Assembly (NCBI GenBank): GCA_964437705.1
Contig: CAYTHX010000001.1
Span: 18,698 to 82,697 of the forward strand
From: an uncultured Nitrososphaeria archaeon
Lineage (GTDB): Archaea > Thermoproteota > Nitrososphaeria > Geothermarchaeales > JDFR-13
Length of the DNA: 64,000 bases
Direction: 5' to 3'
Positions 1 to 64,000 of the stretch are shown here, piece after piece. A program made the translations under genes and the position numbers. The number at the start of each line of letters is the position of its first letter. The first letter of the stretch is position 1. Under the pieces are notes generated by a model. That model saw nothing but the letters and a program-made list of their open reading frames with translations. It made no database searches and was not told the DNA's origin.

Positions 1-1
1 A

Positions 2-400
2 AGTATACGGCTTGAAATCGCTGAAAAAAGTTTCGAAAAAGCAAAAATTTACTTGAAGAGGGGAGATGTTGTACAGGCTTCTGAGAAACTTTATAAAACA
101 GTTGAGGAGTGCTTAAAAATTCTCGCTCAAATATATAAGCTTCCATATTATGAGGAGGCAATTAGTGAGGGGAGGTGGTGGACACAGCTATTAGGTAAAA
201 CTGCTAGAAGACTTTCTAAGGAACTTAATGAGCCAATGTTAGTTGATGTATGGTCTAGAGCATATGATATTCATGTATGGGGATTTCATGAATCGAAATA
301 TACTATTGAAGATATTACAGATGAGGATCTTAAAAATATTGAGTGGTTAATTAAATATACTAAGGAAACTGTGAGAAAAAGGTTATCTAGTAAATCGTAA
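2..400 (+). CDS. PaREP1 family protein (5' truncated by window edge)
   Basis: GDVVQASEKLYK..EE..K.LA and GRWWT/LH..GFHE-like motifs typical of PaREP1; the frame is open back to position 2. Confidence 0.85.
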   Translation, partial: SIRLEIAEKSFEKAKIYLKRGDVVQASEKLYKTVEECLKILAQIYKLPYYEEAISEGRWWTQLLGKTARRLSKELNEPMLVDVWSRAYDIHVWGFHESKYTIEDITDEDLKNIEWLIKYTKETVRKRLSSKS

Positions 401-408
401 CTTTATCA

Positions 409-1674
409 CTATTTATCCCACACTGCTCTTATAAAATCCCCTCTTCTCTCTGGATTATGTATTGTTGCATCTATTCCCCATTTAGCAGTTTTCCTTGTTA
501 TTCGATTTGCAGATGGATCTAGGGAAGAACCTATTTGATCTGGATATATGTATATATCTCTATCCGGCTGTACTCTAGTTGCAATCGCCCACTCAACATC
601 ATTTGGATCATATATGTTAATATCGTCTTCAACAATCACGACGAGTTTAAGTGATTTGTGTCCCTTAAATGCTGCTTCGATAGCTTTCTTTCCATCTTCC
701 TCACTCTTCTTTCTAATCTGTATTATACAGTGAAGCCATGAACAACCTCCTGGAGTAATATATACTGCTTTACAGTCAACACCGGCTTTCCTAACCTCTC
801 TGAGTACAGTTGGTTCGCGAGACATTCCCATGAGTAATTTATGTTCTGGCCCAGCTGGTAGTATAGCGTGGTAAAAGGCATTTTCCCTGACATAAATCCT
901 CTTTATCTTTACAACAGGCTGTTTCCTAATAATATCATATGTACCAGTTATATCTACAAATGGACCTTCATCGTGTAACTCTCCAGTTAATTCTCCTATC
1001 AAAACGATCTCTGCCTTAGTTCCTATAACTCCATCAAAATCTACAAGATTGATCTCTTTAATTGCATTTGCTATGTCAAGTTCAGATACACCAAGCTCAG
1101 GAGACATAGCGCTAGCAACTAATACTTCAGGGGTATTTCCTATACATATAGCGAATTCCTTTAGGCCTCTTTCGATATATAAGTGTAGATGTCTAGGTAC
1201 AACCCTCATTACAAGCTTATCCCTAGAAATCTGCATCATCCTATGGTAAGAAGCGTTTAATCCATACTCCTCATCATAAGCAACAACTATACTAGCGGTA
1301 GTATAATACCCACCATCTCCAGGATAATGAAATAACAAGGGGAGATTATTGAGGTCAACATTAATCCTTCTATATTCATCTGGAGGAATAATATTAGGTT
1401 TCTTTCTCTTATCAATAGCATTCAAGAGGAAGTCAGCTAGTTCACTAGGTGGAACACCGAAATATCTAGCTAGTAACTCTCTACTACCAACAATATTAGC
1501 TAAAACAGGATAATCAGAAATCCTACCATCTCTTAACATAACATTCTCAAATAATATCGGTTTACAATTAGCCTCCTTAATTAACTTAGCAATCTCAAGC
1601 TTAACAGACACTTCTCTTTCAACTCTAATAAGCTCACCCTCTAAAAAACCATATTCAGAATGCAACTTAAACAT
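409..1674 (-). CDS. UbiD family prFMN-dependent decarboxylase (probably anhydromevalonate-phosphate decarboxylase type)
   Basis: NASYHRM, EGPFVDITGTYD, DINIYDPNDVEWAIATR and GSSLDPS motifs; short 421-aa archaeal form. Confidence 0.9.
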   Translation of the reverse strand: MFKLHSEYGFLEGELIRVEREVSVKLEIAKLIKEANCKPILFENVMLRDGRISDYPVLANIVGSRELLARYFGVPPSELADFLLNAIDKRKKPNIIPPDEYRRINVDLNNLPLLFHYPGDGGYYTTASIVVAYDEEYGLNASYHRMMQISRDKLVMRVVPRHLHLYIERGLKEFAICIGNTPEVLVASAMSPELGVSELDIANAIKEINLVDFDGVIGTKAEIVLIGELTGELHDEGPFVDITGTYDIIRKQPVVKIKRIYVRENAFYHAILPAGPEHKLLMGMSREPTVLREVRKAGVDCKAVYITPGGCSWLHCIIQIRKKSEEDGKKAIEAAFKGHKSLKLVVIVEDDINIYDPNDVEWAIATRVQPDRDIYIYPDQIGSSLDPSANRITRKTAKWGIDATIHNPERRGDFIRAVWDK

Positions 1675-1823
1675 ATATTCACCTCAATAAACGCGACATT
1701 ACCAAAAATTAACATTTTAATCAAACATTAATATTAATTTCCAGAAAAACGCATTTTTCGGAAGCCTAAATTTAGAGATTTCTCTAGATAACGACGAAGC
1801 CATCATATTTGAACATAAAATAA

Positions 1824-2201
1824 CTATAATATTGTATCTTTAGACTCCATATCTAGCTTTTCCCTCAACTTTTGAAATAGAAGATACAGCTTTGCTACTC
1901 TTTCTATAAACTTCTCTGGAGACTCGATAGACGTTACTACACTACTTAGCTTTAATACTGCATATTTTCTAGGCTGCTTCTCACTCATATTAACTACTAA
2001 TGTAAACCTCTTTTCATCTGGATAATAATCTAGATAATACTTCCACTTTGAATCTTTCGAGGCCTCAGCCAACTTAACTGTTTTTACCTTCATTTCATTA
2101 GCAAGAACTTTCTCATCTATCTTATTGAATTCTTCTTCAATTCGTTTGACTAATCTATCTATCTCCTCATCAGTAACCTCGATATTAAATGTATACTTCA
2201 T
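1824..2201 (-). CDS. hypothetical protein
   Basis: 125-aa ORF with GGAGGTG ribosome-binding site upstream; no recognised motif. Confidence 0.65.
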   Translation of the reverse strand: MKYTFNIEVTDEEIDRLVKRIEEEFNKIDEKVLANEMKVKTVKLAEASKDSKWKYYLDYYPDEKRFTLVVNMSEKQPRKYAVLKLSSVVTSIESPEKFIERVAKLYLLFQKLREKLDMESKDTIL

Positions 2202-2317
2202 AGCTACACCTCCACGAGTAACTAATATAGCTAAGAAATATAATGATCTACATCTCGATACTTTCTATCAAAGAAATATTCTATGGTATTACTACCTTTA
2301 GTTATGGGGCGTCGTAA

Positions 2318-2935
2318 TTGACTCATAACTCTAGCTTTACTATTGGTAGAGATTTTAAGCCCTCTCCTCAATTTAAGAAACTTTACTACATCTACTTTAT
2401 TTCAGCCGTAGTATTTGGAGTGTTGTGGTGGCTTATTCCCCTAATACTCCTAGCCTTTATATTCCCAGATGTAGTGATAATAGGTATAAGCATAATAATA
2501 TGCATACCCACCATTATTACACTAATATTCATACTACTTTGGATTTCTAAATACTATGATTCTATCACATATAGATTGACGGAAAATGAGATAATTTGTA
2601 AGAGGGGTGTCTAGTTTAAACGTGTTGGTGTAGTTCCGTATAATAGGATTACAAATATAGATGTAGTTCAGGGACCTATTTCTAGAAAACTTAGGATAGC
2701 TTCACTTAAGATTCAGACAGCAGGGTATTCCGGATAACCAGGAGCAGAGGCGAGAATCGACGGTATTGAGAACTATGAGGAACTTAAGGAACTTATTATA
2801 AAGCTTGTTAAAGGTAAAAGACACGTTGCTATCGAAACATTTGAATCTGAAGAAGATATAAATGCTAAGATTCTAGGTGAATTAATTAGAATTAGGGAAC
2901 TCTTGGAAAAAATTTTGGAGAAACAGAGAACCTAA
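2318..2935 (+). pseudogene. YdbS-like bacterial-PH-domain membrane protein with two in-frame stops
   Basis: The frame continues past TAG 2612-2614 (RGV*FKRVGVVPYNRITNIDVVQGP...LKIQTAG) and TAA 2735-2737 to a stop at 2933-2935. Confidence 0.85.
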
Positions 2936-3152
2936 GAATTTTATAAACTTGATTTTTCTTTTTTGAAAAAAGATATAGATATTATTGCTGTAATTTTGAT
3001 ATATTAACTTATGATAATTCTTAACGCGAAATTTAGTATTTTTTAACTGTTGTTTTGATGGTTTTTCTCTGTATCTCTGATGAATCGATTAAGTCGAAAG
3101 ATTATAATACCTTTATGTCAAATTATCTATTTGACATATTTATCTAGATGAG

Positions 3153-6100
3153 GTGAGCCTATTCTTGAGAGTAGGCTCGCTACTTTTAATTCTTCTTTTA
3201 GTTTTCTCCATGATTAGCTATGTACCTATAGCCATACATAGCCAGTCCACTCTCTACACTATTGAGCATGGTATCTATGGAGCTAATTTCTATCCTAGGT
3301 TCAGAGCAATTGAAATTGTGGGTGCAGAAGATTACAGCTATTATCCTATTATGGCAACTACAACTAGTGATGTCTATGTTGTAAAGCTTCCTGAGGAGGT
3401 AGATGATGTTAAGGTACAGGTTTCAACACTTCATGCACATGGAGTAAAGCATTTAGCATATAGATCATTATGTTCTGTTCCAGACTTTGGTATGCTACAG
3501 TATATCCTTACATATTATAACCTTACCCCAGAAGAATATGGAAGAATGGATCTAAATGGAACCTATGTATGGAGAATTCCTAACCGGATAGTTGACTGGA
3601 CTATACTTTTACATCATGGTAGGGAGAAAACACAAGATTTCGAAGTCAAATTTTTAAAGCTAATTTTCGACTCTGGAATGGATGGAATACAGCTTGACTC
3701 CGGATCAGGAGACTACAATAATATGATTGGAGCTTGGAGCTTCGATCCAGAAAGCATGGAGAAATTTAATGAGTTTCTATCATCTAAGTATACTGCTGGA
3801 GAACTTCTCGAAAAGTTTGGTATTGAAGATATCAGTAAATTTAACTTTAGAGAATATCTCCTATCTCTTGGCTATAAATGTGATGCAGATCTTGGAGTTG
3901 AGGGTCCTCAATATCCAATTGAAGCTAAACGTTTATGGCAAGAATTCATGGAATTCAACCTAAAGAATCTACTTGATCTCTATAGAAAGCTACATGAAGC
4001 TGTCGAGGCTTGGAAGAAGGAAACTGGAAGAGAGTTTGTTATTTTAACGAATATTCCTGAAGCTCACCTCCTCAACTTTTGGGGTAGAAGATTTAACTTC
4101 ATATATGTCCTGCAGTATGTATCTGGCTTAGGATCAGAGTTCAGCTGGGAAGACTTAACATTTCCAAATAGAACTGGAGCTACGGTATTTAAGATACTCC
4201 TTTCACTGAATAAGACATTTCTCCCTTGGCTTATGCCTGTAGATCCTTATCCATGGTTTACCGTATGGGCGAGAAGCCCAGATCCCGAGGAGCAGTACCT
4301 AGCCTTAGCTGAGACGATAGTATATAATAGCTGGATAGACCTACAATTTATACGTAAGAGCACAAATCCTCAGCGAGGATTAAAATTTGTAGATTTAGTG
4401 GTTAGGCATCCATACTTATTTGGTAATCAACCATTTGCTAAGATTGCCTTGGTCTATCCACTTACAACTGTAAGATATGCAGAGCCCCTTCCATATCCAT
4501 TTAGATATGGATATCCAGATTATGAGGGTATGTTCTACTTATTAGCTGATAGCCATAGATTATTCGATATAGTGGTATTTGGCGATAACTACTTCTATAA
4601 TCACACTCCATCCTTAGGGGAACTTCAAAAGTACGATGCACTAATACTTTCAAATGCAACTTACTTAACAGATGAACAGGTAGAACTTCTACTAGAATAT
4701 GTTAGGAATGGTGGCATTCTAATAGGTGTAGGAGAAATAGGGACACATAATGAACGTGGTGAAATAGCATATAGACCAGAGTTTACTTCACTATTTGATG
4801 GTACTATAAAGCACTATGGTAATGGTATTGTAGCATCTATAACCGAAAATATTGCTGTAGAATATCTTGTTAAGAGATACTATTATGATCCAGAAGCTAA
4901 AGATATACTTAATACATTTAAGCAGCTTATGGATCAAGTAATACCACCATTTATAAACACAAATTTAGCTGGAAGAGCGCACATACAATGCTATATTAAC
5001 CATGATAGACAAAGCTTTATACTAGACATCTTAAATTACAACTATGATTTTAATGCTGATAAAGTGATATGGCAGGAGAATATTTCTCTATCATTTGATT
5101 TACCATCTTTCCTACATGGTAAAGATCTACAAGTGAAGGTCTATACTGAAGAGTGTATTGACGGCACAGAAGTGCCATTTACTATAGAAAATGGTAAGAT
5201 TTCAATTAGTATTCCGGAGATTCCTATTCTTTGTATTGTTGAAGTGAAGCCTAAGGAGGTAGTCGTTACAGATGAAATTACAAGTCCAACAACAATTAGT
5301 GATAGTACAATTACTATATCAAATGATTTAGTAGTACATTCAAACTTAACCTTAATTAATGTTACAGTTAATGTTGATTCAGATAGAGACGTTGGTATTG
5401 AGGTCCTTCCTGGTGGAAGCTTAGTAATGGTTAATACTGTTATTCGTAAGGTTGGCTCTAGTGGATATTACCTTAGAGTTCATAAGGGAGCAAAGGTATA
5501 TATGGAAAACGTTGATATTAGTAGTGCTGGTATTCCTCAGTACCGATATATGGAGGGTATTTTTATAGAAACAAATGATGTGATAATATTGAAAAGTAGC
5601 TTCCATGATAGTTATGGATTTGGGCTTCAATTAATGGGTTCTTCAAATGTACTAATAAGTAACTGTAAGTTTTATAGTAATAGGCTTGGACTACAGCTAT
5701 TCAATTCATCATTAGTTTCTATAGTTAACTGTAACTTCTCTAATAATGGATGTGGACTATTTACACTTGAATCCGAATACGTAACTGTTGATAAATGTAC
5801 TTTTGCTGATAATTTATGGGTTGGAGCTATATCTAAGAAGGCAGAGTTTTTCTCTATAATGAATTGTAAGGTTTATAATTCTAAGGATGCTGGTATCTAT
5901 CTACACCGCTCAACTCCAAAAGTATTTAACTGTGAAGTATTTAACTGTGGATTTGGCGTCTATACATACTTTAGTCCTATCGTTAATATAATCAGCAATT
6001 CTATACATGACAATGAAAATATTGGGGTAAAGCTCTTCGGAGTAGTATCAATGTTGAATAGTCTCTGGGGAGGAATACATTGCCCAACATTACTCGGTCA

Positions 6101-7631
6101 AGCAATCGTATCTAACAATTTAATAAGTGGCAATTTAATTGGGATATATGCTGATACAGATTACTTTAGAAATGAGTTTCTAAGAGTTACTAATAACACT
6201 ATTCAAGATAATCATATCGGCATATATGTTAGCAACTCTGAAGGCATTATAGCTGCAAATAACTTTATAAACAATGATATTCACATAAATGCTACAGATA
6301 TCGATAAAATATACCTTAACTATACAATTGGAAATTATTGGGATAACTATAGTGGCTCCGGACCGTATGAAGCGTTACCCGGCCTTTACGACTACCTACC
6401 ACTTAAGAAGCCTGCAGTTACATCTCCTGTAAGTGATTATAAACCTCCGATAATAAAGGTGAAGCATGTAGAGATAGATAAAGCGGCAGATCAAGTTAAT
6501 GCTAGATTAAAGTTTTATGTTTTAGATGATACTTGGCTTGCTAAAGGTAGATATCCGATACCATCACATTCATATAAAAACTTTATTGGTAAGTCATGGC
6601 CAGTTAATTGCCTAGGATATTTCTCATTTGTTCAGCTATGGGGGCCAAAGCTTGGTGGTGAACATCCATTCCTAGGCTTTTGCATGGAAATACTGCCTCC
6701 AGAGGTGATGTCACCATACTGTGAAGCTACAATTGACTTTGGATTTAGCATTCCAGCTGAACAGTTTGTAAATGTTACTATGGAGATATATTGCTTCGAC
6801 GCCTATGGTAATTTCGCTAGAAACGAAACTTTACCTCCAGAAATCGTTATCTGTGAAGTTCCACTATTAAAGGGCAATAAATTATATATCTATGCATTAG
6901 TTCAAGATTATAGTGAAGTTTCTAAAGTTATGCTTCTCTATGGTAGCAATATGGAGAAAAAAGTAGATATGAAGTTTGATGAAGATCTAGGTTTATACTA
7001 TGCTGAGCTAGATGCTCCAAATGCTACTATAAAGTATAAGGTTGTTGCCTATGATATTTATGGAAAGCTTGGAGAGAGTTCTGTAAAGCTATATATTCCT
7101 GGAGTTACACCAGTAACCATAATTGTATATCACTATGACTTTGAAATTTTCCCTGAGACAATATCACTTACTGTAGAGGTTAACGAGTTAGCAACTTATA
7201 CCTTCACAATTACTAACGTAGGTGACGATGAGGATACATACTATATTACTTGTGATAAAGGCGAGGTTTCACCAACTACTATAACACTTGCTCCAGGTGA
7301 ATCAGCTGAGATAGTATTTAAGTACTATGCATCAGCTACAGGTGTCGATGAATGTACAATAGTAGTTAAGTCTAGTAAAGATCCAAACGTTATTAAAGAA
7401 ATTAGAATGACGATAACAGTAACAGCTCCAGCTCTACCAACACAGGAAACAACAACACCAGAAAAGACGACTGAAGCTCCTCCAGAGGAGGTTACTCCAT
7501 CACCAACCCCACCAACTACTTCACCAGCGCCACCAGAGGAGAAACCAAAGTTAGATATATACATGATAATAGTCGTTGCTATAGTAATCATATGTATGCT
7601 TACACTAGTTATAAAGAAAGTACAGAAGTAG
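3153..7631 (+). CDS. large secreted, C-terminally anchored glycoside-hydrolase-like protein (TIM-barrel-like + GH42-trimerisation/GATase-like + right-handed beta-helix + Ig-like + P/T linker + TM)
   Basis: Signal peptide, DGIQLD, 'LQKYDALILSN..YL.DEQVELLLEYVRNGG.LI', NosD-like repeats ending IGNYWDNY, P/T-rich linker, C-terminal TM helix followed by KK. Confidence 0.7.
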   Translation: MSLFLRVGSLLLILLLVFSMISYVPIAIHSQSTLYTIEHGIYGANFYPRFRAIEIVGAEDYSYYPIMATTTSDVYVVKLPEEVDDVKVQVSTLHAHGVKHLAYRSLCSVPDFGMLQYILTYYNLTPEEYGRMDLNGTYVWRIPNRIVDWTILLHHGREKTQDFEVKFLKLIFDSGMDGIQLDSGSGDYNNMIGAWSFDPESMEKFNEFLSSKYTAGELLEKFGIEDISKFNFREYLLSLGYKCDADLGVEGPQYPIEAKRLWQEFMEFNLKNLLDLYRKLHEAVEAWKKETGREFVILTNIPEAHLLNFWGRRFNFIYVLQYVSGLGSEFSWEDLTFPNRTGATVFKILLSLNKTFLPWLMPVDPYPWFTVWARSPDPEEQYLALAETIVYNSWIDLQFIRKSTNPQRGLKFVDLVVRHPYLFGNQPFAKIALVYPLTTVRYAEPLPYPFRYGYPDYEGMFYLLADSHRLFDIVVFGDNYFYNHTPSLGELQKYDALILSNATYLTDEQVELLLEYVRNGGILIGVGEIGTHNERGEIAYRPEFTSLFDGTIKHYGNGIVASITENIAVEYLVKRYYYDPEAKDILNTFKQLMDQVIPPFINTNLAGRAHIQCYINHDRQSFILDILNYNYDFNADKVIWQENISLSFDLPSFLHGKDLQVKVYTEECIDGTEVPFTIENGKISISIPEIPILCIVEVKPKEVVVTDEITSPTTISDSTITISNDLVVHSNLTLINVTVNVDSDRDVGIEVLPGGSLVMVNTVIRKVGSSGYYLRVHKGAKVYMENVDISSAGIPQYRYMEGIFIETNDVIILKSSFHDSYGFGLQLMGSSNVLISNCKFYSNRLGLQLFNSSLVSIVNCNFSNNGCGLFTLESEYVTVDKCTFADNLWVGAISKKAEFFSIMNCKVYNSKDAGIYLHRSTPKVFNCEVFNCGFGVYTYFSPIVNIISNSIHDNENIGVKLFGVVSMLNSLWGGIHCPTLLGQAIVSNNLISGNLIGIYADTDYFRNEFLRVTNNTIQDNHIGIYVSNSEGIIAANNFINNDIHINATDIDKIYLNYTIGNYWDNYSGSGPYEALPGLYDYLPLKKPAVTSPVSDYKPPIIKVKHVEIDKAADQVNARLKFYVLDDTWLAKGRYPIPSHSYKNFIGKSWPVNCLGYFSFVQLWGPKLGGEHPFLGFCMEILPPEVMSPYCEATIDFGFSIPAEQFVNVTMEIYCFDAYGNFARNETLPPEIVICEVPLLKGNKLYIYALVQDYSEVSKVMLLYGSNMEKKVDMKFDEDLGLYYAELDAPNATIKYKVVAYDIYGKLGESSVKLYIPGVTPVTIIVYHYDFEIFPETISLTVEVNELATYTFTITNVGDDEDTYYITCDKGEVSPTTITLAPGESAEIVFKYYASATGVDECTIVVKSSKDPNVIKEIRMTITVTAPALPTQETTTPEKTTEAPPEEVTPSPTPPTTSPAPPEEKPKLDIYMIIVVAIVIICMLTLVIKKVQK

Positions 7632-7787
7632 AAATTCCCTCTCCTCTTATTATTCTACTTTTTTACTATCCCAGTTCTAAAGTAGAGACTAAAGTATCAT
7701 ATATTAACTAAGTAAAATAATTTAGACATTCATTTTTAGCGATCTTTAAAATAATATCCAAGTTCTTACATAAAGAGTATTTTTTAT

Positions 7788-8993
7788 TTAGTATTTAATT
7801 AGTGGACTTAGTATTAATGTTAAAACTGTTACTACTATTATTGGTGTTGACATTACAATAATTAGTGGAGATAGATTTAAGTTTATAATTTTAATACTCC
7901 TTGGTAGTATATCATAGAGGTAACCCGCTAGAGCTGAACCTAATACGTTACCAGCATTAGCTAATGCATTAATTAACCCTATTATTATGCCTCCGGAAGT
8001 TGGATGTGAAACTCCAATCTTTCTAGCTATTGGAACTATACTTGCAGCACCCGTATATACCAGTGCTAGTGATAATATTGATATCCATCCAACCTCTATA
8101 CTTAAAATTAATGCGCCAAAAACACAAGATAACAGTGCTATTTTTAATGCATACCTACCTGTATATTTATCTGAAATCCAGCTAATTGGATAGCTAAGTA
8201 ATAGACCAAATAGAGAAGCTAATGCTATAAAACTAGCGACAAGGCTCTTTTCAAGCCTTAAATACTCATTCATATAGATATATATTAAATCTCCTCGAGT
8301 GACTGAATTGAAAAATCCGACTCCAAGCACGATAATAAGTAATGAAAATATTTCAATTTTTGATATTATACTACTATAACTTTGTCTAGGTAACTCAGTG
8401 GTAACTAATTTAACCTCTTCCTTAGATTCTAGCGTTACTAAAGTTTTAATCTTACACTTAATAATTAGTGTCAAGAATGATGAAATTAAGAACGCTATTG
8501 TAGAGATTAAGAGTATATACCTTAGGGGTTCTTTAGATATTACTGCATAAAGCATATTTCCACCCATTACACCTAGTGACCCAGCTATAAAATATGCAGA
8601 GTAAACTCTACCTCTAATTGAGTATTTAACAGATAATCCTAGTATTGTCTGTATAGGAACCCATGCTAATCCATTAAGGATACCCTGAATAAATCGGATA
8701 AATAATATTTGACTTAAGTTTATAGCGTAGCTATACGTATATACTGCAAATGCATTTAAGAAGAAGGATATTATAGGTAGATATAGCGTTTTCTGCTTAT
8801 ACTTATCTGATAATCTACCAGAGATTACTGCTGATAAAGCTCTCGCGATAAAAAATATAGATGTTAAGAGTCCTATTCCGAAAGCCGACGCTTCCAATAC
8901 ATTACGTGTATAAAAAGCTACCGCTGGCATACTTAACCTAAATGCAAATGACCCTGTAAAGGCAATTATTATGAATAGAAATACTTCCAGCAG
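7788..8993 (-). CDS. MFS transporter (start probably upstream of the annotated ATG at 8930)
   Basis: GRLSDKY motif A, RFIQG, about 12 TM helices; the frame extends upstream through a hydrophobic TM1 to CTG at 8993. Confidence 0.85.
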   Translation of the reverse strand: MLEVFLFIIIAFTGSFAFRLSMPAVAFYTRNVLEASAFGIGLLTSIFFIARALSAVISGRLSDKYKQKTLYLPIISFFLNAFAVYTYSYAINLSQILFIRFIQGILNGLAWVPIQTILGLSVKYSIRGRVYSAYFIAGSLGVMGGNMLYAVISKEPLRYILLISTIAFLISSFLTLIIKCKIKTLVTLESKEEVKLVTTELPRQSYSSIISKIEIFSLLIIVLGVGFFNSVTRGDLIYIYMNEYLRLEKSLVASFIALASLFGLLLSYPISWISDKYTGRYALKIALLSCVFGALILSIEVGWISILSLALVYTGAASIVPIARKIGVSHPTSGGIIIGLINALANAGNVLGSALAGYLYDILPRSIKIINLNLSPLIIVMSTPIIVVTVLTLILSPLIKY

Positions 8994-9137
8994 GTTGATT
9001 CACCAAAAAATTAGTTTATTACATTTTAAAAGGTAATTATATTGATATATAACTGCTGAAAACGATACATTTACACATATGTTAATTTATTGACACAGAA
9101 CATTTTCACGCCGAGAACTTTTAGTGTTCAAAATAAG

Positions 9138-9566
9138 TTAGAGTTCTGGTGAGATATTGAGTGAGCTGGTGGCTTTTATCGCTTCTCTCTTCGCATCTTC
9201 AACAATTTTTTTAACCTCTAAAGCTTTCTCCTCTTTCTCTATAGTAGTCTCACCATCGTCATATGCCTCAAGAATCGGCTTTATAGCATCAGTTAACTCA
9301 ATCTCCTTTTTTACGAAGTTTATAGCTAGTGAAATTGTCTTTTCATCATCTGCCTTCTCTAGAATCCTTTTTACAACAATAAGGCTTCTTATATTTTTCA
9401 CAATAACATCCAACTCAGCCATATAGAGTATTTTTTCACAATCATCAAGCTTAATCATAGAAGATAAAATCTTATTATACTTTCTCATTAAATCTTCAAT
9501 TTTCTTATCGAAATCTATACCTAACACACTATTTTCGTGCGACATATTATCCCTCAAACTACTCAA
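9138..9566 (-). CDS. hypothetical helical protein
   Basis: 142-aa charged helical ORF; no motif recognised. Confidence 0.55.
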   Translation of the reverse strand: MSSLRDNMSHENSVLGIDFDKKIEDLMRKYNKILSSMIKLDDCEKILYMAELDVIVKNIRSLIVVKRILEKADDEKTISLAINFVKKEIELTDAIKPILEAYDDGETTIEKEEKALEVKKIVEDAKREAIKATSSLNISPEL

Positions 9567-9768
9567 GATACCCCTATATCTTAATTATCTTCATATCTAC
9601 ATTCTTATAAATTTTATTGTATTAAACCAGTAATTAGATTTTTATGTCTCCCCACCATATTATACTGCATAAATTTATTTAATCAAACTGTACTTTAGTG
9701 TATCCATAGGAAGTACCATAAGGATAAATTAATAAAGACATACAATTTTGAACTAAGATTATTATAGT

Positions 9769-10416
9769 ATGAAAATTCTACTATTTTCATGTATGCTTAT
9801 CGCATTTGATATGGATGGTACTTTAGTCGAAGGAAACAGCTGGGCTAGAATCAATAAACATTTTGGAGTTGAAGAAAAAGCGTTAAAATACATGAATGAT
9901 TATTTGCGTGGAGTTATAAGCTACCGTGAGTTTATGAATAATGTTATTAGATTGTGGGGTAATAATGTACATATAAAGGATATAGAGCGTATACTTGAAC
10001 GTTATAAGTTAATGCCTGGTGCTGAAGAGGTTATCTCAAGTCTTCGAAGCCATGGTTTTACTGTAGCAATTATTACAGTTGGCCTCGATATTTTAGCTAA
10101 TAAAATTGCTGATAAACTTGGTATTTCTCATGTTATTGCTAATGGAGTAGAAACTGATGAAAATGGCTATTTAACTGGAAATGGTATTTGTAGAGTTGAA
10201 CTAGGACATAAAGATAAAGCTCTAATTAAGTTAGCTGAGAAGCTCGATATACCCTTAAGCAAGACTATTGCTGTTGGCGACTCAAAATATGATAAGTCTA
10301 TGCTTGAAGTTTCTGGATTTGGCATAGCATACAATGCTGAACCAGAATTAGCCGAAATTGCTGACGCGTGCATAAATGATCTTAGAGAAATACTCAACTA
10401 TATTAAGAAAATTTAG
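9769..10416 (+). CDS. HAD-IB family phosphatase (phosphoserine phosphatase-like)
   Basis: FDMDGTLV motif I, conserved Lys, AVGDSKYD motif IV. Confidence 0.88.
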   Translation: MKILLFSCMLIAFDMDGTLVEGNSWARINKHFGVEEKALKYMNDYLRGVISYREFMNNVIRLWGNNVHIKDIERILERYKLMPGAEEVISSLRSHGFTVAIITVGLDILANKIADKLGISHVIANGVETDENGYLTGNGICRVELGHKDKALIKLAEKLDIPLSKTIAVGDSKYDKSMLEVSGFGIAYNAEPELAEIADACINDLREILNYIKKI

Positions 10417-10474
10417 CTAGAGCACTGAAAAGACCTCATCTTATTCTCTTATGTAGATAAATATTATTTATGAG

Positions 10475-10927
10475 ATGTCAAGTCTATGGGAAAATTTAAC
10501 GATTATTATTACCAGTGATGTTTTAGAATATAGAAGGAAAATTCGGGAGCTTATAAGTAAGGATGATCATGTTTTGGAGATTGGTTGTGCTTCTGGAAAA
10601 ACAACTAAGATTTTAGCTGAGATTTGTGCTAAGGTTTATGCTATAGATAAAAGTTTACCGGAAGTAAATAGAGCTAAGAATATTTTATCAAAATATGAAA
10701 ATGCATTTGTTGAGTGTTTAGATGCTTTCGATATAAAGAGTATCTTAAGTAGGGTTCGAGAAAATTTAGGAGGAAAAGTTGATGTAATACTAATTGATAT
10801 TGGTGGGTTAGAGGATCCAGGAAAAGTTATAAGCTTACTCTGGAGATACCTTCATATATTTAAACCAAGGCTCATAATAGTTAAAAACGCGCTACTAAAG
10901 AGAATAGCTAAAGCAATAAAAATATAG
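10475..10927 (+). CDS. small class I SAM-dependent methyltransferase
   Basis: VLEIGCASG motif I, YAID, LDA. Confidence 0.8.
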   Translation: MSSLWENLTIIITSDVLEYRRKIRELISKDDHVLEIGCASGKTTKILAEICAKVYAIDKSLPEVNRAKNILSKYENAFVECLDAFDIKSILSRVRENLGGKVDVILIDIGGLEDPGKVISLLWRYLHIFKPRLIIVKNALLKRIAKAIKI

Positions 10928-10966
10928 TATGAATTCTAGATCGTAACCAGAAGAATTTGCACTAGG

Positions 10967-12136
10967 TTATTTACCTCCTAAAAAGTATGCTAGGAATATA
11001 GCTATAGCTAGTAGTAATATAGAGATGCCTATTATATATTTATTAGCTGCTTGTAAGTCATCACTTTTATTAGAATTTCCATTATTAGTCTGATTATTTT
11101 CTCCGTTTCCAATGTTAATTATGAATTTCTTCATGAGTTGTCCATTAACATATACGTTGAGAGTGTACTCTCCTGGGGTTAATACCAACTTGTAAGTATT
11201 CTTCTTTTCTGTAATAACTTGTGCTGAAGGACCGGTCCACATATAGACATCTGTGTATATATTTATGACTTTATCCTTTATGATGCATGCTCCCCAGTCA
11301 ACTTTGTATCCAGCATGATTAAAGGTCATGATGACTGTTGTGAGTGTAGTATTATCTTCTTTATCTAGCTTAATGTTTATATCCATAGGTTTCGCTGGTA
11401 TCCACTTCTCCGCCTCACGTCCATAAATCTCGATCAATAAATCTCTATCTAGACCTCTAAATGGATCACTTTGTTCCACGATCTCTATTTCATCATGATC
11501 TCCTTTAATTATATATTTAAATGATGTTTTACCTGGATACTGGTTGGGCGGTGGAGTTAATGTGATTTTAGCTTCATATGAATTTAGATTTCTAAAGATT
11601 ATTTTTACTTCTGCTGTACACTGCTTAGCATAGTAATCAAAGAATCTTCCGGTAGCCATAGCATATAATATCTTATAAACTCCCTTTTCCGAACTGATTA
11701 TGTATTCATATCTCGCTGAGACAGTAAATTTATCTGGTACATTTTTGATATGCCACTTTAGGAGGGGATAATCACCTAAGACAGTAGTATAACTTTTATT
11801 CTTACCGTCAACTACAATACTCCATACAATATCCCACTCTATAGGTTTACCATCAATAAATACCGATATATTTCCATCAAGAGCTTCAGGTGGAATAGGA
11901 AAATACATCATAATGTCCTTATATCCATAATTTTTAAATGGATAATGGCCAAACACTGTAACATCTAGCTTATTATGAACCTTTGAAATCTCAATAGTGA
12001 TATACTCATGTTCAAGTATAATTGTCGGTAGAGGAATCGGGTTTGAATCGGCAGTTACTACGAAGCTACACCCTATCAGTACAGAAATTATTATCGTAAC
12101 TATCGGTACAAACCGCTTATACCTAATAATATTCAT
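10967..12136 (-). CDS. secreted membrane-anchored protein of unknown function (beta-rich, Ig-like C-terminal domain)
   Basis: N-terminal signal peptide, Asn-rich linker, C-terminal TM helix. Confidence 0.7.
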   Translation of the reverse strand: MNIIRYKRFVPIVTIIISVLIGCSFVVTADSNPIPLPTIILEHEYITIEISKVHNKLDVTVFGHYPFKNYGYKDIMMYFPIPPEALDGNISVFIDGKPIEWDIVWSIVVDGKNKSYTTVLGDYPLLKWHIKNVPDKFTVSARYEYIISSEKGVYKILYAMATGRFFDYYAKQCTAEVKIIFRNLNSYEAKITLTPPPNQYPGKTSFKYIIKGDHDEIEIVEQSDPFRGLDRDLLIEIYGREAEKWIPAKPMDINIKLDKEDNTTLTTVIMTFNHAGYKVDWGACIIKDKVINIYTDVYMWTGPSAQVITEKKNTYKLVLTPGEYTLNVYVNGQLMKKFIINIGNGENNQTNNGNSNKSDDLQAANKYIIGISILLLAIAIFLAYFLGGK

Positions 12137-12268
12137 TATCTTTTTCCACCAACTAGGAGGATACTTAATTAGATTTAAAAAGCCATATTTCTAGAATAAC
12201 TATATTCCTGGAAAAACGCTGAAATCAGAAAAAATCATATTATTTCATGAAGATTCACCTTTTTTAGC

Positions 12269-13192
12269 ATGCTGAGAAATGGACCTGAATATTGGAGGTT
12301 AAAAAGAGTATTTATGTATAGACCATCTAGCGAGTTATCTTTGGTTAATAAGTCTAACTATAGGGATTATTTATTTCGTGCTGTTGTTGATCCGGAGGCT
12401 TTTCAGAGACAATATGATGCTTATCTTGATATATTCAGGGAGCATAGTGTTGAAGTTCTTTTACTTAATGATGTGTTGGAACAGATAAATTGGAAACCTA
12501 GCTTTTTCCCGCCAAATCTTGTATTTATGAGAGATGTTTTTGCAGTTTTAGAGAGTACTATAGTATTGTCTAATATGCGTTATGAAATTCGTCGGTATGA
12601 GCCGTATATCGTAAAGAAAAGCTTTGAGAAGCTGGGTTGGAACATTACATATATATTTGAGGCTACAGAGTACTTTGAGGGCGGCGATCTTCTTTACTTA
12701 AATGAAAATACGATTTTACTCGGATACGGCCCTAGAACTTCTTTCCAAGCTGCCTATAAATTAGGCAAACAAATAAATGATAACTTTCGTAAGAATGCTA
12801 TCTTGATACCATTACCACCGTATAGAGTACACTTAGATGGTACAATGATGATATTGGATAATGATTTAATTGTTGCACATAAGCGGTCATTAATGTATTA
12901 TCCATCGCTAATAATGTATTCTGATGGAGACTACGATGTCATCAATTTTTATGATTATCTAGGAGAAAACAACTATGCAATAATAGATGTACCCGATAAT
13001 GAGCTAAGTACATTTGGCCCTAGTTTTGTTGTAATTAGAAAGGGGTTGGTAATTTCATACGCATGGAATGATAAAACAATTAAGGAGTTAGTAGATATGG
13101 GTATAGAAGTTATAACGTTTAATGGATATGAATTTATGAAGGCTGGTGGAGGATTACACTGCCTATTTAATACACTTCTCAGAACTAGGTAG
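12269..13192 (+). CDS. amidinotransferase/arginine deiminase/DDAH (pentein) family protein
   Basis: FMRD, EGGD, HLD and GGGLHC catalytic motifs. Confidence 0.9.
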   Translation: MLRNGPEYWRLKRVFMYRPSSELSLVNKSNYRDYLFRAVVDPEAFQRQYDAYLDIFREHSVEVLLLNDVLEQINWKPSFFPPNLVFMRDVFAVLESTIVLSNMRYEIRRYEPYIVKKSFEKLGWNITYIFEATEYFEGGDLLYLNENTILLGYGPRTSFQAAYKLGKQINDNFRKNAILIPLPPYRVHLDGTMMILDNDLIVAHKRSLMYYPSLIMYSDGDYDVINFYDYLGENNYAIIDVPDNELSTFGPSFVVIRKGLVISYAWNDKTIKELVDMGIEVITFNGYEFMKAGGGLHCLFNTLLRTR

Positions 13193-13253
13193 GATTTTTG
13201 GACTAATTATACACCATTACATTAGATCTAAAGAATTTTGTGGACACTGCAAT

Positions 13254-13493
13254 TCAGTCTACTTCGCTAGTTGGCAAATACTCTTCGACGCTTATATCTG
13301 TTATCTTATCATTACTTATAGTTAGCCTTAGAAGTGCTCTTATTACGATGTTTTTTCGTGTATTAAAAGTAGTTCCACATATACCACACTCTATATCAGA
13401 TTCAAGCTCAACAACATACCAAGAAGCATCAACATACATCTTCCCACAATTGGGACATCTAATTATTGAGATATCAAGCCAAACATCCACCAT
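13254..13493 (-). CDS. small zinc-ribbon protein
   Basis: CPNC...CGIC. Confidence 0.75.
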   Translation of the reverse strand: MVDVWLDISIIRCPNCGKMYVDASWYVVELESDIECGICGTTFNTRKNIVIRALLRLTISNDKITDISVEEYLPTSEVD

Positions 13494-13558
13494 ATAAATA
13501 GAAATATCTTTAATGATTATTATGCTGTAAGATTAGCCTTCTCCATCATGGCTATATA

Positions 13559-14023
13559 TTACCGATAATCCTCTAAGAAAATTATGTTGAAATTTCTTTC
13601 TAGCTCTTCTATTTTGTTTCGCATTTCTTTTTCTCGTTTTTTGAATATTGCTTTACAGTTATAGATTTTTGATGTTGCTAACACATAGCAGTCTGTTAAC
13701 GCTAGTCTATATTTCAGTTTTATTTTTCCAGTCTCTATTACAAGAGTTAAGTCTTCACCTGCAATATTTGTGGTTGGTAGTCTATAGAGCCATTCTACTA
13801 GTTTCTTTGCTTTTAAATCTGGGCTTTCCAAGCCTAGTTTTTCATATATTCTTGATGCAACATAATATGTTTCTGCCAGAATTACATGTGGTATTAATGC
13901 TTTTAATTTACCTTTTAGGATTACTGTAAATAATGCTTTTGCAAACTGGTGGTAATCACCTAATTCATCTATGTATTCGATAATTACACTTGTATCTAAA
14001 CAGATTTTAGTCAATTTCGACAC
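13559..14023 (-). CDS. vapC: PIN-domain (VapC) toxin
   Basis: LDTSVII, LAETYY, ALTDC; overlaps the antitoxin gene. Confidence 0.88.
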   Translation of the reverse strand: MSKLTKICLDTSVIIEYIDELGDYHQFAKALFTVILKGKLKALIPHVILAETYYVASRIYEKLGLESPDLKAKKLVEWLYRLPTTNIAGEDLTLVIETGKIKLKYRLALTDCYVLATSKIYNCKAIFKKREKEMRNKIEELERNFNIIFLEDYR

Positions 14024-14267
14024 CTAAATCTTTTAGAAACTGAAGTATTTTATCGCTAGTTGATTTTGTTTCAGCTAAAATCTCTTCTGTAATTTTTGAT
14101 CCAGCTTTTATAAAGATTTCTTTTGGAGGTTCCTCTATAGGCTCTAATATAACCTTTTTCCCCTCTACACTTACCTTTAATACGGTTCCGACTGTTAACC
14201 CTAGTTTATCTCTAATAGACTTTGGTATAACTACCTGCCCTTTTTTAGAAATAATGGTAGTAGTCAT
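14007..14267 (-). CDS. AbrB/MazE-family antitoxin
   Basis: ISKKGQVVIPKSIRDKLGL..G signature. Confidence 0.9.
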   Translation of the reverse strand: MTTTIISKKGQVVIPKSIRDKLGLTVGTVLKVSVEGKKVILEPIEEPPKEIFIKAGSKITEEILAETKSTSDKILQFLKDLGVEID

Positions 14268-14502
14268 ATCAATAATGGAGTAAGAAAACAGTCATACTTA
14301 AATCTTACCATTAAGACCTATATAGTAGGTAAACATACTTAATGCCATTTTTAATGTTTAGGAGAAACTTTAATTTTTAAACTATATATATTCTCTTTAT
14401 GTTTATATTTAATTAATTTATTATAATAGTTATTAGAAGTATTTACTATATTAGTTATACCAATTTTTTAAGTTTTCTTATTATTGGGGTGTAGTTTAGT
14501 TT

Positions 14503-15363
14503 ATGGCGAGTAAAGGTTTAGTTGTTATTGCAATTATTATTGTCGCTATTGTTGCTTTCAGTGCTGGTTTCTACGCTCATCCTCTTCTCGCCCCTGCTCC
14601 AGAGGAAAAGGTTGAAAAGACTACGTGGGATATAATTAAGGAGAGAGGGTATATTGTTGTAGCTACATCACCAGATTGGCCACCGTTCCAATTTATAGAT
14701 CCAAAGACTAACCAGCTTGTTGGGTATGAAGTTGATTTGATGGAAGCTATTGCTAAGAAGCTTGGTATTGAAGTTAGATGGAAAACTATGGATTTCGATG
14801 CTATTATAGCTGCTGTTAAGAATAAAGAGGTTGATTTAGGTGTTAGTGGATTTAGCGTTACTCCAGAGAGGTTAGAAGAGGTATTATTTACTATGCCACA
14901 TATTGTTACTGAGGTTCAGCTTATAATGACTAAGGAGAGAGCTCAGGAGTTAGGTATAACTACGCTTTCATCCCTAGAAGATATTGCTAAATATGGAATT
15001 GTAGTTGGTACTGGAAGTGGTACTACGCAGGAGGCTGAGCTTTTAGACTTAGTTAAAGCTGGAAAGATAGATTCTTCGCAGGTAAAGTCTTATACAGACT
15101 TTGGGGTTGCATTAGAGGATATGAAAGCTGGAAATATTGATGCTGTATATGCTGAAACACCAATAACTACATGGTGGATATCAACTGAAAAAGTACCACT
15201 AGTAGTTGTATATAGCAGATCTTACTGGCCAGTAGCTTTCGTAGCACATAAAGACTCTACAGTACTAGTTCAGAAGATCAATGCTGCACTTGCAGAGTTA
15301 TTTGCATCTGGAGAAATTGATCAAATTAGGGCTAAGTGGAATATAACAAAAACAGGGCTATAG
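14503..15363 (+). CDS. polar amino acid ABC transporter substrate-binding protein
   Basis: N-terminal anchor, TSPDWPPF, GYEVDL, SVTPER (family 3 SBP). Confidence 0.92.
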   Translation: MASKGLVVIAIIIVAIVAFSAGFYAHPLLAPAPEEKVEKTTWDIIKERGYIVVATSPDWPPFQFIDPKTNQLVGYEVDLMEAIAKKLGIEVRWKTMDFDAIIAAVKNKEVDLGVSGFSVTPERLEEVLFTMPHIVTEVQLIMTKERAQELGITTLSSLEDIAKYGIVVGTGSGTTQEAELLDLVKAGKIDSSQVKSYTDFGVALEDMKAGNIDAVYAETPITTWWISTEKVPLVVVYSRSYWPVAFVAHKDSTVLVQKINAALAELFASGEIDQIRAKWNITKTGL

Positions 15364-15386
15364 AAAAAGTTAGGTGGTAAATAAAT

Positions 15387-16040
15387 ATGATTACAACCAA
15401 TGACATCCTTTTTCTACTCCAAGGTGTCCCTACAACCCTCTTAATCTCCATTTTTTCATTCATCCTCGGTTTTATAATTGGAATACCAATCTCTCTCTGT
15501 AGATCCTTCAAAATACCTATTGCATCACAATTTGCAGATGCATATGAGAAGATCTTTCGTGGAATACCCATCCTAGTTTTTATGCTATTCTTCCACTTTG
15601 GATTAGGAGGAATAATACCAATATTCAAAGATCCATTTATGACTTCAGTTATTGCCCTAGGTATGCGTAGTGGAGCATACCAATCACAGATATTTCGCGG
15701 AGCAATAAATAGCGTTGGTAGACAACAAATGATGGCAGCTATTTCACTTGGAATGAAAAAACTTCAAGCATTAAGATATGTTATTTTACCACAGGCATTT
15801 ATAGTTGCATTACCAGGTTTAGGTAGTGAAATAGCTCTTTTAATTAAAGACTCAGCATACTCATTTGTACTTGGAGTTTTAGATCTAGCTAAATATGCAG
15901 ATATCCTTAGGAGAGGTACTAGATCCTTTATATTCCCATATCTAGCTGCAGCAATAATATATGTTATACTAACATTTCCATTCGCTAACTACCTTGATAA
16001 ACTAGGATCAAGATTAAAAACTAAATATGGTTTGAGGTGA
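15387..16040 (+). CDS. polar amino acid ABC transporter permease
   Basis: FRGIP, SGAYQSQIFRGAI, EAA-like loop, LIKDS. Confidence 0.92.
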   Translation: MITTNDILFLLQGVPTTLLISIFSFILGFIIGIPISLCRSFKIPIASQFADAYEKIFRGIPILVFMLFFHFGLGGIIPIFKDPFMTSVIALGMRSGAYQSQIFRGAINSVGRQQMMAAISLGMKKLQALRYVILPQAFIVALPGLGSEIALLIKDSAYSFVLGVLDLAKYADILRRGTRSFIFPYLAAAIIYVILTFPFANYLDKLGSRLKTKYGLR

Positions 16041-16044
16041 GAAT

Positions 16045-16794
16045 GTGGGAATTGAGGATTCCATTCTTGCATGTAGAGATTTATGGAAGAGATATAGGGA
16101 TTTAGAGGTTTTAAGGGGTATAGATTTTGAGATTAAAAAAGGTGAGATTAAGGTTATAATCGGGCCTAGTGGCTCTGGAAAATCAACATTTTTACGTTTA
16201 CTTGGCTTACTTGAAGAACCGACTAAAGGAAAGATCTATTTTGAGGGTCGAGATGTATATGCTGAAAACCTTGATCTAAATAAAATTAGGGCTAAAATTG
16301 GATTTGTATTTCAAGAGCCAAGTCTATTTAGACATTTAACTGCTCTTGGAAATGTAATGCTTGGATTAAGGTATGTTCTTGGTATGAAGGAGGAGGAAGC
16401 TAGGAAACGTGCTATGGAGACGCTGAGGCTTGTACATCTAGAGGAGTGGGCAGATCATTATCCAGCGCAATTATCTGGTGGACAACAGCAGAGGGTTGGT
16501 ATAGCTAGAGCGTTAGCCATGAATCCAGATATAATATTATTTGATGAACCGACAGCTTCACTAGATATAGAGCTTACATGGGAAGTTATAGATGTAATGA
16601 AGGAATTAGCTGAGAAGGGAATAACTATGCTTGTAGTTACACATGAAATAGCATTCGCAAAGGAAGTTGCAGATGAAATATTATTTATGGATAAGGGGAA
16701 GATCTTAGAGAGTGGGCCACCAGAGCAGTTACTGAAGAATCCAAAGACACCTAGAGCAAGAGAATTCTTAAGTAGATTGTTAGGTGGAGAGTAG
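16045..16794 (+). CDS. polar amino acid ABC transporter ATPase (GlnQ-like)
   Basis: GPSGSGKST, LSGGQQQR, FDEPT, VTHE. Confidence 0.95.
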   Translation: MGIEDSILACRDLWKRYRDLEVLRGIDFEIKKGEIKVIIGPSGSGKSTFLRLLGLLEEPTKGKIYFEGRDVYAENLDLNKIRAKIGFVFQEPSLFRHLTALGNVMLGLRYVLGMKEEEARKRAMETLRLVHLEEWADHYPAQLSGGQQQRVGIARALAMNPDIILFDEPTASLDIELTWEVIDVMKELAEKGITMLVVTHEIAFAKEVADEILFMDKGKILESGPPEQLLKNPKTPRAREFLSRLLGGE

Positions 16795-17460
16795 ATGGAG
16801 TTCCTATTGTATTATTTGCCATTTATAGTAGAGGGATTTATAACGACGCTTATGATGACATTTATAGGCTTAGCTGGCGGATTTATCCTAGGTATATTAT
16901 CAGCACTTGGAGATGTATATGGAGGAAAAACATTAAAAGCAATAATAAATGTTTATGTAGAGTTCTTTAGAGGAAGCCCACTAATCATACAGCTATTATT
17001 CTTCTACTTTACGGTACCAGCAGTAACAGGATTTAAATGGGATGCATTTACAGCAGGAGCAATAACACTAATGCTGAATAGTGGTGCATATCAAAAAGGA
17101 TATTTTAAAGGAGCAATAGAAGCAGTATTTAAAGACCAGTTAATAGCTGCTAAATCACTAGGAATGACATTTAGACAAACACTACTCCACGTAATATTAC
17201 CACAAGTATTTAGGATAGTAATACCAGCATGGACAAACGAATACGTCTCACTAGGCTTAAGTACATCAGCATTAATAGTCATTGGAGTTAGAGAATTAAC
17301 AAATGTATCTAAAACAATTGCTGCTCAAACATTTAAACCACTAGAAGTGTACCTAATAGCTGGATTAATCTACTTCGCATGGATCTACATATCACTAAAA
17401 GTAATAGACTATATATATGACAAGGTAAAAATACCAGGGCTAGAGGTAAGTCTAACATAA
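16795..17460 (+). CDS. polar amino acid ABC transporter permease
   Basis: FRGSPLIIQL, SGAYQ, VILPQ. Confidence 0.92.
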   Translation: MEFLLYYLPFIVEGFITTLMMTFIGLAGGFILGILSALGDVYGGKTLKAIINVYVEFFRGSPLIIQLLFFYFTVPAVTGFKWDAFTAGAITLMLNSGAYQKGYFKGAIEAVFKDQLIAAKSLGMTFRQTLLHVILPQVFRIVIPAWTNEYVSLGLSTSALIVIGVRELTNVSKTIAAQTFKPLEVYLIAGLIYFAWIYISLKVIDYIYDKVKIPGLEVSLT

Positions 17461-17584
17461 ATTTTTGGTTACTTCTATTTTTGATATAAAAACTTCGCTG
17501 ATAAGTCTATATAGTATAACTCTAAATATCATTAACCGACCTAATATACAACTTCACAGAATTATATAGGTTTTGGTTTGAGGG

Positions 17585-17641
17585 GGCTCTGCAGTTCCGA
17601 CGGTACATCATGTTTCAGCCTGAGCTGGGTTCTTCATCGCC
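17585..17641 (-). ncRNA. box C/D methylation guide sRNA
   Basis: Minus strand reads GGC-GATGA (C), guide AGAACCCAGCTCAGG, CTGA (D'), ATGATG (C'), guide TACCGTCGGAACTG, CAGA (variant D), GCC closing the stem. Guide 1 is antisense to the conserved 23S sequence UGAGCUGGGUU. Confidence 0.8.
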
Positions 17642-17703
17642 AAAAAAGTAAAATACTTTAAACACAAATAAACCTTTAATCAGCTAATATAGTTAATTAT
17701 TAT

Positions 17704-17772
17704 TGTGGATGAAGAGGAGCTCGTATTAACTGAAATACTACATTAATGATGAATCCAGGCAGGAACTGACAT
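17704..17772 (+). ncRNA. box C/D methylation guide sRNA
   Basis: GGATGA (C), guide AGAGGAGCTCGTATTAA, CTGA (D'), ATGATGA (C'), guide ATCCAGGCAGGAA, CTGA (D). Confidence 0.8.
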
Positions 17773-17878
17773 ACTAATCTCTGATTATATTTTGCCTATA
17801 ACATATATCATAGTCTACTTAGATTAGGTAAATAATAAAGGTATCAGACTTATACTTTATTTTATGTGGTGATAGCAA

Positions 17879-18523
17879 TTGCCTAGAGACAATGAACATC
17901 CAAACTGTGTTTTCTGCAGAGAACATCCTTGTTACTATGGTTTATTTGATAAATTACCACGTTTTTGTCCAATGCGTCACTTTAGTGAGTTAATTCGTGA
18001 AGCTAAGGAAATTTATGAGAAGAATAAGGAGGTTAGGGATCAGTGTATTTCTGCGGCTATTGTTGAAGCTAGTGGTTATATGAAGTGGCCTAGATTAAAA
18101 GAGATTCTAGAGTATGCTAAGAGACTTGGAATTAGGAAAATTGGAATTGCTTTCTGTATAGGATTAGCTAAAGAAGCATATTATGTTTATCAAGTATTTA
18201 AAAATAATAATTTTGAGGTATACTCTGTATGCTGCAAGGTTGGCGGGATAAATAAGCTTGAGATAGGCATTCCAAAAGACTACTTACTAGAGCCTGAATT
18301 TGAAGCTATATGTAATCCAGTAGGCCAAGCACTAATTCTAAATAAGCTAAGTACAGAGTTAAATATCGCTGTTGGACTATGTGTTGGACACGACTCAATA
18401 TTTTATAGATACTCAAAAGCTCCAGTAGTCACCCTAATCGCTAAGGATAGAGTTACAGGCCATAATCCAGCAGTAGTACTCTACACAGGATATTACCGAG
18501 AGAAGTTTGGTATAAAACCATAG
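17879..18523 (+). CDS. DUF1847 family Cys-rich metal-binding protein
   Basis: IGIAFCIGL, VCCKVGG, CNPVGQA, GLCVGHDS, KDRVTGHNP. Confidence 0.88.
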   Translation: MPRDNEHPNCVFCREHPCYYGLFDKLPRFCPMRHFSELIREAKEIYEKNKEVRDQCISAAIVEASGYMKWPRLKEILEYAKRLGIRKIGIAFCIGLAKEAYYVYQVFKNNNFEVYSVCCKVGGINKLEIGIPKDYLLEPEFEAICNPVGQALILNKLSTELNIAVGLCVGHDSIFYRYSKAPVVTLIAKDRVTGHNPAVVLYTGYYREKFGIKP

Positions 18524-18691
18524 TTTTCAGTACACTGATTCTCCATTAATATATTAATGTGCTTTTTAGTTCTTTTCTCAATTATATTAGAATAAAGTTT
18601 TTAAAGGTATTTTTTAATTTTTATACGAGTTTTCTAAAAATATTTAAATTTCCTAAGGTTTTTATGTTTAAAAGTATATGGTGATTTAAAA

Positions 18692-18968
18692 TTGCCTATA
18701 TCGAGGGATGAATTTGAAAAAGGCAGAACAAGGACACTATAAAAACGCGAATCGAGAAATTGTTGCAAAATGGAAGAGCCTATACTCTCTCTGAGATAGG
18801 AAGCTAACTCAGAAAGATATTCTTATCATACAGCAAGCTCTAAAAGAGCTAATAGAGGAAGGAGTTATAGAAGCAAAAGAAGTAGAGACAAGGTTTGGTA
18901 AAGAAACATATTACTGTGTTAAAAAAATAAACACCATCCCATCTTCTAGAAAAATACCGCAATATTAG
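18692..18968 (+). pseudogene. degraded small winged-helix-like protein
   Basis: GGTGA RBS then TTG; fragments MPISRDEFEKGRT / DTIKTRIEKLLQNGRAYTLSEIG / ALKELIEEGVIEAKEV..FGKETYY fall in different frames. Confidence 0.55.
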
Positions 18969-19190
18969 GATGATCAATATCTAAATCTTAACGTTGTATG
19001 ATGATAAACATAAAAATGATAATCTGGTTTAACGACATATTCATAGGTCTTCATTTAATCTTATAAGAAAAAGCAAGATACGAACCATACTCCCTAATAC
19101 CTCATAGTTTGTATAGTTAAACAGCTCGGATTTATTAAACTTATTTTTATTTGTTATTTTATGTAGGTTATAGGTATATAGGGAGCTTTA

Positions 19191-20441
19191 ATGCGTCGTA
19201 GGGCATTTATAAAGCTTGGTATCACGGCAGCCCTGGCATCCATATTTTCATACTATTATTTATTGAATATTCGAGAGGAAATTATACTACCAAGGCTAAA
19301 GTTAAGTGGTGGACATGCTTATAACGATATTTTATATACAAATATAAAGAATATCTCTGGCCATAGTTCATTACTTACGATTGAAGATTTATCATATATT
19401 TTATGGGCGGCTCAAGGTATTACTGAGAAAGCGCTATTGCTTCGTGCAGCACCATCTGCAGGCGCGAGATATCCTATGGAGTTATTTATATTCACTGGCA
19501 AGTCTTCAGTCGAAAATCTTGATAGAGGTATTTATCATTATAATCCATATAGACATGCATTAGATAGGATTAGTTATCAAGATTGTAGGAAATACCTTGG
19601 TGTAGATGATTTAGAGGAAAATGATACTTTAATTGTTTTTAATGGGGTTTATGATAGGACTCGTGCTAGGTATTGGTTTTATTTTGAGAAGTATGTTCAT
19701 ATTGAGGTTGGGCATATATTACTTAATGTTTATCTTGAAGCGATAAATTTAGGTATCGATGTTAAGGCGTATCTGGATTTTAATAGGGGTTTTGTTGATC
19801 GGTTAGTTAGTTTAGGGAAGCCTCTTCTAGCAATTAGGTTGAGAAAACTTAGAGGTGGATTTGTAGATAGGTGTTTTGAGTCGGGTGGTGGGAGGTTTGT
19901 TAATGAGGTTATTGCTAGGAGGAGGTGTATTAGGGATTATCGTGATGATGAGTTAACTATTGATGATTTAAATAGTGTTTTAGGTATTCTTAGGAGGGTT
20001 TATATGGGTAGTCCTTTTATGGAATTACCACGTAGACCTATAATTCATGTTGCTATTGGTGAGGTTGATGGTTTTTCTCCAGGATTATATTTGTATGATG
20101 TGGGTTTAGGGAAAATTGTATGTGTGAGAGAGGGTGATCAGAGGGGGGAGTTGTTTAAGAGAAGTTTTTATGGGTTGGGTATAGCTCCTACTTGGATTAA
20201 GGAGGGAAAAATGTGTATAGTTGTATCTGTAAAGACTGATCCTAGGGATAAGTATAATTTGGCTTCGATGATGAGTGGCGGTTTACTTGCTCAAATTCTT
20301 CATTTAAAGACATATGATAGTGATTTAGCGTCTGTAACTGTTGGTGGTTTGTATGAGGAAGAATTAAAGAATTATTTAAATTTACCTGAGGATTACTTGT
20401 CGACACATATAATTCCTATAGGGAGGAATAAGTATGGTTAG
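19191..20441 (+). CDS. tandem-domain SagB/ThcOx-type nitroreductase-family flavoprotein with twin-arginine signal
   Basis: MRRRAFIK + hydrophobic stretch; LWAAQGIT..RAAPSAGARYP, GIYHYNP..H.L; second domain has RRCIRDY. Confidence 0.85.
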   Translation: MRRRAFIKLGITAALASIFSYYYLLNIREEIILPRLKLSGGHAYNDILYTNIKNISGHSSLLTIEDLSYILWAAQGITEKALLLRAAPSAGARYPMELFIFTGKSSVENLDRGIYHYNPYRHALDRISYQDCRKYLGVDDLEENDTLIVFNGVYDRTRARYWFYFEKYVHIEVGHILLNVYLEAINLGIDVKAYLDFNRGFVDRLVSLGKPLLAIRLRKLRGGFVDRCFESGGGRFVNEVIARRRCIRDYRDDELTIDDLNSVLGILRRVYMGSPFMELPRRPIIHVAIGEVDGFSPGLYLYDVGLGKIVCVREGDQRGELFKRSFYGLGIAPTWIKEGKMCIVVSVKTDPRDKYNLASMMSGGLLAQILHLKTYDSDLASVTVGGLYEEELKNYLNLPEDYLSTHIIPIGRNKYG

Positions 20442-21030
20442 TTTACATTTAGATGTACGGAAGTTGAAATCACAGTATATGGTGTATAGGTTAATTCAGT
20501 TTATTTCATTCATAATTTCGTTGTCAGCAATATTTTTACCATGGTGGGAAATTAGGGTATATACATATCCCGGAAGGCTATATATTGGTTCTGGGTATAT
20601 CCACTTAATTCCACCATCATATGTATCTATAAGTGACACCTTGAAGTATATTAGGGTGTTCTCCTTAGATCAAAGACTTATGATTATACTTATTTTTGTT
20701 CTCGTTTTAACGGCTTTAAATGGGTATTTAAGTTTAGGTGTAGGGTTAGTTATTAAGGGTGTAATTAAATCGTTAAAGAAGATCTATTTATTTGCAACTA
20801 TTTGCTCTACATCAGCATTACTATTATTTGTTTTAGCACTTTTACTATTTAGTTCTGACTGGCCAGCTATACTATCGCCATATGGGTATTTTATCGATAC
20901 AACTATTATGAGGGAGTATTTGTGGGGTTTTTCATATGGATTTTATTTAGCATTAGTTTCATGTATGATTAACATAATAAATCTATCTAGGTTATATATG
21001 AGAAATTACATCTTGAAAAGTAAAATTTAA
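20434..21030 (+). CDS. 4-TM membrane protein (LPWW...WG.SYGFYL archaeal family)
   Basis: Four hydrophobic segments; overlaps the upstream stop. Confidence 0.7.
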   Translation: MVSLHLDVRKLKSQYMVYRLIQFISFIISLSAIFLPWWEIRVYTYPGRLYIGSGYIHLIPPSYVSISDTLKYIRVFSLDQRLMIILIFVLVLTALNGYLSLGVGLVIKGVIKSLKKIYLFATICSTSALLLFVLALLLFSSDWPAILSPYGYFIDTTIMREYLWGFSYGFYLALVSCMINIINLSRLYMRNYILKSKI

Positions 21031-21071
21031 ATATTTTAAGGTTGAAAAATTAAGTAAATTTTTGAGAGGAA

Positions 21072-22913
21072 TTGATGATGAATGATAAGCTTGAGTTATT
21101 GAAGACTTTAGTACAAAAAGATAGCTTTGCTATACCAAGAGCAGCATTCTTCGTTGCATTTATATTTGGTGCAGCTATAGGGGTATGTCCAACAGAGTAT
21201 GGTGATATAAGTAAACATCCACTTATTTTTGAGATTTTACCGTTGATTTCCGGGTTAAGTATTAGGTTGGCTGGCGTTACTGGTTTTGGTTTTATGCTTG
21301 GCGATTTATTAACAAGAGGAACTCACGCTGGAATACCAGCTGAGTACTTTATATATGCTCATATAGGAGTATTAATGTATTCAGTATTACCAGGATTATT
21401 ATCTAGATTCTTTGTGTATTACGTTACTTCACGGGGAATACAGTTTTTAGATGGTGGTTCTCCAACATTATCTTTAACTACATTATTAGCATCTGCAGCT
21501 GGTGGCTGTATCGGTACACTTATAGGATTTATTCCAGTACTCGTAGGTATACATATATCACATATATATGCACCACAGATATGTGGTTTACCTCCTGATA
21601 CTTCATGTAACTCAGCGGATGTTGGAGCCTTAGTAACACCTCATAAGGTAGGGTTTTCTGCATTCTTCTCCGGACCTATAGGTGGAGTTGCTGGGTTATA
21701 CCTCTCACAGAGAGGAATTCCACCTGAAGTAGTTGAGATCTCTAAGGAGACTTTGAAGAAGGTGGAGAAGCATAAAATGATTACTGAGGTTAAGAAGTAT
21801 GTACCCAAGGATGTTAAAGCTATGTTAGATAAGGGTATTAAGGCTGTTAGTGAAGTTACAAAGCAAATACCAGTTTCAAAAGGGGAGACTACATTTATTG
21901 AGAGGTTAAATGAATTCTTTGAGGAGTTTAATAAGAAGTATGGATTTAAGTATAATATTACTTCAAATTCTTTGAGTATTGTAAGTGGATACTTTGATGA
22001 TATCATAAGTTTTACTGGAATTAAGGGTATGCTCGAGTCAACCATATTTGGATTGAAGAAAGAGCTTTGGAGTGCGATGAAGAAGTTTAGGCAGTTAACG
22101 GATGAGCTTACTGAAGCTGGTAGGGAGTATCGTTCATTACTTCGGAAAACTAAGGTCGTTATGAATCAGGTTATTAAGCCTAAGGGGTGTATAGAGGCTG
22201 CTAAGAGAGTAATGACTATTAAGAAGAGTATTAAGACTGTTGAGGGTAGGATTAAGAGTTTAGTTAGAAAGATTAGTAGACTTAAGAAGTTACCATCTAA
22301 AGTTAAGGGTATGCTTAACGGTATTGGCTATGCATTTTTAGGTTTTGATATCACTAAGGATACGGTTAGTTATATGAGTAGTGGAGAAGGGCTTGTAGAT
22401 GCATATTCTAAGAGTGCTATAAGTAATTATATTGCTTTTAAGGCTGTTGATGCAAATCCTGGTTTAGCTATTATGGAGATTGGTAATATGGTGTTTTTTG
22501 GCGATACACCAGCTGGAAATATAATATCGCCGTCAACGAATATTAAAGGCGCTGTTTGTATGCTTTATGATGCTATTAGAAAAGGGGGAGATGTGGTAAT
22601 TAAGAATCTTGAGAAAGGTAAGTATGGTGAGTGTGTAAAGTGGCTTTATGAAGCTGGTAAGGAAGCTAAGGAGTGGCTTAAAGATCCATCACTAATTAAG
22701 GAGGTTATTGAGAATAAGGGTTTAGCTGCTGGATTAAAGGGTGAGGTAGATAAGCTTGGTGAATTTATGGATGGTATTCATGATAGGATTGATCAAGTTG
22801 TACCTGCAAATGGAGTTGTCAGTAAGCTTGTTAATAAGTCGCTACATTTATGGACGAATGCAACTGAATTCACAATTAGAAGTGTTACGAGTTTAGTTAA
22901 GAAGATTTTCTAG
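21072..22913 (+). CDS. membrane protein with Gly-rich N-terminal TM domain and long helical/coiled-coil C-terminus
   Basis: About 5-6 TM segments in the first 215 aa, then a Lys-rich coiled coil and Gly/Ala amphipathic helices. Confidence 0.7.
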   Translation: MMMNDKLELLKTLVQKDSFAIPRAAFFVAFIFGAAIGVCPTEYGDISKHPLIFEILPLISGLSIRLAGVTGFGFMLGDLLTRGTHAGIPAEYFIYAHIGVLMYSVLPGLLSRFFVYYVTSRGIQFLDGGSPTLSLTTLLASAAGGCIGTLIGFIPVLVGIHISHIYAPQICGLPPDTSCNSADVGALVTPHKVGFSAFFSGPIGGVAGLYLSQRGIPPEVVEISKETLKKVEKHKMITEVKKYVPKDVKAMLDKGIKAVSEVTKQIPVSKGETTFIERLNEFFEEFNKKYGFKYNITSNSLSIVSGYFDDIISFTGIKGMLESTIFGLKKELWSAMKKFRQLTDELTEAGREYRSLLRKTKVVMNQVIKPKGCIEAAKRVMTIKKSIKTVEGRIKSLVRKISRLKKLPSKVKGMLNGIGYAFLGFDITKDTVSYMSSGEGLVDAYSKSAISNYIAFKAVDANPGLAIMEIGNMVFFGDTPAGNIISPSTNIKGAVCMLYDAIRKGGDVVIKNLEKGKYGECVKWLYEAGKEAKEWLKDPSLIKEVIENKGLAAGLKGEVDKLGEFMDGIHDRIDQVVPANGVVSKLVNKSLHLWTNATEFTIRSVTSLVKKIF

Positions 22914-22917
22914 GGAG

Positions 22918-23988
22918 GTGAATTATATGCCTATACACTTCTTCTCTGGAGAAGAGCTGTGGGTTTTATGGATGCTATCTGGATTTGAAATCTCAGAGTA
23001 CTCACCTCTTGACATGCTCGATAGATTGATAAGTGGAAAAATGACTAATAAAAATATTCTAAGGATATGTAAGGAACTATATAAGTCTAAGTGTTTAATT
23101 TATGTTGAGGGTATTGGGTATGATGTTAATCCTCCACTTCTACCAATGCTATATATAATTTCACAACCTGAGGATATGGTTATATTTACATCTACTAGAG
23201 AGCTTAATAATGCAAAAGTAATTTTCATGAGGAGAAGTAGGACCATAGTTCAGCATATTCCAACATTAGATTATAATGTTCATGTAATAACTTATCCATG
23301 GAACAAAAAGTTAATTGCTACTTGGTTATCTGAGGAGGTAGATAGTAGGGTTCCTGAGCCTATAGAAATAGGGACTTCAAGATTTACATTAAATCCTATT
23401 GAGGCTATTATGCTTATCGCTATTCAACAAGTATTTAGAAAGAAATTAATGAAGAAAAGAAAGAAGCTTTTAATCTCGAAGAAGGAAGTGAGTAACGCAG
23501 TTAGTTCTGGCTCACTTATTAGCTTACCTTTATTTGTAAGGTCAGAACTATTTAGAAAGCTTTTGATAGAATTAGCTGATAGACCAGATATTATTGACGA
23601 TGCTTTAAGTAGCCTTGAGTATAAAGGTGTAATTAGTTTAGAAAATAACTATATTAATTTTACAGATGATGTTAAAAGTGGATTAGATGTTAGAAATATG
23701 GTTGATTATGGTATTGCATATTATAGAAGTATAAATGGAGATTTTGAGAGAGGAATGAGTATATCCTATCAAAAAGATAGAGTTTCTCTAGTGAAAATGA
23801 ATGGAGATAGGAATATCGAGTTAATTGTTACGGATACTAGTGGTGCTACAAGACTTATTATGGAAGATATCTTTATGCCAATGTTAAGAGGCGTTAAGGA
23901 AAGAAAAGCTTTATACTGTCCTAACTGTGGAGAGGAGGTTGATTTAGACTCTGTATATTGTCCTTACTGTGGACATAAGTTAAAATAA
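22918..23988 (+). CDS. hypothetical protein with C-terminal zinc ribbon (possible EspG-like N-terminus)
   Basis: GGAGG RBS + GTG; YCPNCG...YCPYCG at the C-terminus. Confidence 0.7.
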   Translation: MNYMPIHFFSGEELWVLWMLSGFEISEYSPLDMLDRLISGKMTNKNILRICKELYKSKCLIYVEGIGYDVNPPLLPMLYIISQPEDMVIFTSTRELNNAKVIFMRRSRTIVQHIPTLDYNVHVITYPWNKKLIATWLSEEVDSRVPEPIEIGTSRFTLNPIEAIMLIAIQQVFRKKLMKKRKKLLISKKEVSNAVSSGSLISLPLFVRSELFRKLLIELADRPDIIDDALSSLEYKGVISLENNYINFTDDVKSGLDVRNMVDYGIAYYRSINGDFERGMSISYQKDRVSLVKMNGDRNIELIVTDTSGATRLIMEDIFMPMLRGVKERKALYCPNCGEEVDLDSVYCPYCGHKLK

Positions 23989-24106
23989 AAGTATAGAGGA
24001 TAATAGTTAATCCCCTTCCTTTTTATATTAGCAAGCTAGATTAAGACTTGTAACTATTCCTTATAGTTATTTTTATAAGGTATAGTTGAGTTTCTAGTTT
24101 TTAGCT

Positions 24107-25357
24107 ATGTTAAGTAAGCTTCGTGAAGATTTATCTATTATTAGGGGTAATTTACTAGTTCTTATTATAAGTTGGGTTATTCTACATTTTGCTTTCTCAA
24201 TGATTTTTCCATATGAATCTCCTTATATTGAAGCTTTAGGAGCTTCTCCATTTATAATTGGAGCACTTGGTTCCCTTGGAAATATAATATTGACTATAGT
24301 TAGGATTCCAGGTTCATATATTGCTGATCATTATGGTAGGAGACAGATAATTGTAACTATGACATTTGGTATAGCAATTGCACAGTTAATTTATGCTTTA
24401 GCTCCAGATTGGACATTTATAATTCTAGCTGTATTACTCTCAAATTTATGTTTAATTTATCAACCTGCTCTTGAAGCTATAACTGCAGACTCTATTCCAC
24501 CAGAGAAAAGGGGATTAGGATTCGCTATGGTAAGAACAATTCCAGATATATTAACGATTTTTTCACCTTTAATTGCTGGATATATTGTTGAAAATATGGG
24601 GTTAGTTCCTGGAATGAGAATAATTTATACACTTACATTTATATTTGCATTAATGGCAGCGATTATAAGGTTATTTTTTCTAAAGGAGACTCTTGATAAG
24701 AGTAGGAGAATAAAGTTCTCTGAAATAAAGAGGATATATCGAGAATCGATACCATCAATAGTAAGTACATGGAGAGAAATACCATCAACATTAAAGATAT
24801 TGACTCTGATATCTATAATAAGTGCATTTGAAGATCCAATATACATGCGGTTTTCATCACTATATGCCCTACATGTAGTTAGGATAAGTAAGTTTGAGTG
24901 GGGATTAGTAGGAACAATATTAACAGCATTATCATTTATACTTGGAATACCGCTTGGAAAGGTAGTTGATATTATAGGTAGAAAGAAGACGTTAGCAGTA
25001 GCTTATATAACTTTTATAGTTGGAGGATTAATCTTTATATTCTCAAAAAATGTCTATCACGTAATACTCTCGTTTTCATTATTTGCAGTTGGTGGTTCAC
25101 TCTTCATGCCTTCATATGATGCTATGGTGACGGATTTAACGGAGAAGGAGAAGAGAGGTAGGGTAATGGGTGTAATGGGAACATTAAATATATTAGCTGC
25201 AGCACCAGCATCAATAATAGGAGGAGCACTATACCAGCTAGAACCACAACTACCATTCATACTTACAATAATAACAGGATTATTCTCACTAACGATAATA
25301 CTAGTAATGGTAAAGGAGACAAAGCCTAAGAATAATTTAAGAATATCCATGGGATGA
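24107..25357 (+). CDS. MFS transporter
   Basis: GSYIADHYGRR and GKVVDIIGRKK motif A repeats; about 12 TM helices. Confidence 0.92.
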   Translation: MLSKLREDLSIIRGNLLVLIISWVILHFAFSMIFPYESPYIEALGASPFIIGALGSLGNIILTIVRIPGSYIADHYGRRQIIVTMTFGIAIAQLIYALAPDWTFIILAVLLSNLCLIYQPALEAITADSIPPEKRGLGFAMVRTIPDILTIFSPLIAGYIVENMGLVPGMRIIYTLTFIFALMAAIIRLFFLKETLDKSRRIKFSEIKRIYRESIPSIVSTWREIPSTLKILTLISIISAFEDPIYMRFSSLYALHVVRISKFEWGLVGTILTALSFILGIPLGKVVDIIGRKKTLAVAYITFIVGGLIFIFSKNVYHVILSFSLFAVGGSLFMPSYDAMVTDLTEKEKRGRVMGVMGTLNILAAAPASIIGGALYQLEPQLPFILTIITGLFSLTIILVMVKETKPKNNLRISMG

Positions 25358-25986
25358 TAATGAAATAGTAGATTTATAAATTCCATATATCGCTATCAAG
25401 TACGTAGTTACTACTATTATAGTAAATATAAAGCCGGATAAAACGATGAAACTCCAAACTCACCTAAATTTACATTGATAAAGGCAATTAGTGGATTAAG
25501 AATTATAGATATAATTTAATCCAGAGATAATTACTATCTTCCATGTTCTAGTATTCTTAAGCTTCTCCCTATAGATATAGGTACTAAAATAGGTGCTGAA
25601 TGCAGATAGTAGATAGAAGTATACTATGCTGGCTAGTAGAAGTTTATATTCGATACAAAGCTTTAGGAGACGACTATGTGAGCAATAGGTATTAAATATG
25701 TAACTAACTAGGTAAGTGGAAATACAAGTATTATCCATGGAAACTAGAAGTCAATAGGCTTCAGCAAATCGTGTAATGGAGATTTTGGAATATCTACATT
25801 AATATTATAATATTATATTAGTATTATGTGTTTGAACAGTACCACTAATACAGATAAATGATAACTATGAATAAACAAAGATTTAGTCATGTAGGTTTTA
25901 AAACTTGAAATATTTTTACCAGCATACTAGAAGAATAGTAAGATCATAAGTTTTTAATGTTTTTATTAAAGATAGTTGGTGTTAAG

Positions 25987-26883
25987 TTATAGGGTTAAAA
26001 CAAATATTATTCCTAGGAAAATCATTATTGTACCAATAACTACTCTCAAATTGATAATTTCAATATCTCTATTAGTTATGTATGAGTAGAGTATCGTTTG
26101 TAGTGGGTATGTAGCTAGTAGTGGTGCATATACACCGATTTCAACTAAATTTAGGGATAGGTATTTAAATAGTTGGCCGAGGTTTACTAGGAAGCCTGCT
26201 GGTATAATGTAAATGGCTACTGACTTTGGAATTTTAAGTATACTTAAATTTTTAGGTTTATTTGTTAACATGAGAATTGTATAGGTTATTGTAGCTGATA
26301 TGTATGATGTTATTACCCCTATAATTGGTGCGTTAAAAATTATTAGTCCCCATCTGATAATTAATGCTGCAAATGCAAACATAAATGCTGATAATACCGC
26401 TAAGGAAACTCCAAGTCTAAAATTCCTTATATTACTAGGTAAGCTAGCTATAAGTAGGACACCAATCATCGATATTATTAAACCTAAGATTTTACTTAGA
26501 GTTACTGATTCATGGAGTAGTGGTATTGCTATAAAAGCGGCTATTATCTGGCTAGTTGTAATTATGGGGACTGAGATTGCTGAACCGATATAGTGGATAG
26601 CTGAGTATAGTGTATAACGTCCAATAGCATAATTAATAACTCCACTAATGATAAATGGAAGGAGACTATAGAATGTAACTTTAGGTAAGAGGTTTATATC
26701 ATTACAGAATGGTAGCAGTATGATATACATTGGTATACCAACAAGTAAAGAGATAAATACACTGGGAAATATATATCCAGTTAAAACTCCACGACGAGTA
26801 GCAATAGAGTTTAAAGCAAAGAAGAAGGAAGTTAAAAATGCGAATAGTACTCCAAGGATAAATGCCGTCAGCATTCCTAACAA
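25987..26883 (-). CDS. EamA/DMT family transporter
   Basis: Two-repeat 10-TM architecture; LLHES...KILG. Confidence 0.85.
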   Translation of the reverse strand: MLGMLTAFILGVLFAFLTSFFFALNSIATRRGVLTGYIFPSVFISLLVGIPMYIILLPFCNDINLLPKVTFYSLLPFIISGVINYAIGRYTLYSAIHYIGSAISVPIITTSQIIAAFIAIPLLHESVTLSKILGLIISMIGVLLIASLPSNIRNFRLGVSLAVLSAFMFAFAALIIRWGLIIFNAPIIGVITSYISATITYTILMLTNKPKNLSILKIPKSVAIYIIPAGFLVNLGQLFKYLSLNLVEIGVYAPLLATYPLQTILYSYITNRDIEIINLRVVIGTIMIFLGIIFVLTL

Positions 26884-27060
26884 CTCCTACGGAACAGCAT
26901 CTACTTGACATTATGATTGAATTATGAATCTAATATATCAATATCCCTTTAACTTATATATACGTTAAAGAAATTAGGAGATGTGTAAGAGGGTGTTTCT
27001 GACGTTAGATGCCTCTATACAGTTTACAGTTAAACATTTTAGGTTGTATATTTTGTTTGT

Positions 27061-27948
27061 ATGAAAGTTGAGATGTATGGTTTAAGGTTACCAGTAGTTT
27101 CTGAGAAGGTAGATTTGGTAGGGCTTATTCTTGATTATCTAAGGGAGAGGGGGATTAAACTTGAAGATGGAGATATACTTGTATTAACATCTAAGTTTGT
27201 TCAGAAAGCTTTAGGGTTAGTAGTTGATTTATCGAGTATAAAACCTAGTTTTAGAGCTAAGCTGATCTCTAAGTTAACAGGTAAAGATCCGGTTGAAACA
27301 CAAGTTATACTTAATAGCTCGAGAAGAATTTTATTTGGAGTTTCAACAAGTTTCTTAAAAGAATATATCGATAGGTTAAGTCGTGAAACTAGTGATGCAG
27401 TTAAAGCTCTAGAAAACGTTAAGTATATTTTAATAACTGAATCTAGAAATGGATTTATAACTACTGATTCTGGACTTGACTACTCAAATTTACCACCTGG
27501 AAAAGCCGTGGTTAATGCATATGATTTTGATAGTATTGCTAGGGAGATTAGAGAGGAATTTAGGAGGAGAGTTGGAGTTGATATTTCGGTAGTAATTACA
27601 GATACAGAGTTTACGTTATCAAATGGTAAGTTTGGGAGTTTAGATTATGCAGTTGGCACTTCCGGAATAGCTGTTGTAACAAGGGAATTTGGTTCAAGAG
27701 ATCTATATGGTAGACCAAAATTTGGTGGGTTAGATATAGTTGTTGATGAAATAAGTGCTGCAGCTGCATTATTAATGCGACAATGTAGAGAAGGAGTACC
27801 AGCAGTCTTAATAAAGGGATTAGAGTATGAGAGAAGTAATGAGGGTGTAAAAACAATATTAGTTACGAGGTTTCATGGTCAAGCAATAAAACTATTAATT
27901 AAGAATATGTTGTTAATAGTGCTATTGAAGCTACTTAGAATATTATAG
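27061..27948 (+). CDS. CofE-like (coenzyme F420-0:gamma-glutamyl ligase family) protein
   Basis: LEDGDILVLTSK, SGLDYSN, VVITDT, DLYG, DEI.AAA.LLM, VP.VLIKG. Confidence 0.85.
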   Translation: MKVEMYGLRLPVVSEKVDLVGLILDYLRERGIKLEDGDILVLTSKFVQKALGLVVDLSSIKPSFRAKLISKLTGKDPVETQVILNSSRRILFGVSTSFLKEYIDRLSRETSDAVKALENVKYILITESRNGFITTDSGLDYSNLPPGKAVVNAYDFDSIAREIREEFRRRVGVDISVVITDTEFTLSNGKFGSLDYAVGTSGIAVVTREFGSRDLYGRPKFGGLDIVVDEISAAAALLMRQCREGVPAVLIKGLEYERSNEGVKTILVTRFHGQAIKLLIKNMLLIVLLKLLRIL

Positions 27949-27984
27949 ATGGAGTTATTGTAATATTGTAGTGGTTATATTAAG

Positions 27985-28545
27985 TTAGTATATGAAAGGT
28001 ATTATCTTCTTAACCCTCCTCCTATAATTTAAGTATCTATCTCCGTAGATATGAATTAACACTTTCTCCTCCTCACTTATAGTGTAAAGATAAAAGATAA
28101 TCCATATAGGGGATAGTAGTAGGGAACATATTGCTCCGAATATTATCGATAATCCAATTGGCCACATAATATCGCCAAAGTATATTGGGTGTCTAACAAT
28201 CCCATAAACTCCATCAGTAACTAAATTTATATCCAAGTTATACATTAATTTTCTATGTATCTTATATACGCCGGCCGCTATGAAATATATACCGATAATA
28301 AATATGATGAAGCCTAGTGATAATGTAGCTATATTTATTTCAAATCTTAGTTGCTCGATAAATGGTAGTGGAAGTATAAACCTTGTAATCATCATCATTA
28401 AGTCAATAAAGTTTCTAAGCCTAATTTTAATACGTGATATACTAGCTATTAAAGCGTCTTTTATTATACCTTTAGTCCATAATATTGAAATTAAGAAACT
28501 TAAGAATGTTATAAAAGCACATATATGGAAGATTACATATTTCAT
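27985..28545 (-). CDS. isoprenylcysteine carboxyl methyltransferase/PEMT-family membrane protein
   Basis: LVTDGVYGIVRHPIY, EEE..L...YG..Y..Y...V..IIP. Confidence 0.88.
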   Translation of the reverse strand: MKYVIFHICAFITFLSFLISILWTKGIIKDALIASISRIKIRLRNFIDLMMMITRFILPLPFIEQLRFEINIATLSLGFIIFIIGIYFIAAGVYKIHRKLMYNLDINLVTDGVYGIVRHPIYFGDIMWPIGLSIIFGAICSLLLSPIWIIFYLYTISEEEKVLIHIYGDRYLNYRRRVKKIIPFIY

Positions 28546-28667
28546 CTTCCAAAAATAGTCTTTTCCTACTAGAGATATATCTATTTAACTGTAATGGCAC
28601 TTGAATAGTTTTTGGTTTCAGAAGGTATATATTATGATAAGATATTTTAACCGTCTTGGTGAGTTAA

Positions 28668-29213
28668 TTGCCACTTTTAACTCCGGATACAGTATACTTT
28701 AAAGATATTCAGTCTACCTATTTAAAACCTGGAGAATCTAGGAATTATAAGTTTAATGCGGTGTTTAGAGGGGTAGTCAACATTAAGGTTTTATGCGATA
28801 GTCCAATTATTGTTGGTATAGCAGCATCAAAGCCTGAGAAACATGTAATTAAGGGTTCTAAGGAATTTAATTATCAAGTTGAACCAGATACGGAAATCTA
28901 TGTATCTATTCAATGTAAGAAGGGATTATTTGCTAAGCCGGCAAATACGACTATAGCTATAGAGATGCTTGCTCCTAAAAGAGTAATTGAGTTCTATACA
29001 AAAGTAAAGAATGTATTATCTATGATTAGTGAAGCTCAAGAATTTTATGAAGTTCATAAGAGGACTATTAGAGAGTTGCTAGATGATTCAGTAAGTGTTT
29101 GGCACTTATTAGGTGAGGAAGCAAGACAAGTTGTTAAAGACCTAGTTTTAACTGTCAAAAAGTTAGATGGTGATTTAGCGGAGAAAGAGTATGAAAGTAT
29201 AAAGTATGATTAG
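28668..29213 (+). CDS. hypothetical protein
   Basis: GGTGA RBS + TTG start; beta-rich N-terminus, helical C-terminus. Confidence 0.65.
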   Translation: MPLLTPDTVYFKDIQSTYLKPGESRNYKFNAVFRGVVNIKVLCDSPIIVGIAASKPEKHVIKGSKEFNYQVEPDTEIYVSIQCKKGLFAKPANTTIAIEMLAPKRVIEFYTKVKNVLSMISEAQEFYEVHKRTIRELLDDSVSVWHLLGEEARQVVKDLVLTVKKLDGDLAEKEYESIKYD

Positions 29214-29221
29214 CTTAATAA

Positions 29222-29395
29222 CTACTTCTTTTTCTCCTCGCGTGATCCAGAGATTATATATAACCTACCATCCTCAGATAGCACTAAAACTGCTCCACAC
29301 TTCCTACACCTATAATACCTATTAACACCACGTTCGCATCTCTCCGTACCTAAAAACTCAACATCACCATGACTGCACTCCTCAGACCTGCTCAT
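29222..29395 (-). CDS. small zinc-finger protein (likely start at the internal ATG, MSRSEECSH...)
   Basis: CxH...CRKCG motif; the upstream extension to 29464 is low-complexity promoter DNA. Confidence 0.6.
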   Translation of the reverse strand: MSRSEECSHGDVEFLGTERCERGVNRYYRCRKCGAVLVLSEDGRLYIISGSREEKKK

Positions 29396-29567
29396 CAAAA
29401 AATATATTGCAAAACACACATAAAAACCAAATAAAACCTTCACTAACCAACTAAAGAAAACCATATATTTTATCGCTAATTAGAAGCTTTTATTATTATG
29501 TCATATTTTAGACCTTTATAAAAATAGTAAATCTAAGTTGAGAGGTATTATAGTGATGATTATTGAG

Positions 29568-29876
29568 TTAAATCTCTATATAGTCTTTCTCTATAAATTT
29601 AAGCATTTTTTCCCATTTATCACTTGTTAATAAGTGGAATTCAAATGGAGAATCAAAGTATTTATTATAAAGTAAGTCATATATCATTAGTCTCTTATGT
29701 CTATCTTTAAATTCATCTGAGACAATAGCTATATCTATATCACTTAATCCAATAGAATATTTCCCTTTAATGATACTTCCAAATACGTAAACTCTCGCAT
29801 TAACATATTTTGATACTAACTCCTTAATTTCTGACGCAAATTTTCTATAGTTCTTGAAGTACTCTATTCTTTCCAT
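29568..29876 (-). CDS. minimal nucleotidyltransferase (MNT) antitoxin
   Basis: VYVFGS...SDIDIAIV. Confidence 0.9.
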   Translation of the reverse strand: MERIEYFKNYRKFASEIKELVSKYVNARVYVFGSIIKGKYSIGLSDIDIAIVSDEFKDRHKRLMIYDLLYNKYFDSPFEFHLLTSDKWEKMLKFIEKDYIEI

Positions 29877-30244
29877 AGTAGATCCCTCAGTTCATTATAT
29901 AGAGATAAGGCTTCCTCAACCTCCTCAGGGAAAAATTCTTCATAGAAATATCTTGAAGATATATATGCTCTTTCTAAATCCCTTAACAACCTTTTATATT
30001 TCTCTATAAATTTCTTTATTTCGTCTTCTTTATAGATCTTTGATAGTTCACCTAATAGTTTTCGTAGGGAATGTGTTTTTTCGTAGGACCCCTTTAGGTC
30101 TAGGAGCTTAGCTTTTATGAGTAGTTGTAGAGCTTGTTCAATATGAAACATCGCAATATCATAATCCCCATTCTCTAAGTCATATTTTGCATCTCTAATA
30201 AACACTTCTGCCCTACGAATTAAATACTCAATATCCTCTCTCAC
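29864..30244 (-). CDS. HEPN domain protein (HEPN-MNT toxin)
   Basis: A.F..EQA.QL..KA.L, KTHSL, YISSRY. Confidence 0.9.
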   Translation of the reverse strand: MREDIEYLIRRAEVFIRDAKYDLENGDYDIAMFHIEQALQLLIKAKLLDLKGSYEKTHSLRKLLGELSKIYKEDEIKKFIEKYKRLLRDLERAYISSRYFYEEFFPEEVEEALSLYNELRDLLWKE

Positions 30245-30369
30245 AAGATTAATATGAAAGTTATCGATAATTAATTTAAGGGATCGTGTGGAGAATATTT
30301 GATGGTGATTTTTTAGTTGTAGAATTAAAGTTAAAGTTGATAGATACTACATTATAGTAATTAGATATA

Positions 30370-30805
30370 TCATTTTTATTTTTATGAGGATTTCGCTCGT
30401 GGATACTTTTCTGAGGCTAAGAAAGATTTAGATAGAGCTTTTAGAGCTTTGAGGGAGAAGGATTTTTGTGATGCTTTTTTCATGCTCAGCAGTGTGTTGA
30501 GAAGTGTATTAAGGCGCTTGTTGAATCTAAAGGTGAGTACGTATGTAATCATGGTTTAAGAATTACTTCTGTTTTTATTAGGTTTTTAAAGATGAATGGA
30601 GAGGTGAGCTTGAGAATTTAGTTAATGTTATGTATGAGTTTTCTGAGTTTTATATTAGGGCTAGGTATCCATTTATTCTGAGGGGTAAAGTTGTTACTCC
30701 TAGTGAGTATGTTAGTGAGGAGATGGCTGTAGATGCTGTTAGGAAAGCTGAGGGGGTTTAGGGTTTGTCGAGAAGTATCTTAGGGAGAGAGGAGTTTTAC
30801 GATAA
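30370..30805 (+). pseudogene. frameshifted HEPN gene
   Basis: Fragments YFSEAKKDLDRA.RAL / FHAQQCVEKCIKAL..NHG / YIRARYP lie in shifting frames; the start is approximate. Confidence 0.75.
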
Positions 30806-31265
30806 GATTTTATCTATTGTTAAGGAGTTTTTTGATGATAATTTGGTTGGGTGTTGTTTTATTCGGTAGCTCTGTTTACCTCGGTTCTGGTAGTGATGTC
30901 GATTTGATTGTGATTATTGATAGGGACTTATACCTAAAGGAGAAATTTAGCTTGGAGTGTAGGTTAGGTAAGAAGCTTAGTAAATCATTACCTGGTTTTA
31001 TATTTTTGATGTTCATATTTTTAATCGTGATGTTTTTCTTGAGAATTTACGGCCTGGTAGTTTTCTATGCGGTTTAGCATTAGGTTATAAGGTTCTTTTT
31101 AGTGACGAATGGTTGGAGAGGGCTATTCTCGATTTTCTTAAGGAGCTATGTAAAACTAAATATGTTTTTCACGGTAAACATGGTATTTTTGATTTGAGTA
31201 TTTATGCTAGAATTGCTTATAAGAGGAGGATTAAGGAGTTATATGGTGGATCTAATAATGCTTAA
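30790..31265 (+). pseudogene. frameshifted MNT nucleotidyltransferase gene
   Basis: VVLFGSSVYLGSGSDVDLIVI core (ORF 30817-31077) flanked by out-of-frame N- and C-terminal segments. Confidence 0.75.
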
Positions 31266-31300
31266 GTCTTTAACTTACTCCCCTATATTTTGGTGGTTTT

Positions 31301-32248
31301 ATGAAGTTATTTAGGGTTTTCAATTTTTCTATTGATTATTCTAGTGATTTTAGTTTTAGTTTAACTGCTTCTATTTATAATTTTTCTTGGTTTTATAATG
31401 GTGAGTTTTTGTTTCTTGTTGTTGATCCTTATGTTCCTATCATAACTATTGTTAAGGAAGAGGGAAATTCTCTTTTTGTTGATGTTTTTTCTTCTACTGA
31501 GAGTGTTGATAAAGATGATATTATTGAGGGGATTAGGTTTATTCTTGGTGTTGATGAGAATTTGGGTGATTTCTATCGTATCTGGATGAGTGATAAATTA
31601 CTTTCTAAGTCTTATAGTTATTTACGTGGTTTTAGGGTTAGATGTTTAGGTTTATGGAGTAGTTTACTAGTTAGTGTTTGTCAGCAGAATGCTAGTTTTA
31701 GGCAGGGTTGGACTATGCTTGGCAACTTATATAAACTCTTTGGTAAGAGAGTTCAGGTTGGAGATTATGGTTATACTATTCTTCCTCCACTTCCACATGA
31801 TATTATTAATTTAGATTTAAGTGATTTAAGAAGGGCTAAGGTTGGTTATAGAGCTGAGGTTATTAGAAATATTGCTGAAGCTTTTGTTTCTGAGGAACTT
31901 GTGGATGGATTTGATAATATTTATAGTGAGGATTATTTAAGGAGGGTTAGAGGAGTTGGTAGTTATTCTGCTAGATTAGCGTTAATGCTGACTTATAGGC
32001 AGTATAATTTACCTCCTATTGATAGGTGGATGAAGAGGATAGTTAGCTATGTACATGATGTACCGGAGAAGAATGCTGAGGAGACCTTGTGTAGGATATG
32101 GGGTGAATATAGTGGATTAGCGTGTTTAATTACTACAATTGCTTTAGATGCAGAAATTCTCTCTAAAGCTTTAAAGAGAATTGATGAAGGTAAAGTCTAT
32201 CCATGTAAGCAGGATATTTCACCTATAAATTTATGGCGCTATATCTAG
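31301..32248 (+). CDS. HhH-GPD DNA glycosylase (AlkA/Ogg1-like)
   Basis: VCQQNAS, VGYRA, L..VRGVG.YSA HhH motif, PPIDRW catalytic Asp. Confidence 0.85.
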   Translation: MKLFRVFNFSIDYSSDFSFSLTASIYNFSWFYNGEFLFLVVDPYVPIITIVKEEGNSLFVDVFSSTESVDKDDIIEGIRFILGVDENLGDFYRIWMSDKLLSKSYSYLRGFRVRCLGLWSSLLVSVCQQNASFRQGWTMLGNLYKLFGKRVQVGDYGYTILPPLPHDIINLDLSDLRRAKVGYRAEVIRNIAEAFVSEELVDGFDNIYSEDYLRRVRGVGSYSARLALMLTYRQYNLPPIDRWMKRIVSYVHDVPEKNAEETLCRIWGEYSGLACLITTIALDAEILSKALKRIDEGKVYPCKQDISPINLWRYI

Positions 32249-32296
32249 CTTAACTTATAATAGAATTTTTTATAGACTAGATGTCAAGGAAAAAGT

Positions 32297-32911
32297 TTAC
32301 AGTATTCCCTCTTCTTTAAGTATCTTAATTCTCTTCTGGATTTCATGTATCCTTTCTCTTACTGTCATTACTGGTAGTTTTACACCTAGTACCTCCCAGA
32401 GATGTGATGGTTTATCTAAATCATTATCTACCAGCTTCTTTAAACAATTTATTGCTATTGATGGATCTCCTAGAATCAGTACTCCCCAGATATCTGCCTG
32501 TAACTCTTGCTCCTTTGTTAACTCTACTTCCGAAGGTTTTAGGCCTACCCCATATTTAAATAGGTTAATAATATCTGCGATCACTACTGATGATAAAATT
32601 AAGGGATTTTTTAATCCTAATGCTAATAGGAAATCTCTAATTGACTTACCCATTATTTTTATTGGTATATGATTCATATAGATATGAACAGCTTCATGAA
32701 TTAATACAAACTTTATCTCCTCTTCACTAAGCTTATTAATCAATCCTTTACTAACAGAGATCTTCCCAAAAACTATATTTGAAATATTAAATCCTGAAGC
32801 ATACGCGTATACTCTATCGTCAGGAACAACCTCTAAATCTACAAAACTATCTTTTGCACCTAGAATCTTAAATACTTTATCTAAATACTTCTGAAGTGAA
32901 TTAACCAACAT
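32297..32911 (-). CDS. M48-family zinc metallopeptidase
   Basis: YAYA, L.EEE..FVL.HEAVH (HExxH), QELQAD. Confidence 0.85.
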   Translation of the reverse strand: MLVNSLQKYLDKVFKILGAKDSFVDLEVVPDDRVYAYASGFNISNIVFGKISVSKGLINKLSEEEIKFVLIHEAVHIYMNHIPIKIMGKSIRDFLLALGLKNPLILSSVVIADIINLFKYGVGLKPSEVELTKEQELQADIWGVLILGDPSIAINCLKKLVDNDLDKPSHLWEVLGVKLPVMTVRERIHEIQKRIKILKEEGIL

Positions 32912-32981
32912 TACAACTAGATTTATCCCTCATCAACTTAAAAATAATACTACTTATCTTGTTATTGGTTTAAAAATATTT

Positions 32982-34247
32982 ATGGTTATACTTCTATTAA
33001 ATATACTTGTGAGAAATATAGTTAAAAGATATGCTGACCTTGATAGATGGGGGAGAGTTGGAGATAGAGTTCTTATTTATGGTAGGAGGAAAGTTGGAAA
33101 AAGTTTTTTTATAAGGAATTTTACAGAATGGGATAACTACTTTTTTATTAAGAGGGATGGTGGAGTAATTGATGTTAAAAATATGAGGGAGATTTCATAT
33201 GATATGCTAAAAGATATAGTGTTGAGGGAGAAAGATTCGATTACCGTTATTGATGAATTTCATAGGCTTGGTGATGACTTCCTAGATTTTCTACACGCAT
33301 TTTCAAGTGAAATAGGAAAAATTAGGCTTATAACTTCTACACTATGGCTTTCAAGAAAATTACTTTCTGAAGATTCTCCATTATTGGGGATATTTGAGGA
33401 GTTTAGAATGGGGTTGATAGATGAAAGGGATATTATGAGGTATACGTTTAAGCGTTTTAGTGGGATTGATATAGTTAATGCAGCAGTATATCTAAGGGAA
33501 CCATGGCTAATACCACTATTTAAATCAGGTGAGGATACGGTAAGGAATATTGCTAGAATATTAATTGAGGAGAAGAATACTATAGAGAGGTTGATTGGAG
33601 AGGTATTTAGGGAGGAGGAGAGGGAATTAAGGAAAACGTATTTTGCGATACTTTCTGCGGTGGGAATGGGGAAGAAGAAATCTACGGAGATTTCATCAGT
33701 ACTATTCTCTAAAAAGATAATTCCTAAGGATGATCCTAGTATAATTCAGTCATATCTAAAGGTATTGATTAGCGTTGGAATTCTAAAGAAAGTAAAAATT
33801 TTAAATAAGAAGTATGATTTTTTGATACACTCCTCTCCACTTCTTGATCTATACTTCTATCTAGATGGAAAATACGGCTTTTCAGAACTTGATATTCCAA
33901 GGAAAGAAGTTGAGAAGATTCTTGAGGAGAAGTTACCATCCCATGTAGAAGACTTTTTTAGAGATTTATTTTCAAAAATATATGGATTGAAGACGGGTAA
34001 AATTGTTGAGAAGGAATATGATATTGATATAGCTCTACATACATTTAAGAAAATTAAGGTTGTTGGGGAGGTAAAGTGGAAAAAGAGGATAAAGAGAAGT
34101 GAGACGAGGAAAATAAATGAGGTATTATCTAGGTATAGTTGTGAAAAGTTTTTAGTCGTTCCAGATAAGAGGGGGATTGAGGGGGAGTTAGATAGGGAAA
34201 TAGAGGTTTATGATATAAAGAGGTTAAAAGATCTATCGAAAGAGTAA
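32982..34247 (+). CDS. archaeal ATPase with C-terminal DUF234/PD-(D/E)xK-like domain
   Basis: YGRRKVGKS Walker A, IDEFH Walker B, DIDI...GEVKW. Confidence 0.85.
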   Translation: MVILLLNILVRNIVKRYADLDRWGRVGDRVLIYGRRKVGKSFFIRNFTEWDNYFFIKRDGGVIDVKNMREISYDMLKDIVLREKDSITVIDEFHRLGDDFLDFLHAFSSEIGKIRLITSTLWLSRKLLSEDSPLLGIFEEFRMGLIDERDIMRYTFKRFSGIDIVNAAVYLREPWLIPLFKSGEDTVRNIARILIEEKNTIERLIGEVFREEERELRKTYFAILSAVGMGKKKSTEISSVLFSKKIIPKDDPSIIQSYLKVLISVGILKKVKILNKKYDFLIHSSPLLDLYFYLDGKYGFSELDIPRKEVEKILEEKLPSHVEDFFRDLFSKIYGLKTGKIVEKEYDIDIALHTFKKIKVVGEVKWKKRIKRSETRKINEVLSRYSCEKFLVVPDKRGIEGELDREIEVYDIKRLKDLSKE

Positions 34248-34320
34248 TGATCAGTAAATCTAATGGAGGTCTATAGTATTCTAAGATGCTTAAAAATGTA
34301 GATTTAGATTATGCAGAGGA

Positions 34321-35094
34321 TTATTTTTGGCATTTTTCACATACAAAGGTTTTACGCTTAACCTCCTTCTGAATATAGAATTTAATTAGGTTGCCACAAA
34401 TTTTACATGGCTTATTATACCTATTATATACATATAAGATTGGTTTTAACCTTTCCCTCCTCAACTTAATCTCTAAGAAGATTTTGCATAGATCCTCAGA
34501 GATTTTAACGATCTTCTCAACTTCATCTCTAGATAGTTGATTAACTATTCGCTCTGGATGAATACCAGCTCTAAATAAAATTTCATTTCTAAGAATATTC
34601 CCTATACCAGCAATTATAGATTGATCAAGCAGTACTTCTCCAATCTTCCTATTTCCAGCACTAAGTATTCTATTGATAGCATCCTCCCTACTCCAATCCT
34701 CCCTTAATGGATCAGGTCCAAATTTACTCTTTAATCTCTTGAGCAATCTATCAGATAAGTCCACCTCAATTATGGGAGCATTATATACAACCAGCTTCTT
34801 TTTCTCTCCGATCATCTTCATCCGTACTTGCTTTTCTGGTTTGAGAAGTGGGTCATTTATACCGTATATATGTATAGCTCCGAACATCATTAAGTGAACT
34901 CTTACCACATATCCATCAATAAACATTAGAATGTTCTTGCCTATTGTATCAGTACTTTTAATGTTCTTTCCGACTAGCTCTTTAATTGGTACATAAACCT
35001 TACGACTTCTAACAAAAACGTCATTTATAACTTCATTATGCATTTCATTATATATTCTTATGGCATATGCTTTGGCGGTTGGACCTTCAACCAT
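34321..35094 (-). CDS. Fpg/Nei-family DNA glycosylase (endonuclease VIII-like)
   Basis: MVEGP N-terminus, GKN, HLMMFG, LLDQ..IAGIGNILRNEILF H2TH motif, C-terminal zinc finger CKIC...CEKCQ. Confidence 0.92.
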   Translation of the reverse strand: MVEGPTAKAYAIRIYNEMHNEVINDVFVRSRKVYVPIKELVGKNIKSTDTIGKNILMFIDGYVVRVHLMMFGAIHIYGINDPLLKPEKQVRMKMIGEKKKLVVYNAPIIEVDLSDRLLKRLKSKFGPDPLREDWSREDAINRILSAGNRKIGEVLLDQSIIAGIGNILRNEILFRAGIHPERIVNQLSRDEVEKIVKISEDLCKIFLEIKLRRERLKPILYVYNRYNKPCKICGNLIKFYIQKEVKRKTFVCEKCQK

Positions 35095-35198
35095 ATCAAT
35101 AACAAATATGACTAGAAATATTTACATTCATATAATCTATTGATGTATGTAATTATCAGTAGTTCTATACTTATAAGGTTTTTAGGGGTGAGGAAAAA

Positions 35199-35849
35199 TT
35201 GATTATCGTATTATTTGGCCCGCCAGGAGCTGGTAAAGGTACCCAGGCAGTTAGAATTTCTGAGATGCTTTCAATACCACATATAGCTACAGGAGATATT
35301 TTCCGTGAGGCGGTTAAGAAGAGGACCGAGCTTGGTAAAAAAGCTGAGGAGTATATGAAGAAGGGAGAATTGGTTCCAGATGAAATTGTAAATGGAATTG
35401 TTAGGGAGAGAATTTCACAGCCGGATTGTTCGAATGGATTTATTTTAGATGGATACCCAAGGACTTTAAATCAAGCTGAAGCATTAGATAAAATGCTTGC
35501 TGAAATGAATCGTAAGGTAGACCTCGTTTTGAATATTGAGGTTTCAGAGGAGAATATTATAAAGAGGCTCTCTAATAGAAGAGTATGTAAGAAATGTGGA
35601 GCAGTATACCATTTGATAACAAACCCGCCGAAAAAAGATGGTATTTGTGATAAATGTGGTGGTGAGTTGTATCAGAGGGAGGATGATAAGGAGGAAGTAA
35701 TTAGGAACAGATTAAAAGTTTATCATAAGCAGACAGAACCTATCATAAAATATTATGAAGAGAAGGGTGTTCTTGTGAATATTGATGGTAATAAGAGTAT
35801 AGAGGAGGTTTGGAATCAGATTAAGGAGGTAATAACCAGTAGACAGTAG
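35199..35849 (+). CDS. adk: adenylate kinase, bacterial type with Zn-binding LID
   Basis: GPPGAGKGTQ, GELVPD, GFILDGYPR, CKKC...CDKC, QREDD. Confidence 0.95.
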   Translation: MIIVLFGPPGAGKGTQAVRISEMLSIPHIATGDIFREAVKKRTELGKKAEEYMKKGELVPDEIVNGIVRERISQPDCSNGFILDGYPRTLNQAEALDKMLAEMNRKVDLVLNIEVSEENIIKRLSNRRVCKKCGAVYHLITNPPKKDGICDKCGGELYQREDDKEEVIRNRLKVYHKQTEPIIKYYEEKGVLVNIDGNKSIEEVWNQIKEVITSRQ

Positions 35850-35934
35850 TGTATTGGGAGTTGGAGAGTTTATATTTGAAATTAACATAGCCGTATCCTT
35901 AATGTAATACCTCAGTAGTATAATTACTTATGGT

Positions 35935-36378
35935 ATGAATCTTGATATTAGAATACATAAGCTTGCTGATAAACGTCTCGTAGAAAAAACCTGTAAAAGG
36001 TAATTTCAGATGAATATGCTGAGGTTATACTAGATACTACTAAAGAGATGATTATTGATGAGAAAGGTCTTATTCATGGAGAATTTACATTTGGATTAAC
36101 AGATTTAGCAGCGATGCTAGCAGTAAAATCATCCATACGTAGAATTAGCATCTGCATCTGTAAAATTTATAGCACCGGTCAAGCTTGGAGATAAACTAGT
36201 AGCAAAAGCTACAGTTAAAAATAAAGAGAAAAAACGAATTGTCAATGTAAAAATATATAATGATAGTGGTGAATGTGTACTAGAAGGAGAGATGGTATGC
36301 ATGATACTAGATAAGCATGTCCTAGAAAAACACAGCCCTCCACAAACACCTAAAACACCCCCAAATAAGACTATCTAA
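35935..36378 (+). pseudogene. PaaI/hotdog-fold thioesterase, frameshifted
   Basis: Reconstructed MNLDIRIHKLAD...EM..DEKGLIHG.FTFGL.D.AAMLAVNHP.V.L....VKF.APVK.GD requires three +1 shifts in A-runs. Confidence 0.8.
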
Positions 36379-36454
36379 AAACCAACTAGAAACTTCCAGC
36401 TTTCCCATCAAAATTCGAAACTATCCTAACTCTAAAGCAAAAAATTCTCTAAAT

Positions 36455-36732
36455 TCTCCAATTCTCTTTTTGAGATTCTAGACAATCGTTATTTTATAGT
36501 CGCCCTTCGGCACTCCCCTTTCAATTCTCTTTTTGAGATTCAGAGCTCGGCATGGTTAGCTATTAGGACAGCTGATGATACCTTTCAATTCTCTTTTTGA
36601 GATTCGAGTAGATCAGAGTTTCATATGTACGAAGGAGAGAAATTTCTTTCAATTCTCTTTTTGAGATTCCTGTCGCCTCTCCGGCATCATTAAAACCGGT
36701 AGGAATTACTTTCAATTCTCTTTTTGAGATTC
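36455..36732 (-). CRISPR. CRISPR array: 5 repeats (24 nt, GAATCTCAAAAAGAGAATTGAAAG on the minus strand) and 4 spacers of 39-40 nt
   Basis: Repeats start at 36455 (degenerate), 36518, 36582, 36646 and 36709; unique spacers; the ATTGAAAG 3' end gives the orientation. Confidence 0.97.
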
Positions 36733-36880
36733 CGACGCTATAATTGCTTATTTCAATAAGAGTACTGATTTTAATGGCTTATTAATTTTTCGGTAGTGAG
36801 GCAAAAGCTAATCTGCAGGGGGTTTATAAAGGTTGTCTCGTTTTTTGGGATTTTGGTAGTTAAATATAAGGTTTTTAGTT
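36733..36880 (-). promoter_or_regulatory. putative CRISPR leader with BRE/TATA-like element
   Basis: AT-rich non-coding DNA next to the intact terminal repeat; minus-strand GAAAAATTAATAAG about 45-60 nt upstream of the first repeat. Confidence 0.6.
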
Positions 36881-36881
36881 T

Positions 36882-37472
36882 TTGTATTATTTTTGGTATA
36901 TGAGCGTAAGAAGTGTTTTTTCTGGTTTATATTTTTACATATTGTTTTCAGTATTTTTGTTTGTTCTTTCCCTGTATGCTGGATTTGTATCCTACATGTT
37001 TTTTCCTACGATTTGGATGGGTATTGGGCCGTTTAAGAGTTTAGTAGAGCTATTTGAGAAGCTGAGCTTACTTGAGCGTATAATGCTTATTTTTCTTAAT
37101 AATTCGTTTAAGGCTATTCTTAATATTTTGTTAGGTCCGATCTTAGGGATTTATCCACTAGTATTCATATTGTTAAATGGTTTTATTCTTGGCTATACAT
37201 TTGCATTAGCAGTTTCAAAAACAAGTTTATTAACTGCTTTACTCGCTGTAATACCACATGGAATATTTGAACTGCCAGCTATGATTATATGTAATGCTCT
37301 TGGCTTTAGATTAGCGTGTAAAGCCGTTAAGTCTATTATAAAGAAAGATGGTTTGAGAGAAGAGTTTAAGAAGAGTGTTAAGGTGTTTATATATCTTATT
37401 ATGCCGATGCTGTTTATAGCTGCAATTATAGAAGTTTGTATAACTCCTATACTCGTAGGAGTATCAATATAG
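36882..37472 (+). CDS. SpoIIM-family membrane protein
   Basis: IFLNN, NGFILG, PHGIFELPA, AAIIE; the real start may be ATG at 36900. Confidence 0.9.
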   Translation: MYYFWYMSVRSVFSGLYFYILFSVFLFVLSLYAGFVSYMFFPTIWMGIGPFKSLVELFEKLSLLERIMLIFLNNSFKAILNILLGPILGIYPLVFILLNGFILGYTFALAVSKTSLLTALLAVIPHGIFELPAMIICNALGFRLACKAVKSIIKKDGLREEFKKSVKVFIYLIMPMLFIAAIIEVCITPILVGVSI

Positions 37473-37503
37473 AACTAGCGATCATGGTAGAAAATGAGAA
37501 AAC

Positions 37504-38064
37504 CTATACCTCAAATAAGAAGTTTTTAGTGATTATTTTATTTTGGTGTTCTTCATATAGTGTTACTTTAATGGTATCTTCATATAGTACTGCAGTCATA
37601 TATGAGGGAATCATTGATGCACAGCCCCCACTCCATACTCCAGTTGCAGAACCAGGATTTAACTGTATCACTCTTTTTCCTCCTATTGTATATATTGTTG
37701 CGAATGGGTTATGTGTATGTCCACTAACCAGTATATCTACTCCAAGTTTTAGAGCAATTCTAGTTAATCCCTCTAAATCACCTCTAGGATATACTTGATG
37801 TCCATGTATAACTCCAAACTTAACATTACCTATCTTAACAACTTGATATTCAGGTAAATTTAGGAAATCCATGTTTCCTCTAACTACATATATATTTTTA
37901 GACAGTGGCTTTAGCGTCGACAATACTTTCTCTTCTACAAGATCTCCAGTAAATAGTATGTAGTCATATGGAGATTCCGATTTGATACATTTATCTAGAG
38001 TTTTAGGAATATTCTTTGCTCTTCTTGGAATATGTGTATCACCAATTAATAGTATCTTGATCAT
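37504..38064 (-). CDS. YfcE/Vps29-like metallophosphoesterase
   Basis: GDTH, GDL, RGNMD, HGH, GHTH, NPGSATG. Confidence 0.92.
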   Translation of the reverse strand: MIKILLIGDTHIPRRAKNIPKTLDKCIKSESPYDYILFTGDLVEEKVLSTLKPLSKNIYVVRGNMDFLNLPEYQVVKIGNVKFGVIHGHQVYPRGDLEGLTRIALKLGVDILVSGHTHNPFATIYTIGGKRVIQLNPGSATGVWSGGCASMIPSYMTAVLYEDTIKVTLYEEHQNKIITKNFLFEV

Positions 38065-38099
38065 CTATATCACCTAGCTAAAACCTTTAGAATACTTCG

Positions 38100-38975
38100 C
38101 TATATTTCTTTTAACGCTTTATTAGCTATCAATATACATATTGATGTTAATAATAATGAGAATATTAGGATAGCCTCAAAATCAAGTAATATCTGTGATA
38201 AATTTGCATTTGATCCATATAGAAAAGCTTGCCTCAATATATCTGCAGTAAAACTTAGCGGATTTACTGACGCTATTCCCTTAAGCCAGTTAGGCATAAG
38301 CTTCTTTGGATACAAAACATTGCTAGAAAACATTAATGGCATATTTATCAGATTCATTACTCCTGCATGAACCTCCCAACTTTTAATCCTTGCAGCTATA
38401 GCTATAAAGAATGAAGATAGACCTACAGCTAAGAGTATTAGTGTTAGTATCGCTAGTGGAATCACTACTGGATTATTACATATGTTTAGTTTAAGACCAA
38501 ATGCTAAAGCTATAAGGGATATTAAGAATGCTTGCACTAATGCTCTAATTACACTAGCAAAAACTCTAGATAATAGTATTGAACTTCTACTTATAGGTGC
38601 AACTAAAAGCTTATTTAAAAATCCAAATCTTCTATCCCAAACAATAGACATTCCACTAAACATTGAAGTGAATAATATAATTACAGTGATCATTCCCATA
38701 GCCATATACGAAAAATAATCTATATTTGCTACCCCAAAGTATTCCTTAATGATGCTATTGAATAATATAGATAGCTTAGAAGTTAGAGCTGGTGGTAATT
38801 CCTCTAATATCTCCTCTGGAATATTAAACATTCCAGTTATGTTCATTGCTTTACCAAAGAGACCAAGCCACAGTACTGGCTGAATTATTGTAGCAATTAA
38901 GAGAACTTTTGATCTATACCATCTTTTAAGCTCTCTACACATTAAGACGTAAGTTTCATTTAGAGTATGAATCAT
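38100..38975 (-). CDS. ABC-2 type exporter permease
   Basis: WDRRFGFL..LLVAP, MP.WL..I..VNPL. Confidence 0.9.
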   Translation of the reverse strand: MIHTLNETYVLMCRELKRWYRSKVLLIATIIQPVLWLGLFGKAMNITGMFNIPEEILEELPPALTSKLSILFNSIIKEYFGVANIDYFSYMAMGMITVIILFTSMFSGMSIVWDRRFGFLNKLLVAPISRSSILLSRVFASVIRALVQAFLISLIALAFGLKLNICNNPVVIPLAILTLILLAVGLSSFFIAIAARIKSWEVHAGVMNLINMPLMFSSNVLYPKKLMPNWLKGIASVNPLSFTADILRQAFLYGSNANLSQILLDFEAILIFSLLLTSICILIANKALKEI

Positions 38976-39979
38976 AGTTTCCTTGCCCTCTTTAGGATAA
39001 TTCTAAATTTACGTGCATCTATTCTACTACCATACTCCTCTCTTAATCTCCTACCAGTAAGCTCGAGGAAAACTTCATCTAAAGTTGGTTTCCTAAGCAT
39101 AACACTAGAAACATAAATATTATTTTGAATTAGTTTTTCAAGTATTCTAGGTAAGATATGCTCTCCACCTAAAGCTTTAATCCTTAATTTATTATTGATA
39201 AGCTTATATCCTGTAATGCCCTCAATACTACTAATCAACCTACTAATATTACTATTATTAATATATTCACCTAGCTCTACTTCTATTATATCTCCACCTA
39301 AACCATTTTTTAAGTTTTCGGGTGTGTCTAAGGCTTTAATTTTTCCATAATCAATAATTGCTATTCGATCGCATAATGAATCTGCTTCTTCCATGTAGTG
39401 CGTAGTTAAGAATATCGTCATACCAAACTCTTTATTAAGCATTTTTATGTATCTCCATATTGCAGCTCTAGTTTGTACATCTAAACCAAGTGTAGGCTCA
39501 TCAAGAAATAATATTTTTGGTCTATGAATAAGACCACAGGCAATTTCAAGCCTTTTTCTCATCCCTCCAGAATAAGTTTCAACTTTTCTATCCAGATCTT
39601 TAGAGAGATTAACAAGCTCAGCTACCTCTACAATCCTCTTTTTAGCTTCATTTTTAGGTATATGATAAAGCACAGCTTGTAACATAAGATTTTCCCAACC
39701 AGTCAAGTCGTCGTCAACAGTAATATCCTGAGGAACTAAACCAATTATACTCCTAACCTTGCTACTTTCTTTAATAATGTGATATCCACCAACATATGCC
39801 TCTCCAAAGGAGGGTTTAATTAGAGTTGTAAGCATATTTATAGTTGTAGTTTTTCCAGCACCATTAGGCCCTAGAAAACCAAATATCTCTCCCTCTTCAA
39901 CCTCAAAAGATATATGATCAACAGCAACTAATCCATTAAAAACCTTAGTTAACTCTCTAGCAATAATTATATTATCCAC
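38972..39979 (-). CDS. ABC exporter ATPase (DrrA-like)
   Basis: GPNGAGKTT, YSGGMRKR, LDEPTLGLD, TTHYMEEA. Confidence 0.93.
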   Translation of the reverse strand: MDNIIIARELTKVFNGLVAVDHISFEVEEGEIFGFLGPNGAGKTTTINMLTTLIKPSFGEAYVGGYHIIKESSKVRSIIGLVPQDITVDDDLTGWENLMLQAVLYHIPKNEAKKRIVEVAELVNLSKDLDRKVETYSGGMRKRLEIACGLIHRPKILFLDEPTLGLDVQTRAAIWRYIKMLNKEFGMTIFLTTHYMEEADSLCDRIAIIDYGKIKALDTPENLKNGLGGDIIEVELGEYINNSNISRLISSIEGITGYKLINNKLRIKALGGEHILPRILEKLIQNNIYVSSVMLRKPTLDEVFLELTGRRLREEYGSRIDARKFRIILKRARKL

Positions 39980-40470
39980 TACTCTTCGCCCTCAGCTATA
40001 GTTTGGATCTTTCTACGGACATCCCTCAATAGACTACAAATCTTATTAATCTTTTCAGAATCTAGCTCAGGATAGTAAATTCTGAGAGTTCTCATAATTC
40101 CCGTTAAAGCTTTAATTAACTCGATAACACCACTATCAAGAAAACTATTTATTTCAGAAAGCATTTCTGCAATCTTCTTTTCTCTCTTACTAAGCTCTTT
40201 TAAACCATGCTGAGTAATTTGATAAATTCGTCTATTCTCAGCATCAATGTTAGAGGTAATTAAGCCATTTTTCTCCATACTTTTTAAAGTTGGATATAGA
40301 AGCCCTGGACTAGGCTCATAAATTCCTTTAAATAAGCTGTTGATAGCTTTAGAAATTTCATATCCATGTTTAGGACCATCACGTAAAACATATAAAACTA
40401 AATACTTAAAGTATCCTTTTCCAAACCACTTATATCCATGGATACATTTTGGAAATTCTATGTGATACAT
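39979..40470 (-). CDS. PadR-family transcriptional regulator
   Basis: P.HGYEI, PSPG.LYP.L, RR.Y.IT..G; heads the exporter operon. Confidence 0.92.
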   Translation of the reverse strand: MYHIEFPKCIHGYKWFGKGYFKYLVLYVLRDGPKHGYEISKAINSLFKGIYEPSPGLLYPTLKSMEKNGLITSNIDAENRRIYQITQHGLKELSKREKKIAEMLSEINSFLDSGVIELIKALTGIMRTLRIYYPELDSEKINKICSLLRDVRRKIQTIAEGEE

Positions 40471-40557
40471 CTCGATATATCTAAATACAACTACAAGAAT
40501 ATAAAAAGAGAGATAATACTGTATTTATTCAGCTATTAAGAGATAGGTTAAAATAGG

Positions 40558-41556
40558 TTATTTACTAAATTTCCTTATAAATTCTTCAGCTTCAATAGCA
40601 GCCATTGCACCCATAGCTGCTGAAGTAATTGCTTGTCTATATCTGGAATCAACAACATCTCCAGCAGCAAATACTCCTGGAATACTTGTTTTAACGTACT
40701 CTGTAACCTTAATATGTCCCGTTTTAGTTATTTCTAGCTGACCTCTAAATAAATCACTGTTAGGCTCATATCCGATAGCTATAAATACACCTTCACACGT
40801 AAGTATCCATTCCTGACCACTCTTTTTATTTAAGAGCTTTAATCCCTCAACCTTACTCTCTCCTAAAATATCAACTACAACATTACTTAGAACTAACTTG
40901 ATTTTATTGTTGCCTTTAACTCTTTCTTGAAGTATCTTTTCTGCTCTAAACTCATCTCTTCTATGGATTAAGTAAACTTCACTTGCTAGATTTGATAAAA
41001 ATAATGCTTCGGTTAGAGCTACGTTTCCACCACCAATTACAGCAACCCTCTTATCTCTAAAGAAATATCCATCACAAACAGCGCAGTATGAAACTCCCTT
41101 ACCAAGTAGACGCTCTTCACTTTCAAGACCTAATTTCCTATGTTTAGCTCCAGTAGCGACAATTATAGACCTACCTAAATACTCCTTATCTCCTACAAAA
41201 ACGCTAAATGGATACTTCTTAAAGTTTACTCTTGATACATCTTCATGTATAATGTTCGCTCCAAAATATTCTGCTTGTCGCTTCATCCTTTCCATCAACT
41301 CTGGACCCCGAATGCCTTCTGGAAATCCAGGGAAATTCTCAATAATATCTGCGATCATGAGCTGTCCACCCCAGCTATATCCAGCAATTACAAGCGTACT
41401 AAGTAATGCTCTTGCAGAATATATTGCTGCAGTTAGTCCAGCCGGTCCTGAACCAATTATAATAACATCCCAAACCCCATCTTTTGGGATAATACGTCTC
41501 TTAAGAACATCCTCTACACTCCTTTTCTTCATCGTTGGTAATTCTAGCGAAAACAT
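40558..41556 (-). CDS. trxB: thioredoxin-disulfide reductase
   Basis: GSGPAG, GVSYCAVCDG, GGGN.A, HRRDEFRA, AAGDV. Confidence 0.95.
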   Translation of the reverse strand: MFSLELPTMKKRSVEDVLKRRIIPKDGVWDVIIIGSGPAGLTAAIYSARALLSTLVIAGYSWGGQLMIADIIENFPGFPEGIRGPELMERMKRQAEYFGANIIHEDVSRVNFKKYPFSVFVGDKEYLGRSIIVATGAKHRKLGLESEERLLGKGVSYCAVCDGYFFRDKRVAVIGGGNVALTEALFLSNLASEVYLIHRRDEFRAEKILQERVKGNNKIKLVLSNVVVDILGESKVEGLKLLNKKSGQEWILTCEGVFIAIGYEPNSDLFRGQLEITKTGHIKVTEYVKTSIPGVFAAGDVVDSRYRQAITSAAMGAMAAIEAEEFIRKFSK

Positions 41557-41603
41557 TTCTCCTCAAGGTATTAAGATAAACACTAACCAGATTATAAAGC
41601 TTT

Positions 41604-44153
41604 TTATCTTCCTCTTCTAAGTGCTAAAGCAGCAACTATTATAACAACTATTATTACTCCAGCTAGAATCATTATCATCTCTTTACTCATTAGTAGTCTT
41701 TCTTCCTCCACACCTTCACCTAGTGGTGTCTCCTCAGTAGCTGGAACTCCAGTTTGTATAGTAACTGACTGTATATTTGCTGATGTCTCCGTAGCTTCGA
41801 CACTCGATATCTCACCGCCACTTATTGAAACACTATATATTGGTGATTCTTCAGTCTCCTCAACTACAACTCCGAATAATGGATCATGCTCTAGTACACC
41901 GCCGTCAAAGTATGGGTAGACTAGGAATACTGTTAGTAACCTCTCGGTTAATAGGAATACACCCTTAACTTCTATAATCTCATCGTGATTCTCATAATGT
42001 ACTATAGCTTTTGGCTGAAATCTATAGAAGCCCCATACTGTTCCATTTTCACTCATAATATTTACTTCAAACTTTTGAATATCATCTTCATAAAGAACTC
42101 CTTTATGTACTTTTACTTCTTCTGTACCAACTTTAACTTTAAGTGGAGCTCCAGTCTTATTGACTATTTCTTCAGCGAAACCTACTTTAGCTGGTAATGT
42201 ATTAAAGTGTGCAAATAAAACTAGTCTTGGTGTAACATTTAGCTTAGTTACATTTATATATTCCTTTAGTAGATCATAGTTCCATTTATATCCAGAAATG
42301 ATGATATCATTTTTTAGCTCAGCTCTAGTTATAGTATATGTTTGATTACCTATAGTTTCATTAACAGGAACAAAATACATTCTATTTCTAATTACAATTC
42401 TAAAGTCGCTTAAACCAAACATTTCCTTAAAGCGCCCCTTGAAACCCTCAGATACAAACGTAAACTGGACACCTATAACATTTCCTGTATCATCTGTAAT
42501 ATTCTCTGGAGGCTCTAGCATCCACTTTAGCATAGCGAATGGAATATGGAATGGATGAGCATACCTTATAAACTTCACAATTTTCATGATATACATCTTG
42601 ATTTTCTGTGAGATATTATGAGCAATTTCCTGAAGTGTATCCTTAATCTCATTGATAAGTCCATTTAGCTCATATAACTTGTCTAAATAATCTGAGATAT
42701 TTAGTAATGTAGTTTTTATATTTAGGAGATATGTTTTTGTGAGGTTCAGTATTTCAGATAATGAATCTAATGTTGTATTGATTTTTTCAAGAGCTCTATA
42801 ACATGTCTCTATATCTTCTAATACTATACTTATATTTTCAGATCCTCTCGCAATATTATCAACTTCAGCTATTAAATCCCTAAATCTAGCTGTTAACTCT
42901 TGCGCCCAACTAACCATTAAACCCATCATATAGTCTTTAGCTTTAGATAGAAGTTCCTTTGAGTCCTTTACTAGCTTAGCTATAAGCCTTGGTTTTTCAG
43001 CGGCACTAGCATGTAATAGCTTAGTTAAAGTATTGTTGATGCTTATTAAGAGATCTATTATTGACTCTTTATGTTTAATAATCTGCTCATCATTAACTAT
43101 AATTACTGTATTTAGCTCTACTATTATCTCATTAATCTTGTTTTGAGCCTCCTCAACTAGATCCTCAAGAGATCCACTTCCTGAAATGATCTTGACAATC
43201 GTATCATTTAGTGATAGTACATCCATAAAAATGTCCTGAAAGACTGATGAGAATATATCAGTTACGTTTGCAATAAATACCTTCTTAATTTCATTAGTTA
43301 AGTCTTGTAGTTCAGCTTTATACTTGAGTAAATCTACTTGGCTAATATTCTCAATTATTATTTCAATCTTCTCTAGCTTAGAAATAATGTTTTTCACGTT
43401 TTCGGATTTATTATACCTACTTAATTCCGAAAGGATATCGTCAATTACATCTTTTGCCTTACTAAGTTCGCCCTTTTCAATTAATTCCATTAATTCACTA
43501 AGATCTGAATGGATCCCCTCAATGTCTACCGCTGTAGATAATCTAATGGCAATTTGCTCTGCTAAATCCCCGGATTCATTAAATAGGAATTTGCTTCTAA
43601 ACTTATATCCTGGCCATAGCCATACTTCAGCAATACCATAGTATCTACCGACGTATACTGTTGAGTTATCATAGTTATACCACCATATGTAAAATGGGAA
43701 ACTTGGACGAGTTGGAATAGCAATTGAAATTACACCTGTATCGTATATTTGGAAGCCCGCTATCTCCCTTCTATGCTCAAACTTCCTAACCTTAATTTTC
43801 TCCTTTAGAACAGTTGCATCATTAATATTTAGAGTTAACTCATACTCTCCAGTTGGAATTTCACCTAGTAGTACTGGGAATACTAGCTGACGCTTCCTAC
43901 CCTCACTTTTCTCAAGCGATAAGTTAACTGTGATAGATTGATTGCTTATTATAACACTATCTACTGCACAGCTATACCTTCCAGGAGCTTTAAACTTGAA
44001 TATGATAGTTAAGATGACACCTTTAGGAGTATAGTTTATCTTAACTTTAACTTCCTCTCTTGAAGGAATATACTGAGCTTCTACGTATGTATAACTCATG
44101 ACTAATCCAGCTAGAAGGATTAATATAATGATCGCTCCAAGTAGCTTTTTCAT
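41604..44153 (-). CDS. large secreted membrane-anchored protein with central coiled-coil/helical region
   Basis: Signal peptide, Ig-like N-terminal domain, about 320-aa heptad-rich region, YP.FDGG.LEHDP.FG motif, C-terminal TM + RRGR. Confidence 0.75.
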   Translation of the reverse strand: MKKLLGAIIILILLAGLVMSYTYVEAQYIPSREEVKVKINYTPKGVILTIIFKFKAPGRYSCAVDSVIISNQSITVNLSLEKSEGRKRQLVFPVLLGEIPTGEYELTLNINDATVLKEKIKVRKFEHRREIAGFQIYDTGVISIAIPTRPSFPFYIWWYNYDNSTVYVGRYYGIAEVWLWPGYKFRSKFLFNESGDLAEQIAIRLSTAVDIEGIHSDLSELMELIEKGELSKAKDVIDDILSELSRYNKSENVKNIISKLEKIEIIIENISQVDLLKYKAELQDLTNEIKKVFIANVTDIFSSVFQDIFMDVLSLNDTIVKIISGSGSLEDLVEEAQNKINEIIVELNTVIIVNDEQIIKHKESIIDLLISINNTLTKLLHASAAEKPRLIAKLVKDSKELLSKAKDYMMGLMVSWAQELTARFRDLIAEVDNIARGSENISIVLEDIETCYRALEKINTTLDSLSEILNLTKTYLLNIKTTLLNISDYLDKLYELNGLINEIKDTLQEIAHNISQKIKMYIMKIVKFIRYAHPFHIPFAMLKWMLEPPENITDDTGNVIGVQFTFVSEGFKGRFKEMFGLSDFRIVIRNRMYFVPVNETIGNQTYTITRAELKNDIIISGYKWNYDLLKEYINVTKLNVTPRLVLFAHFNTLPAKVGFAEEIVNKTGAPLKVKVGTEEVKVHKGVLYEDDIQKFEVNIMSENGTVWGFYRFQPKAIVHYENHDEIIEVKGVFLLTERLLTVFLVYPYFDGGVLEHDPLFGVVVEETEESPIYSVSISGGEISSVEATETSANIQSVTIQTGVPATEETPLGEGVEEERLLMSKEMIMILAGVIIVVIIVAALALRRGR

Positions 44154-44496
44154 AGTAATTCACCATCTCTTACTAACAGCTTCTATCAATAAATTATAAT
44201 TATACACGTTAAATTAAACTTAAAGTTATCGTCTTCAACTCAATAAGGAGAATATTTGATATATTTGATAGCATAGATATACCTTATATTGATTATTAAT
44301 CAGAGAACTGTATAATGTATAGAATTGCATAATATATTATATTTAATTATTTAATTTAACTAATATTAGTGATGAGTTAGCTTAGTCATGTTATATCTTT
44401 AATATATAATTAATGCGTTATAGTTAGAACTAATATATTTAATTAAGTATAAGTTTATTAAAATATCCTTCTAAATCTATCTATTAGTGTTTCGCT

Positions 44497-45750
44497 ATGC
44501 CACGATATAAATTTAAAGCTAGACCTTTTGAGGAAGTTACAAAGTTAATTCTTGATGCATTTGATAGTAGGTCTTCAAAAATTGTAGTTCCAGTTGTAGA
44601 TTCACTTGGCTATGTTTTAGCTGAGGATATAGTTTCAGATAGGGACCTTCCACCATATGACATTGCTTTTTACGATGGATACGCTGTTCGATCTGAGGAT
44701 ACAGCTGGAGCATCAGCATCAAATCCTATAAAGCTAAAATTAGTGGGCCGTGTTTTTAGCGAGAAAGATCATGGTAAGTTTAAAGTTGATAAAGGATGTG
44801 CTGTTTACGTTTCATCCAATTCACCGATTCCTGAAGGTGCTAATGCAATAGTAAGGATTGAATATACTGAGGAGAAAGATAATGAAGTATTAATAAAAAA
44901 GGAAGTTGACCCTGAGCAAGATATGATTCTGAAAGGAGATGATATACGTAAAGGAGAGTTGATACTAAGTGAAGGGCGTTTTATTAGACCTCAAGATATA
45001 GCATTATTACTGGAATTAGGTATACTTCGTATAAGGGTTTATAGAAAACCTAGAGTTGGAATTATGGCTATTGGTAATGAGCTTCTAGAGAGAATGAATA
45101 GGGGAATTGTATATCCAGATAACTATTCTGTATTTATCGCTAAGAGTTTAGAGTTGTTAGGGGCAGAACCACATCACTTAGGAATTGTTTCAGATAACAT
45201 TGATGAGATTAAAGCTAAGGTTCTAGATAATATTCATATATACGATATGATGTTACTTGTTGCAGGCGCTTCAATAGGACTAAATGATTATACAGGAAGA
45301 TCTTTAGAGGAGATTGGTGAAGTCATATTCCACGGAACAAATCTGAGTCCAGGAAAAGTTTCTGGACTCGTTAAGATAGAGAATAAACCTGTATTTCTAG
45401 TTCCTGGACATGTTGGATCTGCAATTTCATGTCTATACAATTTTGTTTACCCACTAATTTCTAAGATGTTTTTTGATTCAGCTAAGCTTTTACCTGTAGT
45501 TTACGCTGAATTAACTAGTGACGTAGACGTTAAGAAGGGTTCATATACATTTAGAACAGTAGCTTTAAAGTGGAAAGATGGAAAGATATATGCAACACCT
45601 CATATAAAGAAGCTGGGTGGCTCTACGCTCTTAACTATATTTACAGAAGCTCAAGGATACATCCTAGTTCCACCGAAAACGGAGGCCAAAAAAGGAGATA
45701 TCATTAAAGTTACACTATTCAGTAATATGGAGAGCCTCAATATATCCTAA
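44497..45750 (+). CDS. moeA: molybdopterin molybdotransferase MoeA
   Basis: G.VLAEDI, PPYD.A.YDGYAV, IPEGANA, G.EL, PGK, PG motifs. Confidence 0.9.
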   Translation: MPRYKFKARPFEEVTKLILDAFDSRSSKIVVPVVDSLGYVLAEDIVSDRDLPPYDIAFYDGYAVRSEDTAGASASNPIKLKLVGRVFSEKDHGKFKVDKGCAVYVSSNSPIPEGANAIVRIEYTEEKDNEVLIKKEVDPEQDMILKGDDIRKGELILSEGRFIRPQDIALLLELGILRIRVYRKPRVGIMAIGNELLERMNRGIVYPDNYSVFIAKSLELLGAEPHHLGIVSDNIDEIKAKVLDNIHIYDMMLLVAGASIGLNDYTGRSLEEIGEVIFHGTNLSPGKVSGLVKIENKPVFLVPGHVGSAISCLYNFVYPLISKMFFDSAKLLPVVYAELTSDVDVKKGSYTFRTVALKWKDGKIYATPHIKKLGGSTLLTIFTEAQGYILVPPKTEAKKGDIIKVTLFSNMESLNIS

Positions 45751-45783
45751 TTACTCTTAATAAACCTTTCTTTATTTTAAGAA

Positions 45784-46329
45784 TTGATGATGAAGCCCCT
45801 TATAATATGTGTTATAGGAAGAAAGGGGGCTGGTAAAACAACATTAATAGAAGCGTTAACTAGAGATCTGGTTAATTCTGGAATACGAGTCTCAGTTTTA
45901 AAACACATACATCATGATAACTTTGATGTCGATATTAGGGGAAAAGATACTTGGAGGTTCTCAAAAGCTGGGGCAGAGACTGTTATAGGAATGTCTAAGA
46001 CTAAGTTATTTATGGTTAAGCAGTTAAGCGACTGTTCAGCAAATAACTATCCAGATATGGATGTTATAAAGTTGATGGAGAGACTAATATGGAATTCAGA
46101 TATCATTTTTGTTGAAGGATTTAAATATAGCTTAGGGAAAAGCAGAGATATCCATAAGATTATCATAGTTAGAAATAATGATGAAATTAAGGAACTTTTA
46201 GAAATAGCTTCTGAACCTATACTAGGCATCTATACCTACCGTACAGAAGTAAAATCTGACTTAATCATAAGTTATGATGAGTTAAAGAGGAAAATTATGG
46301 AGTTACTAAAGCATAGAAAAAAGGCTTAA
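45784..46329 (+). CDS. mobB: molybdopterin-guanine dinucleotide biosynthesis protein MobB
   Basis: GAGKTT, LKH, GKDTWRF..AGA, VEGFK. Confidence 0.9.
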   Translation: MMMKPLIICVIGRKGAGKTTLIEALTRDLVNSGIRVSVLKHIHHDNFDVDIRGKDTWRFSKAGAETVIGMSKTKLFMVKQLSDCSANNYPDMDVIKLMERLIWNSDIIFVEGFKYSLGKSRDIHKIIIVRNNDEIKELLEIASEPILGIYTYRTEVKSDLIISYDELKRKIMELLKHRKKA

Positions 46330-46332
46330 TAA

Positions 46333-47949
46333 CTAAATTGCTTTTAAATATCTATCTATAGTTTCCTTTAACATTCTAAGTTCTAGTTGCTTTTTCTCTT
46401 CATCCTTATACTTCATAATTTCGTCAACTTTACTTATCACGAGCCTATTAGTCATTACATAATATACTTTCTCTCTTAAAGCGTATCTCCTATCGTAGAT
46501 TCCATACTTCTCTCTCAACTCTATTGATTTTTCAATTAAATCAATAGCTAACTTCGCTAATTGACTCCTAGTTAAAAACTTAGTTTCATAACTAATCCAT
46601 TGATGCCAAGATGGATTTGAAAGCCCCTCTACGTAATCCTCTAAACTCTTAAAGATCAGCTTATACCCAAATTTCTCTGGATAATCAAAGGCTAATGATC
46701 CAGGATCAAGAAGAATCATTGGTCCAAAAGCAAAATTTATAGTATTAAAGCCTTTATCTATTAAACAAATCTTTTCCCATACCTCTACAGTTCTATTTAT
46801 AGTTTCTAACGTTTCATTGGACAATCCAAGCATAAAAAATACTATCAAATGTATATTATCCCTGTATCGCCTACATATTTCAATAGTCTTAAATAACTCG
46901 GTGTTTGTATATTTTCTTCCATGAGCAATTCTAACATGCTCTACGCCAGATTCTGGAGATATAGTTAGTGTTAATGGAGTATCAATCTTCGACAACATAC
47001 TAAGATACTCTTCATTTGCGGGTTTAAATAACTCCATCGATAAATGTAGTAAAGGCACCTTTGCATCTCGAATTTCTCTAATTAATGTTTCATAGTACCT
47101 CCTACCATTCATTCTAGGATCTTGAAATAAGAAAACCATTTTTATTCCCTGCTCAGAAAGTTTTTGCATGTCTTCAGCTATTTTATCCGGTTTTCTAAAG
47201 GATGGTTTATCCCTATACAAATACTTCTTATATGAATATAGAGACCCTCCACATGATACACAGTTATATATACAGCCACGACAAATAGGTAAGCAGAAGT
47301 GAGGGGGCATATCCCTAGGGAAAAATGCTCTTTTAGGCTTAATTAAGTCTAGTCTCGTAAAATCAAACTGATTAATATCAACGTTTAGTTTTCTTGCCTC
47401 ACCTATCTCGATTTTTCCATCTTTATCCCTAACTGTTATGTTTGGACACGCACGGACTTCATTATATTTATCTAATATATTCATGAGGTTTAATAGAGGT
47501 ATCTCAGCTTCTCCTCTAACAACCGCATCTATAAACTTCATTTTCTTAATAATTTCAGTATGAAATATAGTAGCAGTTAATCCTCCTAAAATAACTATAG
47601 AATCTGGATGAAACTTTTTACATAATTTACAAATTTCAATTGCTCCCTGTGAATGTACAACCCAATGAAGACCAACTGCATAAACTCTAGCCTCCAATGT
47701 TTTTAGGTGTTTTTCTACATCGAAGAATTTATCGAAAACCATTCGGTCAGCAAGGTTATCTATAATAACACGATACCCGTTCTTATCAAGGTAATCAGCT
47801 ATACTAAACATTCCAATTGGGGGAATTATAAATTGATCAGTACTTTCTCTAACTGTATAGGCAATGGGACCTGGAAAAATTATTTTCTTTCTAAAATCAT
47901 AAATAGCTGGAGGATGGATTATTACGATATCAAGCATTTTAATCACCAA
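46333..47949 (-). CDS. cobalamin-binding radical SAM protein (resembles the Ta0216/TIGR04190 type)
   Basis: HPP..YDFR N-terminus, LHW.VHSQG, GG.TAT, RGEAE, RGC.YNC.SC, SPESG. Confidence 0.85.
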   Translation of the reverse strand: MVIKMLDIVIIHPPAIYDFRKKIIFPGPIAYTVRESTDQFIIPPIGMFSIADYLDKNGYRVIIDNLADRMVFDKFFDVEKHLKTLEARVYAVGLHWVVHSQGAIEICKLCKKFHPDSIVILGGLTATIFHTEIIKKMKFIDAVVRGEAEIPLLNLMNILDKYNEVRACPNITVRDKDGKIEIGEARKLNVDINQFDFTRLDLIKPKRAFFPRDMPPHFCLPICRGCIYNCVSCGGSLYSYKKYLYRDKPSFRKPDKIAEDMQKLSEQGIKMVFLFQDPRMNGRRYYETLIREIRDAKVPLLHLSMELFKPANEEYLSMLSKIDTPLTLTISPESGVEHVRIAHGRKYTNTELFKTIEICRRYRDNIHLIVFFMLGLSNETLETINRTVEVWEKICLIDKGFNTINFAFGPMILLDPGSLAFDYPEKFGYKLIFKSLEDYVEGLSNPSWHQWISYETKFLTRSQLAKLAIDLIEKSIELREKYGIYDRRYALREKVYYVMTNRLVISKVDEIMKYKDEEKKQLELRMLKETIDRYLKAI

Positions 47950-48074
47950 CTAATTATAATATTCTTACTTGTCAAGTATTTCATGGCTAGTAATTAATAG
48001 AATTAGAGCTATCTATAATAACAATTTTGAATATATAAAGTTTTATATTGAAATGGAGTATCTCTTAATGTTTT

Positions 48075-48803
48075 ATGATGAAAGATATAGAGAAAGTTAA
48101 ATCTCTTTTAATGCGTTCTCTTAAAGGACGAGAAAGAATGTACTCACTTCTAGGTAGGGTTTATGAAAAAGAAGTTGATAAAGATTTATTGAGTAATTTG
48201 CTTAATCAAAGAGAACATTTACTAAAACACAAATTAATTGGAGATGTAGACTCTAATGTTGAAGATGGATTCGAGGAATTATATGTTTACCTCAATAAGT
48301 TAGATAGTGGGAAGATAGATCAAGCCTTACTTGAGCTTGCAGTTGATTACGCAAGTTTATTTCTAGGAGTTAAGTATGCTCGTGAGAAAAAAGGAATTCC
48401 TCATCCGTCAGAATCTGTTTACCTCACTGGATATCTATATCAAGATGAAAGAGATCAAGTTTTAGATATGTATGTAGAAGAGGGACTTGTAAAATCTCCA
48501 GATTTCACAGAACCTGAGGATCATGTTGCGTTAGAAATGTATTTCATGGCACATTTATGTAGAAAAGCTATTAAGCAATTAGAGTCAGGAGAGCTAGAAA
48601 ATTTGAAGAAAACTCTCTATACTCAGAAGAAGTTTTTAACTGAACATATATTGAAGTGGATTCCTAAACTTGCTGATGATGTTATTCAAAATGCTGATAC
48701 TGAATTTTACAAAGCTTTTGGGAAAATAACTAGAGGATTTATAAGAATTGAGAAAGAGATTATTGAGAAACTTATAGACTACGCTAATCTACTGATTAAA
48801 TAA
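48075..48803 (+). CDS. TorD/DmsD-family molybdoenzyme chaperone
   Basis: DYASLF, PSESVY, EPEDHVALE, FL.EH...W. Confidence 0.9.
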   Translation: MMKDIEKVKSLLMRSLKGRERMYSLLGRVYEKEVDKDLLSNLLNQREHLLKHKLIGDVDSNVEDGFEELYVYLNKLDSGKIDQALLELAVDYASLFLGVKYAREKKGIPHPSESVYLTGYLYQDERDQVLDMYVEEGLVKSPDFTEPEDHVALEMYFMAHLCRKAIKQLESGELENLKKTLYTQKKFLTEHILKWIPKLADDVIQNADTEFYKAFGKITRGFIRIEKEIIEKLIDYANLLIK

Positions 48804-48876
48804 AAGAATTACCAGTTAAATTAGAATTAGGTTGATAATTTAAAAAATAAAAAAGATATGGGAAGTTAAGGACTTT

Positions 48877-49746
48877 TTACTTTTTCTCTTTGGTTAGAAA
48901 TACGTCTCCAACGTTTACGTCTTTCTCTGTGGTGAAGACTCCTATAATCTTCTCTTTATAACCTTCCTTTTCAACTTTCAGTAGGTATTTATGATTCCAC
49001 TCTAAATCCGTAAACCAGAAGTCACCGAATTCATCGGTAGTTGCTTCGAATTTGCTCCCAGTATAAAGGTCTAGTGCGGTAATCTTAGCCCCGATAACTA
49101 CTTCCTTATCCTCTGGATCAACTATACAGCCACCTATAAATGGTTTTGGTAAGTTTAGGTAAAATACTCTTGGCTTAGTGTTATACTCTGGATGTAGTAC
49201 CTGTGCATCTTTAAGTAATTCTTTAATCTTTGGATCGTCTTCATCACCAAATATTATTGCTTCTGATGGACAGACATCATAGCATCTAGGACCATATTTC
49301 CAGTCTTTATCATCTAGTAGGTGTGCACAGAATGTACATTTCTGTGCAATACCTAATTCTTCATTAAAGTATATTGCGTTGTATGGACATGCATCCATAC
49401 AGAGTGGTTTTGAACCTACAGATTTACATCCATCACATTTATTTGGATCAATTAATACTATTCCATCTTCCCTCTTAACTATAGCATTTACCGGACAAGC
49501 CTTAACACAGGGTGGATTATCACAGTGCATGCATGGAATTGGGAAATATGTTACCTTAACTTTAGGTATAGAACCTCTTTCTACCTTGTCAACTCTCATC
49601 CAGAAATGGCCATATTCAGGCTGTGGCTTTGAATATGGACTCCAATCATTCTCTACAAACTCATCTTTACATGCAATTACACATGACATACATCCAGTGC
49701 ACTTACTTACATCAATAATCATAACTTTACCTGCCATATTCTCCAC
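48877..49746 (-). CDS. Fe-S beta subunit of pyrogallol transhydroxylase-like enzyme (BthL/RehS-like)
   Basis: CTGCMSC..ACKDE, CMHCDNPPC, KCTFCAH, plus the characteristic C-terminal beta domain (TDEFGDFWF). Confidence 0.88.
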   Translation of the reverse strand: MENMAGKVMIIDVSKCTGCMSCVIACKDEFVENDWSPYSKPQPEYGHFWMRVDKVERGSIPKVKVTYFPIPCMHCDNPPCVKACPVNAIVKREDGIVLIDPNKCDGCKSVGSKPLCMDACPYNAIYFNEELGIAQKCTFCAHLLDDKDWKYGPRCYDVCPSEAIIFGDEDDPKIKELLKDAQVLHPEYNTKPRVFYLNLPKPFIGGCIVDPEDKEVVIGAKITALDLYTGSKFEATTDEFGDFWFTDLEWNHKYLLKVEKEGYKEKIIGVFTTEKDVNVGDVFLTKEKK

Positions 49747-49749
49747 CTC

Positions 49750-52491
49750 CTACTCAGCTTTTTCTACAAGATATGTTTCTAGGGTTGGTCCTGTGATTGG
49801 ATGCATATGCTTCTTCTGCATCTCTGGATACTTCTTCATTAACTCATTAACATCGACTTTCTTAATTGCAACGTGGAACCCTGAACAAATCTGCTCTGGA
49901 ATTCTAATTTCTTCTCCAGGTTTGTATTTCTCAGCTGATGATGGAGCTATTAGATCTACTGCTCCACCTCTATCTAATCTATCCTCAATACTTATTAAGT
50001 CAACTCTAGAACCATGTTCTATCAATACAGCGCCTGGCTTAATTCTCTCTGTAACAACTACTCCAGCTAGTATTGAACCTATGTCATTATAGACCATTAC
50101 TACATCTCCAGTTTTTACTCCTAGTTTCTCAGCATCTGATGGATGAATCCAAACTGGCTCATATAGATAGCCATCTGGTCCACGTACCTTATATAACTCT
50201 CTTAGCCACATGTTATCGTCTCCCTGAGCATGGAATCTATATCTTGGATGGTTAGCTACTACTAAGAATGGATACTTCTCAGCTTTCGGTGAGGTCGGAA
50301 GCTCATCGTGCTCAACCCACTTAGCAACTGGAGGCCTCTCTGGATCATCTGGAGCATACTCAAGTGCATAGTTGGAGACGAACTCAAACTTCTTACTTGG
50401 AGTTTCTAAGCCAGATCCTCTCTTATAGAACCACGTAAAGAAGTCTCCATAAACCTCGAAGTCATTCTGCTTCTTAATTTCAGCCCACTCCTCCCATGTT
50501 GGACATGGATATATAAAGACCTTCCTCTTCTTTAACTCCTCCCAGCTAATCTTATACTTCTTATAAGCTAATGACCCTTCATATGCATTTCTTGCAAACT
50601 CCTCTGGATCTGGGAATGCTTCTAATAGCTCGGGTTTATTGAACTCTTTCGCTAACCTCTCAGCAATCATCTTATGAATTTCATAATCACTCTTAGATTC
50701 TCCTATTGGATCAACACATTTATCATGGTAACCAACTGCTACTATATCCATACGAGAGATTGATAATACATCTGCTACTTCAAAGTCTGTTAATGCTGGT
50801 AAAACTAGATCTGCGAATAATGCATCGTTTTCAAGCCATGGATGGATAACTACGTGGAATTCTATCTTTGGACTTCTAAGTGCTTCTATAAACTTGTATC
50901 CATGCCAACATGTAGTGTAGCATCCATTCTCATTCCAAATCATCCTAATACCTGGATGATCATCAGTTGGTGGATATCTATATTTCTCGAAGAGGTCCTC
51001 GGTAGCGTTAACCTGTGCTCCACAACACCACCACTTGATTGGTGGATTTAAGATAGCATCTGGAACTAGAGTCTTGATAAGTGGGATTCCCTTTGGTGGT
51101 GGTGGAACTATAGCATATCCAACAGCTGGATGAGTTAATCTTCCACCGATCTCCACATCTAAGTACCTTGGTAGTGCTGGAACGTGACTGATTAAGAAGC
51201 CTCTACCTAAACCGATTGTAGAGAAGTAGAATCTAAAGAATGTTCTTCCAGGCTTTCCTAGTCCCTGCATCGCAAGACAATACGCCTCTAGCCTTGCAGG
51301 TAAATGACTCATTTTACCTCTAACTTTTGGCCCACCGAAGTGTACTGCTATAGAAGTTCTCTTCTTAGCCCATGCTCTTGCTAATGCCTTAATTGTCCAT
51401 TGTGGTATGCCAGTTATCTTCTCCGCCCACTCCGGAGTTTTTGGTATACCGTCATCTTCTCCTAAAACATGTTTCTTAAACTCCTCGAAACCTACACAGT
51501 ACTTCTCTACATACTCCTTATCATACAAGTCCTCAGTAATCCATACATACGCAATTGCAAGATATAATGCTGCATCAGTATTTGGATTAATGGGGATCCA
51601 TTTATCAGCGTGAATTACTGTTGTATAGTTAGCATCTGGAGCTATAGCTACAATCTTTATTCCAGCTTTCTTAAGGAAACGTATGAAGTGTGACTGGATC
51701 TGACCGCCGAATCCTGGTGAAGTTGTTTCTGGATCACAACCAGTAAATATCGCTAACTCGGTATATTGTAGTACATTATCCCATACACCATCCTGATATG
51801 GCTCACCAACAGTTGGATCGAACCCCCAAGCAAGTTTTGCCCCCCAGTAATAACCCTCCCAACTATCTGGGTTTCTAACCTGATGAGTCCAGCCCATATC
51901 TAATTTATCAAAGAGATATCCACCATAATAGTGACAACAATGTGTGAAACCTGGCTGTCCATGCCCCTCAGCCTGTACTAGTACAGGCTCTAAATTACCG
52001 TACTTCTCTTTTATCCTCTTAATCATGTCAACAACTATATTAATAGCTTCATCCCAGCTTATCCTCACAAATCCAGATTTACCTCTATTTTGTGGATTTG
52101 GATTGTCGGGGCTCCAATCAACCCTCTTTAATGGATATTTTACTCTAGATGGAGAGTAAACACGTTTCTTATATGCAAGCCAGAGTAATTCAGGTACTCT
52201 CTTTTTAGATTCGATCTTAAATGTACCTCTATCAGTCTTTATCTCCCATGTTCTGAAGTCTTCGGGTAGGTGGAAGGGTAGACATCTAATTATTCTTCCA
52301 TCCTTGATATGCACTTCTAGTGGTGGTCCTGAGGATACATAGCCAGCTGAAAGTGTAGCTACATACTCTATTCTTACTCCATTTTTAACATTTTTAATTT
52401 CCTCCTTAGAAGCCTCCTTGAGAGGTCCTGACGAACCACCATCTGGAAAAGCATCAACTACTAAATCGTAGAATTCCAAGTAATTATCCAC
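49750..52491 (-). CDS. Mo/W-bisPGD oxidoreductase catalytic subunit, pyrogallol transhydroxylase (AthL)/resorcinol hydroxylase-like
   Basis: NPQNRGKSGF.RISWDEA, NPDSWEG..WGA...WG (Ser ligand motif), HPRYRFH.QGD; no Tat signal and no N-terminal FeS motif. Confidence 0.88.
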   Translation of the reverse strand: MDNYLEFYDLVVDAFPDGGSSGPLKEASKEEIKNVKNGVRIEYVATLSAGYVSSGPPLEVHIKDGRIIRCLPFHLPEDFRTWEIKTDRGTFKIESKKRVPELLWLAYKKRVYSPSRVKYPLKRVDWSPDNPNPQNRGKSGFVRISWDEAINIVVDMIKRIKEKYGNLEPVLVQAEGHGQPGFTHCCHYYGGYLFDKLDMGWTHQVRNPDSWEGYYWGAKLAWGFDPTVGEPYQDGVWDNVLQYTELAIFTGCDPETTSPGFGGQIQSHFIRFLKKAGIKIVAIAPDANYTTVIHADKWIPINPNTDAALYLAIAYVWITEDLYDKEYVEKYCVGFEEFKKHVLGEDDGIPKTPEWAEKITGIPQWTIKALARAWAKKRTSIAVHFGGPKVRGKMSHLPARLEAYCLAMQGLGKPGRTFFRFYFSTIGLGRGFLISHVPALPRYLDVEIGGRLTHPAVGYAIVPPPPKGIPLIKTLVPDAILNPPIKWWCCGAQVNATEDLFEKYRYPPTDDHPGIRMIWNENGCYTTCWHGYKFIEALRSPKIEFHVVIHPWLENDALFADLVLPALTDFEVADVLSISRMDIVAVGYHDKCVDPIGESKSDYEIHKMIAERLAKEFNKPELLEAFPDPEEFARNAYEGSLAYKKYKISWEELKKRKVFIYPCPTWEEWAEIKKQNDFEVYGDFFTWFYKRGSGLETPSKKFEFVSNYALEYAPDDPERPPVAKWVEHDELPTSPKAEKYPFLVVANHPRYRFHAQGDDNMWLRELYKVRGPDGYLYEPVWIHPSDAEKLGVKTGDVVMVYNDIGSILAGVVVTERIKPGAVLIEHGSRVDLISIEDRLDRGGAVDLIAPSSAEKYKPGEEIRIPEQICSGFHVAIKKVDVNELMKKYPEMQKKHMHPITGPTLETYLVEKAE

Positions 52492-52545
52492 TATAAGAAC
52501 ACCTCCATTTAACCTAAACTAAAAACAAATTTGCATTTCTTTCTA

Positions 52546-52566
52546 TTTAGTATAATATATACTAAA
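52546..52566. promoter_or_regulatory. inverted repeat in divergent promoter (candidate operator)
   Basis: TTTAGTATA-ATA-TATACTAAA with perfect 9-bp arms between the Mo-enzyme and Rieske genes. Confidence 0.45.
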
Positions 52567-52666
52567 ATATACATAAATATACATAGTATATTTCTAGAAT
52601 ATTAAAGTTAAGCATTACATCTATTAATAGATTTTCCCCATCTTTAGGGGTGGTGAAGGAACCTAT

Positions 52667-53278
52667 ATGGCTAAGGAAAAGTCTTCTATTGATGAAAACA
52701 GAAGAACTGCACTAAAAATAATTACTGCCGCATCCGTGGCTGCATGTTTCGCTAGCTTTCTTAATGTTTTAAAATCATTAGGAACAGCGCAAATTTCATT
52801 TCCACCATGGCCTAGAGTTAAGGTAATTAACATTAAGGATCTTAAGGTCGGAGAGCCTGTACAATTTAATTATCCTTTAGAAGAGACACCCGCTATAATT
52901 ATTAAGCTTGGTAAACCTGTTCCAGGTGGGATTGGTCCAGATAAGGATATAGTAGCATACAATATTATTTGTCAGCATTTAGGTTGTATAGTTAGATTCT
53001 ATAAAGCTGATGACCCAGAAAATGTATATAAGGGTAAGAATGTATTGTACTGCCCTTGTCATGGTGGATGGTATGATGCTGAGGATAGAGCGAGGGTACT
53101 AGCTGGACCTCCACTCTGTGAATTACCTATGGTAAAGTTAGAGTTAGATGAAGAGACGGGGGATATTTATGCTATTGAGATGCTTCCGCCTGCAATATTT
53201 GGTAAAGGTCCTACCCCATGTCACTCTGACCCCCGCTGGGATCTAATTGGTGGTGAACTTGTCGGGGGAGAAGAATAA
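52667..53278 (+). CDS. Rieske 2Fe-2S protein with Tat-type anchor (AioB/SoxL-like)
   Basis: NRRTALK, CQHLGC, CPCHGG, GPP...LP. Confidence 0.93.
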   Translation: MAKEKSSIDENRRTALKIITAASVAACFASFLNVLKSLGTAQISFPPWPRVKVINIKDLKVGEPVQFNYPLEETPAIIIKLGKPVPGGIGPDKDIVAYNIICQHLGCIVRFYKADDPENVYKGKNVLYCPCHGGWYDAEDRARVLAGPPLCELPMVKLELDEETGDIYAIEMLPPAIFGKGPTPCHSDPRWDLIGGELVGGEE

Positions 53279-54743
53279 AGAAGAAGGTTATATTAGGAAA
53301 TTTGTAAACTGGATTGATGAGAGATTTGGATTTTCAAAGACTATTCTAAGACCGCAACCTAGATACTCGCTTCACCCACTTTATTGGTTGGGTGCACTAG
53401 CATTTACAGCATTCCTTATACAGGGATTCTCAGGTATGCTACTATTACAACACTACCGCCCAATTGTAGATCAAGCCTATGAATCAGTATCTATGATTAG
53501 AGATATGGTTCCATTTGGAAGAACATTAGCTACCTTACACTTATACTGTGCATACTCAATGATCATTTTTGCATTTTTACATCTTGTAAGGGCATACTTC
53601 CTTAAGCAGTATACTAGACCTAGAGAGCTCATGTGGATTGTAGGTGTATTAATGGGATTAACTGCATTAGCATCGTCATTTACAGGTTACTTGCTACCTT
53701 GGACTGTAATCTCTAAATCTGCGATTGACGTATCAATAGGGTTGCTAATGAACCTCCCTGAACCAATAAATCTATGGATAAAAACGTTAATTAGTGGAAC
53801 TGGATCTGAACAAGAACTTCTAAGTAGATTTTTCGCTTTCCACGTAGTTGTATTGCCAGCAGTTCTTCTAGTACTCTTTGCAATAAAAATGCATATGTTT
53901 GAGGTACATGGTGCTTCAGAGCCTATAAGGAGAAGATTTATGAAAGATGTCCTAGATTATAGAGAAGAAGCTGAAGAAAAAGTTGAGTGGTTCCCAGAAA
54001 TACTTACATACTACTTAATACTCGTCTTTTCATTTATAGCTGCAATACTTATTATATCAACAATAATTCCATCTGAATTACCTCCAAAATATACTCCCGA
54101 AGAAGCAGCTAAGTATACGCCACAGCCAGAATGGTACTTCCTATGGATGTATCAGATATTGAAGATAGAGATATTTGAAGGTGCCGTTGGTGTTAGAGTA
54201 GCACTTACACTATTTACGATCTTAGCTTTAATAGTAATATTCTTACCCTTCATAGATAGATCAAAGAAATTAGATATTTGGGATAGACCAGTTCAGATAA
54301 CAATAGGTATAATTGCTGTAGTCGAGATATTTATATTAACAATTTGGGGTGCATTTACTCCTGGCATGACTATACCGCTTATCGATGCAATAATAATACT
54401 AGGAGTACCAGCAGTAGTAATAGCAGGTATCATGTACCTACTGTATAGGAGAGTAAAGAAGATTAGAGCTGGAGAAATAACCTTATTATATGAAAAGTTC
54501 ATAAAGACTTCTAAAGCTAGATACCTTGCTGAATCATTAATATTTAATCTACTTGTATGTATCTCCGCAGCATCTACAGCAAACATAATTAATTTAAGCT
54601 CCCTACATACGTTAACAATACCAGTATTTTCAGCATTATCAGTAATATTAGTATTCTCGATGGCTTTACTAGTGAAGTATTTCGTAGCTAGTTATTGTGT
54701 TTTATATAGGATTAAGTCTGGTTGTAAGGGTGTTGTCGCATGA
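53247..54743 (+). CDS. cytochrome b (unsplit, with PEWY) of a Rieske/cytochrome b complex
   Basis: LG.L......Q..SG, H-x13-H in helix B, RPRE..W..G, FTGYLLPW, QPEWY; extra C-terminal TMs. Confidence 0.92.
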   Translation: MVVNLSGEKNKEEGYIRKFVNWIDERFGFSKTILRPQPRYSLHPLYWLGALAFTAFLIQGFSGMLLLQHYRPIVDQAYESVSMIRDMVPFGRTLATLHLYCAYSMIIFAFLHLVRAYFLKQYTRPRELMWIVGVLMGLTALASSFTGYLLPWTVISKSAIDVSIGLLMNLPEPINLWIKTLISGTGSEQELLSRFFAFHVVVLPAVLLVLFAIKMHMFEVHGASEPIRRRFMKDVLDYREEAEEKVEWFPEILTYYLILVFSFIAAILIISTIIPSELPPKYTPEEAAKYTPQPEWYFLWMYQILKIEIFEGAVGVRVALTLFTILALIVIFLPFIDRSKKLDIWDRPVQITIGIIAVVEIFILTIWGAFTPGMTIPLIDAIIILGVPAVVIAGIMYLLYRRVKKIRAGEITLLYEKFIKTSKARYLAESLIFNLLVCISAASTANIINLSSLHTLTIPVFSALSVILVFSMALLVKYFVASYCVLYRIKSGCKGVVA

Positions 54744-55003
54744 AAATGGAGTATGTTACAGCTATACTCCTAATTATTCAGCTAGCGATACTTTCGTGGA
54801 TAGCTACGTTAGATCCAGTAACAGAACAAGGCGTAGCTGCCCTACTTATGGCGCTGAACTTTATAATTACAAACATAGTACTATATCTCTATATGAATAG
54901 GAATAAGGAGTTCCCAATAAAGAAGCTAGCTCTAGATGAAGAATGGATAGCCATAGGTTTCGCAGTAATATTCCTTGTTATACTACTAATAGTTTTTTTA
55001 TAA
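54740..55003 (+). CDS. small 3-TM protein, probable accessory subunit
   Basis: ATGA overlap with the cytochrome b stop; hydrophobic. Confidence 0.65.
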   Translation: MKMEYVTAILLIIQLAILSWIATLDPVTEQGVAALLMALNFIITNIVLYLYMNRNKEFPIKKLALDEEWIAIGFAVIFLVILLIVFL

Positions 55004-55086
55004 ATACCCTAATCTTTTAATCATTCTTAAGATATTATGGCAAACTATTTAAATAAAATTAAGTAAATAGTTCTGGTTGAGTTTAG

Positions 55087-55467
55087 ATGACTGTGAAGAT
55101 AGGCATAATTGGATGTAAAAAGATGATAGATGAGATATGCCCTGGATGTATTAAGTGCTTTAAAGCACTAAGTGAAAGAAGCGGTAAATTCAGTACATTA
55201 CCTAATGAAAAAGTTGATGTTATATTTTTAACATCTTGTGGTAGTTGTCCAGGACCAGTAACTATGAAGATAGATTTAATTAATCGCATATTAAAAACTT
55301 TTGATGCTAATGTAGATATCATATTTATAGCTACTTGTGTTTTAAGAGCAATAGAGCTTTTTAACTGCCCAATTGATATAGAGGTTTTAAAGTTAACTTT
55401 AGAAAGCTTAGGTTATAAAGTTGTTTTAGGAACACATGCATATCCAATATATAAGCTTACCACATAA
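55087..55467 (+). CDS. CGGC domain protein
   Basis: KIGIIGC..CPGC.KC, CGSCPG, IATC, CP, VVLGTH. Confidence 0.85.
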   Translation: MTVKIGIIGCKKMIDEICPGCIKCFKALSERSGKFSTLPNEKVDVIFLTSCGSCPGPVTMKIDLINRILKTFDANVDIIFIATCVLRAIELFNCPIDIEVLKLTLESLGYKVVLGTHAYPIYKLTT

Positions 55468-55588
55468 AAAATAATAATTTTTTGAAGGTCTACTTCATCT
55501 ATATATTTCCTATATTATGAGTATATATGTAAGTAAATAAGATGTGTAACATAGAGTAACTATTAGCAGAGCTAATGGTGTACGGTAT

Positions 55589-56416
55589 ATGGATATACTA
55601 CTGTATTTTATCGGGGTAATTATGCCATACTTATCAATTGCAATATTCATTGGTGGACTACTCTTTAGGTTATCTAGATGGTTCTCCTCATACTTACCTG
55701 TTAGAATACCCTTGACAGATGCTAATGCACCAATAACTAGAACAGGTGTTGTTGCTAGACTTGGTGTAGAATTCGCATCATTCAGAAGCTTACTTAAAGC
55801 AAATAAGAAATTATGGTTTTCAGGTTACCTATTCCACGTTTTACTTGGCATTACATTCTTAGTACACCTATTTAATATATACCTATACTCAGGTTTCAGT
55901 GATGTTGTAAATAGTATTTGGTTTGATAAACTGGCTACATACTCAGGAATATTATTTACATTTCCACTGGCATACCTAATCCTTAGAAGAATAGTACTTC
56001 CACATATTCGCTTAATATCCAAATTATCAGACTATGTAATACTACTTCTATTATTATCACTAGTAATCCTTGGTAACTACATTAGGACATGTGGAGTTAT
56101 TAATTTAGATGAAGTTAGGAGTTATATGTTAAGCCTAGTATACTTAAATCCAACTTTACCTCCAAACAACATTTACTTCCTACTTCACTATACTCTCGCT
56201 ATGATTCTATTTATGTACATACCATTTAGTAAGGTTGCTCATTTAATTGGTTGGCTTCTAGCCCCATCGAAGAATATGAGACATATCGCTAGACACAAGA
56301 GACATATTAATCCGTGGAATGATGAAATTCCAGGAGAAACTATGACATGGGAAGAGTACTACAAGTTATATAAAGATGAGTTAGATGAGTATGGGCCTGA
56401 AGGAGAGAGGAAATAA
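55589..56416 (+). CDS. dsrM: DsrM/HmeC-like diheme b membrane subunit (NarI family)
   Basis: FH-x9-H, LH...PFSKVAH, and a DsrM-like tail RHINPWN...T.EEY. Confidence 0.8.
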   Translation: MDILLYFIGVIMPYLSIAIFIGGLLFRLSRWFSSYLPVRIPLTDANAPITRTGVVARLGVEFASFRSLLKANKKLWFSGYLFHVLLGITFLVHLFNIYLYSGFSDVVNSIWFDKLATYSGILFTFPLAYLILRRIVLPHIRLISKLSDYVILLLLLSLVILGNYIRTCGVINLDEVRSYMLSLVYLNPTLPPNNIYFLLHYTLAMILFMYIPFSKVAHLIGWLLAPSKNMRHIARHKRHINPWNDEIPGETMTWEEYYKLYKDELDEYGPEGERK

Positions 56417-56469
56417 AATTCTTCCATGATTTTTCTTTATTAGTTTCTTAGCTTAGCTTTTCTAACTGC

Positions 56470-57648
56470 TTATATTACTGGTTCTGAAGAGTTATATGGT
56501 GGTGGATATACAGTATGGAATGTTAGTTTATGGGCTTGCCAAGGTTCTTCAGGTTTAGCTTTTTGCACTTGAGTAATTGCTGGTATAATATTCATTTGAC
56601 CATTCTCAAGGAAGAATATTTCACCATACCATGGAAAGTAAAACTTTTCTGATAATAGAAGCTCCCTAATTTTTGATGCTTCAAGACATCCACATTTTTC
56701 AACTACATGTTTTATTATGTACATACCTGCATATCCACTATAGGCTAGGAAGTCAAATGGTCTTTTATATTTATCCCAGAACTTAGTTGCTAATTTATTT
56801 AACGCCTTAGGATCGGGATGTTGCCGATCAGGCCAAAATTCGTTACATATAAATACACCTTCTGCATCTTCTCCCGACATTTCTATAAACGCTAAGGTTT
56901 GTATCGCTCCTATACCCAAAATAACTCTAGGATTAAGGCCCTCTTCTCTTATTTGTTTTATTAGCGATACACCATCCTCTAGATATGTAGAGATAACTAG
57001 AATATCTGGGTTTTGTATAATTAAGTCCTCTATGATATGCGTAAATACTGGTTTCTTATAGCTATATGCGTGAATCGAGATTATTTCCCAATCTGGATGT
57101 GATCTGCTTATAAGTCTTAAGAATCCACCTTTTATAAATGAATGTCCCATCAGCATGTTTTCATACATCGTAGCTATCTTAAGTGAACCCATTGGTTTTA
57201 TAGTTGGTATAACAATCTTCTCTAAGAACTCTATAGCTAGCTTGTTGAATATAAGAGAGTTTGTCGACATTCTAAAAACATATTTAAAACCTCTTTCTGT
57301 AATTTCGTCTGCTGAACATCCAATTGTTATGAAGGGCACTGCGTACTTCTCAGTTACTTTAATTACATTGACTGCTGCGGGACTTAAAAATGTGCCTCTT
57401 ATGAAATGTACATTATCTGTATTAACTAATTTCTCTGCTAGTTCACCGGCTTTTTCATGGTCCTCGCTAAAATCCTCAACTATCAACTCAATTTTTGCTC
57501 CTAATATCCCTCCATTTTCATTAATTTCTTCAACGGCCATTTGACAACCGAATAAGCCAGTTTCTCCATAATACTTAAAACGTCCACTAAGTGGTAAAAT
57601 AACCCCAACCTTCACAACTTGATTACTCAATTTTCCCGACATAACCAT
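56470..57648 (-). CDS. branched-chain/aromatic-type ABC substrate-binding protein lacking an evident signal peptide
   Basis: KVGVILPLSG...G, AVEEINE.GG.LG, FR motifs; no N-terminal hydrophobic segment. Confidence 0.8.
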   Translation of the reverse strand: MVMSGKLSNQVVKVGVILPLSGRFKYYGETGLFGCQMAVEEINENGGILGAKIELIVEDFSEDHEKAGELAEKLVNTDNVHFIRGTFLSPAAVNVIKVTEKYAVPFITIGCSADEITERGFKYVFRMSTNSLIFNKLAIEFLEKIVIPTIKPMGSLKIATMYENMLMGHSFIKGGFLRLISRSHPDWEIISIHAYSYKKPVFTHIIEDLIIQNPDILVISTYLEDGVSLIKQIREEGLNPRVILGIGAIQTLAFIEMSGEDAEGVFICNEFWPDRQHPDPKALNKLATKFWDKYKRPFDFLAYSGYAGMYIIKHVVEKCGCLEASKIRELLLSEKFYFPWYGEIFFLENGQMNIIPAITQVQKAKPEEPWQAHKLTFHTVYPPPYNSSEPVI

Positions 57649-57664
57649 ACACCCGATAAATAAA

Positions 57665-58996
57665 TTAATAAACTAAGGCATTTGCAACTAACCTATGCAC
57701 ACCATACACTTTCCACTTAGCTTTATAATGATAAACCAAATCTTTAAGTTGCCTTTTACAATTAGAACATGCGGTAGCTACAATATCAGCTCCAGTTTTT
57801 TCGATCTGCTCCACCTTCTTCTTACCAGAAATTTTCATTCTCCACTCCAAGAAATTATTACTATACATTACAGCAATTCCACCACCACCACCACAACAAT
57901 AATTTAGCTCCCTATTTGGCTCCATTTCAATAAAATTTTGTACACTAGCTCTTAATAATCTTCTAGGCTCTTCAATTAACCCGATGATCCTCGTTAAAAA
58001 ACATGGATCATGATAAGTCACAAGTTCCTTATTTTTTGTGGGATCCAAATTTAATTTTCCTCTTCTTAAGTATTCATCTGTAAGCTCTAGTATACTTATT
58101 ATTTCATACTCTCTTGCTTCTGGAACAATATCCTTGAATACTCTAAGTGATAATGTAGCGTGTCCACATTCACCAACAAGTATTTTCTTAACTTCAAGTT
58201 TTCTAGCGATTTCAATATGACCTCTAATTATCTGGGATAAATAATCATCACTATAAAATACTCCATAGTTTGATGCATCGTTAAACTCTGAGCATAGAGT
58301 ATAGTCTACTCCAAGGTAATCTAGTACTTCAATTATACCCATCACATCTTCTAGAAGTCTAATATAATCGGATGCTACGTTTAGTAGTAGATATTCAGCA
58401 CCTTTCTTATCAACAGGAATCTCTATTTTAAACCCTCTTTTTTCAGCGATTTCCTCTTCCATAAACTTGACAATATCTAAGAAAGCTGCCCTATTCATAC
58501 TAATAACAGCGCCATACTTTATCTGTCTTAAAGCTCCATATTCATGTAGATCCCTAGGTGCAATATTTAATCTACTTAAGATATCCCTTACCTCTCTAAC
58601 TATTAAAGCATTATCAACTCTAAATGGACAGAACATACTACACCTTCTACACATATTACAACGATAAATATTCTCTGCTAAAGCCTCTATCTCTTCAGGA
58701 GTAATCTCATCTCCCACATTTAAGAAACCTAGAACTCCACGACCCTTTCCATGAATAATCTTCCTTAACAGATTAATTCTATAAAGTGGATTATATATTT
58801 CCTCACCAGTAGTTTCATATAAGAAACAGTGAGATACACATAAACCACATCTAGTACATAAATCTAGTGAAGTCTTAATAATTCTATACTTATGCTTAAA
58901 TTCTTTTCTTAGTAGATCCCGTATATTCTCAGCCGCCCTTTTATAATCTTCAGGTTTATTTGATAATGCTCTATATCCGTCTGATAAAAGCTTCAT
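57665..58996 (-). CDS. DsrK/HdrD-like Fe-S protein (second copy)
   Basis: CTRCGLC...C, CNMCRRC...CP, GECGH, HDPC, CCGGGGG, CSNC. Confidence 0.85.
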   Translation of the reverse strand: MKLLSDGYRALSNKPEDYKRAAENIRDLLRKEFKHKYRIIKTSLDLCTRCGLCVSHCFLYETTGEEIYNPLYRINLLRKIIHGKGRGVLGFLNVGDEITPEEIEALAENIYRCNMCRRCSMFCPFRVDNALIVREVRDILSRLNIAPRDLHEYGALRQIKYGAVISMNRAAFLDIVKFMEEEIAEKRGFKIEIPVDKKGAEYLLLNVASDYIRLLEDVMGIIEVLDYLGVDYTLCSEFNDASNYGVFYSDDYLSQIIRGHIEIARKLEVKKILVGECGHATLSLRVFKDIVPEAREYEIISILELTDEYLRRGKLNLDPTKNKELVTYHDPCFLTRIIGLIEEPRRLLRASVQNFIEMEPNRELNYCCGGGGGIAVMYSNNFLEWRMKISGKKKVEQIEKTGADIVATACSNCKRQLKDLVYHYKAKWKVYGVHRLVANALVY

Positions 58997-59730
58997 TACT
59001 TAATCCCTTTTCTCACAATCCATCCATTTACAAAATATCCAAATATATGGAAGCATCTGCTGAAGGGAAAGTATATTATATATAGTTGAGCTAGTATACA
59101 GTGTAGTATAAAGATAGGGTTTTCTGGTGGTTTTATTGGGTTTAGTGTTGCTAGACTATAAAAGTATTTCAATGCTTCTTCAATCGGAATTACGTTAAAT
59201 ATACGCATGTATACGCCAAGGGTTATTATAATTAGTAGTAAGAGAAGTTCAAAATAGTCTCTAAGTAAGGTAATCTCCCTTACTTCCTTAACTAATATTC
59301 TCCTCAATAGGATAAAAATTAGAATTATAGCGGCAATTATACCTAGAAATGTAGTCCATACGGTCAACCAATCTTCTATAAGTGGATATATTGTTCCTCT
59401 AAATATTAGAAAAGGGTCGGGTAATAGTAAAGAGCTAAATATGAAAGTTACTACATGAAGCAGAATAAAGAAAAAACTAATATGTAGAAAAAATATTGCT
59501 AGCCAGTAAACATCATCTGTTTTATATATTGTCCTAAATGTTACTAACTCTTTTACAATGTCTGCTGCTATACCCCTATTTGTTTTTGGAGTAGGAGATA
59601 AAGGCCACTTAATAACCATTGGTACTCTAAACCAAGATATTAATCGATAAATGCTAAATATTATGAAGAATAAAGCAGTTATGTATGGAAGGTAAAAGTA
59701 TAGGAAATCGAGGAGAACATTAGCCATCAT
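58996..59730 (-). CDS. NarI/DsrM-like diheme b membrane subunit (second copy)
   Basis: LH-x8-H, LLRR, LH...FPFSRCFH. Confidence 0.82.
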   Translation of the reverse strand: MMANVLLDFLYFYLPYITALFFIIFSIYRLISWFRVPMVIKWPLSPTPKTNRGIAADIVKELVTFRTIYKTDDVYWLAIFFLHISFFFILLHVVTFIFSSLLLPDPFLIFRGTIYPLIEDWLTVWTTFLGIIAAIILIFILLRRILVKEVREITLLRDYFELLLLLIIITLGVYMRIFNVIPIEEALKYFYSLATLNPIKPPENPIFILHCILAQLYIIYFPFSRCFHIFGYFVNGWIVRKGIK

Positions 59731-59735
59731 TCCAC

Positions 59736-61229
59736 CTATCTTCTTAAATTGTCTGCTACAAAGTTGATAGCATTGCCTACTAATTCGATCACCCCACCTA
59801 CCTTTACGTCCATATCATAGTGGATAAAATACTCATCATATGCAGATTTATCTATTGCACATATTAGTGCTAGATAATTTGCTCCAGTAGCTTTAATAGC
59901 ATCAATTTTTGGCTTAATAGCTTTTAACCTAAGTCTTAGAGTTTCTCCTGTTAGTAATCCACCACCAGCACCACAACATAAAGTTTTCTCCCTATTTACG
60001 TTTGGATCCATCTCTACGTAATTATTACAAACCTGCCTAATAACATATCTTGGTTCCTCAATTAAACCCATGACACGTGCAGGATTACATGAATCACTAA
60101 ATGTAACAACATACTTATCGTTTTTACTTTTATCAACGTCTAATCTCTTATGTTTAAAGAGATCAGCAACAAACTCCATAATATGGACAACTTTTGTTGC
60201 TGCTGCATTCTCAAATACCGTACCTGTAAATGGTGATTGTGGAACTTCTAATTTTTCAGCTAAATCTCCATTCATAGTAGCCATGAATGCTTGAACAACT
60301 CGATACATATGTCCACATTCACCACCCAATATCCATTTTACACCTAGCCTAACAGCTTCCTCATAAACCTTTCTATTAATTTTCTTCATATGCTCATAGT
60401 TCAGCCATGTACCGAAGTTTCCTCCTTCACTAGCCTTAGTACTTAAAGTATAGTCTAAACCAATATGATGAAAGAATTTGATAGCACCCTTAAATGTTTC
60501 CCAATGAGGACCTCCAGGTCTAAAGTCTGCTGAAGGTGGAACATATAAAACTTCAGCACCCTTCTTATTAATCGGTACCTTAACCTTTACACCAGTTTCC
60601 TCCTCAATTTCTTCCTCAAGTAGACTTACAGCATTTAATAATCCCCTGGGGGTCATACCTATGTGATTTCCAGTAACTTCACAATTAGCAATTGATACAG
60701 TTAATGAAGCAGGAGTTAAACCAATTGCTGATAATACTTCTCTAGAAGCCATTGTTATATCTGCATTATCTACACCATATGGACAAAAAACAGCACATCT
60801 TCTACACATAGAACATTGATAAGCATATATGTATAGTGTCCTAATATAATCTTCATTCAACTCGACATCCTTCCCACTAAGTTTATCAGCTAATCTACCC
60901 CACTTAGTAAAGTACTTTCTGTAGATATTTCTGAGTAAGTCTGATCTCTTTACAGGCATGTTATTAGGATCTAGTGTAGCGAGGAAATAATGGCATTTAT
61001 CCGCACATGCGCCACAATGAACACAGATATCCAAGTAAAGTCTAACGGACCTCCATCTCTTTAAGACCTTTGCAAGTTCCTTTAAAAATATCTCTTTCCA
61101 GTTAGGTGGTAAGTTTAAGTTTTGTAAATCCCACTCTCTAGGATATGGTAGATTAAGTGTTTGAGCAGTTTTTAGTAATGTTGGTTTTAATGCATACTCT
61201 TTACCTGGATGACTAAAATCTAACTTCAT
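59736..61229 (-). CDS. dsrK: DsrK (HmeD)-like Fe-S disulfide reductase subunit
   Basis: CVHCGACADKCH, YQCSMCRRC..FCPYG, SEGGNFG, GECGH, DSCN..R, CCGAGGG, CAID. Confidence 0.88.
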   Translation of the reverse strand: MKLDFSHPGKEYALKPTLLKTAQTLNLPYPREWDLQNLNLPPNWKEIFLKELAKVLKRWRSVRLYLDICVHCGACADKCHYFLATLDPNNMPVKRSDLLRNIYRKYFTKWGRLADKLSGKDVELNEDYIRTLYIYAYQCSMCRRCAVFCPYGVDNADITMASREVLSAIGLTPASLTVSIANCEVTGNHIGMTPRGLLNAVSLLEEEIEEETGVKVKVPINKKGAEVLYVPPSADFRPGGPHWETFKGAIKFFHHIGLDYTLSTKASEGGNFGTWLNYEHMKKINRKVYEEAVRLGVKWILGGECGHMYRVVQAFMATMNGDLAEKLEVPQSPFTGTVFENAAATKVVHIMEFVADLFKHKRLDVDKSKNDKYVVTFSDSCNPARVMGLIEEPRYVIRQVCNNYVEMDPNVNREKTLCCGAGGGLLTGETLRLRLKAIKPKIDAIKATGANYLALICAIDKSAYDEYFIHYDMDVKVGGVIELVGNAINFVADNLRR

Positions 61230-61348
61230 TAAACACCCCTATAACGATAATCTAAGTAGAAGAAGAAATAAATTTGGGATATATATAATTTATTGGTTGG
61301 TCCCTTAGATATTGACTTTTAAGTAAAAAGTGATGGAGGGAGAACGTT

Positions 61349-61684
61349 TTAACAGCCAGCAGCTGCTGCCTTTGGTAAACCAGCTAATTTAATAGCGTCT
61401 TCAGCAGGTCCCCTTGGGAATAACTCATAGAATCTTTCATTTGAAATCTTACATTTCTTTAGTATCATTGCATATGGTGGCCCAATATTAAACTTAGAGA
61501 AGTAGTCTCTCATATAATATAGTACCTTTAAGTATTCATCTTTATATTGCCTAAACTTCTCCCCAAGACCTATTCTCTCAGCTATGAATTCAGCTATCTC
61601 TTCATCCCATACTGTAGGATCTTCTAAATATCCATCTTCATCAAATGGTAACTTTTTACCACGGAATTCTATAATTTCAGTCAT
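61349..61684 (-). CDS. DsrC/TusE-family sulfur carrier with a single C-terminal Cys
   Basis: DEDGYL.D...W.EE.A, YELFP.GP...A.K.AGLPK; ends AAAAGC. Confidence 0.9.
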   Translation of the reverse strand: MTEIIEFRGKKLPFDEDGYLEDPTVWDEEIAEFIAERIGLGEKFRQYKDEYLKVLYYMRDYFSKFNIGPPYAMILKKCKISNERFYELFPRGPAEDAIKLAGLPKAAAAGC

Positions 61685-61833
61685 AATTTATTCCCTCCAT
61701 TGATGATAATAGAAAAATAGCCTAATATATATATTTTTATCCATATTACAATTACGAGAATATACGCTTCTCCCCATAATATTTATATTAACATGAAGTA
61801 TTACAGAGTTTATAGTTTTAGAATAAAGACTAG

Positions 61834-61860
61834 TTAAGTATATTAAGTATATTAAGTATA
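61834..61860. repeat. tandem repeat (TTAAGTATA)x3
   Basis: Three exact 9-mers in the intergenic region between the dsrC-like gene and the ABC ATPases. Confidence 0.8.
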
Positions 61861-62045
61861 GATTACTCATATTTCTACATTATTTTCCTACGAAGAATAT
61901 AAACATCATATCTGGAAAATAATTTAGTCATTTATGTTAACATTCTGTTAATACTAGTTGATATATAATTGATAATGGTTAATAGGAAAAACAAACATTT
62001 TAATAACAAAATAATATTTAAAATAACTGAATGATTTAATATTTT

Positions 62046-62732
62046 ATGATGACTATACTTAAGACAGTTGAGTTAACTAAGAAGTTTGGTGAGCTAGAGG
62101 CAGTTAAAGATGTTAGCTTTGAGGTTGATAAAGGAGAGAGTGTGGGTATTATAGGTCCGAATGGAGCAGGTAAAACAACATTATTCAATGTAATAACTGG
62201 ATTTCTAAAACCCACCTCCGGTAAAGTAATTTATGATAATAAAGATGTTACTGGAATGAAGCCTCATAAGTTAGCTAGGTTAGGAATGATTAGAACTTTC
62301 CAGATACTTAAGGTCTTTAAGAACCTTTCTGTTTATGATAATATTCATGTAATTAGTGATAATGTTGATGAAATTCTAAAGGAGTTAGGTCTTTGGGAAA
62401 AAAGAGATTACTTAGCTGGTGATTTACCTCCAGGAGAGATGCGGATGTTGAATATCGGTATGGCACTTGCAACTAACCCAAAGCTGTTACTACTTGATGA
62501 GCCATTTTCAGGTTTAACTTTTAAGGAATCTACAGAGTTAAGTAGAGTTCTTGATAGAGTTAAGGAGATGGGTGTTACTATGGTGATTATAGAGCATAGG
62601 CTTAAGGAGTTATTTACTCAGGTTGATAGGGTTATTGTTTTGAATGCTGGTAGAATTATAAGTACCGGTACTCCTGAGGAAGTAGTTCAAGATGTTAGAG
62701 TTATCGAGGCTTATTTGGGTGTTGAAAAATGA
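62046..62732 (+). CDS. branched-chain-type ABC ATPase (LivG-like)
   Basis: GPNGAGKTT, RTFQ, LLLDEP, IEH, AYLG. Confidence 0.92.
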   Translation: MMTILKTVELTKKFGELEAVKDVSFEVDKGESVGIIGPNGAGKTTLFNVITGFLKPTSGKVIYDNKDVTGMKPHKLARLGMIRTFQILKVFKNLSVYDNIHVISDNVDEILKELGLWEKRDYLAGDLPPGEMRMLNIGMALATNPKLLLLDEPFSGLTFKESTELSRVLDRVKEMGVTMVIIEHRLKELFTQVDRVIVLNAGRIISTGTPEEVVQDVRVIEAYLGVEK

Positions 62733-63421
62733 GAATTCTAGAAGTTAGTAATTTAAAAGCGTATTATGGGAAAGCGCTAATTTTAAGGGGAATAAATTTA
62801 CATGTTGATAAAGGAGAGACTGTAGCGATTATAGGTCCGAATGGAGCAGGTAAAACAACATTATTTAGATCGATAATGGGTCTTGTTAAGACTGATGGTA
62901 CAATAAAGTTCATAGGTAGAGATATTACAAAGCTAAAGCCTTATGAGAGGAGTAGATTAGGAATTGCTGTATGTCCAGAGGGACGAAGACTATTTCCAGA
63001 CATGACTGTTGAGGATAATTTGAGAATAGCTGCTCGAGGTGGAGATATCGAAAAAAGACTTGAGGAAATATACGATCTTTTCCCTGAAATTGAAAGAAGA
63101 AGAAAACATTTAGCTAAGCATACTAGTGGTGGAGAGCAGCAGATGATTGCGATAGGTAGAGCGTTGATGGCGAGACCAAAGTTCTTAATGTTAGATGAGC
63201 CTTCAATGGGTTTAGCGCCGATCGTGTTACTTAGGCTTAGAAATGCCTTACAGAGAATTAAGGAGAGTATGGGTATAGAGATGCTCTTAATCGAACAAAA
63301 TGTAAAATTAGCTTTCGAACTCGCAGATAGGGTATATGTGATGGTTAAAGGGCAGATAACTAGGGAGGGAGATGTGGAGTCTATAAGAGAAGTAGAGAAA
63401 GAGTATTTCGAGCAAATTTAA
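62729..63421 (+). CDS. branched-chain-type ABC ATPase (LivF-like)
   Basis: PEGRRLF, SGGEQQM.AIGRALM, LDEPSMGLAP, EQN. Confidence 0.92.
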   Translation: MRILEVSNLKAYYGKALILRGINLHVDKGETVAIIGPNGAGKTTLFRSIMGLVKTDGTIKFIGRDITKLKPYERSRLGIAVCPEGRRLFPDMTVEDNLRIAARGGDIEKRLEEIYDLFPEIERRRKHLAKHTSGGEQQMIAIGRALMARPKFLMLDEPSMGLAPIVLLRLRNALQRIKESMGIEMLLIEQNVKLAFELADRVYVMVKGQITREGDVESIREVEKEYFEQI

Positions 63422-64000
63422 GTGCGTTTAGCTACAATTTTTGTTACAATTACAGATTTATATAAATCCTTTAGTTTCATCCAAATTCCTTCAGGGAAGA
63501 GTATAGCTAGAATTATCAGGATCATGTATAGGATGATATCGTCATTAATTGGTATGTATAGATAGGTTAACATTGGTACGAGTGCTTTTAACCACCAATG
63601 CTTAAGTAAATATACAATAATTGCTCCTATGACCGGTCCTATAAGCGTTCCTTGCCCACCTATAACTACAGATAAAATAATTAGTAGCATTAACGGTATA
63701 TCGAATAGGTCAGGGCAGGCAATAAGCCTATAGTGTACTATTGCTGCACCAGCTACTCCGGCAAAAAAGGAACTTATTGCAAAGGATATTACTTTATATA
63801 TTGTTGTGTCGATTCCTATAGATTCTGCAAGGTCTATATCATCTCTTATAGCCATAAATCTTAATCCAAGTTTACTATTAATTATAATTTGTAGAATAAT
63901 AACGGATATAGCCATAAGTATAAGGGAAAGGTAATATTTTTCTATTGTTGTAGGTGCTAATGCATTTTCAAAGCCTATTGAAAATCCTTCCTCACCACCA
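63418..64000 (-). CDS. branched-chain-type ABC permease (LivM-like), 5' part outside the window
   Basis: GGEEG upstream, S.LG..F.AIRDD...A.S.GI, VIGG.GT..GP.IGA. Confidence 0.9.
   Translation of the reverse strand, partial: GGEEGFSIGFENALAPTTIEKYYLSLILMAISVIILQIIINSKLGLRFMAIRDDIDLAESIGIDTTIYKVISFAISSFFAGVAGAAIVHYRLIACPDLFDIPLMLLIILSVVIGGQGTLIGPVIGAIIVYLLKHWWLKALVPMLTYLYIPINDDIILYMILIILAILFPEGIWMKLKDLYKSVIVTKIVAKRT

What the first reader, a model, noticed from the sequence alone, without database searches (positions are those of the whole stretch)
44497..64000. Redox island joining a transhydroxylase/resorcinol-hydroxylase-like Mo enzyme, a Rieske/cytochrome b pair and a duplicated DsrMK-DsrC module without dsrAB
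Seen: about 20 kb of contiguous genes for MoeA, MobB, a B12 radical SAM enzyme, TorD, an AthL/BthL-like pair, Rieske + cyt b, CGGC, two NarI/DsrM, two DsrK, DsrC/TusE and Liv-type ABC parts. Known: AthL/BthL homologues include the oxidative anaerobic hydroxylases RehLS (resorcinol) and DbhLS (3,5-dihydroxybenzoate), which need an external electron acceptor; Liv-family binding proteins often bind aromatic acids; DsrMK reduces DsrC di/trisulfides with quinol. Inference: a possibly undescribed archaeal pathway that imports an aromatic or heterocyclic substrate, hydroxylates it at Mo/W, and exchanges electrons with the quinone pool and a sulfur-carrier disulfide.
Basis: partly seen in the sequence, partly recalled or inferred. 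Interest (0 to 1): 0.85.

Follow-up and report, generated by a model that had tools for sequence, protein, structure and literature searches.

The report
Polyphenol genes interleaved with respiratory modules
The genes are all really there, but they look like several separately inherited modules packed side by side in one archaeal lineage (a polyphenol-degradation cluster, a Rieske/cytochrome b complex and a sulfite-reductase-less Dsr remnant) and not like one new pathway.

Summary
OBSERVATION: confirmed.

INTERPRETATION: partly supported.
- The Mo enzyme (MoA1/FeSb1) belongs to an uncharacterised, mostly archaeal sister clade of pyrogallol-phloroglucinol transhydroxylase.
- A true AthL/BthL orthologue lies 9-12 kb beyond the window's end (1107 bits to PDB 4v4c). 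Beside it are a Liv transporter, a CoA-transferase, a cyclase, an SDR, a thiolase and an enoyl-CoA hydratase. Together these resemble the known phloroglucinol pathway.
- So aromatic catabolism is well supported, but electron coupling to Rieske/cyt b and DsrMK is not. Five genomes that carry MoA1 homologues have no cyt b match. None of 80 DsrK2 loci holds Rieske, cyt b or the Mo enzyme. Each module stands alone in relatives.

DSR BLOCK: it is a dsrAB-less derivative of an archaeal dsrC-dsrMK-dsrMK-dsrAB cluster. Its DsrC has lost CysB and the PTGCV end, yet it is under strong purifying selection.

NOVELTY: moderate. The new points are archaeal members of a family that one survey listed as bacterial only, and a single-cysteine DsrC next to DsrMK.

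The parts
44497..46329 (+). MoeA and MobB (molybdenum cofactor insertion and guanylylation helpers)
   Evidence: Pfam MoeA_N/MoCF_biosynth/MoeA_C and MobB. MoeA/MobB homologues also flank the MoA1 orthologues in L027 and L028.
46333..47949 (-). B12-binding radical SAM protein, TIGR04190-like; no link to the rest shown
   Evidence: Pfam B12-binding + Radical_SAM. TIGR04190 scores 412 bits, below its cut-off of 500. It is not conserved next to MoA1 orthologues; only weak 22-26% hits appear in L054, L148 and L209.
48075..48803 (+). TorD/NarJ-family chaperone, probable maturation factor of MoA1
   Evidence: PF02613, E 1.5e-28. A TorD homologue lies beside 10 of 21 clade-B loci and 0 of 25 clade-A loci. 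Archaeal clade-B enzymes carry a conserved N-terminal extension of about 45 aa with no hydrophobic signal core.
48877..49746 (-). FeSb1: BthL-like iron-sulfur subunit (4Fe-4S dicluster domains plus a C-terminal beta-sandwich)
   Evidence: Fer4_11 and CarboxypepD_reg (residues 204-276). No signal peptide by eye. 56-78% identical to the partners of MoA1 orthologues, 48% to L039's.
49750..52491 (-). MoA1: Ser-ligated Mo/W-bisPGD catalytic subunit of an uncharacterised sister clade ('clade B') of pyrogallol-phloroglucinol transhydroxylase
   Evidence: 360 bits to 4v4c_A, against 1107 bits for the paralogue MoA2. FastTree places it in a 43-row clade, support 99. The equivalents of AthL His144, Asp174 and Ser175 are kept; the Tyr404 equivalent is kept in the multiple alignment but not in the pairwise one. 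No twin-arginine signal.
52667..55467 (+). Rieske protein, cytochrome b, 87-aa protein and CGGC protein: the only cyt b match found in the genome
   Evidence: Rieske: PF00355, and TIGR02694 at 101.6 bits against a cut-off of 95.65. It has an NRRTALK motif followed by a hydrophobic stretch, and CQHLGC / CPCHGG boxes. Cyt b: Cytochrom_B_N_2/Cytochrome_B/Cytochrom_B_C. G000 has one cyt b match. Orthologous Rieske + cyt b pairs (34-46%) stand alone in family f4.
55589..56416 (+). DsrM1: NarI-type dihaem cytochrome b, probably the displaced partner of DsrK2
   Evidence: NF038037 DsrM scores 135 bits, below its cut-off of 300. In L175 a 46% homologue directly precedes the 64% DsrK2 orthologue, and a DsrM1-type gene is found in 70 of 80 DsrK2 loci, upstream of DsrK2 in the rows I read.
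56470..57648 (-). LivK1: Liv-type ligand-binding protein without a signal or membrane anchor
   Evidence: Peripla_BP_6, E 1.8e-43. Its relatives in L031 and L033, and LivK2 of the same genome, have an N-terminal anchor followed by a linker stretch that LivK1 lacks; L031's and LivK2's hold a twin-arginine motif. The LivK1 frame has a stop just upstream.
57665..61229 (-). dsrK2-dsrM2-dsrK1: two HdrD-like catalytic subunits and a second NarI-type cytochrome b
   Evidence: DsrK2: NF045796, 546 bits against a cut-off of 400. DsrK1: 297 bits. DsrM2: 56 bits. Both DsrK have CCG domains. L174 has the same K2-M-K1 order followed by dsrA-dsrB. DsrK2 dN/dS against L173 is 0.046.
61349..61684 (-). DsrC/TusE-family protein with a single, C-terminal cysteine
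   Evidence: PF04358 and TIGR03342. The C-terminus is ...DAIKLAGLPKAAAAGC, whereas 14 of the other 16 homologues found in DsrK2-bearing loci end in ...AC(K/R)xAGxxKPTGCV. dN/dS against L173 is 0.032.
62046..64000 (.). LivG, LivF and the start of LivM. The transporter and the catabolic genes continue beyond the window (G000:C1:82115-97163).
   Evidence: ABC_tran, BCA_ABC_TP_C and BPD_transp_2. Downstream lie LivM, LivH, anchored LivK2, CoA-transferase III, cyclase PF04199, SDR, cupin, DUF35-type OB protein, SCP-x-type thiolase, MoA2 (AthL orthologue), FeSb2, enoyl-CoA hydratase and an MFS transporter.

Best explanation
The stretch is a lineage-specific mosaic of separately inherited modules, not one pathway. 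The host is a low-GC archaeon of the class that also holds the ammonia oxidisers. It carries an H4MPT Wood-Ljungdahl methyl branch and a Nuo-type complex. No terminal oxidase was found in the 90.6%-complete genome.

MODULE 1 is the 5' half of a trihydroxybenzene (polyphenol) catabolic supercluster that runs about 13 kb past the window's end.
- Uptake: phenolics enter through the Liv-type ABC system and/or the MFS carrier (inferred).
- Known step: the true AthL/BthL orthologue (MoA2/FeSb2, outside the window) isomerises pyrogallol to phloroglucinol. This is inferred from about 60% identity (by eye) to the solved enzyme and from kept catalytic residues.
- MoA1/FeSb1 (inside the window) is matured by its own TorD-like chaperone with MoeA and MobB. 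It probably carries out a related hydroxyl transfer or hydroxylation on another phenolic in the cytoplasm (inferred; substrate unknown).
- Downstream steps: the SDR, the cyclase-family hydrolase, the CoA-transferase, the enoyl-CoA hydratase and the thiolase/DUF35 pair take phloroglucinol to acetyl-CoA. This is inferred from enzyme families and from recurring synteny.

MODULE 2 is the only Rieske/cytochrome b complex found in the genome, a general quinol oxidase. Its acceptor is unknown.

MODULE 3 descends from an archaeal dsrC-dsrM-dsrK-dsrM-dsrK-dsrA-dsrB cluster.
- It has lost dsrAB, and dsrM1 has moved.
- Its DsrC has been remodelled to a single terminal cysteine.
- It is still under purifying selection. 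It most likely works as a quinol-linked reductase of a protein persulfide or mixed disulfide on that cysteine (inferred).

Modules 2 and 3 sit between parts of module 1. The truncated, anchor-less LivK1 next to dsrK1 looks like a scar of that rearrangement.
For: GENE IDENTITIES.

MoA2 IS THE AthL ORTHOLOGUE; MoA1 IS NOT
- MoA2 scores 1107 bits to 4v4c_A over its full length, with His144, Arg153, Asp174, Ser175 and Tyr404 kept. The residue roles are recalled from the structure paper.
- MoA1 scores only 360 bits and sits in a separate clade of 43 rows with support 99.
- In the multiple alignment clade B keeps His144 in 42/43 rows, Asp174 in 42/43, Ser175 in 43/43 and Tyr404 in 36/43.

CATABOLIC CONTEXT
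- Recurring synteny of MoA2-type genes with cyclase, SDR, cupin, CoA-transferase, enoyl-CoA hydratase or Liv genes is seen in L035, L038, L045 and L050. Thiolase is adjacent in L014, L016, L017 and L020.
- In L024 the closest MoA1 orthologue (69%) is contiguous with a second Mo pair, a cyclase, an SDR, a thiolase, an OB protein and a hydratase.
- The cyclase family and the SDR family are the families of dihydrophloroglucinol cyclohydrolase and phloroglucinol reductase (PMC10470551, passages read).

INDEPENDENCE OF THE MODULES
- 5 loci with at least 8.8 kb upstream of MoA1 orthologues hold no Rieske, cyt b or DsrM. Their only DsrK-like hit, in L027 and L028, has the TfrB-like domain make-up Fer2_3 + CCG where I scanned it, in L027.
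- 0 of 5 genomes holding MoA1 homologues have a cyt b match, and none has a close DsrK2: the best is 32% identity.
- Family f8: MoA1 homologues in 6/6 genomes, cyt b in 0/6.
- Family f4: Rieske + cyt b with none of the other island genes in about 20-kb loci.
- 0 of 80 DsrK2-centred metagenome loci hold Rieske, cyt b or MoA.

DSR ANCESTRY
- L174 reads K2-M-K1-dsrA-dsrB and L175 reads M1-K2.
- f9 genomes read dsrC-dsrB-dsrA-dsrM-dsrK facing dsrK-dsrM.
- No NIR_SIR domain in the genome. The DsrC C-terminus is altered in the window and in L173 only.
- dN/dS is 0.03-0.05, though dS is near saturation.

OTHER
- LivK1 lacks the anchor its relatives have.
- GC3 is 0.19-0.32 across all genes, so nothing points to a recent transfer.
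- Physiology: no COX1, cyt bd, plastocyanin or DsrE was found. NuoLMN is present. FwdABCD-type genes, Mtd and Ftr are present.
Against: - The packing is tight and is kept in at least one other sample's strain. A relative with 88% DsrK2 identity has the same LivG/DsrC/DsrK2 order (L173). MoA1 and the Rieske gene diverge from a 175-bp spacer. Two respiratory blocks inside one catabolic cluster could reflect selection for co-regulation.
- The genome shows no other obvious quinol sink, so the Rieske/cyt b and DsrMK modules need partners that I could not name.
- The SDR and the cyclase were not compared with characterised phloroglucinol-pathway enzymes. PDB, NCBIfam and source names gave only generic matches.
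- Many comparison loci are short (3-6 kb), so absence of neighbours there is weak evidence.
Clade B could contain a known oxidative hydroxylase.
- The genome is 90.6% complete, so the absences (dsrAB, oxidases) are provisional.
- The tree is FastTree only, with long-branch warnings.
Confidence: 0.6

Rival explanations
1. MoA1/FeSb1 is an oxidative hydroxylase (RehLS/DbhLS-like). Its electrons enter the membrane in one of two ways. In the first, a NarI-type DsrM reduces quinone at the cytoplasmic face. In the second, MoA1/FeSb1 is exported by hitch-hiking on the Tat-signal-bearing Rieske protein. That would resemble arsenite oxidase, or the haloarchaeal outward-facing nitrate reductase with its Rieske and cyt b genes (both precedents are recalled, not checked). 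Quinol is then re-oxidised by Rieske/cyt b or by DsrK acting on the DsrC-like cysteine.
For: - Adjacency, and a divergent 175-bp spacer between MoA1 and Rieske.
- The junctions are bridged in another run.
- The Rieske protein passes the AioB model's cut-off (101.6 against 95.65 bits) and has a twin-arginine motif.
- A TorD-family chaperone is present.
- dsrM1 lies 121 bp downstream of the Rieske-cyt b-CGGC genes on the same strand.
- No other quinol sink was found.
Against: - 0 of 5 genomes holding MoA1 homologues have any cyt b match.
- f8 has MoA1 in 6/6 genomes and cyt b in 0/6.
- No Rieske, cyt b or DsrM lies near 5 orthologous loci with long flanks.
- 0 of 80 DsrK2 loci carry the Mo enzyme or Rieske/cyt b.
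- The position of dsrM1 is explained by displacement from dsrK2 (L175).
- The N-terminal extension of MoA1 has no signal-like hydrophobic core, and FeSb1 has no signal.
- The DsrC cannot form an intramolecular disulfide or trisulfide.
Confidence: 0.17
2. The DsrMK-DsrC genes are a standard sulfite-reduction module, and dsrAB simply lies in the unassembled 9.4% of the genome.
For: - Completeness is 90.6%.
- DsrK2 passes the DsrK equivalog cut-off.
- The relatives L174 and f9 carry dsrAB beside the same genes.
Against: - No NIR_SIR match, and no first-look candidates at all, in 1.56 Mb.
- The place after dsrK1 where L174 has dsrAB is taken by LivK1.
- DsrC lacks CysB and the PTGCV end that 14 of the other 16 homologues in DsrK2-bearing loci keep. 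The altered end is conserved under purifying selection in L173.
Confidence: 0.08
3. MoA1/FeSb1 is not an aromatic enzyme at all. It is instead a reductase or oxidase for a small inorganic or S-/N-oxide substrate, like its DMSO/TMAO/biotin-sulfoxide reductase cousins, and it sits next to the polyphenol genes by chance.
For: - The best NCBIfam rows are bisC_fam, dmsA_ynfE and TorA, all far below their cut-offs.
- Clade B has no characterised member in my data.
- In L027 and L029 the orthologues sit near fumarate-reductase-like, aldehyde-oxidoreductase and nitroreductase genes, not near aromatic genes.
Against: - The best solved relative by far is the transhydroxylase: 360 bits against 224 for DMSO reductase.
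- The beta subunit has the BthL-type domain make-up.
- The equivalents of His144, Asp174, Ser175 and (in the multiple alignment) Tyr404 are kept across clade B.
- In L024 the closest orthologue is contiguous with the cyclase, SDR and thiolase set. L031 has an anchored Liv-type binding protein beside TorD-MoA-FeS.
Confidence: 0.1

Closest known systems
Pyrogallol-phloroglucinol transhydroxylase AthL/BthL of Pelobacter acidigallici (PDB 4v4c)
   Same: - Two-subunit architecture: a Ser-ligated Mo-bisPGD alpha subunit with no signal peptide (read by eye; an N-terminal Fe-S cluster motif was not looked for), and a beta subunit with 4Fe-4S dicluster domains plus a C-terminal beta-sandwich.
- The equivalents of His144, Asp174 and Ser175 are kept.
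- The paralogue MoA2, just outside the window, is a true orthologue at 1107 bits.
   Different: - MoA1 is in a sister clade (360 bits).
- MoA1 has a conserved N-terminal extension of about 45 aa and a dedicated TorD-like chaperone, which clade A lacks (0 of 25 loci).
- The host is an archaeon. A published survey counted 0 archaeal representatives among 285 RhL/PgtL hits (PMC10100899, Table 2).
Resorcinol hydroxylase RehLS and 3,5-dihydroxybenzoate hydroxylase DbhLS
   Same: Same enzyme family according to the literature (PMC10100899 groups RhL with PgtL). They are cytoplasmic and Ser-ligated, and they need an external electron acceptor.
   Different: I could not obtain their sequences, so their place relative to clade A and clade B is untested. 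No membrane partner is conserved next to clade-B genes.
Anaerobic phloroglucinol pathway (phloroglucinol reductase, dihydrophloroglucinol cyclohydrolase; Clostridium scatologenes, PMC10470551)
   Same: An SDR and a cyclase-family (PF04199) protein are encoded together next to the AthL orthologue. The same pair recurs in other loci.
   Different: The lower pathway here looks CoA-dependent: family III CoA-transferase, enoyl-CoA hydratase and thiolase/DUF35, closer to what is recalled for P. acidigallici. No BKACE-type triacetate lyase was seen in the cluster. Identity to the characterised enzymes was not measured.
Archaeal minimal DsrABC-DsrMK system
   Same: - DsrK2 passes the DsrK model.
- It is 64-65% identical to proteins labelled Ca. 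Methanodesulfokores and Thaumarchaeota.
- The K2-M-K1 order equals that of L174, and a duplicated MK occurs in f9 too.
   Different: - No dsrAB.
- DsrC has one cysteine and an Ala-rich end.
- dsrM1 is displaced to the other strand.
- An anchor-less Liv-type protein sits where dsrAB would be.
Rieske/cytochrome b complexes of Thermoproteota (SoxL/SoxN/SoxC type) and the arsenite oxidase small subunit AioB
   Same: - Rieske boxes with the disulfide cysteines.
- A twin-arginine motif plus an anchor.
- A long cyt b with N- and C-terminal domains.
- SoxC model E 3e-68, and the AioB model passed.
   Different: - No AioA: the genome's only Mo-bisPGD enzymes are MoA1, MoA2 and a formylmethanofuran dehydrogenase.
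- No terminal oxidase or blue copper protein was found.
- CGGC and the 87-aa genes follow cyt b, which the f4 loci do not show.

Membership tests
Pyrogallol-phloroglucinol transhydroxylase family (RhL/PgtL; AthL/BthL) | Serine ligand to Mo (AthL Ser175), preceded by Asp174 | tested here: met
   The PDSW motif aligns to AthL 173-176. Ser is present in 43/43 clade-B rows and Asp in 42/43. The residue roles are recalled from the structure paper, not read.
Pyrogallol-phloroglucinol transhydroxylase family (RhL/PgtL; AthL/BthL) | Substrate-site residues His144 and Tyr404 (roles recalled) | tested here: inconclusive
   His144 is kept. Tyr404 is Tyr in the MAFFT alignment (36/43 of clade B) but Ile in the HMMER pairwise alignment of a poorly aligned stretch. 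Arg153 varies even within clade A (9/26).
Pyrogallol-phloroglucinol transhydroxylase family (RhL/PgtL; AthL/BthL) | Beta subunit with ferredoxin-type clusters plus a C-terminal beta-sandwich domain | tested here: met
   Fer4_11 and other Fer4 models, and CarboxypepD_reg at residues 204-276.
Pyrogallol-phloroglucinol transhydroxylase family (RhL/PgtL; AthL/BthL) | Orthology with the characterised AthL (same clade) | tested here: not met
   MoA1 scores 360 bits against 1107 for MoA2. The two fall in separate clades with support 99-100 in a FastTree tree of 73 rows. MoA1 is a family member but not an AthL orthologue; MoA2 (outside the window) is.
Pyrogallol-phloroglucinol transhydroxylase family (RhL/PgtL; AthL/BthL) | Hydroxyl-transfer activity on trihydroxybenzenes | not testable with these tools
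   Needs an enzyme assay.
Oxidative hydroxylases RehLS / DbhLS | Sequence clade shared with RehL or DbhL | not tested
   No tool gave me these sequences, and none of the listed hits carries such a name.
DsrMK(JOP) [DsrC]-trisulfide reductase | DsrK with CCG domains reaching the curated DsrK score | tested here: met
   DsrK2: 546 bits against a cut-off of 400. DsrK1: 297 bits, below it. Both have CCG and Fer4_8 domains.
DsrMK(JOP) [DsrC]-trisulfide reductase | DsrM reaching the curated score | tested here: not met
   DsrM1 scores 135 bits and DsrM2 56 bits against a cut-off of 300. In alignment A1, His83, His93, His200, His218 and His239 of DsrM1 are invariant across 24 DsrM1-type sequences. 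Their role as haem ligands is not shown.
DsrMK(JOP) [DsrC]-trisulfide reductase | Partner DsrAB in the genome | tested here: not met
   PF01077 and TIGR02064 find nothing in G000, which is 90.6% complete.
DsrC proper | Two cysteines, CysB-X10-CysA, in a C-terminal ...PKPTGCV arm | tested here: not met
   The window ends ...DAIKLAGLPKAAAAGC. The CysB position is Ile and only a terminal Cys remains. 14 of the other 16 homologues compared keep the canonical ...KPTGCV arm.
TusE (tRNA thiolation sulfur relay) | Works with TusBCD/DsrEFH-type partners | tested here: not met
   No PF02635 (DsrE) match in the genome. The TusE equivalog model scores 58.8 bits against a cut-off of 191. TusA was not searched.
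Arsenite oxidase AioAB | AioB-type Rieske subunit together with an AioA catalytic subunit | tested here: not met
   The Rieske protein passes TIGR02694. The genome's PF00384 matches are only MoA1, MoA2 and FwdB/D. MoA1 matches the AioA model at 59 bits against a cut-off of 359.
Outward-facing Mo enzyme fed by Rieske/cyt b (haloarchaeal pNar type; recalled) | Twin-arginine signal on the catalytic subunit | tested here: not met
   There is no RR motif with a hydrophobic core in MoA1 or its closest orthologues. Export by hitch-hiking on the Rieske protein is not excluded.

The most novel reading that the evidence does not exclude
In this lineage the juxtaposition is functional. An archaeon in which no terminal oxidase was found oxidises phenolics with the clade-B Mo enzyme and feeds the electrons into a private quinone loop built from a NarI-type DsrM and the Rieske/cyt b complex. 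It disposes of them through DsrK onto the single terminal cysteine of a remodelled DsrC, as a persulfide or mixed disulfide. That would be a dsrAB-independent, DsrC-based terminal electron sink coupled to polyphenol oxidation.
Probability: 0.12. Interest if true: 0.85.

Novelty: new variant of a known kind. Interest (0 to 1): 0.45.

Why it matters
1. ARCHAEAL MEMBERS OF A 'BACTERIAL' FAMILY. A published census found no archaeal representatives of the transhydroxylase/resorcinol-hydroxylase family and dated the family to after land plants (PMC10100899). Here an archaeon whose sequence is held in runs labelled hydrothermal vent, sediment and marine metagenomes carries both a true AthL orthologue and a member of a mostly archaeal sister clade. 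Similar genes occur in loci labelled Nitrososphaerota, Bathyarchaeia, Methanomethylicota and Nezhaarchaeales. This widens who can degrade tannin- or phlorotannin-type phenolics without oxygen. It also makes the age and origin of the family an open, testable question.

2. A NEW CLADE TO CHARACTERISE. Clade B, with its own chaperone and N-terminal tail, is a defined target for enzymology.

3. A NATURAL EXPERIMENT ON DsrMK. A DsrMK pair kept under strong purifying selection beside a one-cysteine DsrC, with no dsrAB found, shows what DsrMK can do apart from sulfite reduction.

4. A CAUTION. A compact 'redox island' can be built by rearrangement, so adjacency alone does not show electron coupling.

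Tried and rejected
- Complex prediction on FeSb1 (alignment A2) with DsrM1 (alignment A1) gave no verdict: score 0.02 against a mark of 0.32. It counts neither for nor against binding.
- The look-up of sequencing runs listed no RNA holder, so co-expression could not be looked at.
- A search of 301 genomes of the class of G061, the genome that holds L044 (labelled Alphaproteobacteria), for close MoA1 homologues found 0 at E <= 1e-200. The context of the proteobacterial subclade of clade B (P0064, P0066 and others) therefore stays unknown.
- The treekit quick search did not finish in 288 s. I used FastTree instead, which carries long-branch warnings.
- Naming the SDR and the cyclase as phloroglucinol-pathway enzymes: PDB gave only generic SDRs, and metal-dependent, isatin and kynurenine hydrolases. 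NCBIfam gave nothing specific. The 120 best database relatives of the SDR carry only generic names.
- PDB search of LivK1 gave mainly branched-chain amino-acid binders and did not discriminate an aromatic ligand. LivK2 gave nothing at E <= 1e-10.
- The protein atlas gave no lead for the 849-aa protein upstream.
- Two literature searches were badly framed and useless. In one search the term 'athl' matched 'athlete'. In one search min_terms was too low.
- 'Not in print' rests on one search and one paper only. One search ('pyrogallol' + 'transhydroxylase' + 'archaeal') found 4 papers; I read passages of one of them, and its table counts no archaeal member. The Nitrososphaeria paper (PMC10833072) contains neither 'pyrogallol' nor 'molybd'.
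- Supplementary tables of PMC10833072, PMC10100899 and PMC10504309 were not open to me and may list such genes.
- Rejected, recent horizontal transfer of the island: GC3 is uniform.
- Rejected, a decaying Dsr relic: the frames are intact and dN/dS is 0.03-0.05.
- Rejected, an assembly chimera: the junctions are bridged in run X3.

Full report
WHAT IS THERE

The window is G000:C1:18698-82697 of a 1.56-Mb genome with 34% GC, in 33 contigs and 90.6% complete.
- MoeA, MobB, a B12-binding radical SAM protein and a TorD/NarJ-family chaperone.
- A ferredoxin-type subunit with a C-terminal CarboxypepD_reg domain (FeSb1) and a 913-aa Mo-bisPGD subunit (MoA1).
- A Rieske protein, a 498-aa cytochrome b, an 87-aa protein with hydrophobic stretches (by eye) and a CGGC protein.
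- Two NarI/DsrM-type cytochromes b, two DsrK/HdrD-type proteins and a DsrC/TusE-family protein.
- Liv-type ABC parts.

The transcription units I read from strand and spacing are:
- moeA-mobB (+).
- The radical SAM gene (-).
- torD (+).
- MoA1-FeSb1 (-).
- Rieske-cyt b-orf87-CGGC (+), followed after 121 bp by dsrM1 (+).
- dsrC-dsrK2-dsrM2-dsrK1-livK1 (-).
- livGF (+).

Contigs from another public run (X3, a different study, with 1-33 base differences per piece) bridge every junction between the modules. The order is therefore real in nature and not a binning or assembly artefact.

MoA1's best solved relative is the large subunit of pyrogallol-phloroglucinol transhydroxylase: 4v4c, E 3e-106 and 360 bits, against 224 bits for DMSO reductase. 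FeSb1 has the domain make-up of the small subunit.

Reading on past the window's end (L001 = C1:80000-99999) changes the picture. After livM, livH and a membrane-anchored livK2 come:
- a family III CoA-transferase, a cyclase-family protein (PF04199), an SDR and a cupin;
- a DUF35-type OB protein and an SCP-x-type thiolase;
- a second Mo subunit (MoA2, 864 aa) with its FeS partner;
- an enoyl-CoA hydratase and an MFS transporter.

MoA2 matches 4v4c at 1107 bits over its whole length. It keeps the residues I recall as the Mo ligand and substrate site: His144, Arg153, Asp174, Ser175 and Tyr404. MoA2, not MoA1, is the AthL orthologue.

The paper that defined the anaerobic phloroglucinol pathway shows that phloroglucinol reductase is an SDR. 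It also shows that dihydrophloroglucinol cyclohydrolase belongs to the 'cyclase' family (PMC10470551, passages read).

Homologues of these neighbours recur around MoA2-type genes in other archaea and bacteria:
- L035: hydratase, cyclase, SDR and CoA-transferase.
- L038: Liv genes, SDR, cupin and cyclase.
- L045: cyclase and Liv genes between two Mo pairs.
- L050: cupin and SDR.
- L014, L016, L017 and L020: thiolase.

I therefore read the region from TorD to the MFS gene as one trihydroxybenzene catabolic supercluster. The assignment of the SDR and the cyclase rests on family and synteny only. PDB, NCBIfam and database names gave nothing specific.

WHERE MoA1 BELONGS

A FastTree tree of 73 homologues splits them in two.
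- Clade A has 26 rows and support 100. It holds MoA2 and the Clostridiales, Desulfofustis, Syntrophorhabdaceae and proteobacterial sequences.
- Clade B has 43 rows and support 99. It holds MoA1.

Clade B is mostly archaeal: loci labelled Nitrososphaerota, Bathyarchaeia and Methanomethylicota, and family f8. It also has a nested proteobacterial group and basal Bacillota. The tree carries long-branch warnings, and the slower search did not finish.

In a MAFFT alignment clade B keeps the His144 equivalent in 42/43 rows, Asp174 in 42/43, Ser175 in 43/43 and Tyr404 in 36/43. The pairwise HMMER alignment had put Ile at 404 in MoA1, so that position is uncertain. Arg153 varies even in clade A.

Archaeal clade-B proteins share an N-terminal extension of about 45 residues without a hydrophobic signal core. 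A TorD-family gene lies beside 10 of 21 clade-B loci and 0 of 25 clade-A loci. I read the extension as a chaperone-binding tail of a cytoplasmic enzyme, as is recalled for NarG and NarJ.

The closest MoA1 orthologue (L024, 69%) is contiguous with a second clade-B pair and with the cyclase, SDR, thiolase, OB protein and hydratase. L031 has an anchored Liv-type binding protein next to TorD-MoA-FeS. Both tie clade B to the same metabolism.

I could not obtain RehL or DbhL sequences. Whether clade B contains a known oxidative hydroxylase is open.

ARE THE MODULES COUPLED?

- Five loci with 8.8-10 kb upstream of MoA1 orthologues (L023, L027-L030), and several with long downstream flanks, hold FeS, TorD, MoeA and MobB. 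They hold no Rieske, cyt b or DsrM.
- The only DsrK-like hit there is 25-27% identical, in L027 and L028. L027's has the domain make-up Fer2_3 + CCG, which I read as a TfrB-like protein, and it sits beside a fumarate-reductase-type flavoprotein.
- 0 of the 5 genomes searched that hold MoA1 homologues (G062-G065 at 64-69% identity, G021 at about 55%) have a cyt b match at E <= 1e-10. None has a close DsrK2: the best full-length match is 32%.
- In family f8, 6 of 6 genomes have MoA1 homologues and 0 of 6 have cyt b.
- The nearest Rieske + cyt b pairs (34-46% identity, family f4, 5 loci of about 20 kb) have none of the other island genes nearby.
- Of 80 metagenome loci centred on DsrK2 relatives, none holds Rieske, cyt b or a MoA-type gene. 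Many of those loci are short.
- In the window's own family, 0 of 13 other genomes have MoA1 or DsrK2 homologues at the thresholds used.

The joint arrangement is therefore known only from this population and a close relative. That relative is L173, with 88% DsrK2 identity and the same livG / dsrC-dsrK2 order. GC3 is even across the region, at 0.19-0.32, so nothing marks a recent import.

THE Dsr BLOCK

DsrK2 passes NCBI's DsrK model: 546 bits against a cut-off of 400. It is 50-53% identical to bacterial DsrK and 64-65% to proteins labelled Ca. Methanodesulfokores and Thaumarchaeota.

Relatives show the ancestry:
- L175 reads dsrM1-type then dsrK2.
- L174 reads dsrK2-dsrM-dsrK1-dsrA-dsrB.
- Three f9 genomes read dsrC-dsrB-dsrA-dsrM-dsrK facing dsrK-dsrM.

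In the window dsrAB is gone and dsrM1 sits inverted 3.3 kb away. The gene after dsrK1 is a Liv-type binding protein. It lacks the N-terminal membrane anchor and linker stretch that its relatives and LivK2 have, and a stop lies just upstream of its start. I take this as a scar of the Dsr block landing inside the liv/aromatic cluster.

No NIR_SIR domain or dsrA match exists anywhere in the genome as held.

The DsrC is altered. 14 of the other 16 homologues found in the DsrK2-bearing loci end in the canonical two-cysteine arm ...KPTGCV. The exceptions are L173's protein and the second L204 copy. The window's protein and L173's end in DAIKLAGLPKAAAAGC, with Ile at the CysB position and a single terminal Cys.

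Even so, dN/dS between the window and L173 is 0.046 for DsrK2 and 0.032 for DsrC. dS is about 1.5, so these are rough values. The module is in use.

It cannot cycle a CysA-CysB trisulfide. A TusE-type relay is also unlikely, because no DsrE-family partner was found. I infer a quinol-linked reduction of a persulfide or mixed disulfide on the terminal cysteine. This is inference.

A published analysis notes sporadic DsrMK without DsrAB in bacteria: 7 of 74 assemblies in one clade (PMC10504309, passages read). Another reports dsrAB only in some non-ammonia-oxidising families of this class (PMC10833072, passages read).

PHYSIOLOGICAL FRAME
- The genome has NuoL/M/N-type genes.
- It has an H4MPT methyl branch: FwdA/B-D/C, Mtd and Ftr on C24.
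- Its only Mo-bisPGD enzymes are MoA1, MoA2 and FwdB/D.
- I found no haem-copper oxidase, cytochrome bd or plastocyanin-type protein. By contrast 11 of 13 genomes of its family and 6 of 6 of f4 have COX1.
- The Rieske/cyt b complex is the only cyt b match found. Its acceptor is unknown.

In arsenite oxidase (recalled) the Rieske subunit's Tat signal carries the signal-less Mo subunit out of the cell, so a hitch-hiking variant cannot be excluded here. The one complex prediction I ran (FeSb1 with DsrM1) gave no verdict and is not evidence either way.

COMPARISON AND NOVELTY

The parts are known kinds: a transhydroxylase-family enzyme, a phloroglucinol-type pathway, a Rieske/cyt b complex and DsrMK/DsrC. 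Three things are new or little described.
1. Archaeal members of the RhL/PgtL family. A census listed 285 hits with 0 archaeal representatives, and the family was argued to post-date land plants (PMC10100899, Table 2 and passages). My one targeted literature search found 4 papers; I read passages of that one, and its table counts no archaeal member.
2. A distinct, mainly archaeal clade B with its own chaperone and tail.
3. A one-cysteine DsrC beside a duplicated DsrMK, with no dsrAB found and under purifying selection.

The 'redox island' as one pathway is not supported.

VERDICT

Confidence in the mosaic reading is 0.6, in the integrated respiratory reading about 0.17, in a hidden dsrAB about 0.08, and in a non-aromatic role for MoA1 about 0.1.

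Noticed in passing
window 36518-36732: Four CRISPR direct repeats (Rfam CRISPR-DR45, 37.4 bits each) spaced 63-64 bp apart. The ORFs at about 14.5-25.4 kb upstream were not examined for cas genes.
   Followed up: no
window 409-1674 (-): This is the only UbiD-family decarboxylase match in the genome (E 4e-43). It could be a quinone-biosynthesis enzyme or a gallate/phenolic-acid decarboxylase feeding the pyrogallol pathway. It lies 43 kb from the cluster.
   Followed up: partly
window 41604-44153 (-): An 849-aa ORF between the thioredoxin reductase gene and moeA has no Pfam or NCBIfam match. The protein atlas gives only weak, unnamed archaeal look-alikes at 0.76.
   Followed up: partly
window 39979-41556 (-): A PadR-family regulator and a thioredoxin-disulfide reductase (TIGR01292, 404 bits, above its cut-off) lie just upstream of the finding. 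A thiol-redox enzyme near the DsrK/DsrC genes may or may not be related to them.
   Followed up: no
window 56470-57648 (-): The Liv-type binding protein is encoded 16 bp after dsrK1. It has no signal or membrane anchor, unlike LivK2 and the homologues in L031 and L033. It is either a cytoplasmic ligand-binding protein or a truncated remnant.
   Followed up: partly
G000:C24:1042-7170 (L253): A formylmethanofuran dehydrogenase gene set (FwdC-like GXGXG, FwdA-like amidohydrolase, fused FwdB/D), Mtd and Ftr form an H4MPT Wood-Ljungdahl methyl branch. No terminal oxidase was found in this genome.
   Followed up: partly
L004 (G039:C25) and L010 (G027:C8): MoA1 homologues in two family-f8 genomes have 1 and 2 in-frame TGA codons inside the match. 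These could be selenocysteine, frameshifts or broken genes.
   Followed up: no
L024:2-7197: One MAG carries two clade-B Mo/FeS pairs in tandem (69% and 54% identical to MoA1), directly followed by the cyclase-SDR-thiolase set. This suggests several hydroxyl-transfer steps in one pathway.
   Followed up: no
window 3153-7631 (+): A 1492-aa ORF that I did not examine.
   Followed up: no
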